DNA from: an uncultured virus (IMG/VR IMGVR_UViG_3300048029_000465)
Taxonomy: Duplodnaviria; Heunggongvirae; Uroviricota; Caudoviricetes; Demerecviridae
Strand: one strand, 5' to 3'
Length of the DNA: 64,000 bases
IMG/VR virus record: IMGVR_UViG_3300048029_000465
Position 1 is the first letter of the stretch, and the number at the start of each line of letters is the position of its first letter. The translations under genes were made by a program, and so were the position numbers. The notes below the pieces were generated by a model. It did not search any database. It had not been told where the DNA came from and saw only the letters and a program-made list of their open reading frames with translations. Below are positions 1 to 64,000 of the stretch, one piece after another.

Positions 1-137
1 CTAAAGCAGCAGCTATCGAATCTCTTACAGCAGCACTTACTGATGCAGGTCAAGAAGTTGATGAAGAGATCGTCAGCAAGTTGACAGGTAAAGCAGCAAT
101 GTACTTTGCCGGTGTAATCGCAGCAGTTAATTCTTAA
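1..137 (+). CDS. T5 D3-like protein, C-terminal part (truncated by window edge)
   Basis: Frame from nt 3 reads KAAAIESLTAALTDAGQEVDEEIVSKLTGKAAMYFAGVIAAVNS*. The KLTGKAA motif and position upstream of the PC4/ligase genes match T5 D3. Confidence 0.65.
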   Translation, partial: KAAAIESLTAALTDAGQEVDEEIVSKLTGKAAMYFAGVIAAVNS

Positions 138-143
138 TATCTA

Positions 144-157
144 GGGGCTTCGGCCCC
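144..157 (+). other. GC-rich hairpin with cUUCGg tetraloop (mRNA stabiliser or weak terminator)
   Basis: GGGGC-TTCG-GCCCC directly after the D3 stop; no U-tract follows. Confidence 0.55.
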
Positions 158-218
158 AGTCTCCTAAGCAAGTCGGCACGGAAGAAGATTCTGCCAAACC
201 GCTTCACTAGGAGTACCT

Positions 219-485
219 GTGAAAAAAGAAGAACTAGCACGGCTCGTCGATGAGTACGGTGACGCTGTAATCACCTATCGTAGTGAGAACAGTAATAAGT
301 TGAAATACAATGTTTGTACATTGGACTTCAGCACGCCTTACATTCAACAAAAAAGAAATAGAGCAAAGGAATCTGGAGAGACTCTTTTGCTTTTTTGTTG
401 GGACACCGACTCTTTTCGTTTACTTAAACCGAAGAATGTGACCAATGTAGTACCTCTTGCCTCTGTTCTAAAGAACGGAGACTAG
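219..485 (+). CDS. conserved T5-like hypothetical protein, possible SH3/Sm (WYL-like) beta-barrel
   Basis: 88 aa, GTG start with AGGAG RBS. The pattern CTLDF...WD.D.FR resembles small phage SH3-fold proteins; syntenic with T5. Confidence 0.6.
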   Translation: MKKEELARLVDEYGDAVITYRSENSNKLKYNVCTLDFSTPYIQQKRNRAKESGETLLLFCWDTDSFRLLKPKNVTNVVPLASVLKNGD

Positions 486-486
486 T

Positions 487-795
487 ATGGAACTGTATCA
501 AGCACCTGAAGTTTATGAAAAAGTCATACATTATGATGAAGCAAAAGAGACACAAGTTCGGCTTACTATCTCAACCTTTCGTGGTATCGAATATTTAAGT
601 GTGCGTAAGTACTACTTAGATTTCGAAGAAGAGTGGAAGCCTAGTAAGGAAGGGATTACAATGCCCTTGGACTTTGACAACTCACGTAATCTTTTCGTTG
701 GGCTAGTCGAAATCTTATCACTTGCAGAAAGTAAGGAGATCATAGAAGAACACTTCTCTGATCTAATCAAGGACTTATACGTAAATAGTTCTTGA
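487..795 (+). CDS. PC4/p15-like ssDNA-binding protein
   Basis: VRLTISTFRGIEYLSVRKYY...WKPSKEGITM is the PC4 family signature; T5 has a PC4 homologue at this position. Confidence 0.85.
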   Translation: MELYQAPEVYEKVIHYDEAKETQVRLTISTFRGIEYLSVRKYYLDFEEEWKPSKEGITMPLDFDNSRNLFVGLVEILSLAESKEIIEEHFSDLIKDLYVNSS

Positions 796-820
796 CTTTT
801 GTTCCTTCTTTCTGTATAAT
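783..820 (+). promoter_or_regulatory. sigma70-type T5-like promoter
   Basis: AAATAGTTC-TTGACT(792-797)-17 bp-TATAAT(815-820). Confidence 0.85.
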
Positions 821-845
821 ATTGTTTATTGAGTGAGGGAACTAT

Positions 846-1796
846 ATGCAACATTTTTTGGAAAAAGCTTCTGCAATGTACTACTCAGGTACTCCGATAA
901 TCTCGGATGCTGAGTTTGATGCGTTAGCAAGACTATATAGCTATGATGCGGTGGGACATACTGTCACTGATGGTATTCCTCATCTGTATAAGATGTATTC
1001 TCTACAGAAGGTTTTTAATTTAAATGACATAGAGTCCGGTACGTCACCTATGGTGCGTACACCGAAACTTGATGGGGCGGCAGTGTCGTTGCAATATGTC
1101 AACGGCCATCTAGCTCAGGCTTTAACCAGGGGAGACGGCAATATCGGTCGTGATATCACGTTGAAGCTAGAAGAGCTAGTACCTCCAAATATCAGTACTA
1201 TTGGCACTTGCCAAATTACTGGTGAAGTCGTAGCGCCCGATACGATTCCAAACTCTCGCAACTTTGCAGCGGGGTCTTTGAATCTCAAAGACATGCAGGA
1301 GTTCCGTGCTCGTTGTTCATACCTACGTTTTGTAGCGTATGACATTCAAGGCGAGTATATCGAACACACGCATCTTACCTCTGCAATGGACGGTTTGGCC
1401 CAAGAGGGCTTTGATACTATCACTCACTTCGATGCATCTGGCTATCCAACAGATGGCGAGGTGTTCAGGGTAGATAGTTATGAGGCTTTCTATAGAATGG
1501 GATATACAGCTCATCACCCCCGAGGGGCTTTCGCTCTTAAAGAGCAGAAGGACGGGGTGATTACAGAATTACTTGATGTTGTGTGGCAGGTAGGCAAATC
1601 AGGGGTCGTGAGCCCAGTTGCCATACTAAAGCCCGTCGAAGTGGGGGATGCACTTGTGAGCCGTGCAACTCTACACAACATCGAGTACATTCGCTCTCTA
1701 GACCTAGAAATAGGTTGCTCAGTTGAAGTTATACGGAGCGGGGAGATCATTCCACGAATCGTCAGACGAGTGGACATCGAGAAAAATAGTTCTTGA
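846..1796 (+). CDS. ligA: NAD-dependent DNA ligase subunit A (adenylation + OB domains)
   Basis: YY...ISDAEFD, MYSL, KLDG catalytic lysine, TRGDG..G.DIT, RN.AAGSL, ATLHN, GEIIP motifs. Confidence 0.93.
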   Translation: MQHFLEKASAMYYSGTPIISDAEFDALARLYSYDAVGHTVTDGIPHLYKMYSLQKVFNLNDIESGTSPMVRTPKLDGAAVSLQYVNGHLAQALTRGDGNIGRDITLKLEELVPPNISTIGTCQITGEVVAPDTIPNSRNFAAGSLNLKDMQEFRARCSYLRFVAYDIQGEYIEHTHLTSAMDGLAQEGFDTITHFDASGYPTDGEVFRVDSYEAFYRMGYTAHHPRGAFALKEQKDGVITELLDVVWQVGKSGVVSPVAILKPVEVGDALVSRATLHNIEYIRSLDLEIGCSVEVIRSGEIIPRIVRRVDIEKNSS

Positions 1797-1821
1797 CATT
1801 TAGGTCAATCTTTCGTATAAT
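1782..1821 (+). promoter_or_regulatory. sigma70-type T5-like promoter
   Basis: AAAAATAGTTC-TTGACA(1793-1798)-17 bp-TATAAT(1816-1821); perfect consensus. Confidence 0.9.
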
Positions 1822-1847
1822 ATCTTTTCACTTTTTCGGAGTAGTCC

Positions 1848-2603
1848 ATGTTTCAAGAAATCAACTTCCCTACCAACTGTCCTTCTTGTGACAGTGAGTT
1901 GGAATGGGTAAATGATTCTTTGTACTGTCGTAATCATCTGTGTCCTGCACAGAATGCTAAGGCCGTGGAACACTTCGCTAAGACTATGAAGATCAAGGGT
2001 CTCGGCCCTGCGTCTATTCGTAAACTTGGCTGGACTTGCCCTTCTGAAATTTACCTCACTCCGCGTGAGAGTATCTTAGCATCGTTGGGGTCCGAAAAAG
2101 TGACATCTAAGCTCATGTTGGAGATATTGAATTCGTTCGATGCTCCACTTGAGCTTCTTTTACCTGCTTTTGGTATTCCGTTAATCGGAAAAACGGCAAC
2201 ACTAAAGCTGTCTGAGACTATTCATCATATTTCTCAAATAAATGCAGACACTTGTGAGCGTGCCGGATTGGGACCAAAAGCCTCTTCCAGTTTATTGGAC
2301 TGGATAGACAATGAGCTACCTTTCTTTCAAGAACACATTCCTTGTAGTTGGTACTTTTCGGATACACCTCCGCCAGTTGTGAGTAAAGGAACTGTATGTA
2401 TTAGTGGACGCTTGAAGAGTTTCAAGAGCAAAGCTGATGCTACTAATGCTTTGAATACGGCTGGTTATGAAGTTAAATCCAGTCTTACAAAACAAGTAGG
2501 TTTTCTTATCAATGAAGGTGGGACTGAATCTGCTAAAACACGACAAGCCAGAACTACTGGCGTTACTATAGTAACTGATCTTAGATCATTTTTGGAGAAC
2601 TAA
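1848..2603 (+). CDS. ligB: NAD-dependent DNA ligase subunit B (Zn finger, HhH, BRCT)
   Basis: CPSC...C..LC zinc finger, IKGLG and FGIPLIG HhH motifs, C-terminal BRCT (VCISG...SAKTRQA); split ligase as in T5. Confidence 0.9.
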   Translation: MFQEINFPTNCPSCDSELEWVNDSLYCRNHLCPAQNAKAVEHFAKTMKIKGLGPASIRKLGWTCPSEIYLTPRESILASLGSEKVTSKLMLEILNSFDAPLELLLPAFGIPLIGKTATLKLSETIHHISQINADTCERAGLGPKASSSLLDWIDNELPFFQEHIPCSWYFSDTPPPVVSKGTVCISGRLKSFKSKADATNALNTAGYEVKSSLTKQVGFLINEGGTESAKTRQARTTGVTIVTDLRSFLEN

Positions 2604-2604
2604 T

Positions 2605-3324
2605 ATGGCACTTCCTAAGTGGACCGATGAGCGCACTGAAGCGCTTACTAATTTTGTCGGCGGCGAAAGCCCCGTCTCACAAGCTACTGTTGCAGAAGCA
2701 GCAGACCAGCTTGAAACTTCTACTCGTTCTATCTCTAGCAAACTGCGAAAGATGGGATACGATGTAGAGCTTGCTTCAACTGCTGGAGGACGTTCGTTCT
2801 CAGAGCAGCAAGAAGCTACTCTTCGTGCATTCGTTACTGATAACTCAGGCGCATACACATACGCTCAGATCGCTGAGCACTTCGAAGGTGGAAACTTTTC
2901 ACCTAAGTCAATCCAAGGCAAGATCTTGTCTATGGAGTTGACTGGTCACGTTGCTCCTGCTCCTAAGGTAGAGAGCGTACGTACTTACACAGAAGCTGAA
3001 GAAGCTACATTCGTCTCTATGGTGAATGATGGTGCATTCGTCGAAGCAATCGCAGAAGCTCTCGATCGCTCTGTAAACAGTGTTCGTGGTAAGGCTCTTA
3101 GCCTTCTTCGTTCCGGCGACATCCAGGCGATTCCTCGTCAGGAGAACACCAAGGGCTCTACTAACGTAGATCCTCTTGACGGTGTTGATGTTGCTACTAT
3201 GACTGTTGAAGCTATCGCAGAAGCGATTGGCAAGACAGCTCGCGGCGTAAAGACTATGTTGACTCGCCGTGGTCTAACTGCTGCTGACTATGATGGTGCC
3301 GCCAAGGCAGCTAAGTCTCAGTAA
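2605..3324 (+). CDS. T5 D5-like DNA-binding/transcription regulator
   Basis: Repeated helix-turn-helix-like units (WTDERT, FSEQQE, YTEAEE; RSISSKLRKMG, RGVKTMLTRRG); syntenic after ligB. Confidence 0.8.
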   Translation: MALPKWTDERTEALTNFVGGESPVSQATVAEAADQLETSTRSISSKLRKMGYDVELASTAGGRSFSEQQEATLRAFVTDNSGAYTYAQIAEHFEGGNFSPKSIQGKILSMELTGHVAPAPKVESVRTYTEAEEATFVSMVNDGAFVEAIAEALDRSVNSVRGKALSLLRSGDIQAIPRQENTKGSTNVDPLDGVDVATMTVEAIAEAIGKTARGVKTMLTRRGLTAADYDGAAKAAKSQ

Positions 3325-3344
3325 TTACACAACTGTGTATGGTG

Positions 3345-3375
3345 AGGCTGGCTGGGTTTTCTAGTCAGCCTTTTT
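3345..3375 (+). terminator. intrinsic terminator after D5
   Basis: AGGCTGGCTGG-loop-CTAGTCAGCCT followed by a T-tract. Confidence 0.75.
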
Positions 3376-3392
3376 AATGTTCGGGGGAACTT

Positions 3393-4742
3393 TTGAATAT
3401 ATCAAGTGCTTTGATAAAGCAGTGCATCGCGCTGGCAGACTTTGAGACGTGGAGCTTTCTACGTAAAGAGTATCTGCCCGCCGAATATCACACGCTTTAT
3501 GGTCAAATTGACAAGCACTGTGAAAACTTTCACGAGTTCCCTTCGTTCGACGATCTCAAGTTAAGTATACGACATGCACCTACCCGCGATAAGGTCTTCG
3601 CTATCGAAGCCATTGATGTAGATATTGATGCCGGTACTTTACTTGAGTATCTTAAGAATGAATATACTCAGAAAGAAATCTTAAACTCTCTTGATACTTA
3701 TATTGATAATTCTGTAGTCTTTTCGTCTGCAGAAGAATCAGTGCAAGAGCTTCATCAAATTGTTCTAGACATAGAAGACAAAGTTGATCTTGAAGTTCCT
3801 CAGGAAAGTATGCAACGCATAGAATTGTTTGAGCCTGAAGAAGAGATCGGTAAATATATCGGTCTTGGTCTCAACGCTGAGTACGACCATGAAATCAAGT
3901 TCTCCCCCCGAGATTTGGTTCTGGTTGGTGGTCGGCGCGGGGCTGGTAAGTCTCTAACCTGTGCGAATATTGCAAACAACGTATTTCAATCTGGCCGTTC
4001 AGCTATCTATTTCACGATCGAGATGGATAGTAGATCAATACTGCAACGGTGTTGTTCTATCGCTACTGGTGTGCCATACTCTCGTCTACGTACACAAAAT
4101 CTAAGTGTTACAGAGTGGGAGAAAGTGGCTGGCTGGTGGGCGAGTCGCTTCCAGCAAGGTCAGGACAGGTTGAAAGAGTATCGGGAAAACCGAGACTTTA
4201 CAGAGTTCCATCGTAAACTTACTACACAGCATGAGCTTCTCCCGACTCAACAGCTTGATGTAATTTACGACCCAGGTCTAACTCTTGCAAAGATCCGTGC
4301 CGAACTCGATAAAAAAGTCAATCGTATAGACGCAGGCGTCATTATTGTTGACTATATCAACCAAGTCAAGCGTTCTAACATTCCCTCTCGGGGAGGGCAG
4401 TACGATTGGACGGAACAGATTGAAGTATCCAAAGCTCTAAAAGCTATGGCACAGGAGTATGAATGCACTGTATTCTCTCCTTATCAAACTGATGCCACAG
4501 GTGAGGCTCGCTTTGCCAAAGGTATTCTTGATGCGGCAGATGCCGCGTATGCACTAGAGGCTTATGAGCAAGAGGACTCTTGTATTAGCTTTAATTGTAT
4601 GAAAATGAGGGCAGCCAGCATGAAGTCTTTCACTTCCGTTATGGATTGGGAGTCTTTGAAGATGGGGCCTGAAACAGCTCTTACTCCTCAGGAAAGAGAA
4701 GCTAGTTCACACAAAACTGATGAAGATATTGACGACCTCTGA
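3393..4742 (+). CDS. replicative DNA helicase, DnaB-like (T5 D6)
   Basis: Walker A GGRRGAGKS, YFTIEM, IIVDYIN, ILDAAD; TTG start after GGGGGA. Confidence 0.9.
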   Translation: MNISSALIKQCIALADFETWSFLRKEYLPAEYHTLYGQIDKHCENFHEFPSFDDLKLSIRHAPTRDKVFAIEAIDVDIDAGTLLEYLKNEYTQKEILNSLDTYIDNSVVFSSAEESVQELHQIVLDIEDKVDLEVPQESMQRIELFEPEEEIGKYIGLGLNAEYDHEIKFSPRDLVLVGGRRGAGKSLTCANIANNVFQSGRSAIYFTIEMDSRSILQRCCSIATGVPYSRLRTQNLSVTEWEKVAGWWASRFQQGQDRLKEYRENRDFTEFHRKLTTQHELLPTQQLDVIYDPGLTLAKIRAELDKKVNRIDAGVIIVDYINQVKRSNIPSRGGQYDWTEQIEVSKALKAMAQEYECTVFSPYQTDATGEARFAKGILDAADAAYALEAYEQEDSCISFNCMKMRAASMKSFTSVMDWESLKMGPETALTPQEREASSHKTDEDIDDL

Positions 4743-4743
4743 T

Positions 4744-4783
4744 AAAAAAAGTTCTTGACTATCCCCGGTGTTTGCTGTATAAT
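4744..4783 (+). promoter_or_regulatory. sigma70-type T5-like promoter
   Basis: AAAAAAAGTTC-TTGACT(4755-4760)-17 bp-TATAAT(4778-4783). Confidence 0.85.
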
Positions 4784-4813
4784 ATGTACTTCAATCATCG
4801 GGGATTTTTATTT

Positions 4814-5107
4814 ATGGGAATGTTTTATGGATCAATCAGACATACAACTACAGGTAGAAAGAAGAAAAGCAGTACTCGACGCACTGGACCAACTCTCCGA
4901 GGCGTTCAATCAAACACTCCAAAACCTTATCGACGAGAAACACCTGAATACAGAAGTGGCTCCGACACAACTGGAGTTGCCGCTCGGCATGACTCGATGC
5001 AGTATACAGGATCCTTGGTTAAAGGTATCGGAACCATGCACAAGTCAAACGCTGTTCCGATCATCAATGAACAAGAAATGAAAGACATTGCAAGGATGAG
5101 ACGATGA
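4814..5107 (+). CDS. basic hypothetical protein (YTG..VKGIGTMHKSNAVP motif)
   Basis: Start moved to ATG 4814, downstream of the promoter and behind a GGGGA SD. The C-terminal MHKSNAVP motif is recalled from aquatic phage hypotheticals. Confidence 0.7.
   Translation: MGMFYGSIRHTTTGRKKKSSTRRTGPTLRGVQSNTPKPYRRETPEYRSGSDTTGVAARHDSMQYTGSLVKGIGTMHKSNAVPIINEQEMKDIARMRR
4827..5081 (+). CDS. putative overprinted small protein (alternative frame) with QLELPL motif
   Basis: ATG 4827 with GGGA 7 nt upstream; reads MDQSDIQLQVERRKAVLDALDQLSEAFNQTLQNLIDEKHLNTEVAPTQLELPLG, an amphipathic helix. Confidence 0.35.
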   Translation: MDQSDIQLQVERRKAVLDALDQLSEAFNQTLQNLIDEKHLNTEVAPTQLELPLGMTRCSIQDPWLKVSEPCTSQTLFRSSMNKK

Positions 5108-5388
5108 ATTCAAGATTAGCTCCAAAAATTACAGAGCTTTTTGACATACTAGAAGTAGATATGGACGCAGGAGACTACATTCACGCGGATGTAACTCTTG
5201 CCCGACTATCAAAGTACTTTCACTTATTTGACGATGAACATGCAGACTATTACCAATATGCTCAAGACACTGTGGAATCTATGCTGGGTGATCTTGATGA
5301 CGACTATTATGACGGGGACAATGATCTTTTTGATTGGGACGGCGATGCTCTGGCATCTGCTGGTTTCGGCGTGGACGAAGATTATTAA
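5104..5388 (+). CDS. very acidic small hypothetical protein
   Basis: 94 aa, Asp-rich tail DDDYYDGDNDLFDWDGDALASAGFGVDEDY; ATGA overlap upstream, TAATG overlap downstream. Confidence 0.75.
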   Translation: MNSRLAPKITELFDILEVDMDAGDYIHADVTLARLSKYFHLFDDEHADYYQYAQDTVESMLGDLDDDYYDGDNDLFDWDGDALASAGFGVDEDY

Positions 5389-6221
5389 TGAATGTAGAAG
5401 ATCTACTCAAGAATAAAGATATTGCATATATTCCAAAAGGTAAGGACTATGTGGTTAGTTGTTTACACCCTGACCACAATGACCGTAATCCTAGTATGCG
5501 TATCGACCAAGTAACAGGAATATTTAACTGCTTCTCCTGTGGATTTAAAGGTAACCTATTTACCCACTTCGGCGAAAAAGTCAACAAAATGGAAATGAAG
5601 CGACAGCTTCTCAAAAAGAAAATAGACGAAGTAAGGGCGGAAAGCGTGGGACTACAAATGCCAGAGGGATACTCTCCATATATCGGTAATTGGAGAGGAA
5701 TTCGAGCAGAAACATACCGAGAGTTTGAAGCATTCATTCATGCCGGAAAAGATTTTACAGGACGCATCTGCTTTCCTATACGAGATCGTTCCGGTAGAAT
5801 AGTATCTTTTCAATCTCGAACTACCGGCGATCAACAGCCTAAGTACCTCAACACTCCTCCAGGTGCAAAGATGCCTTTGTTTCCTGTAGTAGAACCCATA
5901 CAAGGCAGTATCATTCTTGTAGAAGGTATCTTTGATGTACTAAATCTACACGACAAAGGGTTGACAAATGCAGTATGTTGCTTTGGCGTGAAGAATGTAA
6001 CAGAAGAAAAGCTTCAAGTACTCTCCGTTGCAGGAGTAGACAGCATTGATGTTTTTCTTGACAATGATGAAGCTGGACAAACTGGTTCAGCTAGAATACG
6101 TGAGCTGTGCGAGTCAATAGGACTCAACACTCGTAACATTGCATTTGGAGACAAAGCACTGGATGCGGGAGCACTAGCTAAACCTCAAGTAGACAAACTA
6201 AAGAGTAAATTATATGCCTAA
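5388..6221 (+). CDS. DNA primase (CHC2 zinc finger + TOPRIM)
   Basis: CLHPDH.DRNPS...CFSCG zinc finger, KYLN, VEGIFD, LDND.AG; start set at the ATG coupled to the upstream TAA. Confidence 0.92.
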   Translation: MNVEDLLKNKDIAYIPKGKDYVVSCLHPDHNDRNPSMRIDQVTGIFNCFSCGFKGNLFTHFGEKVNKMEMKRQLLKKKIDEVRAESVGLQMPEGYSPYIGNWRGIRAETYREFEAFIHAGKDFTGRICFPIRDRSGRIVSFQSRTTGDQQPKYLNTPPGAKMPLFPVVEPIQGSIILVEGIFDVLNLHDKGLTNAVCCFGVKNVTEEKLQVLSVAGVDSIDVFLDNDEAGQTGSARIRELCESIGLNTRNIAFGDKALDAGALAKPQVDKLKSKLYA

Positions 6222-8484
6222 GGTTGCATTAGTAGAAACCAAACCAAGTAAAACAAGATTTTCAGCAGAGTTCGACGGATTGGAATTTGACCAATACCAG
6301 TTGTGCTCTGATCCAACTATTAAAAAAGTATTGAAGCGAGACTGCGACATTGACATGAATCCTGATGACTATGATTGGGTTATTCTTGTAGGTAGTGACG
6401 CGATGAAGTACTACACAAAATTAAGTTCCGTTACGGAATACTCTGGGAAAAAAGTGGAAGGCAAGTTCTTGCCTATTATTAACCCTGCGATGCTTGCATT
6501 CAAACCCGAAGCTAAAAAAGTGTGGGAATCAGGAAAGCAGAGCATCCTAGAGTATATCGCTGGTGAGAAAGAAGACGTAGTAATTGACGCATCAATCGCT
6601 TTCGGTATACAAGATACGGAGAAAGCAAATGAATTTATCCAAGCAGCAATCGATCACCCAGGAACGTACATTGCACTGGACTCAGAAACTACCGGACTCT
6701 ACCCTCGGGATGGTTACATGCTCGGCATTAGCCTTTGTTACGATGGGGCTTCTGGTGCCTATATTGATACCGATTGTTTTTCTGAGCGTACTGAGCAGTT
6801 ACTTCGTGAGCTCTTCCTCAAGAAAACAGTAGTATTTCACAATGCCAAGTTTGATATGGCATTCTTTGAGTACCACTTTCACTTCGAGTTCCCCAGCTTT
6901 GAAGACACAATGTTGCTCCATTACCTCATAGACGAGAATCCCGGAGGGCATGGCCTCAAACAGCTTACAATGAAGTTTACACCTTATGGTGACTATGAGA
7001 AGCCCATGTATGATTGGATTGATCGTTATCGTAAGGAGCACGGTATTCTTAAAGATCAGTTTAGCTGGGGAGACATTCCTTTCGATGTGATGAAAACCTA
7101 TGCAGGCATGGATGCTTTGTGTACGTTTCTTATCTACGAAAAGTTTATCAAAATTAAGCAGAATCCAAAGCTCAAGTGGGTATATGATAACATTCTTATT
7201 CCTGGCACTCGATTCCTTATTGACACCCAGGACAATGGTGTTCCTTTTGACCGTATGCGTTTGCTCGTAGGTCAGGAAGCTATGCAAGACGATATTGATG
7301 CTGCAGTTGCCGCTTTGTATGAAAATGATAACATACGGAGGTTTGAAGAACTAAATGGAAAACCATTTAATCCTAATAGTACTATGCAGCTTCGTAGTCT
7401 CCTGTTTGACTACCTTGGCCTCACGCCGACTGGTAAGAAAACTGGAACGGGCGCAGACTCTACTGACGCGGAAGTGCTCAAAGAACTCTCACTTCAGAGC
7501 GATGTACCTAAACGGATCTTGGATATACGACAAAAATCCAAAATCAAAAATACTTACCTTGATAAAATCATACCACAGTTGGATCGAGACTCTAGGTTGC
7601 GGACTGGCTTTAACCTACACGGTACTACTAGTGGGCGTCTATCTTCTAGCGGCAAATTAAATATGCAGCAGTTGCCACGAGACAATCCCACTGTAAAGGG
7701 TTGTATCAAAGCTGCTCCAGGACACAAAATTGTTGCTATGGATTTAACCACAGCAGAAGTATATGTTGCGGCGATTCTCGCAAAAGATAAAGCACTCATG
7801 GATGTGTTTCGTAGTGGAGGCAACTTTCACAGCACGATTGCTCACAAAGTATTTCGCCTTCCTTGCGAGCTAGACCAAGTGGCAGAGCTATACCCTGATA
7901 AGCGTCAGGCTGCAAAAGCCGTAACCTTTGGCATTATGTATGGTGCTGGCCCTGCAAAGATTAGCGAGCAAGTAACAAAAGATAGTGGTAAGTATTTTTC
8001 AAAATCGGAAGCCCAAGAAGTTATTAGTGACTACTTCAAAGCCTTCCACAAACTCAAGGCTTGGATTGATGATAATCAAAAATTTATTGAACAGAATGGG
8101 TTCATATATTCTTTCTTTGGTCGGAAGCGTAGACTCCCCAATGTTGAATCCACCGATGCGGCCATCCGCTCACATAGCGTTCGTTCTGGTCTTAATTTTT
8201 TGGTTCAGTCCGCTGCTAGCGATATTAACCTTCTTGGCGCAATAGACATGGGGGAGTATATCAAGGCAAAGGGAATGAAGTCTCGTATTTTTGCACTCGT
8301 ACACGACTCAATTCTTGCCGAAGTTCCAGAGGATGAAATTGAACATTATAGCGAAAAACTTTTACACTTTATACAAATGGACAGAGGACTTACTATCCCA
8401 GGCGCTCCCGTCGGATGTGACTTCGAAATTGACGAAGACTACTCAATGGGTAAGTTCGCAAAGATGTATGGTAGTTCAGTATAA
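6214..8484 (+). CDS. DNA polymerase, family A (T5-type)
   Basis: 3'-5' exonuclease DSETTG, HNAKFD, YAGMD; TSGRLSS; motif A MDLTTAEV; motif B RQAAKAVTFGIMYG; motif C VHDS. Confidence 0.95.
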   Translation: MPKVALVETKPSKTRFSAEFDGLEFDQYQLCSDPTIKKVLKRDCDIDMNPDDYDWVILVGSDAMKYYTKLSSVTEYSGKKVEGKFLPIINPAMLAFKPEAKKVWESGKQSILEYIAGEKEDVVIDASIAFGIQDTEKANEFIQAAIDHPGTYIALDSETTGLYPRDGYMLGISLCYDGASGAYIDTDCFSERTEQLLRELFLKKTVVFHNAKFDMAFFEYHFHFEFPSFEDTMLLHYLIDENPGGHGLKQLTMKFTPYGDYEKPMYDWIDRYRKEHGILKDQFSWGDIPFDVMKTYAGMDALCTFLIYEKFIKIKQNPKLKWVYDNILIPGTRFLIDTQDNGVPFDRMRLLVGQEAMQDDIDAAVAALYENDNIRRFEELNGKPFNPNSTMQLRSLLFDYLGLTPTGKKTGTGADSTDAEVLKELSLQSDVPKRILDIRQKSKIKNTYLDKIIPQLDRDSRLRTGFNLHGTTSGRLSSSGKLNMQQLPRDNPTVKGCIKAAPGHKIVAMDLTTAEVYVAAILAKDKALMDVFRSGGNFHSTIAHKVFRLPCELDQVAELYPDKRQAAKAVTFGIMYGAGPAKISEQVTKDSGKYFSKSEAQEVISDYFKAFHKLKAWIDDNQKFIEQNGFIYSFFGRKRRLPNVESTDAAIRSHSVRSGLNFLVQSAASDINLLGAIDMGEYIKAKGMKSRIFALVHDSILAEVPEDEIEHYSEKLLHFIQMDRGLTIPGAPVGCDFEIDEDYSMGKFAKMYGSSV

Positions 8485-8962
8485 AAGCATTAACAAAGTA
8501 AAATTTCCCGTCTACATTCTATCTTCAGGGAACTGGGATAGACAAGACGGGTTACTATTTTTAGACGGAGAAGTAGTAGATGATAGAAATATGTGCGGGG
8601 ATACTTTGGGCATTCGCCGCCTACAAAGTCCTCATAAAAACATGCATCCCCTTAAACAGCAAGTTGATAACTTACGAGGAATTCTTAAATCAAAAGAAAA
8701 ACATTTTATAGACACGAACGGTATACCGTTCATCTATGAAAAGACTGAGTTTTGTAAGCTAAAATACTACAGAATAAAGTCGATAGTACAAAAGGACACT
8801 GTTTCATTACTAAAGTTAGACGGAGTGAAACAACCTTTTGTTATTCCGAGACCTCCCGCAAGTGAAATGCGGTATGCGGGAGTTTTACATTTTGGAACCC
8901 TACCGTGGGTATTATACGAGTATTCCGAAGACCGTCGTGAGGACACTCGAAGAAAAGTATAA
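8468..8962 (+). CDS. conserved T5-like hypothetical protein downstream of the polymerase
   Basis: Likely start MVVQYK at 8468, overlapping the pol end; FPVY...DD.N..G..RRL...RRKV pattern; synteny. Confidence 0.7.
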   Translation: MVVQYKSINKVKFPVYILSSGNWDRQDGLLFLDGEVVDDRNMCGDTLGIRRLQSPHKNMHPLKQQVDNLRGILKSKEKHFIDTNGIPFIYEKTEFCKLKYYRIKSIVQKDTVSLLKLDGVKQPFVIPRPPASEMRYAGVLHFGTLPWVLYEYSEDRREDTRRKV

Positions 8963-8965
8963 ATT

Positions 8966-9625
8966 ATGGGTAAACGATCTAAAACTTTACAGGGTGCAAA
9001 CTTAGAGTTGCAGGAGATTGAACCACTCACACAAAACCAGCTTCGAGCTTTTGAAAGCGACAAGAACATGGTCTTGCATGGGGTAGCAGGAACAGGTAAA
9101 ACATTTATTGCGTGCTACTTTGCCTTTGATGACATGATTAAAGGCGAGTATGATAAGCTCGTACTAATACGTAGTGCAGTTCCTACTCGGGATATAGGAT
9201 TCCTTCCAGGAACCGAGAAAGAAAAAGCATCGGTATATGAAGAGCCCTACAAGGATATTTGTATAGAACTCTTTCAACGTGGCGATGCGTACCAAATATT
9301 AAAGACAAAAGCGTTAGTGCATTTTATGACAACTTCATTTATTCGTGGCGTAACTCTACGTAATGCTACGATTATTATAGATGAGTGTCAGAATATGTCA
9401 TTTCATGAGTTGGATTCAATTATTACTCGTGTTGGAGAAGGCTGTAGAGTTATTTTTTGTGGAGACTTCCGTCAGGCAGACCTACACAAGAATGGCCTAC
9501 GGGACTTTATTCGCGTACTAAAAGCAACCGAAATGTTCGATATAGTAGACTTTGAAGTTCACGATATTGTACGTAGTAGTTTTGTTAAAAAATACATCAT
9601 AGCAAAAGACCAACTAGGGTTATAA
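8966..9625 (+). CDS. phoH: PhoH-family ATPase
   Basis: GVAGTGKT, IGFLPG, RGVTL, IIDECQN, GDFRQ.D, DIVRS motifs. Confidence 0.93.
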   Translation: MGKRSKTLQGANLELQEIEPLTQNQLRAFESDKNMVLHGVAGTGKTFIACYFAFDDMIKGEYDKLVLIRSAVPTRDIGFLPGTEKEKASVYEEPYKDICIELFQRGDAYQILKTKALVHFMTTSFIRGVTLRNATIIIDECQNMSFHELDSIITRVGEGCRVIFCGDFRQADLHKNGLRDFIRVLKATEMFDIVDFEVHDIVRSSFVKKYIIAKDQLGL

Positions 9626-10908
9626 TGAAAGCTGTTCTATCTAACCGTATCTTTATGGAGTGTAGTCCGGAGTATCGAAAGGTACTCTCGGACGAACTCA
9701 CTTACAAAATACCTTCGCAAAACCCAAACGATCCACCACAGGTCATTAAGAATCTGCAGCGGGTGCGCGAAAATCTGGTATCTATACCAATCGGACGAAC
9801 GGATCTGATACCAGGCTCATACGAAATTGTAGAAAAACGTCTAAATATTCCTGCTGATTTTCCGGAATTTAAATTTGAGTTACGACAAAGTCAGCAGGAT
9901 GTTTATAATGAGCTTACCGACAATTGTATCATCAACGCGTGGGTAAGTTGGGGAAAGACCTTTACAGGTCTTGCAATCGCAGGGAAACTGGGCCAAAAAA
10001 CACTTGTAGTGACGCACACTGTGCCACTACGAAATCAATGGGCCAAAGAAGTGGAGAAAGTATATGGATTTACCCCTGGCATTATTGGGAGTGGTCAGTT
10101 CGATATTGATAAGCCTATTGTTATTGGGAATACTCAGACTTTGTATCGGAATATCGAGAAAATCAGAAAAGAATTCGGAACTATAATACTAGACGAGATG
10201 CATCACGTATCTTCTCCGACTTTTGCTAAAATTATTGATACCAGTCATGCTCGATATAAGATTGGGCTATCAGGTACAATTGAGCGCAAAGATGGAAAGC
10301 ACGTTGTATTTCGAGATTACTTCAGTCCGAATATCTTCAAGCCGCCAAAAGAGAACTTTCTTACTCCGAGCATACACATCTATCGCTCAGAAGTACGTTT
10401 TCCAGATGGCGCAAATATACCTTGGGCGAAGCGAGTTAATACTATCGCAAATAATGATGAGTACCGCCACTCCGTAGCTATGCTTGCATCAGCGTACGCG
10501 GCACGAGGCCACAAGGTGCTCGTGGTGTCAGATCGAGTTCATTTTTTGAAGAGCTGCGCCGAACTGACTGGTGAGAATTCTATATGTGTTACGGGCGAGG
10601 TGCCGCACGAGCAAAGAGAAGAACTCATAAGTGAAATCTTACATGGAAGTAAGAATATTTTATACGGCACTCAAGCTATTTTCAGCGAAGGCATATCTGT
10701 GAATACATTGAGTTGTCTTATTCTTGCAACTCCTATTAATAATGAGCCACTACTTACACAGCTTATCGGTCGAGTAGTTCGCAAACACGATAATAAAAGA
10801 GATCCGGTAATTATTGACATTCATCTCAAAGGCAAGACAGCCCAACGACAAGCATCCAACAGGATGGGCTACTACATGAAACAAGGTTATTCAATTAAAC
10901 AGCTTTGA
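9625..10908 (+). CDS. SF2 ATP-dependent helicase (T5 D10)
   Basis: WGKT, DEMHH, GLSGT, EGIS, QLIGRV.R motifs; synteny. Confidence 0.9.
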   Translation: MKAVLSNRIFMECSPEYRKVLSDELTYKIPSQNPNDPPQVIKNLQRVRENLVSIPIGRTDLIPGSYEIVEKRLNIPADFPEFKFELRQSQQDVYNELTDNCIINAWVSWGKTFTGLAIAGKLGQKTLVVTHTVPLRNQWAKEVEKVYGFTPGIIGSGQFDIDKPIVIGNTQTLYRNIEKIRKEFGTIILDEMHHVSSPTFAKIIDTSHARYKIGLSGTIERKDGKHVVFRDYFSPNIFKPPKENFLTPSIHIYRSEVRFPDGANIPWAKRVNTIANNDEYRHSVAMLASAYAARGHKVLVVSDRVHFLKSCAELTGENSICVTGEVPHEQREELISEILHGSKNILYGTQAIFSEGISVNTLSCLILATPINNEPLLTQLIGRVVRKHDNKRDPVIIDIHLKGKTAQRQASNRMGYYMKQGYSIKQL

Positions 10909-10914
10909 ACGTAG

Positions 10915-10954
10915 AAAAATAGTTCTTGACTTTTGCATCAAATGAGAGTATAAT
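10915..10954 (+). promoter_or_regulatory. sigma70-type T5-like promoter
   Basis: AAAAATAGTTC-TTGACT(10926-10931)-17 bp-TATAAT(10949-10954). Confidence 0.85.
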
Positions 10955-11356
10955 ATGTTGTTCTATAATTGGGAAAAGATATTTGAATCATCTGAAGGGA
11001 ACCCTCAGACGATGTATTCCATTGTCAAAATGATGTATCTTAATGAAATACCTAAAAACAAATATGACAAAATTTATAAATATGCTAATAAGAGCTTTAT
11101 TGGACAGTCCTTTTTACTACATCCAGATGTACTACTGTACAATTCTTATAAGCATAGCTTTCGCGAGATAGCCCAGTATCTTGCCTTAGCTTCTGTCCGC
11201 CCTTACGTGGACTATGTAACAACTGGGGAACTTACTCTAGATCTTGACCTTGTTGAGATACCACTAGAGCTTTTTACAGACAACAGCCTACTACATGTAG
11301 AAGATGGTAAATTACATTTTTTATATGAAGAAGTCAAACAGGAGAATATACACTAA
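10955..11356 (+). CDS. conserved T5-like hypothetical protein between D10 and D11
   Basis: 133-aa ORF, TAATG-coupled to D11; synteny. Confidence 0.7.
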   Translation: MLFYNWEKIFESSEGNPQTMYSIVKMMYLNEIPKNKYDKIYKYANKSFIGQSFLLHPDVLLYNSYKHSFREIAQYLALASVRPYVDYVTTGELTLDLDLVEIPLELFTDNSLLHVEDGKLHFLYEEVKQENIH

Positions 11357-11982
11357 TGGCACTATCATTCAACAAAGCCGCTGGCGGCGCTAAAAAATCT
11401 TCCCTTACTTCCTATTCTTACCGCGATGGAGACAACGAAGTTCGTCTCGTCGGAGATGTACTTGCACGGTATGTATACTGGCTAGAAGGTAAAAACGGCA
11501 AGAACATTCCTTTCGAGTGCTTGTCTTTTGATCGCAACGAAGAGCGATTTAACAATCTTGAAAAGGACTGGGTACGAGAGTTCTACCCCGATCTAAAGTG
11601 TGGCTGGAGCTACGCAATGCAGTGTCTTGATGGAGGTGAAGTAAAAATCATCAACCTCAAGAAGAAGCTCTTTGAAGCTATCTTAACTGCGGCAGAAGAT
11701 CTTGGGGATCCTACTGACCCAGAAACAGGCTGGGACGTTAAGTTCAAGCGTGTTAAGACGGGACCTTTGCCCTACAACGTAGAGTACCAGTTACAAGTAC
11801 TCAAGTGCAAGCAACGTGCTCTCAGCGAGAATGAGCTACAAGCAGTTGCAGACTTAAAGTCTATGGACGATGTTATGCCCCGTCCTACTCCCGACGCACA
11901 GAAAGCACTTCTTGAAGAGATTCGTGAAGATGCAGCGGGCGATATTGATGAATCTTTGGAAGATGAGTTCAAGATCGGATGA
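11356..11982 (+). CDS. T5 D11-like ssDNA-binding protein
   Basis: VRLVG.VL.RYVYW, PFECL.F, DPTDPETGWDV.F.R.KTGP...VEY, acidic tail. Confidence 0.82.
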   Translation: MALSFNKAAGGAKKSSLTSYSYRDGDNEVRLVGDVLARYVYWLEGKNGKNIPFECLSFDRNEERFNNLEKDWVREFYPDLKCGWSYAMQCLDGGEVKIINLKKKLFEAILTAAEDLGDPTDPETGWDVKFKRVKTGPLPYNVEYQLQVLKCKQRALSENELQAVADLKSMDDVMPRPTPDAQKALLEEIREDAAGDIDESLEDEFKIG

Positions 11983-12938
11983 TTTTATTTACGGCAGACT
12001 GGCATATAAAGCTAGGGCAAAAGAACGTACCTCGTGATTGGGCGATAAAGCGTTATCAATCATTTTTTGAACAAGTACATAGTTTAGAAAAGCAGTGCAA
12101 TATGCACGTTATTGGTGGTGACTTATTTGACCGTCTGCCGAACATGGAAGAGTTGGAGCTTTACTTTGAGTTTATATCAAAGGTGAGTATCCCAACTCTT
12201 ATCTATGACGGAAATCACGAAGCTACAAAGAAAAACAAAACATTTTTTACACAGCTAAAGAAAGTATCGCGAGAGATTAACCCACTCGTAAAAGTAGTTG
12301 ATATGTCATACTACGACAATGACTTTGGGTTTGGAGTACTGCCCTATGCAGATCTTCATCGTAAAAATTCTATTGAACTGTTTGATCCAAAGAAGCCTTT
12401 GTTCACTCATGTTCGCGGAGAAATACCTCCACACGTCAAGCCAGAGGTGGACTTAGACAGGTTCGAGGATTTCCCTGTAGTTTTTGCAGGAGACCTACAC
12501 GCACATAGCAATACTCAACGAAATATTGTATACCCCGGTAGCCCTATGACAACTTCATTTCATAGAAATGAGGTACAGACTGGCTACCTCTTAATAAACC
12601 CAAGAGATTGGTCATGGATGTGGGACGCTTTTGAGCTACCACAACTTATTCGTAAAACAGTATCAGACCCAAGTGAGATGATACCAACGGACTTCCATCA
12701 TACAATCTATGAGATAGAAGGGGACATACAAGAGCTCGCAAACGTAAAAAACAACGAACTTCTTGATAAGAAAGTTGTAAAACGAAGTAGTGAAGCTACT
12801 CTCGTAATACAGAAAGACATGAGCATTCAAGAAGAATTAGTAGAGTATCTATCCTATATTTTGGAAATACCAGAAACAAGGATACCAGAAATAGTAGGTA
12901 TATTTAATGATTACGCTGCAAAAGTTGAAATGGAGTAA
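11979..12938 (+). CDS. SbcD/Mre11-like recombination nuclease (T5 D12)
   Basis: Metallophosphoesterase motifs ADWH, GGDLFD, GNHE, GDLH, YPGS. Confidence 0.92.
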   Translation: MILFTADWHIKLGQKNVPRDWAIKRYQSFFEQVHSLEKQCNMHVIGGDLFDRLPNMEELELYFEFISKVSIPTLIYDGNHEATKKNKTFFTQLKKVSREINPLVKVVDMSYYDNDFGFGVLPYADLHRKNSIELFDPKKPLFTHVRGEIPPHVKPEVDLDRFEDFPVVFAGDLHAHSNTQRNIVYPGSPMTTSFHRNEVQTGYLLINPRDWSWMWDAFELPQLIRKTVSDPSEMIPTDFHHTIYEIEGDIQELANVKNNELLDKKVVKRSSEATLVIQKDMSIQEELVEYLSYILEIPETRIPEIVGIFNDYAAKVEME

Positions 12939-14703
12939 TTGTTTTAGCTATGGGCCTGACAATGAGCTAGATCTCAGTGATAATACTGTAACGCAAGTTC
13001 TTGGCACTAACGGTATGGGCAAGTCGTCCATACCGTTAATTATTGAAGAGGCACTGTACAACAAAAACTCGAAAGGTATTAAAAAAGCAGATATACCCAA
13101 TAGATACGTAAATGCAGGATACCATATACATCTTGAATTTGCGAAAGATGGAAAAAAGTATGATGTCGTTATTGATCGGAAGTCTAGTATTAAGCTTAAG
13201 TTGCTGGAAAATGGAGAAGATATTAGTTCTCATACAGCGACCAATACATACAAGACACTCCAAGATATTATTGGAATCGACTTTAAAACCTTCTCTCAGT
13301 TGGTATATCAAAACACAAATAGTAGTCTACAGTTTCTTACTGCGACAGATACGAACCGCAAGAAGTTTCTCATTGATCTTCTCCACTTAGAGCATTATGT
13401 TCGACTTTTTGATCTATTTAAAGAAGAAGCTCGCAAGAGTACGTTAAATCTTAATAGTATTGAATCGAAAATAGCGACAATTGAAAAGTGGTTAAACGAT
13501 AACAAATTGAGCGATACATCCATACTGCCTCTGTCTGAAATTTCTATTGAGACGGAAGGTGACGAGAAGGAACTCGCCAACCTTATGGTTGAAATTAAAA
13601 ATATCTCTGAGAAAAATAAAAAGATTTCTCAGAATAATACTTACAGAGACATGCTGTCTAAGATAAATATCGAAGAAGCACAAAACTGTGAAGTAACCGA
13701 GCTACAATCATACGATGAGTTTCAAAGCGAGTTAGGAACCTTAAGCGGGGTCGTAACGGGGTCAAAAACTATTTTACACAAGATGAGTAAATTAGGAGAT
13801 CACTGCCCCACTTGTGAGCAATCTGTAGATAGTTCTTTTAAACAATCATTAATTGATGCAGAGGCAAGAAAAGTTGCCGAAGCGAGAGAAAGACAAGATG
13901 AAATTGAACGAAGAATATCAGAAATTAAACAAAACAATGCAAAGTACCAATCTTCTAGAAAAATTCAACGAGATTGGGAAGAGTTGTTTCGAAGCATTGA
14001 CAACAATCTTCCGGCATCTCCTTTGGATCCTGCTGAGCTTAAAAACAGGGCTGAAGGAATCTCGCAAAGAATATCAGATGCGAAAGAACGGCTGGTTCGA
14101 CTCACACGAAAAAATGAAACAATCACTAAACGAAACACTAGAATCCAAGTAATACTTGAGCAAACAGAAGAGTTTGAAAGTGAACTATTTGAACTACAGG
14201 AGCTTCTTGACTTAGAAGGAGCAACCGCAAGCCATCTCGAAGTGCTAAAGAAAGCCTTTAGTACAAATGGGTTGCTTGCATACAAGATAGAGAATTTGGT
14301 AAAAGAGTTGGAAGAACTCACAAATCACTATCTAGCAGAATTATCCGATGGTCGTTTTACTTTGGAGTTTGTAGTATCAAATGATAAACTTAATGTGCAA
14401 ATCACTGATAATGGTAACATTGTGGATATTCTTGCTCTCTCTAGTGGAGAATTGGCAAGGGTGAACACAGCTACTCTTATTGCGATACGTAAATTGATGA
14501 GTAGTATATCGAAGTCTCAAATTAATATTCTGTTTCTAGATGAAGTAATTAACGTCTTGGATGAGACTGGGCGTGAAAAATTAGTAGAGGTACTTTTGGG
14601 AGAAGACTTGAATACTTATGTTGTGAGCCACGGCTGGACTCACCCTCTACTCGATAAAGTCGAAGTAGTCAAGTCAGGTAATGTAAGCAAACTGGAGTAT
14701 TAA
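12907..14703 (+). CDS. SbcC/Rad50-like ATPase (T5 D13)
   Basis: GTNGMGKSS, coiled coil with CPTC zinc hook, LSSGE signature, FLDE, VVSH. Confidence 0.93.
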   Translation: MITLQKLKWSNCFSYGPDNELDLSDNTVTQVLGTNGMGKSSIPLIIEEALYNKNSKGIKKADIPNRYVNAGYHIHLEFAKDGKKYDVVIDRKSSIKLKLLENGEDISSHTATNTYKTLQDIIGIDFKTFSQLVYQNTNSSLQFLTATDTNRKKFLIDLLHLEHYVRLFDLFKEEARKSTLNLNSIESKIATIEKWLNDNKLSDTSILPLSEISIETEGDEKELANLMVEIKNISEKNKKISQNNTYRDMLSKINIEEAQNCEVTELQSYDEFQSELGTLSGVVTGSKTILHKMSKLGDHCPTCEQSVDSSFKQSLIDAEARKVAEARERQDEIERRISEIKQNNAKYQSSRKIQRDWEELFRSIDNNLPASPLDPAELKNRAEGISQRISDAKERLVRLTRKNETITKRNTRIQVILEQTEEFESELFELQELLDLEGATASHLEVLKKAFSTNGLLAYKIENLVKELEELTNHYLAELSDGRFTLEFVVSNDKLNVQITDNGNIVDILALSSGELARVNTATLIAIRKLMSSISKSQINILFLDEVINVLDETGREKLVEVLLGEDLNTYVVSHGWTHPLLDKVEVVKSGNVSKLEY

Positions 14704-14885
14704 TGGGACATGCTAGGCGTATGCAAAATAATCGTCGCAGACAAATTTGGGAAATGATAAAGGAGAAAGACAATGAGCGATCCAGAAATGACTCTGACAA
14801 CAGGCTTCCTGATGGCAGAGAATATGAAACAATACTTGAAGGGCAAGATTCTGTACCACGAAACGAACGTACAAATTTATTTTAA
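14703..14885 (+). CDS. possible small basic ORF coupled to D13
   Basis: TAATG coupling with GGAG SD; overlaps the next gene in another frame. Confidence 0.35.
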   Translation: MGHARRMQNNRRRQIWEMIKEKDNERSRNDSDNRLPDGREYETILEGQDSVPRNERTNLF

Positions 14886-15009
14886 GAATCCTGTAGGTAT
14901 TGGAGAGCACCCTGATATAATGGCTGCTATTGAAGAAGAGCTTTCAAAAGTAGCAGAGTATAAAGAAAAGTTAGACACGTTAACGCATTTAACGAGGCTA
15001 CTATGGTAG
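14773..15009 (+). CDS. small hypothetical protein (NPVGIGEHPDI motif)
   Basis: AAGGAG RBS; N.VGIGEH.DI...IE.EL motif recalled from aquatic phages. Confidence 0.75.
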   Translation: MSDPEMTLTTGFLMAENMKQYLKGKILYHETNVQIYFKNPVGIGEHPDIMAAIEEELSKVAEYKEKLDTLTHLTRLLW

Positions 15010-15449
15010 ATAGTAGAGCAAAAGGCGCTAGGGGTGAGTATCTAGTACGAGATATGTTGCGCGACTCTACAGGGCTACAGTTTGAAAGAGTACCAGCATC
15101 AGGCGCTCTTGAGTACTTAAAAGGAGATTTGTATGTACCTCATGCAAAGAATCGTTTTTGTATTGAAGTGAAGAACTATGAAAAGTCACCTCTTTCAGAT
15201 AAAATATTTACAGCACCTAGAACAAACAATTTAATTAAATGGTGGAAGAAGCTAATACAACAAGCAGAAGGCGGCAACCAGGAGCCTTTATTGTTTTTTA
15301 AATACAATCGGTCAGAGGTATTTGTTGTAACTGCACTTCTTCCTGAATTCACAGACCACTGGATACATATTGAGTGGTTAGACTGCTATGTACTTCTAGC
15401 GAAGACATGGCTAGCAGAAGAAAAAGTAGAGTTTATACATGGCATTTAA
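15003..15449 (+). CDS. Holliday junction resolvase-like PD-(D/E)xK nuclease (T5 D14)
   Basis: SRAKG.RGE, RVP.SGA, GDL, IEVKN motifs. Confidence 0.85.
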   Translation: MVDSRAKGARGEYLVRDMLRDSTGLQFERVPASGALEYLKGDLYVPHAKNRFCIEVKNYEKSPLSDKIFTAPRTNNLIKWWKKLIQQAEGGNQEPLLFFKYNRSEVFVVTALLPEFTDHWIHIEWLDCYVLLAKTWLAEEKVEFIHGI

Positions 15450-16284
15450 TCTTACAGATAAGATGATTAATGAGGATGCCAACTCTACTCTAATCGTAGA
15501 TGCTTTAAATCTAGCGTTTCGCTGGAAGCATCAGGGCCGTACTGATTTTCGATACGATTATCAAAGTACAGTAAAAAGTTTGGCTAAATCATATGATTGT
15601 AAGGACGTTATCATTACCGCAGATTGGGGGTCATCAACTTATCGTAAGGCGATTGCCCCCGACTATAAGCAAAATAGAAAAGATAAGTTCGCTGAACAAT
15701 CAGACGCAGAGAGACTCGCATTCGAAGAGTTTTTCGAAGAGTTCGAAGCAAGCCTCGAAGTGCTCGCAGAAGACTACCCAGTCCTTAGATATAAGGGTGT
15801 AGAAGCTGACGATATTGCAGCACATTTAGTAAGACACAAAAGTAAGTACGATTTAGAGTATATTTGGTTGATTTCAAGTGACCGAGACTGGGATCTACTC
15901 ATTCAAGAGAATGTAGGTAGATTTTCATATGTCACTCGACGAGAAGTGAGATTAGATAACTGGAAAGAACATTATGATGTTGACCCAGACCTCTATATCT
16001 CAATGAAGTGTTTGACAGGAGATAAAGGCGACAACGTAGCAGGTATTCCTGGCATTGGTCCGAAGAGAGCAACACAGCTCATTGAACAATACGGCGATGC
16101 AATGGATATTTATAATGCGGTTCCTATATCAAGTAAATATAAGTACATTCAATCTTTGAATGAAAATGCAGAACAATTGCTCGTCAACTACGAGTTAATG
16201 GATTTAATTACCTACTGCGATGATGCAATAGGTGCAGACAATATTGAAGATATTGGGCGAGTGATAAATGAATATAGAAATTGA
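15439..16284 (+). CDS. 5' flap endonuclease / 5'-3' exonuclease (T5 D15)
   Basis: IVDALNL, YK.NR, EADD, SSDRD, GDKGDN..GI.GIGPKRA. Confidence 0.93.
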   Translation: MAFNLTDKMINEDANSTLIVDALNLAFRWKHQGRTDFRYDYQSTVKSLAKSYDCKDVIITADWGSSTYRKAIAPDYKQNRKDKFAEQSDAERLAFEEFFEEFEASLEVLAEDYPVLRYKGVEADDIAAHLVRHKSKYDLEYIWLISSDRDWDLLIQENVGRFSYVTRREVRLDNWKEHYDVDPDLYISMKCLTGDKGDNVAGIPGIGPKRATQLIEQYGDAMDIYNAVPISSKYKYIQSLNENAEQLLVNYELMDLITYCDDAIGADNIEDIGRVINEYRN

Positions 16285-18043
16285 TTTTAGACGAGACCGC
16301 TATCTCTCTGAGTTTAGTATAAAAACTCTACAAGATAGATACTTAGTAAATGGAGAAGGTTCTCCACAGCAGGCCTTTGCTCGTGCAGCAGAAGCCTTCG
16401 CGGACGACGAAGCCCATGCTCAACGACTGTACGACTATGCTAGTAAATTATGGTTTATGTTCAGTACCCCTATTCTCAGTAATGGCGGGACTAAGCGTGG
16501 TTTACCTATTAGTTGCTTTCTCAATTACGTGGATGATAGTAGGAGAGGTATTACGGACCACTATACAGAAAACGCTTTTCTTTCTTCTGTTGGCGGCGGG
16601 GTCGGCGGGTACTGGGGAGATATACGTTCAGTTGGTTCTAAAACCTCTAATGGATCGGAGTCTACCGGCGTAATACCTTTTATGAAAGTTGTAGATGCAG
16701 AAATGCTCGCATTCTCGCAGGGAGTTACCCGTCGGGGAAGCTACGCGGCATATCTGCCGATGAATCATCCCGAAATCGAGGAGTTCTTAGATGTACGAAA
16801 GCCTACTGGCGGTGATATTAACCGTAAGTCGACTAATCTTCATCATGGAGTTGTTATTCCTGATGCTTTCATGGAGCTGATTGAAGGAGCGACAAAAGAA
16901 GAAGGATTTGATGATAGTTGGGAGCTAACCGATCCTCATTCAGGGCATGTAACAAAAACCGTATCAGCGAAGACACTTTGGGTAAAATTGATACAAAACC
17001 GTGTCGAAACTGGCGAGCCTTACATTATGTTTGGCGACACAGTACAAGAAGCACTTCCAGACTGTCAGAAAGACTTAGGACTACAAGTACACCAATCTAA
17101 TCTATGTAGTGAGATTACACTTGTTACAAACGAAGACCGAACAGCAGTATGTTGTCTATCAAGTGTAAATCTGGAGGAGTATGACTCTTGGAGCAGTGAT
17201 CCTCAATTTATTCCAGATCTAGTACGAATGTTAGACAATGTACTTACTTACTTTATTGCTCATGCTCCAAATGAGCTGGAGAAAGCACGTTTCAGTGCGG
17301 AGAAGGAGAGAAGCATTGGCTTGGGGGCGATGGGGTTCCATGCCTATTTACAACGGCACAACATTCCGTTTGAATCGGCAATGGCGAAAGGACGTAATAT
17401 GGCTATGTTTTGGCACATTAAGTCAGCTGCGGAGACTGCTAGTAGAGCTCTTGCAGTGGAGCGCGGAGAAGCGCCTGATGCACAAGGCACAGGTATGCGT
17501 AATTGTCACTTGTTGGCTATTGCTCCAAACGCTTCGAGTAGCATTATCTGTGGCAACACTAGTCCTAGTATCGAGCCTTACCGTGCTAACGCATACACAC
17601 AGAAAACTAAAAGTGGTACCTCTTTACAAAAGAACGAGTATCTCGAAGATCTTCTCCGAGAGCTAGGAATGGATAATGATGAAGTTTGGAAGAGTATTGT
17701 TACAAATGGTGGATCAGTAGCACATCTAGATTTTTTAGATGACTGGACAAAAGATGTGTTTAAAACCGCAGTAGAAATTGATCAACGCTGGGTAATTGAC
17801 ATGGCATCAGACCGGCAAAAACACATTTGTCAGAGCCAGTCTCTGAATGTCTTCTTCCCTGCAGACGTATCAAAACAGGAGCTTCATGCTATACATATGC
17901 AGGCATGGAAGCAAAAAGTAAAAACGTTGTACTACTTACGAAGCGAAGCCTACAAGCGCGCAGAAAAAGTATCCGACGAGGCACTGCGTCAACGTATATT
18001 CGATTCCATGGATGAAAGTGCGTGTCTGGCGTGTGAGGGATAA
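16268..18043 (+). CDS. nrdA: class I ribonucleotide reductase alpha subunit (no ATP cone)
   Basis: STPILSN, PISC, NLCSE radical-site loop, APNASSS, SQSLN, LYY, C-terminal CLACEG. Confidence 0.93.
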   Translation: MNIEIDFRRDRYLSEFSIKTLQDRYLVNGEGSPQQAFARAAEAFADDEAHAQRLYDYASKLWFMFSTPILSNGGTKRGLPISCFLNYVDDSRRGITDHYTENAFLSSVGGGVGGYWGDIRSVGSKTSNGSESTGVIPFMKVVDAEMLAFSQGVTRRGSYAAYLPMNHPEIEEFLDVRKPTGGDINRKSTNLHHGVVIPDAFMELIEGATKEEGFDDSWELTDPHSGHVTKTVSAKTLWVKLIQNRVETGEPYIMFGDTVQEALPDCQKDLGLQVHQSNLCSEITLVTNEDRTAVCCLSSVNLEEYDSWSSDPQFIPDLVRMLDNVLTYFIAHAPNELEKARFSAEKERSIGLGAMGFHAYLQRHNIPFESAMAKGRNMAMFWHIKSAAETASRALAVERGEAPDAQGTGMRNCHLLAIAPNASSSIICGNTSPSIEPYRANAYTQKTKSGTSLQKNEYLEDLLRELGMDNDEVWKSIVTNGGSVAHLDFLDDWTKDVFKTAVEIDQRWVIDMASDRQKHICQSQSLNVFFPADVSKQELHAIHMQAWKQKVKTLYYLRSEAYKRAEKVSDEALRQRIFDSMDESACLACEG

Positions 18044-18046
18044 AAT

Positions 18047-18268
18047 ATGGAAGTAGAAATCTATGGATCAGAAGGATGCGGTTTTTGTGATAAAGCCGTA
18101 GAACTTGCAGAAGAGTTGTGTATTGATTACACTTATATTGATGCAAATAAAGCAGTACAAGAATTTAGTAGATTATTTCCCGGCGCTAAAACTGTTCCTC
18201 AAATACGTGTGAACGGTGAGTGGGTCGGAGGATACAGCGACTTCGAAGAAGTCATGGAGTACATTTAA
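18047..18268 (+). CDS. glutaredoxin
   Basis: CGFC active site, TVPQI, VGGY. Confidence 0.9.
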   Translation: MEVEIYGSEGCGFCDKAVELAEELCIDYTYIDANKAVQEFSRLFPGAKTVPQIRVNGEWVGGYSDFEEVMEYI

Positions 18269-19227
18269 TGAATCTTCTCACAGAAAGAGAATACTACAAA
18301 CCCTTTAATTACCCTTGGGCATTTGAGCACTATAAAACCCAACAGCATATGCATTGGTTACCTGACGAAGTTAACCTTGCAGATGATTTGAGAGACTATC
18401 GTGAAAAACTTACGCCAGGTAACAAACAGCTTATTAACCAAATATTTAGATTCTTTACACAGGCCGATGTTGATGTATGTTGTGGTTATGCCAAGCATTA
18501 CCTACCTACATTCAAACAGCCTGAAGTAAGAATGATGCTTTCTGCTTTTGCCGCGATGGAAGCAGTGCATCAAGAAGCATATTCATTACTCCTAGAAACT
18601 CTCGGGTTTGGAGATGATGAGTACCAAAAGTTCATGGAGCATAAAGCTATGATGGACAAGCATGAGCACTTGTCTAACTTTGGTATGGATACCAACATGA
18701 ACATCGCAAAGACTATGGCAATCTATAGCGGCTTCACAGAAGGCGTACAATTGTTTAGTAGTTTTGCGATTTTGCTCAACTTCCCTCGTCACAACTTAAT
18801 GAAAGGCATGGGACAAATCGTTACGTGGTCTATTCGGGATGAAACACTCCACGTAGAAGGTATGTCTCAGCTATTCCGAACTTTCATTGCGGAAAATCCT
18901 GAGTTGTGGAATGACGAGTTGAAGTATGAAATCTACTGCGCTGCAGAGCGTACTGTAGAATTAGAAGATGCTTTTATTGATCTGTGTTTTGAGGGTGCGG
19001 ACGTACCAGATCTCACAGCGGGAGAAATCAAAGAGTATATTCGATACATTGCAGACCGAAGACTTCTTGGCCTAGGAATGAAGAAGATTTTTGGTAGCGA
19101 AGAGAACCCTTTACCGTGGCTTGACTATATGTTAAATGCGGTAGAGCACACTAACTTTTTTGAAAATCGTGCCACCGAGTACGCTCGAGCAAGTACTACG
19201 GGTAACTGGCAGGATATATTTAAATAG
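18268..19227 (+). CDS. nrdB: class Ia ribonucleotide reductase beta subunit
   Basis: FTQAD, EAVH..AY (radical Tyr), TEG..LFSSF, RDETLH, NFFE; start at TAATG 18268. Confidence 0.93.
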   Translation: MNLLTEREYYKPFNYPWAFEHYKTQQHMHWLPDEVNLADDLRDYREKLTPGNKQLINQIFRFFTQADVDVCCGYAKHYLPTFKQPEVRMMLSAFAAMEAVHQEAYSLLLETLGFGDDEYQKFMEHKAMMDKHEHLSNFGMDTNMNIAKTMAIYSGFTEGVQLFSSFAILLNFPRHNLMKGMGQIVTWSIRDETLHVEGMSQLFRTFIAENPELWNDELKYEIYCAAERTVELEDAFIDLCFEGADVPDLTAGEIKEYIRYIADRRLLGLGMKKIFGSEENPLPWLDYMLNAVEHTNFFENRATEYARASTTGNWQDIFK

Positions 19228-19236
19228 GATTCTATT

Positions 19237-19452
19237 ATGACAGATATACAAGAAAAACCCACTCTAACTTTCAATGACAAAAATTATGTTCTTGAAGATC
19301 TGAGTGATGCAGCAAAGTATCTTGTGGGCCAACTTCAAGACTTAGCACAGCAAGGGCAAGCAACTCGCGCACGCCTTGATCAAATCGAAGTTGCAAGAGA
19401 AGGCTTTAACGCTCGTCTAGAAGAGGAGCTTGGCAAGGACTCTGAGGAATAG
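19237..19452 (+). CDS. small acidic coiled-coil protein, paralog 1 (DUF6447-like)
   Basis: PTLTFNDKNY.LEDLSD.AKY.V.QLQDL...L.Q.EVA..GF...L.EEL. Confidence 0.75.
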   Translation: MTDIQEKPTLTFNDKNYVLEDLSDAAKYLVGQLQDLAQQGQATRARLDQIEVAREGFNARLEEELGKDSEE

Positions 19453-19454
19453 TT

Positions 19455-19736
19455 ATGCAGATTATAAATGAAAATGACGTTCCTACAGTTGTAATTGGCG
19501 GAGAGCATCATGAAATTGAAAAAATGAATGAAGCTTCCAAGTATTATGTAGATCAAATTCATGATCTAAATATGCAATTAAGACAGATAAAAGGAAAAGC
19601 TCACCAATTTGAAATAGCAAGATCCGGCTTTATCAATTTATTGAAAGAAGAAATCGCTATGCAAAATGAACTTATGAAGGGAGGCGAAGATATGCCTGCT
19701 GAAGAGGCACCAGAAGGTGACGAAGGTCAAGAATAA
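19455..19736 (+). CDS. small acidic coiled-coil protein, paralog 2
   Basis: MNEASKYYVDQIHDL...QFEIARSGFINLLKEEI aligns with paralog 1. Confidence 0.72.
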   Translation: MQIINENDVPTVVIGGEHHEIEKMNEASKYYVDQIHDLNMQLRQIKGKAHQFEIARSGFINLLKEEIAMQNELMKGGEDMPAEEAPEGDEGQE

Positions 19737-20004
19737 TGGTGTAAGTATTCCCTTACTTCCAGAGGAAGAATGGGAAGAAGAAGGAGGTCATATGGGGTAT
19801 AAAGAGCCTGTAGTACCACCGCAAGAGCCTACAAGCTCTGCAGTAGACTACAGTAACTTATCTGAGGTAGCAATTTCGTACCTTGCTCAAATTCAAGACT
19901 TGCAAGAACAATTAGAGCAAGAGAATTTGAAAGTACAAAGACTTGAAATGGCTATACGAGGTTTTAGTATGGCATTACAAGAAGAGTTAGAAGGGGCTGA
20001 ATAG
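19717..20004 (+). CDS. small acidic coiled-coil protein, paralog 3 (start uncertain)
   Basis: LSEVAISYLAQIQDL...RLEMAIRGFSMALQEEL aligns with paralogs 1 and 2. Confidence 0.68.
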   Translation: MTKVKNNGVSIPLLPEEEWEEEGGHMGYKEPVVPPQEPTSSAVDYSNLSEVAISYLAQIQDLQEQLEQENLKVQRLEMAIRGFSMALQEELEGAE

Positions 20005-20014
20005 CCCCTTTTTT
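19991..20014. terminator. terminator hairpin between the convergent replication and tail arms
   Basis: AAGGGGCT-GAAT-AGCCCCTT-TTTT containing the + strand stop codon; strong for +, short U-tract for -. Confidence 0.8.
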
Positions 20015-20015
20015 A

Positions 20016-22445
20016 TTAGAAAGTATCCAAGTTTGTAACATAAGTTTGAGTGTATAAAGACTGTGCAGGAGTGCTTACCGTCAGTCCTGCATTCTGAGAA
20101 AGCCCACTCGTAGTGTAAAGAACCTTAGTACTATCTGTAGTATGTTGTGCTTCATTTGCAGTTGAACTACTAAAATCAGTTAAAGATATTGTGTAGTAAG
20201 GGTCTGTTCCTAGATAGTACTCATCATACGTGACAGTAGGATCTATAGAAGTAAGCAACACATCCTCCTTATGGGGCTGGTTGTAATAATTTGTGAGGCT
20301 ATTAGAGTTATCTGATAGTATAATAAGAGCTCCTTCACTATTAATTGCCGTAGCTATCGCACTTGTGTCTCCTCCTTGAGTAGCTCCTCCAGGCGCGGCA
20401 CTGACGTCATATCGGCCAATAAAGTTCTTTTCCATTTCTCGATAGTTATTCGGAAAAACTTTAATATATCCTGCACGCCATCGATTAGCAGTTGTATCTC
20501 TATTAGCAGTAACAGGAATATAAGCCTGATAAGAACTATTTACAGCTACTTTTCGTGCCGTACCAGTAAACTTTGGGTCTGGGTCGTTTTGTTGAGGAAT
20601 ATATGTATATATGGTAGCCCCATTTTTATTTCCACTACTTGGAGTAATATAATCTATTCGAAGAGTGCTACTCAAATTAGAGCCCCCAAGAGTAGTGTTT
20701 TCCAGAGAAACTACTGCTAGTTTAATGTTGGTGACCATAAAATACATCCCCACGGTGTACATGGAAGGCGACCCCGTAGTATTCGTGGGAGACGGCTGTC
20801 TTCTCCAAGTTATTGAGCCATTCGAAGAAGCAACTTTATACACTGCAGGAGCTGGCCTATAGGCTCCTCCAGACACTCGAACACTGTCGTTTCCCATAAG
20901 GTAAACATCACTATTATCTGCGCACGCGAGGCAGACGTGATTGCTTACATATTCATATGACGTTGAGCCAATTTCTTTTTGCCACTGAACAGTTCCAGAG
21001 GTATTAAATTTCATTAATAATAAATCGGTAGCCCCTGAGCCTCCAGATAAGTCGGTATGTGAAGAAGTACCTGCTACAAAAATAGAATTATTATCAGGAG
21101 AAACTACAACGTCATATAACTTAGTAGGATAACTATTACTGCCTGAGTCAATTCTTCGTTGCCAAGAGATTGCTCCAGCAGTTGTAAACTTAATTAAATT
21201 CGCATTTCTTCTGTAAGAGCTGCTAGTGTCTTCTGAGTGCCCTACTACATAAATATTATCATTACCATCTATAGCAATATTCGTAAACGTGTATCTTCCT
21301 GTACCTGAACCTACATTGCCATTGTCCACATACAGTTGCATCCACTGTACTGCACCGTTCTTATTAATTTTGTATATAGCTGCTCGGTGAAGTCCATATT
21401 GCTGCTGGCCTACTACATAAATATTATCATCGCTATCTAGAGCCATACTCCATGGCTTCACGCCGCTATTGGTCTGAGAAATAGTTAGTTGCCACGCACT
21501 TGAGAAAGCTAGCTCGAAAGACGCAGTTGCAGTAACATCGTTTGCACCGTCTGATGCAGTAAAGGTTACTCCAAATGTTCCTGCATTAGCACTGTCGGTA
21601 CTCGGAGTAATAGTAAATACATTTGCAGACTGAGTAATAGTCGCAGTAGACCCTAAAGTACCTGTAGTAACTGCATGGCTCCATGTAAGAGTTCCTCCTT
21701 CGGGGTCCGCAGAGCTAAGAGTAATAACAGTGGCTGTTCCATCGTCAGCTAAAGTATAAGAAGCATTTAAACCTGTTATTGCTGAAGGACTCTGGTTCGT
21801 TACAGTAAAGGATGCACTTGCAGTAACATCATTCACACCGTCTGAGACAGTAAAGGTTAGTTCAAATGTTCCACTAGAGTTGGTTGTTGGAGTAACCGTA
21901 AATACATTTGCAGACTGGCTGACTGTAGCATTTCCTAGGGCTCCAGAAGTAACTGCATAGCTCCATGTAAGAGTTCCTCCTTCTAGATCCGTAGAGCCTA
22001 AAGTAATAACCTCAGCGGGGTCGCCAGCATTTAAAGAATATGAGGCGCTTAACCCTGTTATTGCAGTAGGAGGATCATTTTGCAAAGCTACTCCTGCCCA
22101 GCCTGTACCGTCCCATGCGACAAGTCTTTGAAGATTTGTTAAGTATGCAAGATCTCCTTCAGTATTTCCTGTTGTGGGAAGAGTTCCGTAATTTAAGTAT
22201 ACTGGAACTCCCGCCGCTGCATCTACAAATTCAAGAGCTGTAGCACCTGAATTAACTGCTACGCTTTTACCTCCTGCATTTGTAAAATCTGAAGGAGTAT
22301 CTGTTAAATTCGTGAAAGTAGTAATAGGTCCGCCAGAAGTTGCCGTTGTACTCCATGAACTTAAAGTTGAACTATAATAATACGTAATTCCGGCTACAAC
22401 TACGGTATCTCCGTTTGAAGGATTGTTAGGAAAATTTACTGCCAT
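20016..22445 (-). CDS. putative receptor-binding adhesin RBP1 (N-module, stem, 2 Ig-like domains, beta-propeller head)
   Basis: NFPNNPSNGD N-module; two Ig/cadherin-like repeats (N..P.AITGL...FTVSDG); repeated (A/L)DS.DNIYVVG...K....G..QW blades. Confidence 0.7.
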   Translation of the reverse strand: MAVNFPNNPSNGDTVVVAGITYYYSSTLSSWSTTATSGGPITTFTNLTDTPSDFTNAGGKSVAVNSGATALEFVDAAAGVPVYLNYGTLPTTGNTEGDLAYLTNLQRLVAWDGTGWAGVALQNDPPTAITGLSASYSLNAGDPAEVITLGSTDLEGGTLTWSYAVTSGALGNATVSQSANVFTVTPTTNSSGTFELTFTVSDGVNDVTASASFTVTNQSPSAITGLNASYTLADDGTATVITLSSADPEGGTLTWSHAVTTGTLGSTATITQSANVFTITPSTDSANAGTFGVTFTASDGANDVTATASFELAFSSAWQLTISQTNSGVKPWSMALDSDDNIYVVGQQQYGLHRAAIYKINKNGAVQWMQLYVDNGNVGSGTGRYTFTNIAIDGNDNIYVVGHSEDTSSSYRRNANLIKFTTAGAISWQRRIDSGSNSYPTKLYDVVVSPDNNSIFVAGTSSHTDLSGGSGATDLLLMKFNTSGTVQWQKEIGSTSYEYVSNHVCLACADNSDVYLMGNDSVRVSGGAYRPAPAVYKVASSNGSITWRRQPSPTNTTGSPSMYTVGMYFMVTNIKLAVVSLENTTLGGSNLSSTLRIDYITPSSGNKNGATIYTYIPQQNDPDPKFTGTARKVAVNSSYQAYIPVTANRDTTANRWRAGYIKVFPNNYREMEKNFIGRYDVSAAPGGATQGGDTSAIATAINSEGALIILSDNSNSLTNYYNQPHKEDVLLTSIDPTVTYDEYYLGTDPYYTISLTDFSSSTANEAQHTTDSTKVLYTTSGLSQNAGLTVSTPAQSLYTQTYVTNLDTF

Positions 22446-22478
22446 TATTTATCTCCTTATGATAGATCTTCGTAGTCT
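22440..22478. repeat. 39-bp exact direct repeat, copy 1 (RBP2/RBP1 junction)
   Basis: tgccattatttatctccttatgatagatcttcgtagtct is identical at 24560-24598. Confidence 0.9.
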
Positions 22479-24565
22479 GAAGTCAGTGTTGCAGTACCCG
22501 TAGTGTTTGTAAGAGAGCTGCCCGCCCAGTTTGAGTCGTTTGTTACAGTATGAGTGTTAGTGTAGCCGTCGCCGTTTAGAGTTACTAGTGTATTTGTAAT
22601 GCCTGTAGGTGTTCCTGTATTCCACGCAATATCTGAGTTTACACCAAGAGTAGTATTAGTAGCAGGAACACTGCTCGGATTCATAGACATAATTCCAAAA
22701 CTTTGAGTAGAGGCCCCTGCTTCGTACAATTGAAAAAGACAGAGTAGCTTTCCAGAGCTTGTAACTAAAACATTTCTAGAGTAAAGACCATTACTATTAG
22801 TACTTGAAGGAAAACTTAACTTTCCTAACCAAGAACTGCTTGAAGGAGAAGTTTTGCTATATTTTACAATTGCTCCTTGATAGCCTACAGTACTTCCGGT
22901 ACTAGAATACCATAACTCTAGGCCTGCATATATAGAAGTAGAGTCTACTGCAGGTCTATGGGTTCCGTTTACATTAAAGTACGGTTCACTACTGGCGGTA
23001 GCATAGTGAATTCTCATTTGCAATTGGGATGCTGACCAGCTATTACCATCCCATTTAACACCATGCATTCCTAGCCTACCACCCGTAGTGCCTGATTCTG
23101 GCTTATATAGATTATAACTATATCCGCTCGGAGAGTCAAGACCTAAGCTCGAACTAGTGCCTTCAACACCATTATCATGAGATGCCCATTGATTTTGATA
23201 ACGAGCATGCCAAAAACTACCATCACTGAACTGGGTTGTAATTCCTATAGCATCTCTATTAGTACCATCACTATAATTGATACTGGGACAATATGAAGAA
23301 TTTTGTATATACCAATTACTATTCGAAGAGTGTTTAGGTAGAGTGTGCCCTGTGCCTCCCGTCCAATCATATACGCCTCCTGTCTGTCCCAATACTTTAC
23401 TCCATTGAATAGTTCCAGAAGTGTTTAATGCGTGTAGTGAATGTGCATAATAGCTCCCTGCAATTACTCCAGAATTGTGCCGGTACTTTAATACTATAGT
23501 ATTATCATCTGGACTGATTGCAATATGATTAAGTCCTAGAGTAAGGAAACCATAGCTTCCTGCTGAAGATACTAATTTCTTTGCCCATTGTACGGCTCCC
23601 GAAGTATTATATTTTATTACTATAGCCGCATTTGGATTTCCATAATATGCTCCTCCCACATATATATTGTCATTGCTATCTATTGCGATGGAGTATAGAT
23701 ACGTAGCTGTAGCATTGCTTTCTGTACTTTCAAAAAGTTTTGTCCATTTTAAAGTACCGTACTTATTTATTTTAGTTATACATCCTATACTGCCTGATCC
23801 AGTGTCTCGATTTCCTACAACATAAATATTATCATCGCTGTCTATTGCCATCTGAGAAGCAAGCAAACCCGTAGAGGATTCATAGTATTCGCCAAACCAC
23901 TCTTCTGAAAAACCAAGTGTAAATTCACTTACTTTACTCGATATATGAACTCCGTCAGAAGCTTTAAATCTTAAATTAAAACTTCCTGCATCCGACTGAG
24001 TAGTTGTTGGAGTAATCGTAAAAGTACCTCCACTATTCGTAATTGTAGCTTGCGATTGGTTCGATGGACTCGTATCATGACTATACGTAATATCAAACCC
24101 TTCTGGGTCTGTAGCGGCTACTGTTACAGTCGTAGCAGTTCCATCTGTCGCTAAAAAGTAACTACCGTTCGGGCTTGTACTAAACTCAGGAGTTTCATTT
24201 GCTCCAGAAGAAATACGATCCCATGCTGCACCGTTGTAAATGTAAAGTGCGTTTGTGTCTTCCGCGTAAGCAAGCTCCCCTTCGGAAGGGCTTCCGGGAA
24301 ATGCAGCAAAGTTTGTGTAGTTTGTAACTCCGCTACCACTACTTGCATCTACAAATTCAAGAGCTGTAGCACCTGAATTAACTGCTACGCTTTTACCTCC
24401 TGCATTTGTAAAGTCTGAAGGAGTATCGCTCAATCCTACAAAAGTGCTAGAGCCTCCGCCGGAAGCTCCAGTCCATGCTGTTTTTGTTGCGCTGTATGTA
24501 TATGTAACTCCTCCAAACTCGTGAGTATCTCCATCTGAAGGGTTACTTGGAAAATTCGTTGCCAT
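22457..24565 (-). CDS. putative receptor-binding adhesin RBP2 (N-module, stem, 1 Ig-like domain, beta-propeller head)
   Basis: Paralog of its neighbours; AIDSDDNIYVVG blades; ends DYEDLS. Confidence 0.7.
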   Translation of the reverse strand: MATNFPSNPSDGDTHEFGGVTYTYSATKTAWTGASGGGSSTFVGLSDTPSDFTNAGGKSVAVNSGATALEFVDASSGSGVTNYTNFAAFPGSPSEGELAYAEDTNALYIYNGAAWDRISSGANETPEFSTSPNGSYFLATDGTATTVTVAATDPEGFDITYSHDTSPSNQSQATITNSGGTFTITPTTTQSDAGSFNLRFKASDGVHISSKVSEFTLGFSEEWFGEYYESSTGLLASQMAIDSDDNIYVVGNRDTGSGSIGCITKINKYGTLKWTKLFESTESNATATYLYSIAIDSNDNIYVGGAYYGNPNAAIVIKYNTSGAVQWAKKLVSSAGSYGFLTLGLNHIAISPDDNTIVLKYRHNSGVIAGSYYAHSLHALNTSGTIQWSKVLGQTGGVYDWTGGTGHTLPKHSSNSNWYIQNSSYCPSINYSDGTNRDAIGITTQFSDGSFWHARYQNQWASHDNGVEGTSSSLGLDSPSGYSYNLYKPESGTTGGRLGMHGVKWDGNSWSASQLQMRIHYATASSEPYFNVNGTHRPAVDSTSIYAGLELWYSSTGSTVGYQGAIVKYSKTSPSSSSWLGKLSFPSSTNSNGLYSRNVLVTSSGKLLCLFQLYEAGASTQSFGIMSMNPSSVPATNTTLGVNSDIAWNTGTPTGITNTLVTLNGDGYTNTHTVTNDSNWAGSSLTNTTGTATLTSDYEDLS

Positions 24566-24598
24566 TATTTATCTCCTTATGATAGATCTTCGTAGTCT
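24560..24598. repeat. 39-bp exact direct repeat, copy 2 (RBP3/RBP2 junction)
   Basis: Identical to 22440-22478, 2120 bp apart. Confidence 0.9.
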
Positions 24599-26748
24599 CT
24601 AGTAACTGTAGGTCCTGCATCGGCTGTGTTTGTAAGGTTAGATAGTGTGTAACTAGGTCCTGCAACATTTGTGCGGGATCCAGCAAAATAATTAGAAGCT
24701 ACAGAAGTTGTCAAATTTAGAGTTCCAACGGTTTCGGGGGAGCCTGTTGAAAGAGTAATATTTGAGTTTACACCAAGAGTTGTAGAAGTAGGAAGAGCGC
24801 TACTAAGATTTACAGAAAGAATGCCCATATCTACACTTGTACCAGAAGAAGAAGCATCTCCCCCAATCCCTACCACAGCAATTGCTCGTCCTTCGCTTGT
24901 TTTTGCCATACTTGCGGCTTGTATTCCATATCCGGAAGAATTGCTTGGACACTTTAGGTATCCCTTACCAGTGCTTCCAGCGCCGGTGTCTCCATCTAGA
25001 AAGCCATACAAATACGTAGAATAACCTACTGTGCCAACTGTATTAGTGTCATATGCTGATATAGGAACATAATAATAAGTATCTTTAACTACCCCTATTC
25101 CGTTATTAAACGCATTTAAAGTTAGTCGGGTACTCGAACTGTTGGGGTATAGAACCCTTACACTATTAGTATTTGTTACCCCATTTGTTTCTCTTGAAAA
25201 AATGCTTACTCCGTAGTCGGTAGCTGCAAAAGAAGTACTACTACGAGGCGCATAAATTTGTATTACTTCGTTCGTATCGTCATCGTAGTAAAGCGGGCCT
25301 ACTAAGCTTCCCAAGTTTCCTATCGTTCCTTCATTTGCCCATACGAAGTTTGTGCCCGTACCATTAGAAGCTGACACCATTGCAATACCGGCTCCATAAA
25401 TTGCCCCAGAGCCAGTAGAAATTTGTACCTGCCCGCTCAAAGCAACAAATACATAGTTATTGTCAACAACCAAACTCGCACCACCGTATTCGACCGCAGA
25501 GGCCCCACCTATAGATCTTACCCATTGAGTAGTGCCATTTGAATCAACTGAAATAAGATTTACATAATAGGTAGCGTATGCACCCCCAAGCTGACCCCCC
25601 TGACTTCTGGTCGAAATATATATCCTGGTTCCGTCCGGTTTAATTCCAAAGCCGTTGTACGAAACATTTTCAGTTGAAGCACTTTGTAGATATTTTTTTG
25701 CAAATTGTACTGTTCCCGAAGTATTATACTTTACTAAAATGATTCTTTCACTAGTGTCTTCAAAGTATCCCAGCACATAAATATTATCGTTACTATCAAT
25801 TCGTATTCTTCTAAAGTCTGTGTCTCCTGCGTCTGCTTCCGTGGTTTCTAACGTTTTTGTCCATATAAGAGTTCCATGTTTATTCAGCTTAGAGATATAC
25901 CCAATTAGGTCATCACCGTTATTAGGTCTCATACCTCCTACCACATAAATGAAATCATTGCTATCAACTGCCACATCTTTTGGCAAAAAATCTTCTGGGC
26001 CATAGTATTGACCAAACCATTCATTTGTAAATCCAAGACTTACAAGAGAAGTTTTACTTGAAGTATGTACCCCATCAGAAGCTTTAAATCTTAAATTAAA
26101 GGTTCCTGCGTTAGCCTCAGTAGTTGTTGGAGTAATCGTAAAAGTACCTCCACTATTTGTAATGGTTGCTTGTGATTGATTTGAAGGACTTGTATCATGA
26201 CTGTACGTAATATCAAAACCTTCGGGATCTGTAGCAGCTACTGTTAGAGTCGTAGCTGTTCCATCCGTAGCAAGACTATAAGAAGCCGCAGGCTCTGTAG
26301 TAAATTCTGGAAGCATATTACTACCTGTAGAGAAGCGATCCCATTCTGTACCATCCCACACATACATTGCGTTTGTATCTTCGGCCCATGCCATATCTGC
26401 TTCTGTATTGCCTGTAGTAGGAAAAGCCGCAAGGTTTGCGTAAGAAGTTACACTACTTCCGCCGCTGCTACTACTTCCGCTTCCTGCAGAAGATACAATT
26501 TCTATCCACTGACTTGAATCAGTGTCCTGATAGTATACAAAAAGACTGTTATCTGCAGTATCAAACCACAAATCTCCGTCGCTTGGGGAAGAAGGTGCAC
26601 TATCTGATGTACTCACCGAAGCGCCGCCTCCGCCGGAACCTGCCGAGGAAGCTGTCCATACTCCTCGCGTTGAGTTGTATGTATATGTAACTCCTCCAAA
26701 AGTATGTGTGTCTCCGTTTGAAGGACTATTGGGAAAATTTGTTGCCAT
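24577..26748 (-). CDS. putative receptor-binding adhesin RBP3 (N-module, D-module, stem, Ig-like domain, beta-propeller head)
   Basis: Carries SDSAPSSPSDGDLWFDT...SSQWIEI, shared with the 1037-aa fibre; propeller blades; ends DYEDLS. Confidence 0.7.
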   Translation of the reverse strand: MATNFPNSPSNGDTHTFGGVTYTYNSTRGVWTASSAGSGGGGASVSTSDSAPSSPSDGDLWFDTADNSLFVYYQDTDSSQWIEIVSSAGSGSSSSGGSSVTSYANLAAFPTTGNTEADMAWAEDTNAMYVWDGTEWDRFSTGSNMLPEFTTEPAASYSLATDGTATTLTVAATDPEGFDITYSHDTSPSNQSQATITNSGGTFTITPTTTEANAGTFNLRFKASDGVHTSSKTSLVSLGFTNEWFGQYYGPEDFLPKDVAVDSNDFIYVVGGMRPNNGDDLIGYISKLNKHGTLIWTKTLETTEADAGDTDFRRIRIDSNDNIYVLGYFEDTSERIILVKYNTSGTVQFAKKYLQSASTENVSYNGFGIKPDGTRIYISTRSQGGQLGGAYATYYVNLISVDSNGTTQWVRSIGGASAVEYGGASLVVDNNYVFVALSGQVQISTGSGAIYGAGIAMVSASNGTGTNFVWANEGTIGNLGSLVGPLYYDDDTNEVIQIYAPRSSTSFAATDYGVSIFSRETNGVTNTNSVRVLYPNSSSTRLTLNAFNNGIGVVKDTYYYVPISAYDTNTVGTVGYSTYLYGFLDGDTGAGSTGKGYLKCPSNSSGYGIQAASMAKTSEGRAIAVVGIGGDASSSGTSVDMGILSVNLSSALPTSTTLGVNSNITLSTGSPETVGTLNLTTSVASNYFAGSRTNVAGPSYTLSNLTNTADAGPTVTRDYEDLS

Positions 26749-26759
26749 TGTTTGCCTCC

Positions 26760-29021
26760 TTATAAGGTGTCTTTATGATACTGAATACTGGAAGATATAT
26801 CTGTCGTAGTCATAGTTATATTTGTTGTATTAAAAGTTGCGGTATTAAATGACGGGCTATCAACGTACATGCTTCTAGTTGCAGAAGTTGAGTTCAGTGA
26901 ATAACTTGACGTACTAGGGTTGTCAAATTTTAAGTTATTATTTACTCCTAACGAACTTGTACCGTTATAAGAAGTGCTTGGATCTAGTGACATTATAATT
27001 ATATCCCTTTTTCCTGAAGTATGGGTACCAAAGTCGGTTGTAGTTAGTAATATAAGTTTACCTGTGCTGGTGATTGCTGATCCACCACTATATAAACCCG
27101 CTGTAGCCGAGGTTGTGGGAAGAATGAAGTTTTTATTGTAAGTATACGCTTGGGTACTTTCTGTTAGATCAATATATCCAGTTACCCGTTGAACGTTACT
27201 ACCGTTATGATACCTGTAAGTTATAGGTATATAGGTTTTATTGCCACTAGAGACAATTTGTCCTCCTGCATCTTCATCGACATATAGCTCATCCCATATG
27301 GAGGAGGGGCTGCTTGCAGAATAAACGCTTCTTGCAGTTCCTCCTGAAACAGCTCCACTTGTCGTTAAATACTCCCAAGTAAGCCCCCATTTCTCGTATA
27401 CATCATTATTCCACCGCTCGTCTTCTTTAAATGCCACGCCTATAGTACCACTACTATTTATCCATATACCCCTCGGCTCCATATCATTTTTCATTATACC
27501 TCTTCTCCAGGAAAGAGTTCCATTGGAGTTAATTGCGTATATTGCTCCTTGAAAAGTACTTACAGAGTCTTTTGCTACAAAATAAACTTTATTGTTGTCT
27601 GCCACGGACGCCGGAGCCATGCGATCATTCGAGTTGGCCATGACTTTTGACCATTGTAAAGACCCAGAAGAATTCCATTTTGTCATATAGATACTATAGC
27701 TTGATCCTAAGGTACCAGTTCCCGTATAATTAACAACTTTTCCTCCAAGATATATGTCGGAACCATTTGGAGAAACCGCTAAATTATATCCATAAAAAAC
27801 TCTTGCAGTACCTCCGGAGCCCGTTACTTTTCGTGCCCACTGTACTGTTCCAGAAGTATTCAGTTTCATAATAAGAGGATAGTTTTCGGTATCGAGTAAA
27901 GTAGCTGCTATATAGATATTATCATTGCTATCTATTACCATTTCCTGCAGCTGAAAAGGAATTGAGGTACTAAAAGTATAGTCTTTAGACCACTGATGAA
28001 CCCCTTCGCTATTAAATTTATGAATTACGGGTCGATAGGACGGAGAGCTAGTATGAAATGTGGATCCTACATAAATATTATCATTACTATCTACTACTAC
28101 AGAGTGATCAAATGCATAGGGTCCACTACCTCCACTGTTCCACCCTGCCTGTACCAACCATTCATCTGCTAAAAAAACTAATGAAAAAGAGGCAGTTGCA
28201 GTAACATCGTTTGCACCATCTGATGCAGTAAAGGTTACTCCAAATGTTCCTGCATCCGCCGAGTTTGTACTCGGAGTAACAGTAAATACATTTGCAGACT
28301 GAGTAATAGTCGCAGTAGATCCTAAAGTACCTGTAGTAACTGCATGACTCCATGTAAGAGTTCCTCCTTCGGGGTCCGCAGAGCTAAGAGTAATAACAGT
28401 GGCTGTTCCATCGTTAGCTAAAGTATAAGAAGAATTTAATCCTGTTATTGCTGAAGGACTTTGATTTGCTATAGTAAAAGAGGCGCTTGCAGTAGTGCTC
28501 GTTTCTCCATCTGATGCAGTAAAAGTTAGCTCGAATGTGCCCGAAGAGTTTGCTGTTGGAGTAACCGTAAATACATTTGCAGATTGACTAACTGTAGCAT
28601 TTCCTAGGGCTCCTGAAGTAACCGCATAACTCCATGTAAGCGACGCGCCTTCTAAGTCAGTGGAGCCTAAAGTAATAACCTCAGCGGGGTCACCCGCATT
28701 TAAAGAATATGAAGCACTTAAGCCTGTTATTGCAGTAGGAGGTTCATTTACTAAAGCTGTTCCTGCCCATCCTGTGCCGTTCCAAGCAACAAGCCTCTGA
28801 AGGCTCGTTAAATACGCAAGATCTCCTTCTGTATTTCCAGAAGTAGGAAGAGCAGCAAAATTTAAGTATACTGGAACTCCTTCGGATGCGTCTACAAATT
28901 CAAGAGCTGTAGCTCCTGAATTAACTGCCACAGTTTTACCTTCAGCACTCGTAAAGTCTGCAGGAGTATCTGTTAAATTTGTGAAGGTACTGCTACCTTT
29001 TAAATTTGAATAATTTGCCAT
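26760..29021 (-). CDS. putative receptor-binding adhesin RBP4 (stem, 2 Ig-like domains, beta-propeller head)
   Basis: Stem nearly identical to RBP1, different N-terminus (MANYSNLKG); VDSNDNIYVG blades. Confidence 0.7.
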   Translation of the reverse strand: MANYSNLKGSSTFTNLTDTPADFTSAEGKTVAVNSGATALEFVDASEGVPVYLNFAALPTSGNTEGDLAYLTSLQRLVAWNGTGWAGTALVNEPPTAITGLSASYSLNAGDPAEVITLGSTDLEGASLTWSYAVTSGALGNATVSQSANVFTVTPTANSSGTFELTFTASDGETSTTASASFTIANQSPSAITGLNSSYTLANDGTATVITLSSADPEGGTLTWSHAVTTGTLGSTATITQSANVFTVTPSTNSADAGTFGVTFTASDGANDVTATASFSLVFLADEWLVQAGWNSGGSGPYAFDHSVVVDSNDNIYVGSTFHTSSPSYRPVIHKFNSEGVHQWSKDYTFSTSIPFQLQEMVIDSNDNIYIAATLLDTENYPLIMKLNTSGTVQWARKVTGSGGTARVFYGYNLAVSPNGSDIYLGGKVVNYTGTGTLGSSYSIYMTKWNSSGSLQWSKVMANSNDRMAPASVADNNKVYFVAKDSVSTFQGAIYAINSNGTLSWRRGIMKNDMEPRGIWINSSGTIGVAFKEDERWNNDVYEKWGLTWEYLTTSGAVSGGTARSVYSASSPSSIWDELYVDEDAGGQIVSSGNKTYIPITYRYHNGSNVQRVTGYIDLTESTQAYTYNKNFILPTTSATAGLYSGGSAITSTGKLILLTTTDFGTHTSGKRDIIIMSLDPSTSYNGTSSLGVNNNLKFDNPSTSSYSLNSTSATRSMYVDSPSFNTATFNTTNITMTTTDISSSIQYHKDTL

Positions 29022-29022
29022 A

Positions 29023-32000
29023 TTATTTCTCCGTCAACAGCCAGCCTTGGGCCACGTTGTAATATACTAAACCAAATGCTGCTCTGTCTACGTCCACTGT
29101 CAAGTCGCTTGCGTCTCCGTTAATTTTGTGTCCATTTCTTGCAACTGTAATATTGTTTGTAGCAGCATTTCCTGTACCGTCTATAATTTTAACTTCGTCG
29201 CCCAAAGTTGCCGAAGTAGGTAGTGTAACTGTTACGGCTGTAGAAGTATCTACAATGAGCCCTTCTCCCGCAACTGCTGTATATGCTGCTGTTTTTTCTT
29301 TCCAATCTGTGCCGCTTGCTGCAGAAGAGCCGCCTGAAGACCCTACAACTTCAATCCATTGACTTGAGTCGGAGTCTTCATAGTATATAAAGAGTCCACT
29401 ATTTGTAGTATCAAACCATAAGTCTCCGTCATTTGGAGAAGTTGGGGCAGTATCGGAAGTAGCTACTGAAGCACCCCCGCTTCCTCCGCTTAGAAGTTCA
29501 ATCCATTGACTTGAGTCTGTATCTTCATAGTATACAAATAAATCATTATTCGTAGTGTCTAACCACAAGTCTCCATTGTTTGGGGAAGTTGGGGCAGTGT
29601 CAGATGTGGATACCGAAGTACCTGAAGATACCGCAGTACTTGAAGGATTTGTTTGAACCCATTGAGAAGAGTCCCCATCATTATAGTAAACATGCAACTT
29701 AAGATTTGTGCTGTTAAACCATAGGTCCCCTGCAGTCGGGGACGAAGGAGCCGCGTCAGAGGTTGTTACAGAGGCTCCACCACCACTCGTAGCAATTGTT
29801 CCAGGTATCCACTCACTAGCAGAATTATCCCAGACAAGCGCTTGACCGTCTGTAGGAGCAGTAGTCGTTGTGTCCACATCAGACAAATTATCTATACTTA
29901 TATTTACTGACTGAGCTACCCAATCATAGTCTGTGCCATTCCAACTTAATACTTCCCCACTAGATGCACTGCTTGTATTTAAGTGTGTATCAACGCTTGA
30001 ATCTGTGTAAGTACCGGAAGCTCCAGCTACTGCCGCTGTTACAAACTCAGTTGTTGCTAGCTGAGTAGTATTTGTGCCGCTTGTTGCTGTTGGAGCAGTC
30101 GGAGTACCTGTAAGTGCGGGAGAGGCTAAGGAAGCTTTTGCGGACAAAGCTGAATTATTCGCAAGCTCTACCCAGTTTCCGCCATGTGCAAAATATGCTG
30201 CACCAGTACCATGAACGTGTGCAAACATACCGTGATAAGTTGTTGCACTTGGAAGGTCTCCAGTACTTGCAAACATATTTGCAAAGTATACTTTTCCTGT
30301 TGTGATAAAGTCATTACTGCCTATATCTGCATCTGCCCCTGTAGTAAGAGCATTAGTGATACCATACCCTGCTACAGTGGTGGGCTTTCCTGTCAGCGCA
30401 GTAAATGTTCCGTTAAACGCATCTGTAATACCATAGCCCGAGAGAGTAGTAGGAGTACTACTTAACGAACTAAAAGCCCCGTCAAAAGCATCTGTAATCC
30501 CGTAACCCGCTAGAGTAGTTGGCTTACCTGTTAAAGCACTAAATGACCCACTAAATGCATCCGTAATCCCGTAGCCTGCTATAGTAGTTGGACGACTGCT
30601 AAGAGAGCTAAAAGCTCCATCAAAAGCATCAGTAATCCCATACCCTGCTAGAGTAGTTGGCTTACCTGTTAAAGCACTAAATGACCCACTAAATGCATCC
30701 GTAATCCCGTAGCCAGATATAGTTGTTGGACGACTGCTAAGAGAGCTAAAAGCTCCATCAAAAGCATCAGTAATCCCGTACCCTGCTACAGTAGTCGGCG
30801 TACCACTTAAAGAACTAAAAGCACCATCAAAAGCATCAGTAATACCGTACCCTGCTATAGTGGTGGGTTTACTAGTTAAACTTCCAAAAGAGACTGACGT
30901 TAAGTAATTACTTAAGTCAGGAGGTGTAAAAGTAAATACTCCTGAAGAGTTGTTGTAGGATAAAGATCCTCCGCCAGATGCAGAGACGTTTGAAGCACTT
31001 AAATTACTTAATCCTATGTTGTTTGATACGCTGGATTGCACGAAAGCAGTAGTAGCAATTTGAGTAGTATTTGTACCACTACTTGCTGTAGGCGCTGTAG
31101 GAGTGCCGGTAAGAGCAGGGCTTGCTAGTGGTGCTTTTGTAGCTATGCTATTTGTAACAGTGCTTGAAAAATTAGCATCGTCTCCTAGAGCGGCCGCTAG
31201 TTCATTAAGAGTATCTAACGCAGCAGGGGCACTGTCTACTACATCTGCTACCGCAGTTTGCACGAAAGCAGTAGTAGCAATTTGAGTAGTATTTGTACCT
31301 GCAGTAGCAGTAGGAGCAGTAGGAGTTCCTGTAAGCCCTGGACTCGCTAGAGGGGCTGCATCAGTAATCCCGTAGCCAGATATAGTTGTAGGCTTACCAC
31401 TTAGAGAACTAAACGCACCGTCAAAAGCATCAGTAATCCCGTAGCCAGATATAGTTGTAGGCTTACCACTTAGAGAACTAAACGCACCATCAAAAGCATC
31501 AGTAATCCCATACCCAGATATAGTTGTAGGCTTACCACTTAGAGAACTAAACGCACCGTCAAAAGCATCTGTAATACCGTAGCCAGATATAGTTGTAGGC
31601 TTACCAGTTAGAGAACTAAAAGCACCATCAAAAGCATCAGTAATCCCGTAGCCAGATATAGTTGTTGGCTTACCAGTTAAAGAACTAAAAGCCCCGTCAA
31701 AAGCATCAGTAATACCGTACCCAGATATAGTTGTTGGCTTACCTGTTAAAGAACTAAAAGCCCCGTCAAAAGCATCAGTAATACCGTACCCAGATATAGT
31801 ATTTGGTTTTCCTGTTAACGCAGAAAAAGTGCCATCAAAGGCATCTGTAATACCGTAGCCAGATATAGTTGTAGGCTTACCACTTAGAGAGCTAAACGCG
31901 CCATCAAAGGCATCAGTGATACCGTATCCTGCTATAGTAGTAGGAGTAGTAGTTAAATCTGAAAATCCTAAAGCATAGATTAAATAAGGTAAAGAGTTCC

Positions 32001-32136
32001 ACGCAGTGTTTCCGTCACCAATTTTTACTTTATCTGTATCTGTTTCGTATCCTAGCTCACCCTCTGTTAAAATAGTATTTGCTGTAGTCCAGTTAGAAGA
32101 AGTATCCCGTCTTAGTTGTATTCGTGCTACTGCCAT
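29023..32136 (-). CDS. side tail fibre / branching hub with Mtd_N-like N-terminus and 23-aa repeats
   Basis: RIQLRRDT..NW...N..L.EGE.G.ETDT...KIGDG...W..LPY (Mtd_N-like); PTTISGYGITDA repeats; AP.ALDTLNELAAALGDD; three GDLW modules; C-terminal VTLP.SA..GD.V.IID domain. Confidence 0.8.
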   Translation of the reverse strand: MAVARIQLRRDTSSNWTTANTILTEGELGYETDTDKVKIGDGNTAWNSLPYLIYALGFSDLTTTPTTIAGYGITDAFDGAFSSLSGKPTTISGYGITDAFDGTFSALTGKPNTISGYGITDAFDGAFSSLTGKPTTISGYGITDAFDGAFSSLTGKPTTISGYGITDAFDGAFSSLTGKPTTISGYGITDAFDGAFSSLSGKPTTISGYGITDAFDGAFSSLSGKPTTISGYGITDAFDGAFSSLSGKPTTISGYGITDAAPLASPGLTGTPTAPTATAGTNTTQIATTAFVQTAVADVVDSAPAALDTLNELAAALGDDANFSSTVTNSIATKAPLASPALTGTPTAPTASSGTNTTQIATTAFVQSSVSNNIGLSNLSASNVSASGGGSLSYNNSSGVFTFTPPDLSNYLTSVSFGSLTSKPTTIAGYGITDAFDGAFSSLSGTPTTVAGYGITDAFDGAFSSLSSRPTTISGYGITDAFSGSFSALTGKPTTLAGYGITDAFDGAFSSLSSRPTTIAGYGITDAFSGSFSALTGKPTTLAGYGITDAFDGAFSSLSSTPTTLSGYGITDAFNGTFTALTGKPTTVAGYGITNALTTGADADIGSNDFITTGKVYFANMFASTGDLPSATTYHGMFAHVHGTGAAYFAHGGNWVELANNSALSAKASLASPALTGTPTAPTATSGTNTTQLATTEFVTAAVAGASGTYTDSSVDTHLNTSSASSGEVLSWNGTDYDWVAQSVNISIDNLSDVDTTTTAPTDGQALVWDNSASEWIPGTIATSGGGASVTTSDAAPSSPTAGDLWFNSTNLKLHVYYNDGDSSQWVQTNPSSTAVSSGTSVSTSDTAPTSPNNGDLWLDTTNNDLFVYYEDTDSSQWIELLSGGSGGASVATSDTAPTSPNDGDLWFDTTNSGLFIYYEDSDSSQWIEVVGSSGGSSAASGTDWKEKTAAYTAVAGEGLIVDTSTAVTVTLPTSATLGDEVKIIDGTGNAATNNITVARNGHKINGDASDLTVDVDRAAFGLVYYNVAQGWLLTEK
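30352..30885 (-). repeat. 69-bp coding tandem repeat, 8 copies
   Basis: Eight GYGIT units in frame, partly arranged as a 138-bp dimer. Confidence 0.9.
31358..31960 (-). repeat. 69-bp coding tandem repeat, 9 copies
   Basis: The tatagt anchor recurs at 31381, 31450, 31519 ... 31933; unit TTISGYGITDAFDGAFSSL(S/T)GKP. Confidence 0.92.
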
Positions 32137-34484
32137 TATGCGCTTCCTCCATCAAGAAATATATTTAACGAAGTAGCAGCAGTTGTAGCGTTTCCGCCAT
32201 CTACTGCAAAAGTAACGTTTGCCGCTCCTCCGCCAATATTTGAAGTATTTACAAAAACTCCTGTTATAGAGTCATAGACTAGTCCTTGACCATTTTGTAA
32301 GTTTGTAATACTAATATCTAATAAATCCCCTACTTCTATTTCGTCTATTTTGTTTTTTACAAATGCTGTACTTGCTACTTGCTGTGTATTCGTACTAGTG
32401 CTAGCAGTAGGTACTAAAGGTATTCCTGTTAATGTAGGAGAATTAATAGGAGCTTTTGTAGCTAAATTAGTTGTAACTGTTGTAGAAAAGTTTTCATCGT
32501 CTCCAAGAGCCGCTGCTAGCTCGTTTAAAGTGTCTAGCGCTCCTGGAGCAGAGTCCACTAATTCATCAAATTTATCATCTACATATACAGTTGAAGCAAA
32601 ACTAGTTAAATCTGCAGGAGTATAAGAAAACGTTGCGGTAGCATTATCATAGCTTAAGCTGCCTCCGCCAGATCCTGCTAAAGTATTTACAGATACATCG
32701 GCAGCATTCAGTTTTGCCTCATTTAAAATATAGGTGTCTAAATGGCTGGAGAATACAAAAAGAGAGTCAGTTCCCGTTGCTACAGCAATTTTTGCATTTG
32801 TAGCAGACTTTGTTTGGGAAAGATCTCCATTCTCATCTATGTATACTAAAGTTTCGTCTACAAATCCTGAAAACCCTGATACTGGACCGTGCAATACTAC
32901 TTCTACATTTTGAGTTGCAAAAGCGGCTTGAGAAGCAAAGCCTAAAAAAGAATCTAGATCTGTAGAGCTAGATACAACATTTACGGTTCCATCTGGAGTT
33001 AAATGAACTGGGTCATTTTGGCTAATATCAACTTCTGCAATAAAAACTTTACTAAAAGGAATACTTGAAGAAAGTTTTGCGACCCTTTGGTCTAATGTAG
33101 TTCCTACTAAGGTCTCCGATAAAACGTTATCTTCAGTACCCAAGGCTGTATTAGTAGGTAGTACAACACCTCCTAATTCTGTACCGCTTAACTGAGCCTC
33201 TCCAATAAAGATAGTATCTTTTAAAGCGTGTAGAGTTTCTACATATACATTTTTAAATCGTCTTCCTGGGGTACCAATATCTGAAAATGCATCTGCAGGA
33301 AGTATATCTTTTACAAAAAGATTTCTAAGAGCAGAAGTCGAATACTCATTTATATCTGTTCCTGCTGCTCCAATATCTACAAAAGGCTGGTTATCGCTAT
33401 TAAACTTAGGAAGAATTCGTCCAAAATCTGCATTATTCTCTACATGACCTATATGAATTTCTTTAATAGGATAATCTGGATGACCTATAGAAGAAGTACC
33501 TGTAGAGTTTCCTCTCAAATAACCTTCTAAATATATATCATTTACCCAGTTTAGTCCAGAAGACGGAAGCCCTCCTATATTTGCACCGGGCACCGTAAAC
33601 TGGAGTCCCCCATCTCCTATAAAAACGCCTTTCCACCCTCGATTGCTTAGTCCTAAGTATTTTTGATTGTTTACATTAGGATAAACACTAACTGTAGTGC
33701 CTTGTAGTTCGTAGTCTATTCTGCTACTGACATAAGAAGTTGTTGCTAGGTCTGTGCCTACATTAGTTACCGATGGATTACTACTAAGACTAGGAGTTCC
33801 TGTAAAAGTAGGATTATTAATCGCAGCTTTACTACTTAGACTATTTAGTATAGAGTTGTTTGTATTCGTTAAAGAAGAAATATTAGAGGTATTAGTATCT
33901 GTTAACGATTTTACTCTATTTAAAGCAGTAACTACATTACTTCCATAGTAATTACCAAAATAAGAGTACAAACTACTACTAGATGTCATTCCTAAACGAC
34001 TATAGATGTTGCTTGTTGCACTACCAAGACTTGAAAATTCGCTGGGTAAAAACCCAATTGATACATTGCTCGTAAGTGTATCTAATCTATCGTCAATAAG
34101 TTTGTAGTTACGATGAGACTCAAACTCTAAGTCAAGAATTCCTTGCTTTAAGTTTATAAAATTACTATCCATTTCATGAATAGTAATTAATTCATCTTCA
34201 GGCTTAGACGCGACCGAAGGAATTGGCCCAACTCCAAAAGTATACTCTTGAGTTTTATCCCTTGTGATTAAATTTATTTTTCTGCCAATATTGCTTTCCC
34301 AGCCGGTATCAGTGTTATAAAACCACTGTAAATCTTCCTGCAGGGTAAATTGGTAATTATTACCGGCTGCAGGAAAATTTATACTTATTTCCCAAATCCC
34401 TTTACTAGAGTTATACGTCCAAGTTTGGCCCGAGAAGGTTACTTCTTGTCCGTTAAAAGGGTTGGCTGGGAAGGCAATAGACAT
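32136..34484 (-). CDS. side tail fibre segment
   Basis: N-module FPANPFNG; LITR...K....IT..EMD.NF.NL motif; APGALDTLNELAAALGDD fibre repeat; C-terminal DGG..DGGSA. Confidence 0.72.
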   Translation of the reverse strand: MSIAFPANPFNGQEVTFSGQTWTYNSSKGIWEISINFPAAGNNYQFTLQEDLQWFYNTDTGWESNIGRKINLITRDKTQEYTFGVGPIPSVASKPEDELITIHEMDSNFINLKQGILDLEFESHRNYKLIDDRLDTLTSNVSIGFLPSEFSSLGSATSNIYSRLGMTSSSSLYSYFGNYYGSNVVTALNRVKSLTDTNTSNISSLTNTNNSILNSLSSKAAINNPTFTGTPSLSSNPSVTNVGTDLATTSYVSSRIDYELQGTTVSVYPNVNNQKYLGLSNRGWKGVFIGDGGLQFTVPGANIGGLPSSGLNWVNDIYLEGYLRGNSTGTSSIGHPDYPIKEIHIGHVENNADFGRILPKFNSDNQPFVDIGAAGTDINEYSTSALRNLFVKDILPADAFSDIGTPGRRFKNVYVETLHALKDTIFIGEAQLSGTELGGVVLPTNTALGTEDNVLSETLVGTTLDQRVAKLSSSIPFSKVFIAEVDISQNDPVHLTPDGTVNVVSSSTDLDSFLGFASQAAFATQNVEVVLHGPVSGFSGFVDETLVYIDENGDLSQTKSATNAKIAVATGTDSLFVFSSHLDTYILNEAKLNAADVSVNTLAGSGGGSLSYDNATATFSYTPADLTSFASTVYVDDKFDELVDSAPGALDTLNELAAALGDDENFSTTVTTNLATKAPINSPTLTGIPLVPTASTSTNTQQVASTAFVKNKIDEIEVGDLLDISITNLQNGQGLVYDSITGVFVNTSNIGGGAANVTFAVDGGNATTAATSLNIFLDGGSA

Positions 34485-34496
34485 AATTATTTTTAA

Positions 34497-36614
34497 TTAC
34501 ACGCTAGCGTCTTGTAGTTCAATAGACCAAGTAATTTGTAAAGTATCTGTTACTGCTTTGTTGATTGCAGAAAAAGTTGTTCTACAAAGCATTGTTTGAG
34601 TAACAGGGCCTTGAGTAAAGCCGTGAGCATTTGCACTTACTTTTTCTCCACCTGTTGTTAAAACTGCATTTTTAAGGAAGTTTTCACTATTAGCTACTCG
34701 CTCTTCTTCTTGCAAAGGAATTTTACCGGCAGCTAAACCATCAACTCCATTAGTGGTGGTTGAATTATTGATATAGTCCGCCTGTTGCGATTCCGTTCCA
34801 GCTACTCTTTGATCAGGATCAGTTCTATCCCCAATATCAAAAATACCTACATCAGGTTTGTGCTTATTAAAAATACCTGCCTCGCAGATAGGATATACAC
34901 CATCTATAGGAGATCTATTGTTTCCAGAAATATCTTTAGCTTCTGTATCTGTAAGATTGTGTAGTCTAGGATCCCTGTCTGTTTCTAGGCGAGGGTTATT
35001 TTCTTTGAAAGTAGCTACATAGACTATTCTTGTACCGCTTTTCTTGCCTCCTATTTGAGCGTTCGGGGTATAAGGGCCAGTACTATATGAAAGTAAGTTA
35101 GGAATTGCATTGGTATCTTGAGTACCTCCATTTCCATCTGGAAGTACGTATTTATTAGGGTCTACTGTAGAGTAGACTTTTAAACCTCCAACTGCTCCAT
35201 AGTTATTTTCTGAAGTAGGGTAGCCTTCTGCTCGTTTTCCAGAGTCTTCTGAAATAGAGCTGCCTACACTTGACCCTTGAAAAATTCCATCTACTGCGGT
35301 TCCAAACTGTACAAACTCTTTTGTAGAAGTTGTTGCGGGTTTATCTTCAGGCTCTCCTTTAAAGGGAAACTTACCTGTTGTTCCTACTAAAGAAGAAAAT
35401 CCTGCCTGTGTTTCTCCATGACCGTTCCCACCAGCAAACTTTTTTAATCGTTGACTTAAAGTTTCTACAAAACCATTTCCGTCATCAAAAGGCACTAGGA
35501 GAGATAAATCAGTAGTTACAAGATCTCTTTCATAAAATAAACCAATCTGGCCTCGTGAAACTCCTAGTAGTTTGACATCATCATCATCAACAGGGCCGCC
35601 CGACTCAATAAAAGGGCCCAAACCTCCAATACTAGAACCTGTGGAAGAAATAGTAGCGGTACCTCCAAACTCAGAAAAAGTATTTCCAACTCCGTTACCG
35701 AAAGTCGGGTGTGCATCTCCTGCAAAATTTGAGTCTAAGTCAAGGTGGGGTCGGCTATTTAGTGGGAAAACAGACTGGTACGCTGAGTCTATTTGACCGG
35801 AAGCATATACTTCTTTTTTATTTCTGATTCTACCTACATACTCTACTCGACTAAAGACTGTTCGGTCTCCTACGTTATCGTCGTGAGCAGGAGAGGAAGA
35901 GAACTTAGGAGGTAAATCATTCGTATCTATTTGAGTTGTAAGAGTAATTTTGGCCTCTCCTCGAGCTGCAACAATCTCAATAGATTCAATTTTATAACCA
36001 TTTACTCCATCAGTAAGGTTCGTATAAGAGCTAGGAGCTACAAGACTTGTGCCTGTTGCTCCATCATCAAACGCTGTAAATGCAATAATCTCATTAGGCT
36101 GTAAAAGTCCAATAGTATCAATAGAGTTAAAGGTACTACCCGTAGAAATTGTAATAACGCTTTTACCGCCAACTACAGCATGTAAATCGCCGTCAGAACC
36201 AATAGTAGTAGATCGAGTAAGTACAATATGCTCGACAGGCGCATAGTCAGTTTTGAGAGTAGTATCTTTCATCAACTGCACTCGAGACCCTCGCTCATCT
36301 TGAAGCATTCGATCGTACTTTTGAGGTATTGCAGCTGTTCTATCTGCTGCTGGATAAACCGATGAAGTCAAATTGTACGTATTTGGGTTACTTCTAGCAG
36401 AACCTCCAATACCTACAGCCATGTGACTCATCATACGTGGCATTTCGTGCGCGCCTTTTTTGTCTTGCCTATCATCAATCATACGACCAATAAGGTGCGC
36501 TAACCCATGATCCGTTACTTTGTTTCTAATAGTTTTGTGCTGTTTTACCTTGCCATCTTTATCTCGAAGAACAAGGTTTACAACACCTTTAAGTTGACAA
36601 TCGTCTATATACAT
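34497..36614 (-). CDS. putative tail/fibre anchoring structural protein with large insertions
   Basis: LKG.V.LVL.D.DG.VK....N.V...G; MSHMAVG; YVATF; EAGIFN; TMLCRT.F..INK...DTLQITW.I core motifs. Confidence 0.65.
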   Translation of the reverse strand: MYIDDCQLKGVVNLVLRDKDGKVKQHKTIRNKVTDHGLAHLIGRMIDDRQDKKGAHEMPRMMSHMAVGIGGSARSNPNTYNLTSSVYPAADRTAAIPQKYDRMLQDERGSRVQLMKDTTLKTDYAPVEHIVLTRSTTIGSDGDLHAVVGGKSVITISTGSTFNSIDTIGLLQPNEIIAFTAFDDGATGTSLVAPSSYTNLTDGVNGYKIESIEIVAARGEAKITLTTQIDTNDLPPKFSSSPAHDDNVGDRTVFSRVEYVGRIRNKKEVYASGQIDSAYQSVFPLNSRPHLDLDSNFAGDAHPTFGNGVGNTFSEFGGTATISSTGSSIGGLGPFIESGGPVDDDDVKLLGVSRGQIGLFYERDLVTTDLSLLVPFDDGNGFVETLSQRLKKFAGGNGHGETQAGFSSLVGTTGKFPFKGEPEDKPATTSTKEFVQFGTAVDGIFQGSSVGSSISEDSGKRAEGYPTSENNYGAVGGLKVYSTVDPNKYVLPDGNGGTQDTNAIPNLLSYSTGPYTPNAQIGGKKSGTRIVYVATFKENNPRLETDRDPRLHNLTDTEAKDISGNNRSPIDGVYPICEAGIFNKHKPDVGIFDIGDRTDPDQRVAGTESQQADYINNSTTTNGVDGLAAGKIPLQEEERVANSENFLKNAVLTTGGEKVSANAHGFTQGPVTQTMLCRTTFSAINKAVTDTLQITWSIELQDASV

Positions 36615-36626
36615 TTAATTTTCTCC

Positions 36627-39401
36627 TTAAAAGTGGCTTGCTGTTGTAGCCCCACCTACATAGGGCTCTAAGAAATATGGCCCGTTGACATAACCTTTGC
36701 TAGTGTAAAAAACACTTCCACTATCAATAGTAGGAATGCTTTCTTCAATAGTACCTAGGTTGCTTTGTTTATTAACTAACTCTTCTGTGTTTATATATAA
36801 GTTAGATATTTCTTTTTTTGGTTGTCCTCTAAAAAAGTTAATATATGCTTCAATATTACTAATGGTTAGATTAGGAATTTTTCCTGCATGTATAACTCTT
36901 TCTTTAGATAAACCACGACTTTTTACTTTTTTACGTAATACTTTGGGAACATCTTTTTCAGTAAAAGATATGTTAAATAAAGAATCAAAGGGTCTTCCGT
37001 AGCCAAACCCTTCAATTTTAGAATTTAAAGTTACTTTAGCAAGGTTACTAAAGTGTTTAGGCTTTAACGTACTAAATTTTACTAAAATATCAGACTTTAT
37101 AGGCGTTAAGAATATATTTTTTCTATGCGCCTCTTTGCTTTTTAGTATTTCTGCATTATCTTTTAGTTTTACAGAAATACTACTAGACTGTGTACTTGCA
37201 GTATCTTTATAGTATTCTACTTGACCTTTAAGAGTATCAAGAGGTAAAGAACGCAAATTTAGCTTAGTGCCTTTTAAATCTATTCCATAGTCTTTAAAAA
37301 TAGACCGTGCATCAATTTTTATAATCTCATCTTTAGCAGATATACTCGGTTTAACTTTAAACTTACTTTTCGTAATTACTTTATTTAGTATTACTCTGCT
37401 TTTAGGGGTAAGGGTGCTTTCTATACCTTTTACAATTGTAAAAATAGTTGGCAATCTTATCTTTCTTTTAAACTTTAGTATCTCTAGTCCGGAAGATACT
37501 AAGGACTCCATACCTGTTCCGGGCTTAAAAGATAAAAAAGAATCATCAGCTTTTGGTCTTTCTGTTAAATTACTTACTTTTGTAGGAAGTATGAGTTCAA
37601 TAGATTTTGTTTTACTACTAAATGGCTTTATTAGTTTATAAGTTAAAATATCTGAAGGATGAGGTACAGTGTCTAAAAAGGGACGGGGCTTATTTTTAAA
37701 AGTAAGCTTACTGTCATCTAGCTTCAAATTTTCAGTATTGATTTTACTTTTGGGACTTAAAACAAATTTATTTAGTTTTACATAATTTTGTAATTGTTTA
37801 ACAGGAAATACATTTGTACTTTCTGAATGTGTTATTCTTTCTTCAGTGCCGGTGCGCTTTATAAAAGTTGTAAGGTCTTTTGCACTTAAAGAAACAAAGT
37901 CTCTGTTAGTTAAGAGTTTTGCTCTTAAAAAATCTAAAGTTCTTGTAGCTACTTTTGTCTTACTCTCTTTTCTAGTAAGAATAAAATTGGAGAGAGCGTC
38001 TTCTAAAGTAAACTTACTTGTAAAAAGCTTAGTTACTTTTGCTTTCGTGTCGCTCTCTAAGTCTACAAAATTTGTAATAGTAGTGCTTTTAGGGCTTAAA
38101 ACTTGTTCTAAGCTTTGAACTTTAGTTTTTGTAAAGTTTTTTATCGGAAAGACATCTTCAAGTATAGAAGTGTTTTTTACTCTTGATAAAAACTGTTTTC
38201 TAGTAAGCCGTTCTGTTCCGACATCTACAGCACTTAGTAAATCTACTTTACTAAAACTTCTAGATGGCTTAACGAACAACAATGAAGATACTTTATCAAA
38301 AACTTGTTTGTTAGGCAAAATATCTGTAACTTCATTACTAAAGGCAAAAACGTCTCGAAAAACCCTCTTTCTACTTCTAGTAATGTCAAATTCTTGAACA
38401 GTATTGATTGTATTGTTTAAAAAATTATGTTTTGCACTTAGTACCCGTTGTATGGTATTTAAGTATAATTCTTGCGTTTTTCTACTGGTCTTTTTAATTT
38501 CTAATATATCAAAGTATGTTTTGATAAGATGCCTTGATACACGAAGAGTTTGCTTGATTAGTACTTCGTCTGAAGAAGTAGTAATTTTATTGTTTAATAT
38601 ACTACTTCGTGCATTTAATACAGTTTGTAATGCTTTTGCATGTAATAAATACTTTTCTCTACTTGACTTTTTAAACGCAACAATTTCAAAACCAATCTTT
38701 GCAGAGTCTTGCGGCACTCTAGTACTTCGTTCAGTTTTAAAAGTATTAAATACCTTTACTCTTTCTAAGCTAATATTACTTTTTGCAGGCAAAGACTTAC
38801 TAATATATAAGACTCTGTCATTTTTTGCTGCTGTCTTTTCTTGAATAAAGAAAGTTTTATCTCGTAACTTTACTTTACTCTTAAATCTATTTGCTCTTTT
38901 TCTTTCTACTAAAACCTCTAAGGATGCCATTCCAATAACATCTTTAAAATCTCTTTTAGTATTCGTAATTCTAGAGAATATATCTATAAAGGAAACAGAA
39001 CTTTTAAATGTATCTGCTTTTGCTTGTATAGTTTGTTGTCTACTTTTTACTTTACTCTTTTTGCTTAAAGATATAGCATAAGGGTGTAGACTATCTGTTA
39101 AAGTTACTTGATTGGATAGTTTTCTCGACTTTTTAAACTTTAACGGATCTTCTTGTAAGAAAATTCTTGTAAAGTCAAAGTCTCTTTTAACTCGTACTTT
39201 ATAATCTAATGAAACATCAAATAAAGAAGGAGTGTTTGCAAAAAAAGACCCTACAGGAGCAGGGCTACTTAATCCATTAAATAATGGATTAGTTTCTTCT
39301 GTTAGTGCTATTTTAGTAAACTTTGGAGCAGTATCTAGTTTTTTAATGACTTTGGGGTCACTTAACAAATTTAATACTGTAACATTTACTTTAATAGACA
39401 T
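36627..39401 (-). CDS. Lys/Arg-rich repetitive protein in the side-fibre operon
   Basis: 924-aa uninterrupted ORF in AT-rich DNA, loose ~19-aa periodicity, C-terminal YFLEPYVG motif. Confidence 0.7.
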   Translation of the reverse strand: MSIKVNVTVLNLLSDPKVIKKLDTAPKFTKIALTEETNPLFNGLSSPAPVGSFFANTPSLFDVSLDYKVRVKRDFDFTRIFLQEDPLKFKKSRKLSNQVTLTDSLHPYAISLSKKSKVKSRQQTIQAKADTFKSSVSFIDIFSRITNTKRDFKDVIGMASLEVLVERKRANRFKSKVKLRDKTFFIQEKTAAKNDRVLYISKSLPAKSNISLERVKVFNTFKTERSTRVPQDSAKIGFEIVAFKKSSREKYLLHAKALQTVLNARSSILNNKITTSSDEVLIKQTLRVSRHLIKTYFDILEIKKTSRKTQELYLNTIQRVLSAKHNFLNNTINTVQEFDITRSRKRVFRDVFAFSNEVTDILPNKQVFDKVSSLLFVKPSRSFSKVDLLSAVDVGTERLTRKQFLSRVKNTSILEDVFPIKNFTKTKVQSLEQVLSPKSTTITNFVDLESDTKAKVTKLFTSKFTLEDALSNFILTRKESKTKVATRTLDFLRAKLLTNRDFVSLSAKDLTTFIKRTGTEERITHSESTNVFPVKQLQNYVKLNKFVLSPKSKINTENLKLDDSKLTFKNKPRPFLDTVPHPSDILTYKLIKPFSSKTKSIELILPTKVSNLTERPKADDSFLSFKPGTGMESLVSSGLEILKFKRKIRLPTIFTIVKGIESTLTPKSRVILNKVITKSKFKVKPSISAKDEIIKIDARSIFKDYGIDLKGTKLNLRSLPLDTLKGQVEYYKDTASTQSSSISVKLKDNAEILKSKEAHRKNIFLTPIKSDILVKFSTLKPKHFSNLAKVTLNSKIEGFGYGRPFDSLFNISFTEKDVPKVLRKKVKSRGLSKERVIHAGKIPNLTISNIEAYINFFRGQPKKEISNLYINTEELVNKQSNLGTIEESIPTIDSGSVFYTSKGYVNGPYFLEPYVGGATTASHF

Positions 39402-39584
39402 TTAAATTTTTAATATTATACTTACCGTACTGGCCTCTAATAAATTTGCGGTATTTGCAGTTGATTTAAGTAAACGAGGAGTTAAAGCAGTAGCAGTACC
39501 TAAAGTAGGTAAATTATATTCTAAAGTTGGTATAGGATTATTTACTAAAGAAGGTTTTCTTTTGTATATAAAAGGCTGCTTCAC
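39402..39584 (-). CDS. small hypothetical protein
   Basis: 60 aa, GTG start with AGAGGA upstream; exactly fills the gap between two genes. Confidence 0.5.
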   Translation of the reverse strand: MKQPFIYKRKPSLVNNPIPTLEYNLPTLGTATALTPRLLKSTANTANLLEASTVSIILKI

Positions 39585-39917
39585 TTAAAAGTCCTCTCTC
39601 ACTTTTAAGTCAATTAGTTCAAAAACACTAATAACACTACCGTCGGCTAGAGTAAATTCAATTTCTGCTTCGTAAAATCCTGCGGTTGTTGCTTCATTTG
39701 TTAAAAAAGAAGATAAAGGAAACACTAGTAGTCCTGTCCCTAAAACAGAATCATCAGGAGATAAGTCAATAGTTACAAGAGTAGTTGAAGTGCCTTTTTT
39801 TCTAATTTTTAAAACGGTATTACTGGTGCCTACAAACGCAGAACCGGTGTCTGATCTATTTACTGAAGCTTTTAATTGTGGCCCAGTGTCTCCTTTTACT
39901 AGTTGAATAATGTCCAT
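39585..39917 (-). CDS. BppU-N / T5 p132-like collar protein for side-fibre attachment
   Basis: I.LV.GDT.P.L...G.YEAEIEFT..DG...SV....LKVREDF Ig-like pattern; first gene of the fibre operon. Confidence 0.7.
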   Translation of the reverse strand: MDIIQLVKGDTGPQLKASVNRSDTGSAFVGTSNTVLKIRKKGTSTTLVTIDLSPDDSVLGTGLLVFPLSSFLTNEATTAGFYEAEIEFTLADGSVISVFELIDLKVREDF

Positions 39918-39965
39918 TAGATTTCAGGTTACTCCAAAAGGAGGCTTTTATGATTAGTTAAAATG

Positions 39966-40005
39966 ATTATATCAACCCCTAGATAAAAAGTCAAGATTTA
40001 TTTTT
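39966..40005 (-). promoter_or_regulatory. sigma70-type promoter of the side-fibre operon
   Basis: On - strand AAAAATAAATC-TTGACT(39994-39989)-17 bp-TATAAT(39971-39966). Confidence 0.85.
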
Positions 40006-40015
40006 CCTATGGGTT

Positions 40016-40042
40016 AAAAAGGAGGATAAGCTCCCTTTTTTT
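40016..40042 (-). terminator. intrinsic terminator ending the main tail operon
   Basis: On - strand GGGAG-cttatc-CTCCT-TTTT with A/T tracts on both sides, just after the 440-aa gene. Confidence 0.7.
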
Positions 40043-41363
40043 ACACGCCAGACGTGTGATTTATATAGTAAGTAAAAGTATTACTAGTAGTGTATGAAGT
40101 AGCCTCAGCATGTCTTGCTTCTAGAGTAATTGTTCCGTACACATCACACTCTCCATTATTTGACATAGTGCAAGTTACTGTGATCGCAGAAGAACTATCT
40201 CCGTAGGTACTAGTATATCCAAATGTGTGGGAAGATCTATTACCTGCAACTGTAAGGTCGCGTTCAACCCCATTAAAAGTAATTTTAAATGTATCTAAAC
40301 TACCAAGATTGTAGTTAAATGTAGTTACTTCGTGAGTAATACGATAGTCTACCCCATCCTCCATATCGGGCCCAAAACCAAGCTCCCAGTTATTCCTGCT
40401 CCAATTTAAAACTACTGAGTCGTTGCCAAAACCAAAACCCGATAAATTAGGAGGAGGTGTTGAAAAGAATATAGTAGTAAATGAATTGTAAAAATCATCG
40501 AGGTCTATAGTACCCGATGCGGGTACACCACTATTATTTGGAGTACCCGTTGTATTATTTGGTACATAAGTGCCTCCTCTGTAATAGTCCCCCAAAGATA
40601 CAGAGGAACCTAAACGAGGCCCAAAAAACTTTCGTACGTCATTCATACTTATTGCACCGCTACTAACGGGAAACGGAATTCGTTGGCCTGATGCGGACGG
40701 ATCTGCTCCTGTCGTAATATTTTTGGTAACCGTCAGGGTTCCAACGGTAACCGATGCATTGGTTACTGTACTGTACGAGGACGACGAGTCACCCCATATA
40801 TGAATTTCATCCCCATTGCTAACTGTCTTGTTTGTAGTATCTTTGTCCCCGTCAGAGCCCACTCGACTTTCAGTATTGGCACTGCCGCTAACGCTACATG
40901 TCACATTTACGCCTGAGCCAAGACCAGAAACAGTAAACGATCCGAGGTAATACTCTTGACTTAAGTTTGCGTTTGATACGGTATCAAGGTCACTACTAAA
41001 GTTATCAGGGGTTTCGTCTACTGGAGGTGTTGGATCATTAATACTTACGTATATATACCCGGTCGTATAGCCCGTAGCAGTAACACGAATTTGATCAGTA
41101 ACACTATGCGTAGCATCTGACTTAACAGTTTTTACCCCTGTTGATCCACGAGACACAGCAATACTTGAAGTGTTAGTCCAAATTGTAGAAGCCCATTGAT
41201 CAACAGTAATAGACGTAGCATCCGAGCCACTAGAATGACTAACGGTTAACGTATCACTTTGATCTAATTGAATAGGGTTAGAGCTTGTTCCTCCACTAGA
41301 GATAGTGAAGTCTCCGGATCCTCCAAGATCAGTGCCTAAAACTGTTACCGTATGGTTTGCCAT
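40041..41363 (-). CDS. putative fibre-tip adhesin
   Basis: Ser/Thr-rich Ig-like N-half; internal P.SSGAISM.DV..FFG...SL.DYYRGG.YVP...VP.SGTI.L.DFY motif of proteins that follow S74 fibres. Confidence 0.6.
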   Translation of the reverse strand: MANHTVTVLGTDLGGSGDFTISSGGTSSNPIQLDQSDTLTVSHSSGSDATSITVDQWASTIWTNTSSIAVSRGSTGVKTVKSDATHSVTDQIRVTATGYTTGYIYVSINDPTPPVDETPDNFSSDLDTVSNANLSQEYYLGSFTVSGLGSGVNVTCSVSGSANTESRVGSDGDKDTTNKTVSNGDEIHIWGDSSSSYSTVTNASVTVGTLTVTKNITTGADPSASGQRIPFPVSSGAISMNDVRKFFGPRLGSSVSLGDYYRGGTYVPNNTTGTPNNSGVPASGTIDLDDFYNSFTTIFFSTPPPNLSGFGFGNDSVVLNWSRNNWELGFGPDMEDGVDYRITHEVTTFNYNLGSLDTFKITFNGVERDLTVAGNRSSHTFGYTSTYGDSSSAITVTCTMSNNGECDVYGTITLEARHAEATSYTTSNTFTYYINHTSGV

Positions 41364-41366
41364 TTA

Positions 41367-41624
41367 TTATGTCCAGAGTGCCGTAGCGATATCCTGTACC
41401 ATTTGATCTTCGCCAGAAACATCTGTAGCTACTGGAGTAGCGCCTTCTTCTGCTGGCTGATATCGCTTTAAAACTTTAGACTTTGTGCTTGTAATCGGAA
41501 GCTCTGTGTCCTCCGAGTCATCAAACACATGAGTATAGATAACCATGATGCAGGGGTCTGTTTCTGCTCCTTCTGCGGGGTATACTTCAATACGCTGTAC
41601 TGTACGAATATTAGTTATTGCCAT
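41367..41624 (-). CDS. small fibre-associated protein (possible assembly chaperone)
   Basis: 85 aa directly after the S74 fibre; ends DVSGED..VQ.I..ALWT. Confidence 0.6.
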   Translation of the reverse strand: MAITNIRTVQRIEVYPAEGAETDPCIMVIYTHVFDDSEDTELPITSTKSKVLKRYQPAEEGATPVATDVSGEDQMVQDIATALWT

Positions 41625-44600
41625 TTTCTATTTCCTTTATTCTTTGAGTCAAAGACTCTATAGTTTGTTGTTGCTCTTTAGCGGTCTCTACAAGTAAACC
41701 TATGATTGCTTGATAGTCCACGGCTTTCATCATATCACCGTCTCGTATTTTAGTCTCTTTTACAATACTCGGCATAACTTGCTCAATTTCTTGAGCTATA
41801 ACACCGCCCGAGGACTCTCCTGATTGTTTCCAATCGAATGTATACCCCGAGATTGCTTTAATTTTTTCAATTGGGTTTTCAATAACGTCAATATTTTCTT
41901 TTTGATTGATGTCAGAAATACTGGTAGTTGTATAGGCAGTAATATTGCCTTCACACTCTAAGTCCCCGCCTGCTGTAACACGAACACGATCAACGATATC
42001 AACGTAGTCTGATGTACCTTCTACGCAGTCAATCATCTCAATATTGCCTGCTTTTATAAGGACACGATCAACTTCAAACCTCAAATGCGTACCAGGATTG
42101 CTGGTATGGCGAAGATACGCGTTCATGAATATATCTGAAGTAAATGTAACTTCGCCAGTCGCAGTATCGTTGGCATCGCTACGAATAAACGAGGAGGCGT
42201 GTAACCCATCAACCGTATCGCAATTTGTGCTGGTCGTTTCTACGCTAACAGAATTAACTATAAACTCACATTCTCCGGATTCGATAGTTATAGTACCATC
42301 TTCGTTTTGTGCATAATTACCAATTGATATGGTATCATTTGCTGAAAGATACAGCATAGTTTCAATTTTATTATTCGAGAATCTGCCGTATGAAGAGCCC
42401 CGGTCATAGTCATATGTTGCTGTGCTTAAAACTTCTGTTCCATTTTTTTCAACATAAGCACGAATAGTATTACGTTGAGATGATTCTGCATTATCGTACA
42501 CCATATTTGCGTAAATACGATACCAGCCTGCTGAGGCTACAGTAACTACGCCGCTTGAGTGCGAGAATGTTGTAGTATCATTATGCTCTTCTAGGTTAAA
42601 ATTAACAGTAAATTCATTTGCAGAGCCTTGATCTACGGCTGCGTTAATATTTGTTTTAAGATGACACACGTGAGTATCGTAATCAGCCGTAGTCAAAACT
42701 GTACTACCGTTTGAAGTGATATTCGCAAACGTTCCATTTCCTGATGTATCAATACGAGTTGTGTCGCTAATCTTTAAATTAGAGCGTAAATCGACAACTG
42801 CGTCAGAAGTGCCTAGATACAGCTTACTGGCACTGTGGTCACGCCAAATGAAATTTGAAGTTGTGTCAGTCGCGTCTTTAATAATGAAGTCAACGTCACT
42901 GGCAATAAGCGTATGCGCTCCGCTTGCTGAAATTCCTCCTATGTTTGTAAGGTTACGAGACGCATCAATAATTGTTTGACCGCCTACCTGTATTGGGTTT
43001 GTGGCATCAACGAAGTTTGCCGCCCCTTCGAAGCGCGCCAATCCATATACTTTAAGGTCGTAATTGCTGTCTGCCGCGCCTCCGATTGCAACATCTCCGA
43101 AGGACGATGAATCTGTGCTAGTAATAGCGCCCGATGAGATGGTGCCACTGAAGGTGGCGCTTTTGTTAGATAAATTTAGGGCAAGAATGTCATTTGAAGC
43201 GCTTGGAGTATTCGTCTTGCCAAAGAAAAGTCCGTTAGCATTATTGACAATGTAAGCGTCTAAATCTGATCCCGCTGTATCAACAAAATACAAGCGTGGG
43301 AAGTCTCCAGTTATCGTTATGTCACCACTAGCAATGGTGCCTATATTTTTAAGATTGCGGGTGTCGCCTTCAACTATTTGATTAGAACCAACCCAGTAAC
43401 CATTAGCGCTACTCGTACCAGCTAAGACGTAACCAAAATTAGCTGACAAGTTTCCGTTAACGCCGATGCTTCCGGTCGTCATGGTGAAGTTGCCAGCAAC
43501 AGTCAAGTTGTTAGCAATAACATCGCCATCAGACTCAATTCTTTCTATGCCGTTCACTACGACGCTATTCGCTGTCACGGTGCCAGAGCTTGTGATGTTC
43601 CCAGAGCTTATGGTGCCTATATTTATAAGATTGCGGTCTTCTGATACAATTCGCGTATCTCCTACTCCAAACCCTTTATGGGAGTATGCAACAGTCTCAT
43701 AGGGCTCATTTGGAAGCATGATGCCCGTAGACTTGAATATGTAAATAGCAACAATATAAGTTTTTGCTGTGCTTGCAAGCCAAGCTTTAAATGTGTTTGA
43801 CCCAGTAACAACATCATCTGTAATATCTATAACATGCCATGAATCAGTATCGTTTGTGGCTTCTCCCGCCGCATCTACTGCGTCTAAATATTCTAATTTA
43901 TACTCAGTTCCGCCATTTACAGCAATACGAGGATCATTCACGCTTTCTGCATCGTTCATTTTTACCTTAGCAAAGAAACGAGCACCAGTAGCAGCTGTAA
44001 TAGTAAAGGTTTTACTAAAAGACGCAGTTGCGTATGTTTCTGATTCAGATAAGTATCCCTCACTAGATGAATTGTGGTCGTCATCATTCCATGCAAAGAT
44101 AATATCATCGTCTGCATCTATTCCGGTTCCTCCCGTGCCGTCTGAAGCAATTACGCGCATGCCAGGCTTAAAATCGTAAGATCCTTCGCTTGCAACAAGA
44201 GGGTCTGCGGCTCTACTTCCTAGTTCAAATACTGTGTGTCCACTAGTTGGAGGACTAACAGTTAGCGTTCCTTGTATTTCTGCACTTGGCGCTGTGAGGC
44301 TTTGTGTGCCGCCCTGCAATCCAACGAAATGGTCAATATGGGCCTTCGTAAAGTGACCCGTATGCCACAACTTCACTAGACCGTTGCCGAGTGTTTTTGC
44401 CGTATCGCCATCGTCACCCAAGAAGTAAACGCCGAAGGGATCGGAACCAGAAATATTTCCATGCGACGGAACGTCAGAGTCGGTGTCATTGGCGTCAACG
44501 ATCATTTGGTAAGCAAACTGAAAATCGGTGTCTGTAACTTCACCATTATTAAGACGTAGCGACTTTGCATAGACGTAGCCACTTGTCGTACCTGCTGTAA

Positions 44601-46791
44601 TAAACCCAGAGCCACTGCCAGCCGTTATGTTGCCCGATGACGTAATGCTACCTGACCCTATCGTGCCTATGTTTATTATGTTACGAGTGTCACCCTCAAT
44701 AATTTCTGTACCGCCAATATAAAAGCCGCCCGTTGAGGTTGCCGCAGCTTTAACGTAGCCGCTACTTGTGTAGTTAGCCGCAAAGGCATTACCAGCGTTA
44801 TCAAAAACTTTGGTGTAACCGGTACTTGTAGGTGCTAAACCAATATTGTTGTTTGGGTTGCCAACGCGAATGTCATTAGTTTGACCGTTGACAAGTAAAC
44901 CGACGCTGTAATTAGCTGTTGTGCCTGCTGTAGCAATAATCGGACCTGCATTAAGGCTCACACTACCATTTAACCCGTGACCTTCCATTAATATCTTAGC
45001 TTGTCCGTCGCCGTCGCTGATTGTCTGACCAGCATCGTTGACGTTAAGCATGATGTTGTAATTGCCTTGGCCGTCGTTAAGGGTGTGAACAACTGAGTCG
45101 CTACCGCCGCCGTCTTCAAAAACTAAAGCCGTTTGGTTATAACGATCAATACGAAGTTTTCGGGTTTCCAGTGTGCCTATGTGTGTAATGTTTTGCGTGA
45201 AGGTAGTATCTACACTATTGAAACTAGCAACGGCGCTTCCGTTGTAGTGAAGTTCAAGGCCCCCTGTGCCGTCATAAATGACCAAACCGTTGTTCTGTTG
45301 CGCGTTGAGTATCGACCAGTCACCGCCAGTTTCCGTAAACGTCAGATTATCTGACCCGCCGGTGAGCGTAAGTGCATTGAACGTTCCCGTGCCTGTACTA
45401 GTGATAGCGCCACTTGAGATAGTGCCTAGATTTTTTAGATTACGCGTCGATCCTTCTAAGATCTGAGTAGCTCCGGCGTATATCCCTACTGCTGTTGCTG
45501 CTGTGCTAGTGATGAATGAGCCGTCTGCTGTAATATTATTACTGGCTGTCATGTTTCCAGACTGATCTATGATTAAAAGCTCATTTCCTGAAGTTACACT
45601 GTGTTTATACAGTTCAAACTGATTGTTGGTATCATCATTATTGTCATCAATTACAAGACGAATATCTCTTGCAGATTTTATTTCTACTTCTTTTGCATTC
45701 GCTCCGTCTATTATAAGTGCAGTACCGTCGCTAGTAATTTGACCATCATCAAATATCACATTTCCTGAAGTAGTAATTGTCCCCGTACTAATCGCGTTTG
45801 TAGTAGTATTTCCTCGACCAGTTACTGAATCTAAGGTATCGCTTTCTGATGTAAGATAGCCACTGACGTCGGCACTAGTTAAATAGCCTTGAGTACTGTG
45901 ATCGCCCCAGCTATACGCTGTATCCCAGTTGGTGTTGTTGTAGTGTGACAACCCAGAAACGCTGGTGCTTAGCGACGCAGTTACGGCTTGATTAGACCCA
46001 TTGCCAATAAAAATGTTGCCATTGTTCAAATTGGGGGTAGCGTTAGAGCGGCCCGCGCCATACACCTCGCCACCTCCGTTAGTAGCATGAACTTTAGTAA
46101 CCGTGCCTAAGTTTTGGACTTGGTTACCTTCACCCGTTGGAGCAGAATTAGTAAACCCGCCGGATGCGCCAACATAGATAGTGTCGCCTTCAGAAAACGA
46201 AGAAGTATCCACGCCAGATATGCGGCCCATAAGAATGCCACGCCCTTCGGCTTGATTAGCCAAAGTTTCGCCCGCAATAAAATGCGCTGGCATTGTTGAG
46301 GCAGTGCCAGCTAAGGCTGGGACGACTTCAAAAGTAGCTGTGCCTGAAGTTCCCGTCTGGTGTACAGGCGTACCTTTAGCAATAGAAGAGCCTGAGACGT
46401 TTTTTAAATTTACTTCAACAGTTTCCGCGCGAACATCTTGGAGGTCAGAGCCATCACCATCAGATACTAAGTACCCAGCAGTTGAGTGGTCGCCCCAACC
46501 ATATGCTGTATTCCAGTTATCAGAGTTGCCGCCTGTTGCGCTTATTTTGCTCTGCACAACGAGGCCATAAGTAGCACCGCTTTGAATGTATGCCATGAGA
46601 TTGCCGCCGGCAGTGAAGCCTATCTGGTTCGAGCCGTACTTATACATACCAGTACTTGATTCGCCATCAAATGAGAACGCCGCTTTAGATACAGTCCCGT
46701 TAGATGCGTAAAATCGTCTAACACTAGAAATGACTTCGTCATCTCCGATAGATATTCCATTTTTTACTTTAAAATTCTTTTCTGTTGCCAT
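41611..46791 (-). CDS. long tail fibre with C1q-like domain and C-terminal intramolecular chaperone (peptidase S74)
   Basis: SDINQKENI..I...I.KI..I.G..F.WK...GVIAQE.E...P..V...VDY; C1q-like FN....F....G..TV..AGWY; N-terminal KNFKVKNG. Confidence 0.85.
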   Translation of the reverse strand: MATEKNFKVKNGISIGDDEVISSVRRFYASNGTVSKAAFSFDGESSTGMYKYGSNQIGFTAGGNLMAYIQSGATYGLVVQSKISATGGNSDNWNTAYGWGDHSTAGYLVSDGDGSDLQDVRAETVEVNLKNVSGSSIAKGTPVHQTGTSGTATFEVVPALAGTASTMPAHFIAGETLANQAEGRGILMGRISGVDTSSFSEGDTIYVGASGGFTNSAPTGEGNQVQNLGTVTKVHATNGGGEVYGAGRSNATPNLNNGNIFIGNGSNQAVTASLSTSVSGLSHYNNTNWDTAYSWGDHSTQGYLTSADVSGYLTSESDTLDSVTGRGNTTTNAISTGTITTSGNVIFDDGQITSDGTALIIDGANAKEVEIKSARDIRLVIDDNNDDTNNQFELYKHSVTSGNELLIIDQSGNMTASNNITADGSFITSTAATAVGIYAGATQILEGSTRNLKNLGTISSGAITSTGTGTFNALTLTGGSDNLTFTETGGDWSILNAQQNNGLVIYDGTGGLELHYNGSAVASFNSVDTTFTQNITHIGTLETRKLRIDRYNQTALVFEDGGGSDSVVHTLNDGQGNYNIMLNVNDAGQTISDGDGQAKILMEGHGLNGSVSLNAGPIIATAGTTANYSVGLLVNGQTNDIRVGNPNNNIGLAPTSTGYTKVFDNAGNAFAANYTSSGYVKAAATSTGGFYIGGTEIIEGDTRNIINIGTIGSGSITSSGNITAGSGSGFITAGTTSGYVYAKSLRLNNGEVTDTDFQFAYQMIVDANDTDSDVPSHGNISGSDPFGVYFLGDDGDTAKTLGNGLVKLWHTGHFTKAHIDHFVGLQGGTQSLTAPSAEIQGTLTVSPPTSGHTVFELGSRAADPLVASEGSYDFKPGMRVIASDGTGGTGIDADDDIIFAWNDDDHNSSSEGYLSESETYATASFSKTFTITAATGARFFAKVKMNDAESVNDPRIAVNGGTEYKLEYLDAVDAAGEATNDTDSWHVIDITDDVVTGSNTFKAWLASTAKTYIVAIYIFKSTGIMLPNEPYETVAYSHKGFGVGDTRIVSEDRNLINIGTISSGNITSSGTVTANSVVVNGIERIESDGDVIANNLTVAGNFTMTTGSIGVNGNLSANFGYVLAGTSSANGYWVGSNQIVEGDTRNLKNIGTIASGDITITGDFPRLYFVDTAGSDLDAYIVNNANGLFFGKTNTPSASNDILALNLSNKSATFSGTISSGAITSTDSSSFGDVAIGGAADSNYDLKVYGLARFEGAANFVDATNPIQVGGQTIIDASRNLTNIGGISASGAHTLIASDVDFIIKDATDTTSNFIWRDHSASKLYLGTSDAVVDLRSNLKISDTTRIDTSGNGTFANITSNGSTVLTTADYDTHVCHLKTNINAAVDQGSANEFTVNFNLEEHNDTTTFSHSSGVVTVASAGWYRIYANMVYDNAESSQRNTIRAYVEKNGTEVLSTATYDYDRGSSYGRFSNNKIETMLYLSANDTISIGNYAQNEDGTITIESGECEFIVNSVSVETTSTNCDTVDGLHASSFIRSDANDTATGEVTFTSDIFMNAYLRHTSNPGTHLRFEVDRVLIKAGNIEMIDCVEGTSDYVDIVDRVRVTAGGDLECEGNITAYTTTSISDINQKENIDVIENPIEKIKAISGYTFDWKQSGESSGGVIAQEIEQVMPSIVKETKIRDGDMMKAVDYQAIIGLLVETAKEQQQTIESLTQRIKEIENGNN

Positions 46792-46811
46792 TTGGTTTCA
46801 CTCTCCACCAA

Positions 46812-49800
46812 TTAGACTGCAATACAGTGCCGTACAACTTTAAATGTCATACTGTCATTTGAAGAAGGAGTTGCAAGAAGTCTTACATTACCGCTGGAAA
46901 TATCTGCGTCAAATGTAGCTTCTGCACTGCCTGTAAAAATTGTTCCGTATTCTGTGATACTTGGAGTTGTACCATCATGAATTAATAAAATTTCTGTCAA
47001 GTGATACGTGCTATCCGTAGTATTTGTTACTTGAACCGTGTATCTTGCGGATCTAAAACTCGTTACCGCAAAACTATCAATTGCGACTTGAGATGTAGCT
47101 GTTGTCGTTGTTGAAGTTGTATCAATTGCTGCGTCGCCCACTTCAATAGAACTTGATTCTATTGAGCCGATATTTTTTAAGTTGCGAGTATCACCTTCTA
47201 CAATTTGAGTGTTTCCGACCCAATAACCATCTGCATTATCAGTACCACTTTCAAACTTGCCGTCTGCATAAAATGAGTTTGCATCAACGCTGTTGCTATA
47301 GAAACTGGCAGCGCCCTGGTAGAACTGTGCGAGCTCTGTAGACCCGTCAGCTTTGTAAAAACGATGAATGTCGTTTTTGTAGGTGTTCATCGCGTCAGTG
47401 CTGCCACCGCCACCAATCTTTATCGCCTCTGTGCCGTCGGGATTATTGATCTTGACGTAGGTGTTGTCGTCAAGATCAATTACAGTATCGCCAGTGTTGT
47501 CGTGCTCGATGCCTGTAAGTCTAGCTGTGCGGTTTGTGTCGATAACTAGCACACCGCCGACATCAAACTCTTTAGCGCGAACACGTCCGTTAAATTGGCT
47601 TGGAACATCGTCCGCTATAAAGACGCCATAAGCGTTTGTGTTTGGGTAGAAAGTTGAGTCTTGTAAATTACCCTGGTAATCGCCATAAAACAGATAGCTG
47701 TTGTTAACAGTGTGGTCAGTACCAGCATCGTTTTCGTCAATCAGCGCGTAGACCGCATACATGTTGCTGATGGTGTGCGCGTTGTTTGTGGTATCGAGTT
47801 GTACTTCGTTCCACGAGCCGTACATTGATGTAATGTCGCCCGTATTATTACCGTTAGTAATTGCGTGGTTTGAAGCACCTACTAGTTTTGAGATGGTTGT
47901 TCCGCTACTTACGTTAGCTTGCGCTGTATTATGTGCCCCAAAAACGTTAGCCACTTCTCCTGTACCACTGCTTTGAGCAGTAGCCTGACTTTGTGACCCA
48001 TAAAGGTTAGTTACGGTGCCGCCAGTATTTAAAGCAATGCTGTAAGAGTACAGCCCACGCAAGTTAGTCATGTCGGCTGAACCATTAGTGCGTGCGTAAA
48101 GATACGCTGCATCGAGTCTGTCGGCTGTCCCGGCAGCGTTGTTACGCGCATCAACGTACAGCGGAAATAAACGCGTCTCGTTGTTTGTATCGCCTCCCGA
48201 ATCCGTAGAATCGTAGTCGATGTAAACTCCGTATTTGTAATTGTCGGTCGTATGCGTTTCCGTGCCACTAAAGTTAAAGTCGAACCGCATCATGGTGTGG
48301 TTTTGATTACTAATGGTGTTTGAGGCTGAGTAATCGAAGCCATTGGTTCTGTTGTTGCCAGGAAGTACTTGGAACTTGGTCTGCGCCTTCAACGTGTCGG
48401 TGCTTCCGTCTAGCGATAGGTATGTTTTAGTGCCACCACTGCCGTTATCACTTTCAAACCTAACATCCATGTCGTCAGCAAGGTTGCGTATGTATAAATG
48501 GCCTGACGTATTATCGAGGTAGGTCGTGCCTGCGTGATAGATCTTGAAGTCGTTGTCTGTGCCGAAACTTAGTTTGTCGTTTTCAAGAAACTGTGTATCG
48601 CCACTTATAGTGCCCCCAGCTAATGGCAGGTGCCCGACCTGACTGTACGTGTACGCTGTGTCGTAGTTGCTTTTGTCTGTATCTGTAAGATCGCCTCTGT
48701 GCCAAACGTCGTTGCCGTCATACTGCAACTTGTAGGCACTATTTGCGGGATCAAAATTTAAATGTTGATCTGTCGTGTGCCAGACTTGCCAGCTTGTACT
48801 ACCATTTCTTTCGAACAGGAAAAGATCGCGGTTGCCATCTGTATCGGCTGAAATGTTATCACCATTTGGATCGAACTCGATACCGCCTGCAACATTTATA
48901 GAGCCGCCAAAATCAACATTTTTGTTTTGATACAACTCCATGGTGATGTTGGTTGTGCCGTCACCAGGCGAGAAAATTAGACTATCGTCGCCGTTGGAAT
49001 CGAGCCACATCTCGTATTGGCCGCCATCGGTTTTCAGGGTGATCCCTGCGTCACGATCGTGTGTCGTTTCTATGAGTAATGTGTCGCGGTAGCCGCTGTC
49101 ATGACTGTGATACAAGTGCAGTACAGGCGCGTTTATAGTTGATTTGCTTATCTTTGCAGGAAAGTTAAGTTCGAAAATGCCGTCGGTTTCGTTCCAAAGT
49201 AAAGACGCATCCGAAGAGCCTCGTTCTACAATAAGACCCGAATTATTACTTGTTAAAACATCTCCTCCTGAATTAACTGTAATCGTATTATCTGCAACAT
49301 GTAAATCAGTTACATTTTGTCTGTTGATTGTGCCTGTAACATTTAAATCACCAGTTACACTAAGGTCATTTGAAATAATAACTTCTTCTAAAAACTTAGT
49401 ATTTTTATTTCCGCCGTCTAGGAAAAAGTACGTATCAGTGCCGTAGCCTGTGCCGTCGTCTGATTGGAAGTAAATGTCTCCGTCTTCTGTACGATTTTTA
49501 ATGTACAAGTCGCCAGTATCATTTTGAATTGTACCAGTGCCACCACTGTGAACTATTTTTAGATCATTATCATCGCCAAACTGAATTTCATGCGTGTCAC
49601 CTAACTTAAGATCTCCAATAATTGTAGTATCTTGGCGAAGAGTAATACTATCTGCGGTATCTTCTTCAAAGGTTGCAAAATGTACTCCGCCTGCATAGAT
49701 ATCTATTTGATCATCTGTAAACTGTAGATAAGTATCTGTATCTCCTCTATGCGTTACTGTTTCATCAGTAGTTAAGTTACCGGAAGAAGAACCTCCAGTA

Positions 49801-52800
49801 CTTTGCTCTACAGCTTCAAAAAGTACAGGAGTACCAGTACTATCATTTGCTCCTCCGTTTGATGATGAAAGGAAGACTGAACTTGCATTACCCCGTACTA
49901 TCTTAACTCGAAAATCATAATCTGTATTATCATCTAATCCTGTAGTAAGAGTTGCTGTATAAGCTGCGTTAATATTATAATTAGTAGCATACTGAAGAAG
50001 AGTAGGAACGGCGTAAAAATCGTTTGCACTACTAATTGCAGGACCTACATGAGCCCAAGCACTAGAGCCTTCTGATGACTTTTTGGCTTCGAAACTGATA
50101 GTTATCTTAACATTGGAAGACCCTGCTGAATAGTTTAAAGGCCAGGAAAAAGAATCATTTATAATTGCTTCAAGAGTTACATTTTCTTCTCCATGAGCGG
50201 CACTACTAATTGTTATATATTTTGCAGCCTCTCCAAGATAGTGCCCGGAAGCATTACTGTAAAATCCTCCGCTTCCTGTGCCTTGTCGAGAATCGATTTG
50301 GCTCCATACTTCTTGTGTAAAAGCACCCGGACCCACCGAACCGTCTACAATTGCTGAAGCAGGAATATTTGAGGGAAGAGTTGTATCTGATGTATTACTA
50401 AAATCAAGAGCTGTTGGAGCTAAAGTACCTTTTATACTTAGAGTTCCTTCTGATTGGTCAAAAAATACGTACTTGTGGCTGGCAATATCAGTAGCGGTGG
50501 CGTCCCCAAAAAATACATCGGCTTGAACGGGCTCTAATAATATTCCCTTGCCCGATACATCTGCTCCAGAAATTGAAGGAGGAGTTCCTCCATTGGTAAT
50601 ATTTACTTCACCTTTAAAATGCGCTGATCCATCGTTGTCAATTCTAAATTGTTCTGTACTAATTCGAGCGTTAGATCCATCACTAAATAAAGTAATATCT
50701 CCAGAAGCCGCAAAAGTGCCGTCAGAACTTACTTTTGTACCTGCATAAATTGCATCAGAGTCAACAGTCCAACCACCAATTTCACCGTCGTCGGCTGTTA
50801 CTGTTCCATTTACTTCTAAAGTTCCTTGATCTTGGTCAAAAAATACATAGCTTCCTGCCGAGTCTCCAAATAAAACGTCGCCATCGTTTTTCAAGAGAAT
50901 ACCTGCTCCAGCAAGAGTCGTACCGCTAATACTTGGAGCAGTCGCTCCAGCAGTTACTACAAATTGTCCACCTTCTAGAGTAACATTTGTGCCGTCATAC
51001 TTAAAGTTATCTCCTGTAGGGTCCCCTACCTGAAATACGTGGTTACTGCCGTCCCATCCTAAAAAGAACCCTCCATTGCCGCTTCCAATTGAAGTAATTC
51101 CTGCATTAATAGTAGGAGTGCCTGTAGGATTATCAAGAAGAGTAAATCCGCCGTCGTTTATAGTAATTCCACTATTTATTTCGTCGGAAGTAATTGATAT
51201 AGCGCTACCACTCACGCCGTTTGCATCTGAGCGCGGCTCATATTTAGAATTTTTTGTAATTGGATTGCCTAGAGAATTTGTCGTTCTTATAGAATACCTA
51301 ATCCAATAGTACCGTGTCTGGTCCCCTGTGTCTAATAATATATCCGTGTATATTGTACCTTTAGTTGTTCCTATTAAAGTAGCACCCGAAAATGAAGTAG
51401 AGTCTGACCTCCATACTTCTATGGTGTGAGTTGCTTCATTATAGTTATTGGCATTTGTCCAAGACAGATCAATGCCTCCTCCTCCATTAACAGTAGTGGT
51501 AAGAGAAGTAGGTACACGTACTTCTACAGGAGGCCTTCCTCCAGATTCTTGAGCATAGGACGCAACCAAATCTGACGCTGGAGCCTCAATTACATATGCA
51601 TTGTCATTGTGCTCTTTTGCAACAATGTCTACGAGTAAGTCGTCCCGAGTACTTAAACTTTCGATACGAAATAACTTTTTAACCCAGTTAAACTTATCAT
51701 ACGTAAGGGCTATAAGATTTCCTGCAAGCAGCATGTACCCACGAGGAGCTATCGTAAATGAAATATCTAACCCCGCCCTTGATTCGTCAAGAGCTTGTTT
51801 AATATTCATTCGAGCGTTAAAATAGTTCGAAATGCCAGGAGCCTCATAACTTCCTTGACGAGGTATTCCTTTATCTTGCTTTTTATAATCAGAATTATAA
51901 AATGAAATTGACCTAGGCTCAAAGTTATTTGCTGGGTCAACTACTTGAGCATTTACAGAGTTAAAAGTTTTACTAATTCCTTTATCTGATATTTTTATAT
52001 CGCCCACAATAAAGTCTTCAGTAATTATTTCATCTGAAGTAAAATCTGAAATAGCTTTTGCTTTTACTTTCTGGTCAAGAAAATAAGTACCATTTGCAAA
52101 CCGCAGTATACCATTAAACTGACGCAACATACTATTAACATTATCAAATAAAGACTGTGACGTATCGAGAGTCATATTTGTTTGATGTCGTGTTACAAAT
52201 CTCTGATCAGGAGTATCCCAACCTACATATTTCCAGTACTTGACATCATCTGAATCGTATAATGAATACCCCGTGATGATGTTATTATTAGAGAGTTTTT
52301 TAACAAAAGGATTACCTAAATTAGTAGCTAGTGTTGTATTTAAAGCAACATCTACTGCAGGATTACTTCCAACTTTTCTCAAGTTAATTACGTCTGTAGC
52401 AGCAGTAGTAGGCTCGTTAGCCATAACTCCTGCAGAAGATACTAGTTCCCAGTTACCTCCTCTAGTCCAGACAAGCTCATTTACTGAGTACGAATACCAG
52501 TTATTCCACTTTCTTCCTAGCTTTCCAATACAGTTTGTGAAGGTAACTTCTTTATAAGATTCATATATATTGTAAGTAATATCTTTTACACTACTTACTG
52601 TTCCTTCCCACAGTAAACTGCCTGTTGCAGGGTATCTATATTTCTCATCCACCGATACTGAGACAGTACTAGGTAGTATAACGGTTACTTCAGAAGCAGT
52701 ATCACAAGAGCGCGCAACTTCTCTAAAAGAAGTAATATCTATGTCATTTTGTAAACTTAAACCCTTTCCATATCTATCATTTGTTAAATAATCCAATAAC

Positions 52801-55694
52801 TGTATTGCAGGGTTGGTTGAAACTCGAAAGTCCCCCCACGACTCTATATCTAAGTGCGTGCCTTGTACTCCATATTTATATTTTGTATTTGCAACAGTAA
52901 ATCGAGGGTGCATACCCCTATTTAAACATAGTATGCTATTTGTATTACAAAACGTGCGAAGAGACGCAGTAGATGGCATACGTATACTATAGTCATGTGG
53001 AACAACATCTTCTTCGGTTATCTCTATAGTAACTCCTTCTGTGTCTGTAGGATTTAATGAATCCGACACATTTTGAGTAATTAAAGAACGGTTAACAAAA
53101 TCACACCCAGTTGCCGTTACTGTAGTAGTACCCGCAGTGTTTGAAGGACCTCCAAATATGGCTTCCATTTCTCCTGCTATACCGGTTGCAACGTACTCCA
53201 TCGTAGCCGCATCAATATCTGTCGCCCTAATTGTTAAGGTTGTAGTATATGAGTTAGCTGTAAGTGTTAAATCAAAAAGAGCAGAAGTCTCTCCTGCAAC
53301 TTTTAAAACATCTTTGGTAAAAGTAGGAAGAGATGAAAAATCAAGAGTGTATCTATAATTTTGTCGAGTTACTGGTTGATTTCCAATCATCTCAGGACCG
53401 TCTGCAGTCTCTACATAAATCGGCTCATAAGTAGTAATCTCTGTAATTTTTCTTTCAATAGGTACACTTTTATTTGTAAAGTTTGACCCAGAGAATACAA
53501 AACCTCCAACAGCTAGCTCGTCTGTGGGAGATACAGGTGCACTAGTATTGTTCGAATACTCTGGAGATAAAAAAGTTAGTGTATTAGAGCTTTTTGTAAT
53601 ACTAAACTTACCTATGTCCCCATCCGTTATAATAGAAGCTTCGGTTGTAGCACTTGAAAAGTCTCCTAGACGTATTCTATATTCTATTAGGCTTGATGCG
53701 TTTAGAAAAGACCACTTATCAACAATGCGTGCAGTACCTCCAGGAGTAGTTCCATCTGCTAAAGTAATAGATACTTCGTCTCCCAACTCAAAATTTGTAT
53801 GCAGCCCGTTAGAAATTCTATAAGAACCATCATAGTTATGGCAATCTATAAACTTTCCGCGCACAACAAAAGAAAGTTCTGGAGCTTTTCCGTCCTCCGA
53901 TGTAATACTATCGCGTGTAACAATGTATGCAGTATCTAACAACTTGTGATTTGCTGTCCAATACGTGCTCGCATCGTCTTGATAATACTGCTGTTGTACT
54001 AAAAAATCTGTTGAGTTTGCTATTCCGAGTAGTGTCTGGTTTGCTTCTTGATCTTCTCTTCCTGCATGTACAGTTATTTGTATGTCATTTGCAAGAGTTG
54101 CTCGAAAACTTTGTTCGTGCAATATTCCATTTTTACCTGAAGTACCTATAGCGGAAAAGTTCGTATCTGGAGTATTAAGACGAGGAAGCTGTAGACGTAC
54201 ATTTGGGTCATACTGCCAAACATCAGTATTTTCTAGGTCTTCAGTACTGCCGTAAAGAATCTCGCTCATTGGAGTATTTGTAAACAAGTTTCCGCCTGTT
54301 AAAACATCTCCTCGGTCCATTCTTCCAAAACATGGAATATCGTCTGCACTTCCGAGCCTTACGTCGCTGTCTGCTCTGTCCCTACAAACCAGACTTTTGT
54401 CTTCCATATAAATATCGTAAACGCCGCCAATCGGTCCTTCACAAAGAACTTGAGCTTGAAATAACTCTGTTTTACCATTACTAACATTATCATCGGAATT
54501 ATCGTCTTGAGTAATAACAACGTCTGCAAAAACAGGTATTGTATCTACTTTTTGTACTCCATAAACAACAGGAATGTGCTTTGCCTCAAGGTTAAGAGAA
54601 AGATCTAGCTCTCGAGTTATTTCGTATTTTTCTTCTTTATACTTTGTGCCTCCAAAAAATCCAGCCAATCCTCCTCTTTTTACACTTTTTCCTCGAGTAG
54701 CAATATCTGTATAAGTTGCTAGTACATTTAAAGAGCTGTCCGCGTGAACAAATCCAAGATCGTGAACATACTCTGGACGAAGAGCAGAATCTTGATTTGA
54801 AAGACCAGAGCTATCTAATCCTCGGTGAAACTCGTCCGAAGTTATACGTCCGCTTACACGAATAAAGTCTCCCCAGTGGCTTGTAAGAGACCATGTAATA
54901 GTAGAAGCTCCCTGCGCTTTTTCATTGAGAGTACCTTTTGCAATAATTCCTCTAAATAAAAGTACAGGCTCTCCTATACGAGCACCATCAGCAGGATCAG
55001 CAAAAACTCTGTAAATAGTTACAGATCTATTTATATAATTATCAAAACTTACAGAAGAAAATACTGTCTCTGAGCCCGAGTTGTCAGCTCCTCCAGCTAC
55101 TAATGCGTCAACTTCAGAAGAATCAAATCTTATATCAAAAGAAACGGAAGAGTTTGCAACAATTGTAGTATCTTCAAGATTTGTAATTTTAACCTTTGTT
55201 CCGTCGCCAAATAAACCATCTATTCTAGCTTTAAAACTTACGCTGGAGTCAGATCTTTTTGTAAATTTAACTATATCTCCTGCATAAAATCCGGATTTAA
55301 ATAAATCAAAGTCAACAGTTAGATCTGCCGTAGCGCCAGAAGAAATTGCACTATTAGTAACAGAAACAGCATTTGCCTGCTTACCAAGTTTTGTTGCAGA
55401 TAAAGTAAGAGAAAGACTAGTGGCTTTTGCTTCGGTATTCTCTGGAACTTTTCCTACTTTTAGTAGGCCTCCTGGAGTATAAGTTTGAGGATCATAATCT
55501 GCATGATTCTCGTCGTGCTCAGGATCATACTGTACTTCATATGGAGCATCTGTTAGATATACGTAATCCGTGACTTTTTCTGCTTCACGAGCAAGTTGAG
55601 AAGGCTTCTCAAATTTGACAAGATGGTATACAAGCAAAGAATCATTATCTGCCAATGCATTTTTTATTTGAGGTGATATATTACGTAAGGCCAT
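46812..55694 (-). CDS. baseplate hub/tail tip protein (T5 pb3-like) fused to a central fibre, 2960 aa
   Basis: pb3-like N-terminus (YVYLTDAP), IPVVYG, CEGPI, NPAIQLLDYLTNDRYGKG host-specificity-J-like motifs, FNIII (P.SL...LSW...IEVWRS...RYYWIR), then fibre modules; follows Dit. Confidence 0.85.
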   Translation of the reverse strand: MALRNISPQIKNALADNDSLLVYHLVKFEKPSQLAREAEKVTDYVYLTDAPYEVQYDPEHDENHADYDPQTYTPGGLLKVGKVPENTEAKATSLSLTLSATKLGKQANAVSVTNSAISSGATADLTVDFDLFKSGFYAGDIVKFTKRSDSSVSFKARIDGLFGDGTKVKITNLEDTTIVANSSVSFDIRFDSSEVDALVAGGADNSGSETVFSSVSFDNYINRSVTIYRVFADPADGARIGEPVLLFRGIIAKGTLNEKAQGASTITWSLTSHWGDFIRVSGRITSDEFHRGLDSSGLSNQDSALRPEYVHDLGFVHADSSLNVLATYTDIATRGKSVKRGGLAGFFGGTKYKEEKYEITRELDLSLNLEAKHIPVVYGVQKVDTIPVFADVVITQDDNSDDNVSNGKTELFQAQVLCEGPIGGVYDIYMEDKSLVCRDRADSDVRLGSADDIPCFGRMDRGDVLTGGNLFTNTPMSEILYGSTEDLENTDVWQYDPNVRLQLPRLNTPDTNFSAIGTSGKNGILHEQSFRATLANDIQITVHAGREDQEANQTLLGIANSTDFLVQQQYYQDDASTYWTANHKLLDTAYIVTRDSITSEDGKAPELSFVVRGKFIDCHNYDGSYRISNGLHTNFELGDEVSITLADGTTPGGTARIVDKWSFLNASSLIEYRIRLGDFSSATTEASIITDGDIGKFSITKSSNTLTFLSPEYSNNTSAPVSPTDELAVGGFVFSGSNFTNKSVPIERKITEITTYEPIYVETADGPEMIGNQPVTRQNYRYTLDFSSLPTFTKDVLKVAGETSALFDLTLTANSYTTTLTIRATDIDAATMEYVATGIAGEMEAIFGGPSNTAGTTTVTATGCDFVNRSLITQNVSDSLNPTDTEGVTIEITEEDVVPHDYSIRMPSTASLRTFCNTNSILCLNRGMHPRFTVANTKYKYGVQGTHLDIESWGDFRVSTNPAIQLLDYLTNDRYGKGLSLQNDIDITSFREVARSCDTASEVTVILPSTVSVSVDEKYRYPATGSLLWEGTVSSVKDITYNIYESYKEVTFTNCIGKLGRKWNNWYSYSVNELVWTRGGNWELVSSAGVMANEPTTAATDVINLRKVGSNPAVDVALNTTLATNLGNPFVKKLSNNNIITGYSLYDSDDVKYWKYVGWDTPDQRFVTRHQTNMTLDTSQSLFDNVNSMLRQFNGILRFANGTYFLDQKVKAKAISDFTSDEIITEDFIVGDIKISDKGISKTFNSVNAQVVDPANNFEPRSISFYNSDYKKQDKGIPRQGSYEAPGISNYFNARMNIKQALDESRAGLDISFTIAPRGYMLLAGNLIALTYDKFNWVKKLFRIESLSTRDDLLVDIVAKEHNDNAYVIEAPASDLVASYAQESGGRPPVEVRVPTSLTTTVNGGGGIDLSWTNANNYNEATHTIEVWRSDSTSFSGATLIGTTKGTIYTDILLDTGDQTRYYWIRYSIRTTNSLGNPITKNSKYEPRSDANGVSGSAISITSDEINSGITINDGGFTLLDNPTGTPTINAGITSIGSGNGGFFLGWDGSNHVFQVGDPTGDNFKYDGTNVTLEGGQFVVTAGATAPSISGTTLAGAGILLKNDGDVLFGDSAGSYVFFDQDQGTLEVNGTVTADDGEIGGWTVDSDAIYAGTKVSSDGTFAASGDITLFSDGSNARISTEQFRIDNDGSAHFKGEVNITNGGTPPSISGADVSGKGILLEPVQADVFFGDATATDIASHKYVFFDQSEGTLSIKGTLAPTALDFSNTSDTTLPSNIPASAIVDGSVGPGAFTQEVWSQIDSRQGTGSGGFYSNASGHYLGEAAKYITISSAAHGEENVTLEAIINDSFSWPLNYSAGSSNVKITISFEAKKSSEGSSAWAHVGPAISSANDFYAVPTLLQYATNYNINAAYTATLTTGLDDNTDYDFRVKIVRGNASSVFLSSSNGGANDSTGTPVLFEAVEQSTGGSSSGNLTTDETVTHRGDTDTYLQFTDDQIDIYAGGVHFATFEEDTADSITLRQDTTIIGDLKLGDTHEIQFGDDNDLKIVHSGGTGTIQNDTGDLYIKNRTEDGDIYFQSDDGTGYGTDTYFFLDGGNKNTKFLEEVIISNDLSVTGDLNVTGTINRQNVTDLHVADNTITVNSGGDVLTSNNSGLIVERGSSDASLLWNETDGIFELNFPAKISKSTINAPVLHLYHSHDSGYRDTLLIETTHDRDAGITLKTDGGQYEMWLDSNGDDSLIFSPGDGTTNITMELYQNKNVDFGGSINVAGGIEFDPNGDNISADTDGNRDLFLFERNGSTSWQVWHTTDQHLNFDPANSAYKLQYDGNDVWHRGDLTDTDKSNYDTAYTYSQVGHLPLAGGTISGDTQFLENDKLSFGTDNDFKIYHAGTTYLDNTSGHLYIRNLADDMDVRFESDNGSGGTKTYLSLDGSTDTLKAQTKFQVLPGNNRTNGFDYSASNTISNQNHTMMRFDFNFSGTETHTTDNYKYGVYIDYDSTDSGGDTNNETRLFPLYVDARNNAAGTADRLDAAYLYARTNGSADMTNLRGLYSYSIALNTGGTVTNLYGSQSQATAQSSGTGEVANVFGAHNTAQANVSSGTTISKLVGASNHAITNGNNTGDITSMYGSWNEVQLDTTNNAHTISNMYAVYALIDENDAGTDHTVNNSYLFYGDYQGNLQDSTFYPNTNAYGVFIADDVPSQFNGRVRAKEFDVGGVLVIDTNRTARLTGIEHDNTGDTVIDLDDNTYVKINNPDGTEAIKIGGGGSTDAMNTYKNDIHRFYKADGSTELAQFYQGAASFYSNSVDANSFYADGKFESGTDNADGYWVGNTQIVEGDTRNLKNIGSIESSSIEVGDAAIDTTSTTTTATSQVAIDSFAVTSFRSARYTVQVTNTTDSTYHLTEILLIHDGTTPSITEYGTIFTGSAEATFDADISSGNVRLLATPSSNDSMTFKVVRHCIAV

Positions 55695-56339
55695 TTATGA
55701 AAGTGTCTCTTCTAATTTCACTGAAAAAGTGTAAAGTCCCTGCGAGTCAAGGCTATATTGAATATCGCTTCCTGGAACTATAACTCTCATACGAGGAGTT
55801 CCAAAGTTAGCTTGTTCTGTTCCGGATAGAGTTTCATTAATTTTTCGTTGAAGGGGAGGAGTAACTGTAATCACATTGCTGTTGATTTTTGTTACTTTAT
55901 ACGTTTTAACGTGAGTATCGTCGTTGGGATCTGTAATATAAAACATATCTGCAACCGCAATACTTGTCGTATTATTGAGTGTAAGCTCTACGGACCCTGC
56001 GTCAGCGGAAGCTGTTATATTCTTTGTTGCTGCAGATGTGTTACTATACTGAGGTAATTCTACAAAGAATGCCTCAAGGCTTGCTTGTCTTTGTAAAAGA
56101 AAAGGGTATACTACGTTAAACTGTGCCTTTGTAAGCTTGTTATATTTAATATCAACCATAAACTTTTGATACTTGTTTATACTACGAAAAGCAAGTCCAG
56201 AATTAGATCGATTCATTACGGTAGGCTGCTGAGAAGTTATAGTTACAGAAGAAAACCCAGGCCCGTAAGAGCCTGAGCTGTCGTCGCCCGCCGCATTTAT
56301 TCGATTATTTGGATCTGGTAAAGTATTTTGTATAGGCAT
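55695..56339 (-). CDS. distal tail protein (T5 pb9-like Dit)
   Basis: LPDP...GPGF.SV; lies between tape measure and hub. Confidence 0.8.
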   Translation of the reverse strand: MPIQNTLPDPNNRINAAGDDSSGSYGPGFSSVTITSQQPTVMNRSNSGLAFRSINKYQKFMVDIKYNKLTKAQFNVVYPFLLQRQASLEAFFVELPQYSNTSAATKNITASADAGSVELTLNNTTSIAVADMFYITDPNDDTHVKTYKVTKINSNVITVTPPLQRKINETLSGTEQANFGTPRMRVIVPGSDIQYSLDSQGLYTFSVKLEETLS

Positions 56340-59300
56340 TATAGTTCCGCTACATTAATTTCTTCTAAGAAAGTATTGCCCTGTGCATTTGCAGCGTCTC
56401 TAATCATACTAATGATATTCCCGCGCTGATTCATAAGTACATCCTCAACGCCTGCCGCATCTACTGCTGAAATATTAATTGTTGCATTTACTGGAGTACC
56501 CTGTTGGACCTCATCGTTTGGAACAATACGTCCGGGCTTTTCTGGTACGAATAACTCAGGACCTTGCTCTCCTACCATAAATGCAGTGTTTCCTCCGTTT
56601 GCACGATACTTTGCACCTGTAAACGCAGGAGTTGGAGTAAAGTTTTCTGGTCCGCCCGTACCGCGCTCACCCCGCATGTAAGCTAGTTCCCCTGCTCCTC
56701 CTTGAGACTTAGCCATATCTACAGAAGATTTTCTTTCCCCTACAGACACGCTTGTAGCGGCACCGTTACCAATGCTGCTTCCGCCTCCTTGGTAGCTCAT
56801 TCCAGATACAATAGCTAGCTGAGCAGCTCCCAAAGCAGCTATCATTGCTATAAATGGAGGCAAGAAAGGTGTGGGAACAGTAGCAGCAGCCATTGCTATA
56901 CCTGCCGCAGTATTCATTACAATCTCTGCCATTTTAAGCTTTTTCGTTATCTCAAAGTCTTTTTTCTTCATTGCTTCTTTTTTCTTTTCTAATTGAGCAA
57001 TTTTAGATAAAGACTGTTGAGATTTACCATCTCTTTTCTTTTCTGCTTCAATCTCTTTATCTATTGCAGATACTCTTTGATTTGTTTGAGCAGTTAAAAG
57101 GGAAGATACGGCTGCAATTCCTTGTGCAGCAGTAGCAAAAGCTGCTCCCATTGCTGCAGCTTTCTCTTCAGGCTTCATCTTGTTGAAGGCCTCAGATATA
57201 CTTAAACCTCCCTCAGATATTGCTTTTAGTTTATCAGGGCCTAAAGCTTCTGAAAACACACCAGCCAAATTAAATAAAGCCTGAGAAAGAGAGGCAAGAG
57301 ACTCTAGTACAGGAGAAAATATTGCTCCCTCAGGTCCTAGACTAGCCATGTCTGCTGCCGCAGAGTTTATGAACTCTTTCATTGCGGATCCCGCAGTTAT
57401 AAATCCAGCTCTTAAAGCCTCGCCCGTTCTTCTTCCAGCGTCTTCTGCCGCTGTACCTAGCTCGTTGAGTTTTTCAAACGCGGCTTCTTCTCCAAAGTTC
57501 TCTGCGAACCCTGAAAAATCAAAAGACTCTCGCGCTTTTAGTGCTTTACCGTAGTCCGAGTAAGCGGAGCCTACTTTAGCTGAGCTTGTTGCAATAGCTC
57601 CCTGTAGTCCTGCTTGAGAGGATAAAGTTGAATTAAAAGAAAACCCGTCTTGTAGTTTTTGTGTTTGAGCGTCAATTAAATCTAGTTGTTTTTGTAGCTC
57701 TCTTGTTTTTGCTTTTTGTATCTCTACATCTTTTTCTGAGGTATCTAATCCTGCTTGTATAAGTTTGGCTCTTTCTTCTTCCAATCTTTTAAGATCTTCT
57801 CTTGCAACTTGTAATTCTGTTGTAATTCCTAGCTCTGTAGCCCCTAATAACTTATAATACTCTACTTCTGCTTGAATTAAAGCTCTTCTTTGCTCAAACC
57901 TATAACGATCTGCTTTAATTCCTAACAAAGTAACATTATTATCTATTTCTATTTTTCTTTGTCCTAGAGCCTCGTACTCAGCAATAATTTCAGCTGCTGT
58001 AACACTACCTGCTTGGGCTCTAATTCCTCCAATACCCGCTGCGCTTGCTTCAAGTGCTGAAGCATCATTTTGCAAGGATACTGCGTTTCCTAAACCTGGA
58101 GGTAGCTTTTTAGCTTCTGCTCTCATTTCTGCTGCTACTCTTTCCATACGTTTTTGTTCGAGTAACAGTTGATTATCAAGGAGTCTGAATTCTAAAACGA
58201 GTCTTTCCGTTGCAAGTCTAGATTTTGTAGCTTCAATATCTTTTTGCTCTTTTGCAGCATTTTTAGCCAGTCTATACTCATCTATAGGATTCGATGTTTG
58301 TCCTCCTCTAGCTCGATCAATATCTAACTGTAACTTTAATAATCTTTGTTGTATTTGGAACTGTCTTTCTACAATAGCTGCTCGTCTTTTTGCAAAATCT
58401 AACTGTCGCTGCGCAGCTTTTATAGATGCGTTTTCAATTCTGAAATTTTCTTCCGCTGTATCTACGAGCTTGTCATTCAGCTGTCCTATTTCTCTTTTAA
58501 GTCTTGCAACTTTCTCCTGTGCATCTGCTCCGCCTTCAAGAATATTTGTATTATCAATTTCTGCTTGCAGTCCTGCAATTTTTGCTTTTAAAACTCGTCG
58601 TTCAAATTCAATTTGCTGTTGAGTAAGTTCTGCGTTTGCTGCAGATGCTTGACCTATTCTTTTAGATATTTGCTCGTACTCTTTTGCATTTAAAACAGTG
58701 TTTGCAATAATTGTATTATTTTTATCAAGTAGCTCTCCAACCTGATCTAAGTTTTCTACCCCTGCCCTTTCTATTAATTTTACTATGCTTTTACCGGCCT
58801 CGTTGTCCTTCAAAAAATCATTTAACTGCTCTTGATCGTCTTTTAATCTATTGACTTCTTTAGCCATAGATTTAACAAAATCAGTAGCAGTTTGAAATTT
58901 TGTAGGTGCTTGCCGTCCAAGCCTTGCAACTTCTGCATTAAACTGGCTTAAAATATCCGTAGCATTGTCTACAGCTTTTGTAATAGCTAATCTTTGATTA
59001 CGGGCTGTTCCTAAATCTTTAAGAATCTTATTTACATTTGCTCCAGGCTTCTCCATTTCCTTGAGTGCATCTTTAAGAAGACTAAGCTCTCCTGCAAAAT
59101 TTTCTGCCCCGTCCGGAGCAGTCTCTAAACGATTAATAGCTGTTTCTAGTGTTCGTATGCCTTTAGCTGCACTAACTTCTGCTGCCCCTGCTATTCCTTC
59201 CGATACTCTCAGTCCAAAAGTTTCTGCTCTTTTTCCAAACTGTTCCGCTTTTTCAGTGTAGTGCTCTAATTCTCTAGAAAGCCTTCTGTATGTACCACTA

Positions 59301-61291
59301 GCTTTTAAAGCTTGAGGATTCCCTTTGTATCGAGCCTCCATGTCATTTAGCTTTTTTTGAGCCTCCGCAGCTTCGTCTGAGTACTGTTTTTGTAGGCGCC
59401 GGAACTTTAAGCGAGCTTTAATACTCGAGTCAAAGTCCTCTTGGGCTTCAGCAAGTTGAGCGTCTGAAAGAGCGCGGAAAGCCGCTATTGTTTGATCAAT
59501 AATGCCTGCACCGGCTTTCATAGTTAAAAAGTTTTTTTCACCCTCTGTACGAGCAAGCGCTAAATTTCGAGAGAGTTCTAAACTTATTTCAGAAAAAGAT
59601 TTGAAACCTTTAGTAGCTTCGTCAACCGGATCAGTTTTTCCGAACCCAAGAATATCCGCCAGGTACGGTCCAATAATAGATATTACAAAGAGAAGTTGCC
59701 CAAGTACTGGAATAGCATTAAGAAGAGCTGCCCCAAACACACGCGCCGCCCCTGCTGCTCCTGTAAGTCCTGCACGAAAAGTAGCTATACGAGCTGCCCC
59801 AGCAGAAAGAGTAGTGTTATTTTTTTCTGCGGTTTTTTGGAAGGCTTTGAATTCATTTCCTGCATTTTTAAGAGCTACTTTTAACCCTCCGTAGGCACCT
59901 TGGTTTTCGATAACACCAATTGCATTTGCCGTACGTCGACCCGTCTGAGAACGTGCACGAGATACTGCACCTCCCATGTTAACGGTTGCTCTAGTGGATT
60001 CTGCAGCAATTAACTTTTCTGTTTCTAGGCGCAATGCTCGAATATCTGCTAGCTCTTTTTGTTTTGCAGCGGAAGCTTGTGCACCTTGATTTTTAAGAGC
60101 CGCGGCTCGAAGTGCTTCTGATTTTTTAAGATTATTAAGTAGTTTAGTGAGCTCTCGAACACTCATTTTACCGGCTTCGAGTTTTGGGAGTCCTGCGGAA
60201 AATGAAGCAGGAAGAGCTTTTCCAGCTACTCCAGCGAGCCTAACTACTTCTGCTTGCTGTTTCACATAAGCCGCACTAATTACTTTACCAGAACGCTTTG
60301 CAGCAGCTGCAGCAGATATATGAATTGCTGCTGCTTTTTCCGCCATTCCTGTTAATGCTGGAAAAAGCGCTCGAGTAATGCTAGCAGTAAATGCTGTTAG
60401 TGCTCCGAACAAAGCAAAAGTATTTTGAGATAAAAACTCGGCAAAAGGCCCTAAAAATGTATTTACTCCCGTAAGAATACTTTTAGCTAGATCATTAAAT
60501 GCGGCAGCTAGTTTTTCATAAGGATTAGTATCTAGTCTATTTGCTAAAGCGCCGTACTTTTTCTCTCCTTGCTCAATGGTTGCATTTAAAAACGCTTGCT
60601 GTCTTTCAAATGTAGTTAAGTCTCCTGCAACTTTACCGACAGAGGCAGCGTACTTTTCAGTAGCATCGTCAAGACGTACAATAATACCTAATTCGTCTAG
60701 AATTTCTGGTTCAAGCTTTGCAGTACCACGCACTAAACGATCAAGAGCGTCCCCAAGGTCTCTTCCAAGAGCTACTGAAGCTCCTTTTGCCACTTTTGTT
60801 AAAGACTTTAATTGATCTGTAGAAAACCCCGAAGTTGTTGCTACAGCGGTTGCTCTTAGTGCTTGTTCAGCAGAAAGAGCTCCATTAGTAATGTTTTTTA
60901 GCTGATTTGCTACATAAGGAAGATTTTGTCCTGCTTGTGAGCCCACCAACTTAAGACCGTTTGCTAATTGTTCAAAAGCGGCTGCTCTGCTGAGAGCGTT
61001 AAGAGCTGCTGTAAGGGCAAAAGCGTTAGCTGCTAAGGTTGCATAAGCAGCAACCAGACCACTGCTTCCACCCATAGTCTGGTTCATCTTTGAGAAATTT
61101 TTAGTCGCGTTAGCACCTAGACCGGCAGCTCCTTTCTCGGCTTTATTATACCGATTACGAGAGTTGGTAAGATCGTCAGTAGATTTGCCAAGCTTTTTTG
61201 TAGATTTGCTTGCAGCTTCTGCTTCTTTTTGGACCGCTTTTAGAGTTCCGTCTTTCTGTACTCTAAACTTAATAATTATGTCGTTGGCCAC
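56339..61291 (-). CDS. tail tape measure protein (T5 pb2-like)
   Basis: 1650 aa, Ala/Lys/Glu helical; GLVAAYATLAAN.F, ALGRD..DAL.RL..G..KLEPEILDELGI motif; C-terminal VGEQGPELFVP. Confidence 0.92.
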   Translation of the reverse strand: MANDIIIKFRVQKDGTLKAVQKEAEAASKSTKKLGKSTDDLTNSRNRYNKAEKGAAGLGANATKNFSKMNQTMGGSSGLVAAYATLAANAFALTAALNALSRAAAFEQLANGLKLVGSQAGQNLPYVANQLKNITNGALSAEQALRATAVATTSGFSTDQLKSLTKVAKGASVALGRDLGDALDRLVRGTAKLEPEILDELGIIVRLDDATEKYAASVGKVAGDLTTFERQQAFLNATIEQGEKKYGALANRLDTNPYEKLAAAFNDLAKSILTGVNTFLGPFAEFLSQNTFALFGALTAFTASITRALFPALTGMAEKAAAIHISAAAAAKRSGKVISAAYVKQQAEVVRLAGVAGKALPASFSAGLPKLEAGKMSVRELTKLLNNLKKSEALRAAALKNQGAQASAAKQKELADIRALRLETEKLIAAESTRATVNMGGAVSRARSQTGRRTANAIGVIENQGAYGGLKVALKNAGNEFKAFQKTAEKNNTTLSAGAARIATFRAGLTGAAGAARVFGAALLNAIPVLGQLLFVISIIGPYLADILGFGKTDPVDEATKGFKSFSEISLELSRNLALARTEGEKNFLTMKAGAGIIDQTIAAFRALSDAQLAEAQEDFDSSIKARLKFRRLQKQYSDEAAEAQKKLNDMEARYKGNPQALKASGTYRRLSRELEHYTEKAEQFGKRAETFGLRVSEGIAGAAEVSAAKGIRTLETAINRLETAPDGAENFAGELSLLKDALKEMEKPGANVNKILKDLGTARNQRLAITKAVDNATDILSQFNAEVARLGRQAPTKFQTATDFVKSMAKEVNRLKDDQEQLNDFLKDNEAGKSIVKLIERAGVENLDQVGELLDKNNTIIANTVLNAKEYEQISKRIGQASAANAELTQQQIEFERRVLKAKIAGLQAEIDNTNILEGGADAQEKVARLKREIGQLNDKLVDTAEENFRIENASIKAAQRQLDFAKRRAAIVERQFQIQQRLLKLQLDIDRARGGQTSNPIDEYRLAKNAAKEQKDIEATKSRLATERLVLEFRLLDNQLLLEQKRMERVAAEMRAEAKKLPPGLGNAVSLQNDASALEASAAGIGGIRAQAGSVTAAEIIAEYEALGQRKIEIDNNVTLLGIKADRYRFEQRRALIQAEVEYYKLLGATELGITTELQVAREDLKRLEEERAKLIQAGLDTSEKDVEIQKAKTRELQKQLDLIDAQTQKLQDGFSFNSTLSSQAGLQGAIATSSAKVGSAYSDYGKALKARESFDFSGFAENFGEEAAFEKLNELGTAAEDAGRRTGEALRAGFITAGSAMKEFINSAAADMASLGPEGAIFSPVLESLASLSQALFNLAGVFSEALGPDKLKAISEGGLSISEAFNKMKPEEKAAAMGAAFATAAQGIAAVSSLLTAQTNQRVSAIDKEIEAEKKRDGKSQQSLSKIAQLEKKKEAMKKKDFEITKKLKMAEIVMNTAAGIAMAAATVPTPFLPPFIAMIAALGAAQLAIVSGMSYQGGGSSIGNGAATSVSVGERKSSVDMAKSQGGAGELAYMRGERGTGGPENFTPTPAFTGAKYRANGGNTAFMVGEQGPELFVPEKPGRIVPNDEVQQGTPVNATINISAVDAAGVEDVLMNQRGNIISMIRDAANAQGNTFLEEINVAEL

Positions 61292-61610
61292 TAGAGTTTC
61301 TCTTAGCTTTATCCATCGCTTGCTTTAATTGCTCCGATGATTTTTTGACAGCTCTTGAGTCTAACCAATTTAAAATTTGAAGAAAAAAGTCTTTATCTTC
61401 AATTTCATAAATTTCTATGTAGTAACGTAGATTTGTATAATCTTTTCCTACATATCCTATGTCAGGGTAGACTCTGTCGCCTAACATATTGAAAGTAGCT
61501 ATTGCTACTTGTACTATTTCTGGAAAATCATCTAAATCCGGAGGTATTTCTTCCGGTATGGGGTCTCTACCTAGCTGTTCCATCATGTCTAAGTAGCGAT
61601 CCTGCGTCAT
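61269..61610 (-). CDS. tail assembly chaperone, downstream (gpT-like) part
   Basis: Directly before the tape measure; its frame stays open upstream to about 61685. Confidence 0.75.
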   Translation of the reverse strand: MTQDRYLDMMEQLGRDPIPEEIPPDLDDFPEIVQVAIATFNMLGDRVYPDIGYVGKDYTNLRYYIEIYEIEDKDFFLQILNWLDSRAVKKSSEQLKQAMDKAKRNSSGQRHNY

Positions 61611-61617
61611 TCCTGTA

Positions 61618-62070
61618 TCAAGATTCTGGTAAAGCTTCTCCAGCCTCTGAAGGGCTTGGTCCTTCTGATCCTGAACGAAAGTTGTCTAGATCGAAAACAA
61701 TTTCATTGAGCCAAGTATCAAACTCTGTAGAGTTTGAGACTAGTACTTCTGCATTTTCATCAGAGTACTCAACTTCTTTGCTAGGATCTTCTCCTTCTGC
61801 GTCGATTAGAATTAAAGTTTCAAGATGCTTAAGAGTTAAGCCCTTCCAGTTTTTCACTGTACCTTTGGTGAATTCTTTTACAAACTTTTCTTCGTCCAGC
61901 TCTTCAAGTAGTTGCCTACTTTTACGATCAAACTTTTGCGTAATGCATTTTTTACGCATCGCTGTAAGTTCTTTTCTTGATAGGTTGGCCACCTCGACTT
62001 CGAATCCGGGGCATCCAGGAAAATCCATCCATACAGATTTACTATCTACCATTAGTTTTTTTAGTTGCAT
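61618..62070 (-). CDS. tail assembly chaperone (gpG-like)
   Basis: 150 aa acidic, VKNWKGL...Y..ENA..L..NS..FD.W....DL.NFR; TAAGGAG RBS; position between tube genes and tape measure. Confidence 0.8.
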   Translation of the reverse strand: MQLKKLMVDSKSVWMDFPGCPGFEVEVANLSRKELTAMRKKCITQKFDRKSRQLLEELDEEKFVKEFTKGTVKNWKGLTLKHLETLILIDAEGEDPSKEVEYSDENAEVLVSNSTEFDTWLNEIVFDLDNFRSGSEGPSPSEAGEALPES

Positions 62071-62082
62071 TTAATGCGCTCC

Positions 62083-63660
62083 TTAAAGTGTGTTATAGTT
62101 AATAAGTGTTGATAAAGTGCCATTACTTGTAAGTCTCCAGTCAAAATGCTCCGTAAATACTGTATCAGGAGTCATTCTTGAGGTAAAAGAACAGGTATCC
62201 ATATTAAAATTAATGCCATAAAAAGAACCATTAATTGTTTCGCCCATCTTTATTAGCAAGGGTGCACTTGTATCAAAGTTTAAAAATTTTGTTCGTGAGC
62301 CATCTTTTAAATATCTTCCTATGCTTCCTGCAAAAGTTTTCTTAGAAACTGTAAATCCGGAAGGGTACATTGCACTTCCTCTATCAGAGGCATTTATTCC
62401 ACCATGAACCGTTTCGTACTTATTCCATGCTACATCATTTTCTAGTTCAGCGGACACAGTAAATACTTCCGTAGAAATATTCTCAGAATCTAAAGTTATA
62501 GTATTATCTAGGGGTTGAAGATACCGACGAGAAGAGGCTCTTGTATAATTACCTCCAGGAACGGCAAACTCTTGACTGCCTATCCTAGTTAGCTTTTCCG
62601 CTTGCCCAGAGAGTGATAACCTTAGTTCTGTAGATCGCTCGATTACAAAAGAACCATTAGTAAAAACACAATTATCTAGGTGAAACGTACTTTCGTCTGA
62701 TTGTATGTATAAATCAAAAGTTGCACAATCTAGTAATCTAGAGAATGCAATTTTATTATCGTTTTCTTGCAAAAGCGGCGTTGTAAAAGTAAAATCAGCC
62801 GGATTTGCTTTTACAATAGTTGAAGCTTCAAAAAAATCTTCGCTGTGCAAGGTTTTAACCGAAGTTGTTGCCTCAGAAAAAGTTTGCCCAAAACTTAAGT
62901 CTTGTAAAACATCTAATTCGTACCCCGCATCTGCGGTGTTTAAGTATACAGCAGTTATTTCTGCTTGCGTTAGTTCTCTGTTCCAAAGACGAAGGTCTGA
63001 TACGTGACCTTTAAATCCATTGTTTCCTTGTAGGCCGTCGTCCTCTACATTACCGCATACAGCCAGTCCTCCGGGAGTAGGGTTTGCGTCACTTCTAGTA
63101 TAGTTTTCTGTTCCTTTTGATACTCCATTTACAAAAGCTTCTATACGAGTACCATCAAAAGTAAGTAATAAATGATTCCATTGATTGGGCGTTGTAATAC
63201 CTAAATCTTCGTTTCCAGGCTCTCCAAATAGAAGTAGTGGATTATTTGCGTTACTTTGATTTATACGAACACCAAAACTTTCACTTAAATCTCTACTAAC
63301 TATTCTATTTTGGTCTCCTCCTGCAGAAGTTGTTTCGCTTTTAAACCATATAGAAAGAGTCCACTCATCATTTTCATCTTCCCAAGCATTTGCTTCTTCT
63401 CTACTTAAAACTAAAACACTAGCAGTGTTAGTAGTCGTTTGAAAACCTTTTCCGGTAGGACTTAATACTCCTGTAGTTATCTGCCCAGAATTTATTGTAT
63501 CTGTTGTATTTCCCCCGGATACTTTGTCTACTAATCCATCTGTTAAGTTTTCTAGGGTAAAGTGATGCACAAGCCCCGAAGTTGGATAGTTAGCTATGCT
63601 ACTAGAACTTGGACCATTCATTACTAAGTAAACTTTACTGTTTCTTTTAAAATTTGTCAT
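62083..63660 (-). CDS. minor tail/baseplate tube protein (T5 p140-like) with LamG-like insertion
   Basis: Start at ATG 63660 (GGAG SD, downstream of the promoter); FKRNSKVYLV...YELD...SF.QTF.E....KTLH core interrupted by WTLSIWFK...QWNHLLLTFDG...FVNG...F.G.VSDLRLWNR.LT..EI. Confidence 0.75.
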   Translation of the reverse strand: MTNFKRNSKVYLVMNGPSSSSIANYPTSGLVHHFTLENLTDGLVDKVSGGNTTDTINSGQITTGVLSPTGKGFQTTTNTASVLVLSREEANAWEDENDEWTLSIWFKSETTSAGGDQNRIVSRDLSESFGVRINQSNANNPLLLFGEPGNEDLGITTPNQWNHLLLTFDGTRIEAFVNGVSKGTENYTRSDANPTPGGLAVCGNVEDDGLQGNNGFKGHVSDLRLWNRELTQAEITAVYLNTADAGYELDVLQDLSFGQTFSEATTSVKTLHSEDFFEASTIVKANPADFTFTTPLLQENDNKIAFSRLLDCATFDLYIQSDESTFHLDNCVFTNGSFVIERSTELRLSLSGQAEKLTRIGSQEFAVPGGNYTRASSRRYLQPLDNTITLDSENISTEVFTVSAELENDVAWNKYETVHGGINASDRGSAMYPSGFTVSKKTFAGSIGRYLKDGSRTKFLNFDTSAPLLIKMGETINGSFYGINFNMDTCSFTSRMTPDTVFTEHFDWRLTSNGTLSTLINYNTL

Positions 63661-63683
63661 AGTAGCTCCAACATTTATAGACA

Positions 63684-63724
63684 AGTATACTGCACCAAGG
63701 ATGCTTTGTCAAGAATTATTTTTT
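63684..63724 (-). promoter_or_regulatory. sigma70-type promoter of the tail tip operon
   Basis: On - strand AAAAAATAATTC-TTGACA(63712-63707)-17 bp-TATACT(63689-63684). Confidence 0.82.
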
Positions 63725-63733
63725 GAAGGTAAG

Positions 63734-63755
63734 AAAAAAGGGGCCGGAGCCCCTT
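63734..63755 (-). terminator. intrinsic terminator after the upstream tail gene
   Basis: On - strand AAGGGGC-TCCG-GCCCC-TTTTTT. Confidence 0.85.
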
Positions 63756-63783
63756 CTGCTGTAAATAGTGCTAAATATTACGG

Positions 63784-64000
63784 CTATACTTCGTCTAGTG
63801 TGATAGTATCGCTATCAGTAACACTTCCTGATGTAGCAGTAGTTACTGTAGAAGCTACCGTAATAGTTCCATCTTCTGCGGTATCTGCCGCTAAAGCGAT
63901 AATGTCTGTTGCGTTGACTGTAACTACTGCACTGTTTGATAGAGCAGTTGTTGCAAAATACCTAGTAACATTTCCATTACCACTAGTAAGGTTAACATTA
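63784..64000 (-). CDS. C-terminus of the probable major tail tube protein (Ig-like tail), truncated by window edge
   Basis: Open frame NVNLTSGNGNVTRYF...TITVASTVTTATSGSVTDSDTITLDEV*; position equals T5 pb6. Confidence 0.55.
   Translation of the reverse strand, partial: NVNLTSGNGNVTRYFATTALSNSAVVTVNATDIIALAADTAEDGTITVASTVTTATSGSVTDSDTITLDEV

Follow-up and report, generated by a model that had tools for sequence, protein, structure and literature searches.

The adhesin operon

The window, meaning the whole 64-kb stretch of DNA that was analysed, contains ten co-oriented genes, all on the minus strand and behind one promoter, in the order and with the lengths and coordinates given in a preliminary description of this DNA. 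These features, in the order of transcription, are:

39994-39966, minus strand: sigma-70-type promoter TTGACT-17-TATAAT, with TG before the -10 (11/12 matches)
39585-39917, minus strand: first gene, 110-aa protein
39402-39584, minus strand: 60-aa ORF with a GTG start
36627-39401, minus strand: 924-aa Lys-rich protein, within a low-GC stretch
34497-36614, minus strand: 705-aa structural protein, conserved, of no known family, a marker of the phage family
32136-34484, minus strand: 782-aa fibre-like protein
29023-32136, minus strand: 1037-aa central fibre
26760-29021, minus strand: adhesin RBP4
24577-26748, minus strand: adhesin RBP3
22457-24565, minus strand: adhesin RBP2
20016-22445, minus strand: adhesin RBP1

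The promoter is placed in the sole sizeable gap, after a 440-aa gene, in agreement with the dedicated promoter proposed earlier for the array; across the sequence as a whole, promoter-like matches occur no more often than in shuffles. The 110-aa protein, named earlier as a putative collar, has no match in Pfam or among the PHROGs, and a protein language model gave a lead to a BppU_N-like fold and to nothing else. The position of the 924-aa protein is conserved in relatives, where its length ranges from 678 to 1772 aa. For the 705-aa protein, nothing of use came from a protein atlas. The C-terminal part of the 782-aa protein is similar to tail-fibre segments, and the stop of its gene overlaps the start of the gene for the 1037-aa protein. 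A T5-like tail had been suggested for this phage, and this is upheld by a match to Baseplate_Tube_p140 and by the presence of T5-type replication genes. On balance we favour the view that the window comes from an uncultured marine siphophage whose replication and tail genes are T5-like, and that it holds this phage's operon of distal-tail adhesins, a judgement that takes in the identity of the operon, the fibre connector and the N-terminal mounting of the adhesins together.

The 1037-aa fibre and its terminal domain

The 1037-aa protein begins with an Mtd_N domain (PF18454; aa 6-44, 51.2 bits against a Pfam cut-off of 26.3), which is followed by two arrays of 69-nt (23-aa) repeats of the GYGITDAF type and then by a connector end. 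The connector comprises the three D modules and one terminal domain (TD) previously reported, with the D array spanning 29344-29772:

29647-29772, minus strand: D module
29491-29616, minus strand: D module
29344-29469, minus strand: D module, with Gly/Ser-rich linkers between the three
29026-29304, minus strand: TD, an XD1-type beta-sandwich by homology

The TD is the last domain of the protein and no domain follows it. A phmmer search matched it to the N-terminal portion of CBA120 tailspike TSP4 (7RFV, 7REJ and 7RFO) at an E-value of 1e-8, and a TD profile aligned with TSP4 residues 99-175 at 1e-9 and with T4 gp10 residues 56-138 at 0.035. The XD1 domain of TSP4 has been assigned to residues 80-178 (PMC8825819). 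Sequence comparison, then, makes the TD a homologue of XD1 in CBA120 TSP4 and in T4 gp10 and no new module, and the earlier statement that the modules differ from those of G7C and CBA120 fails for this domain. Docking in TSP4 is the task of XD2 and XD3, while XD1 is termed a spacer of unclear function, and CpaA and StcE have glycan-binding modules with the XD1 fold (PMC8825819). Searches of PDB sequences with the C-terminal end of the 1037-aa protein and with RBP3 gave alignments to the XD1 part only. An AlphaFold2 (AF2) model of this C-terminal end, built from an eight-sequence alignment, had a mean pLDDT of 55.8 with the TD poorly modelled, and was left out of the fold search. Across lineages the TD is 68-77% identical, compared with 41-50% for the 705-aa protein in the same lineages.

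Four paralogous adhesins and a family of short modules

The four adhesins are paralogues; their parts, from the N-terminus, and the N module of the 782-aa protein are as follows, all on the minus strand:

RBP4: 9-residue leader (28995-29021), X module, I module (28755-28871), two Ig-like domains, SBBP propeller head
RBP3: N module (26641-26748), D module (26494-26619), I module (26329-26445), Ig-like domain, SBBP head
RBP2: N module (24458-24565), X module, I module (24209-24322), Ig-like domain, SBBP head
RBP1: N module (22338-22445), X module, I module (22086-22202), two Ig-like domains, SBBP head
782-aa protein: N module (34377-34484), a Gln variant

The beta-propeller heads that had been proposed are borne out by Pfam, since SBBP (PF06739) scores above its gathering cut-off of 20.5 bits in all four adhesins (RBP1 37.1, RBP2 33.6, RBP3 27.3 and RBP4 28.9). 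The two Ig-like domains of RBP1 represent a 282-nt tandem duplication at 21523-22071. RBP4 is a paralogue of RBP1 (48% identity) that carries the leader in place of the N module. Three adhesins and the 782-aa protein do begin with an N module, the fourth adhesin begins with a MANYS-type leader, and RBP3 has a D module of its own, all as first described. The idea of a multi-adhesin operon built of short exchangeable end modules is supported.

The N module is 35 aa in length. A loose motif covering the modules gave 11 matches in the six frames of the window, every one of them inside the operon. Each adhesin has, in its interior, a further member of this motif family, the I module, which is absent from the preliminary description. 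N is a variant of D and not an unrelated module: hhalign relates N to D with a probability of 48-57% (E-value 1e-4) and D to I with a probability of 92.7%, and an AF2 model of RBP3 aa 1-90 (pLDDT 73.9, pTM 0.60) gives N and D the same four-strand pattern. Identity at the third codon position of conserved module residues is only 0.32-0.67, which places the conservation at the level of the protein and rules out recent gene conversion as its cause. With the N-D model, Foldseek returned no match at an E-value of 0.001 or below and the best hit of VIA-align, to the trimerisation domains of collagen XVIII/XV, was not significant (Z 3.7); D and N profiles found nothing credible among PDB sequences. 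A Pfam match of the D modules to Cyclophil_like2 is regarded as spurious. The D modules also match PHROG 3304, annotated as 'L-shaped tail fiber protein assembly'. Among 92 cultured-phage records with a D-module match, 83 are from Synechococcus phages and 4 from Prochlorococcus phages; a link to the T5 collar through this PHROG was dropped because the cultured matches are nearly all cyanophage and the name is an automatic label. In Synechococcus phage MA01, a 943-aa protein bearing D is followed by two N-module genes. Within the limited collection of cyanophage and pelagiphage literature that was searched, neither the N motif nor the D motif was found described.

Pairing of the terminal domain with a leader gene

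The fourth adhesin's leader had been paired with the terminal domain of the fibre, and the distribution of the two elements supports this. Among distinct adjacent gene pairs of the phage family, ten combine a TD with a leader, none has a TD without a leader, one has a leader without a TD and 192 have neither. In all ten distinct family cases the leader gene directly follows the TD gene, starting 0-2 nt past its stop, or, where an upstream start was chosen in the ORF call, 21 nt ahead of that stop. When the sample was widened to 59 distinct TD genes of viral contigs, the TD formed the end of the protein in every case, and in 58 of the 59 the next ORF starts between -21 and +58 nt from the TD gene. 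This ORF opens with a strict leader in 14 of 58 cases, with a looser Tyr-type leader in 25 and with an N module and no leader in five; other leader classes recur alongside particular TD tail variants. All three Pelagibacter phages examined likewise have a TD at the C-terminus of a protein and a further gene behind it; cultured Pelagibacter phages that carry these parts include Kolga (gp17/gp18) and HTVC027P (gp69/gp70). In one lineage a single TD is followed by two leader genes.

Further carrier proteins have acquired the TD along with the leader gene that goes with it. In L015 it is carried by an N-module protein of 595 aa with the leader gene next. L065 encodes a minimal adaptor of 186 aa, composed of an N module, a D-like stretch and a TD (of which N and TD alone score with the profiles), again followed by a leader gene, and N-D-TD adaptors of 518 and 611 aa are each followed by one as well. 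TD-like domains also occur in tandem arrays, with up to 24 stretches per protein. The leader is kept as protein, with synonymous changes, ahead of unrelated downstream sequence. A GGAG lies in the T-E-R codons at the end of the TD, and for this reason the conservation of the last TD codons may in part serve the ribosome-binding site of the next gene. That the TD and the MANYS-type leader act as a cognate pair is well supported by these comparisons, and it is likely that the RBP4 leader binds the TD of the protein encoded upstream.

N and D modules across genomes

It had been proposed that three D sockets on the fibre match three N-module adhesins. This rule fails in relatives, whose fibres carry one or two D modules against five to seven downstream N-module genes; the D count of the fibre and the N-gene count do not go together. 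Genome-wide totals of strong matches (N:D) are 4:4 in the window (the 64 kb of this phage that was analysed), 5:6 in G001, 7:7 in G002, 6 (plus one weak):7 in G003, 7:7 in G004, 8:8 in G006, 5 (plus one):6 in G010 and 4:4 in G011. N never exceeds D in the 14 module-bearing genomes and equals it in five to seven, and a resampling null gives P of about 0.004 for equality in three lineages. In six of six operons gene order leaves a free D upstream of each N gene. D is far in excess in G008 (D:N 8:4), G009 (7:3) and G007 (6:4), and in cyanophages (10:3, 14:9 and 14:10). The N/D balance hinges on the omission of the I modules, which are homologous, on the score thresholds chosen and on the treatment of degenerate N-like starts, and modules may be detected with greater sensitivity by the D profile than by that for N. 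G001-G004 are mutually related and several contigs are incomplete; a search for fuller relatives of the L033/L035 lineage returned the same contig and one fragment.

A model for assembly and its alternatives

We propose that the 1037-aa protein is a long fibre, with its Mtd_N start, a repeat shaft and a connector at the far end, where flexible Gly/Ser linkers hold the three small D modules and the XD1-type TD comes last. The four adhesins, with their Ig-like domains and propeller heads, would be mounted via their short N-terminal pieces. The 8-9-residue leader of RBP4 would bind the TD of the protein encoded just upstream to form a fibre-to-fibre joint, and the N module of RBP1-3 and of the 782-aa protein would act as an attachment plug. 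This role for N is probable, and is suggested by the minimal N-D-TD adaptors of relatives. The best candidate socket for N is the D module, each D perhaps forming a small trimer on its linkers that would resemble the XD2/XD3 domains of T4 gp10 and CBA120 TSP4, and a chained form is possible. Docking of N into D would yield a branched tree; we advance this step tentatively, as it is less likely to be right than wrong. More doubtful still is a general hierarchical plug-and-socket code, made up of N/D and TD/leader and common to T5-like siphophages, pelagiphages and T4-like cyanophages. Were it true, every N plug would depend on a D socket, present either in cis or in trans, and small N-D-TD connectors (186 aa) together with gene shuffling would rebuild trees with up to eight different heads.

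The N, D and I modules might instead be plain structural or trimerisation beads in the proximal shafts of independent fibres, with no tree. N-module proteins would then attach singly to a baseplate or tail-tip protein (the 705-aa protein, the 924-aa protein or the hub) and the D modules of the 1037-aa protein would belong to its shaft. The three modules are indeed one family and occur in N-D-D-I tandem arrays within single proteins, giant fibres of 2976-3213 aa carry repeated D arrays of two or three modules, and it is in giant-fibre lineages and cyanophages that D greatly outnumbers N. N subtypes are alike in proteins with and without a D of their own, and the weak best fold matches (Z 3.5-3.7, not significant) are to trimerisation domains of collagen XV/XVIII. 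Independent fibres would, however, give no account of the TD-leader pairing, and they sit poorly with the N = D totals of five to seven genomes, in which N never exceeds D, and with the existence of minimal N-D-TD adaptors. The fibre in the window has three D modules exactly where its adhesins have none, and D modules on Gly/Ser linkers beside the TD look like a connector end rather than a shaft. We consider independent fibres the less likely reading.

It is improbable, in our view, that the TD is a glycan-binding receptor tip rather than a socket, with the next gene merely encoding the next fibre and its conserved start reflecting translational coupling. The overlapping stop and start codons and the GGAG within the last TD codons would fit such coupling, but the leader is conserved as protein, through synonymous changes and ahead of unrelated sequence. 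The C-terminal position of the TD is the usual site of receptor-binding domains, large proteins carry TD-like tandem arrays, and the XD1 fold is common to the glycan-binding modules of CpaA and StcE, while in TSP4 no docking role is assigned to XD1 (PMC8825819). Against this, few parts of these otherwise variable fibres are as well conserved as the TD, unlike host-range tips, and its tail variants co-vary with leader classes. The leader gene follows the TD on four kinds of carrier, including the 186-aa adaptor, which would otherwise be without purpose. A socket for the leader remains the preferred role of the TD.

Significance

The host range of phages in the sea is set by their adhesins. The long fibre and four paralogous adhesins of this phage appear, from their sequences, to be joined via short reusable end-pieces that belong to a kit widespread in ocean phages. 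A fibre-ending XD1-type domain followed by a partner gene was found in 337 viral contigs, and the XD1-type TD in about 12,000 protein clusters at E-values up to 0.001, including those of cultured pelagiphages and cyanophages, which points to a very common joint. A second mini-domain kit is indicated by the N, D and I modules. If confirmed, both the joint and the kit would be a source of natural connector parts with which phage fibres could be re-targeted in laboratory strains.

Comparison with known systems

The operon would be a variant of the known branched-adhesin type. Phages DT57C and DT571/2 have branched L-shaped tail fibres, LtfA/LtfB, and a collar protein, LtfC (PMC10713586, PMC4728585), and share with the phage described here a T5-type tail, a multi-protein fibre and N-terminal strands for attachment (PMC10713586). 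Queries with the operon DNA and the 705-aa, RBP3 and 110-aa proteins gave no homology to the pb1/LtfA N-terminus or the LtfC collar of T5 and DT57C, and when 50,697 phage records were searched by tblastn or megablast, nothing matched the 705-aa protein, RBP3 or the operon DNA. The modules here, in contrast to those of DT57C, belong to a marine kit common to cyanomyophages and pelagiphages.

In the CBA120 TSP1-4 system (Ackermannviridae) and in T4 gp10, as here, several receptor-binding proteins are encoded side by side and, as proposed here, small trimeric beta domains with flexible Gly-rich linkers serve as platforms (PMC8825819), and the TD adds a sequence homologue of XD1 to this likeness. 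The present system differs in that XD1 stands at the extreme end of a long fibre, that the partner has a leader of 8-9 residues in place of a head domain, and that the setting is the T5-like tail of a siphophage. Sequence searches with the C-terminal end of the 1037-aa protein and with RBP3 found no XD2 or XD3 jellyroll domain.

Podophages KP32, K11 and KP34 of Klebsiella have a branching domain, carried by RBP1, and a conserved docking peptide, carried by RBP2, the peptide being thought to dock on the gp10-like domain of the first adhesin; as here, the gene for the second adhesin lies directly downstream and starts with a short conserved peptide (PMC6872550, PMC13352976). Such a downstream gene, with a short conserved N-terminal peptide, follows all ten distinct TD genes of the family. 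In contrast to the KP32 type, the putative socket domain here is XD1-like and C-terminal, and the system extends to up to eight adhesins and to a second, larger type of putative plug, the N module.

The adhesin operon and its proteins

The arrangement given in the preliminary description was borne out. Ten tightly packed genes lie on the - strand, the last four encoding the adhesins RBP1-4, and gene order together with motif and profile matches confirmed both the operon and its modules. Judged from sequence, the operon encodes a multi-adhesin system that is modular and of the branched type. A hairpin and a promoter stand before the ten genes:

39994-39966, - strand, near-consensus promoter preceding the ten-gene operon

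A second promoter-like match (11/12; 23111-23139, - strand) lies within the RBP2 coding region and may be due to chance, since such matches are no commoner than in shuffles. The + strand replication/RNR block runs towards the - strand adhesin operon, and at 20004-20016 only 11 nt separate their stop codons; no terminator-like hairpin was found between them. The 924-aa gene (36627-39401) lies where GC is lowest in the window (0.30-0.34 vs about 0.41) and encodes a lysine-rich protein without any family match; its counterpart in relatives likewise precedes the 705-aa gene and varies in length from 678 to 1772 aa.

Replication genes in the window are of T5 type (family A polymerase, primase, DnaB-like helicase, NAD ligase, flap nuclease, RNR and PhoH). 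The tail module includes a Baseplate_Tube_p140 match, a 1650-aa probable tape measure and a hub-sized protein of 2960 aa, and a 1726-aa fibre has an S74 chaperone end. Among 50,697 cultured phage records no near relative was found by DNA, 705-aa protein or RBP3.

The 1037-aa fibre has an Mtd_N N-terminus (51.2 bits) and two arrays of 23-aa GYGITDAF-type repeats, and matches many tail-fibre PHROGs. RBP1-4 share the layout (N or leader) - (X or D) - I - Ig - head, with Ig-like domains (Big_9, Cadherin_5) and SBBP propeller repeats above cut-off. They form two paralog pairs, RBP4/RBP1 (48% identity) and RBP3/RBP2 (39%), RBP4 being an RBP1-type protein with a 9-residue leader in place of the N module. 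One type of Ig-like domain is common to RBP1 and RBP4 and another to RBP2 and RBP3, which shows that modules have been shuffled among the paralogs. The two Ig-like domains of RBP1 are encoded by a 282-nt tandem duplication (21523-22071).

N, D and I modules

A six-frame search of the window with a loose module motif found 11 copies, every one of them within the operon. The window and 20 related loci were used to make profiles, which told apart three classes, N (N-terminal), D (the candidate socket) and I (internal in adhesins). By hhalign, D is homologous to I (probability 92.7%) and N aligns with D in full register (48-57%, E 1e-4). In an AF2 model of RBP3 residues 1-90 (18 sequences; pLDDT 73.9, pTM 0.60) N and D show the same pattern, in which a short strand and a Pro-rich loop precede three strands; fold searches with this N-D model gave no significant match. 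In a model of the 1037-aa fibre end the D modules reached pLDDT 70-81 and the terminal domain (TD) was poor. Synonymous sites of the modules have diverged, so that selection acts on the protein. Together these data place N in the D/I family as its N-terminal member, and the earlier view of N as a plug unrelated to D did not hold. The N modules are probably an N-terminal plug family.

Does N dock into D?

It had been proposed that three D sockets match three N plugs. This simple rule fails, as fibres of relatives carry 1-2 D modules vs 5-7 downstream N-module genes, and a check across relatives showed no tracking of N-module gene number by fibre D count. A chained form of N into D docking is possible on the module counts.

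Strong profile matches per record (G001-G011, related genome records)
Record: N; D
Window: 4; 4
G001: 5; 6
G002: 7; 7
G003: 6 (+1 weak); 7
G004: 7; 7
G006 (complete, 101 kb): 8; 8
G007: 4; 6
G008: 4 (+1 fragment); 8
G009: 3 (+1); 7
G010: 5 (+1); 6
G011: 4; 4
Synechococcus phage S-B68: 3; 10
Synechococcus phage S-N03: 9; 14
Synechococcus phage MA01: 10; 14
Pelagibacter phages Kolga and Mosig: 0; 0

Alternatively, D may not be the docking socket of N. Against this stands the chained balance: N never exceeds D in any record counted, and by gene order a free D is available upstream of each N gene in 6/6 operons (chance 0.14-1.0 each). Under a resampling null, equality of N and D has P 0.12-0.22 in single genomes and about 0.004 when three lineages are combined. 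Several points count against docking of N into D: D is in large excess over N in giant fibres and cyanophages, the I modules, homologous to D, were left out of the count, thresholds were set after the fact and the N and D profiles differ in sensitivity. Moreover, G001-G004 are akin to one another, several contigs are incomplete and the window's 4:4 covers 64 kb of genome only.

The G006 total of 8:8 takes in a separate adjacent D/N pair outside the adhesin operon (locus L038, 7323-11637, - strand), in which a 1258-aa protein with a D-module start directly follows the probable tape measure and a 175-aa protein with an N-module start comes next.

The terminal domain and the gene after it

A well-supported reading of the gene order and profile matches is that the TD would be a fibre-to-fibre joint of XD1 type. 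With the 705-aa protein as query, 30 related viral loci were obtained. Among distinct adjacent gene pairs in this family, a leader gene (MANYS-type N-terminus) directly follows the TD-ending gene in 10/10; a leader without an upstream TD occurs in one pair, the second leader gene of one lineage, and 192 pairs have neither. In G006 (L037/L029) a single fibre with a TD end has two leader genes in a row behind it (423 and 433 aa), so that one TD does not always pair with just one leader at the joint. Behind fibres with a non-TD end (...LVFTFN) stands a different gene in place of the leader gene. In five loci (L003, L005, L014, L015, L018) a gene of 416-422 aa whose product begins with MYA[KH]L always follows this conserved tail after a 12-nt gap; tail and gene are a second, alternative end cassette.

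Carriers of the TD
Mtd_N fibres
Fibre of 1563-1699 aa without an Mtd_N start
N-module protein, 595 aa
Minimal adaptor (N, D-like stretch, TD), 186 aa; leader gene next
Minimal adaptors N-D-TD, 518 and 611 aa; leader gene next

In a wider sample, 337/464 pattern matches encode a TD relative, and the best 80 loci gave 59 distinct cases. Among these the TD is the protein's end in 59/59 and a further ORF starts -21 to +58 nt from the TD gene in 58/59, with a strict leader in 14/58, a looser Tyr-type leader in 25/58 and an N-module start in 5/58; other kinds of start turn up repeatedly alongside particular variants of the TD tail. A C-terminal TD with a next gene was also present in 3/3 Pelagibacter phages examined (siphophage, podophage and myophage). 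The TD stop overlaps the next start codon, with GGAG within the last codons of the TD, which may add to their conservation, though leader codons vary synonymously. Between lineages the TD is 68-77% identical, the 705-aa protein only 41-50%.

Distribution and comparison with known systems

D modules were found in 92 cultured phage records (83 Synechococcus, 4 Prochlorococcus). Phage MA01 has N-module starts on many small fibre-like proteins and a 943-aa D-bearing protein followed, after a stop/start overlap, by two N-module genes. The module kit is thus widespread in marine phages; a literature search of limited scope found no published description of it.

Among 1.84 billion representative proteins there were 11,988 TD matches at E <= 0.001. 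By hand count, the best stretch lies <=5 residues from the C-terminus in 109 of the best 150, and most of the other 41 proteins hold several copies, up to 24 stretches. Three proteins of 3200-4200 aa (P0005, P0011, P0036) contain long tandem arrays of 13-24 TD-like stretches, indicating that the XD1-type fold also serves as a repeat in giant proteins.

The modules had been thought different from those of G7C/CBA120. This is wrong for the TD, which matches CBA120 TSP4-N (E 1e-8) and, as a profile, TSP4 residues 99-175 (E 1e-9) and T4 gp10 residues 56-138 (E 0.035). In the TSP4 account (PMC8825819), XD1 spans residues 80-178, a sandwich also present in T4 gp9 and gp10 and a fold shared with glycan-binding modules of CpaA and StcE; its authors name it a spacer of unclear function and give XD2 and XD3 as the docking domains. 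The TD thus matches XD1 and not the known docking domains XD2/XD3. The XD1-type joint at the TD is putative but well supported. By analogy only, the Gly/Ser linkers of D and its place beside the TD would fit small trimers like those of gp10/TSP4 swinging out as platforms.
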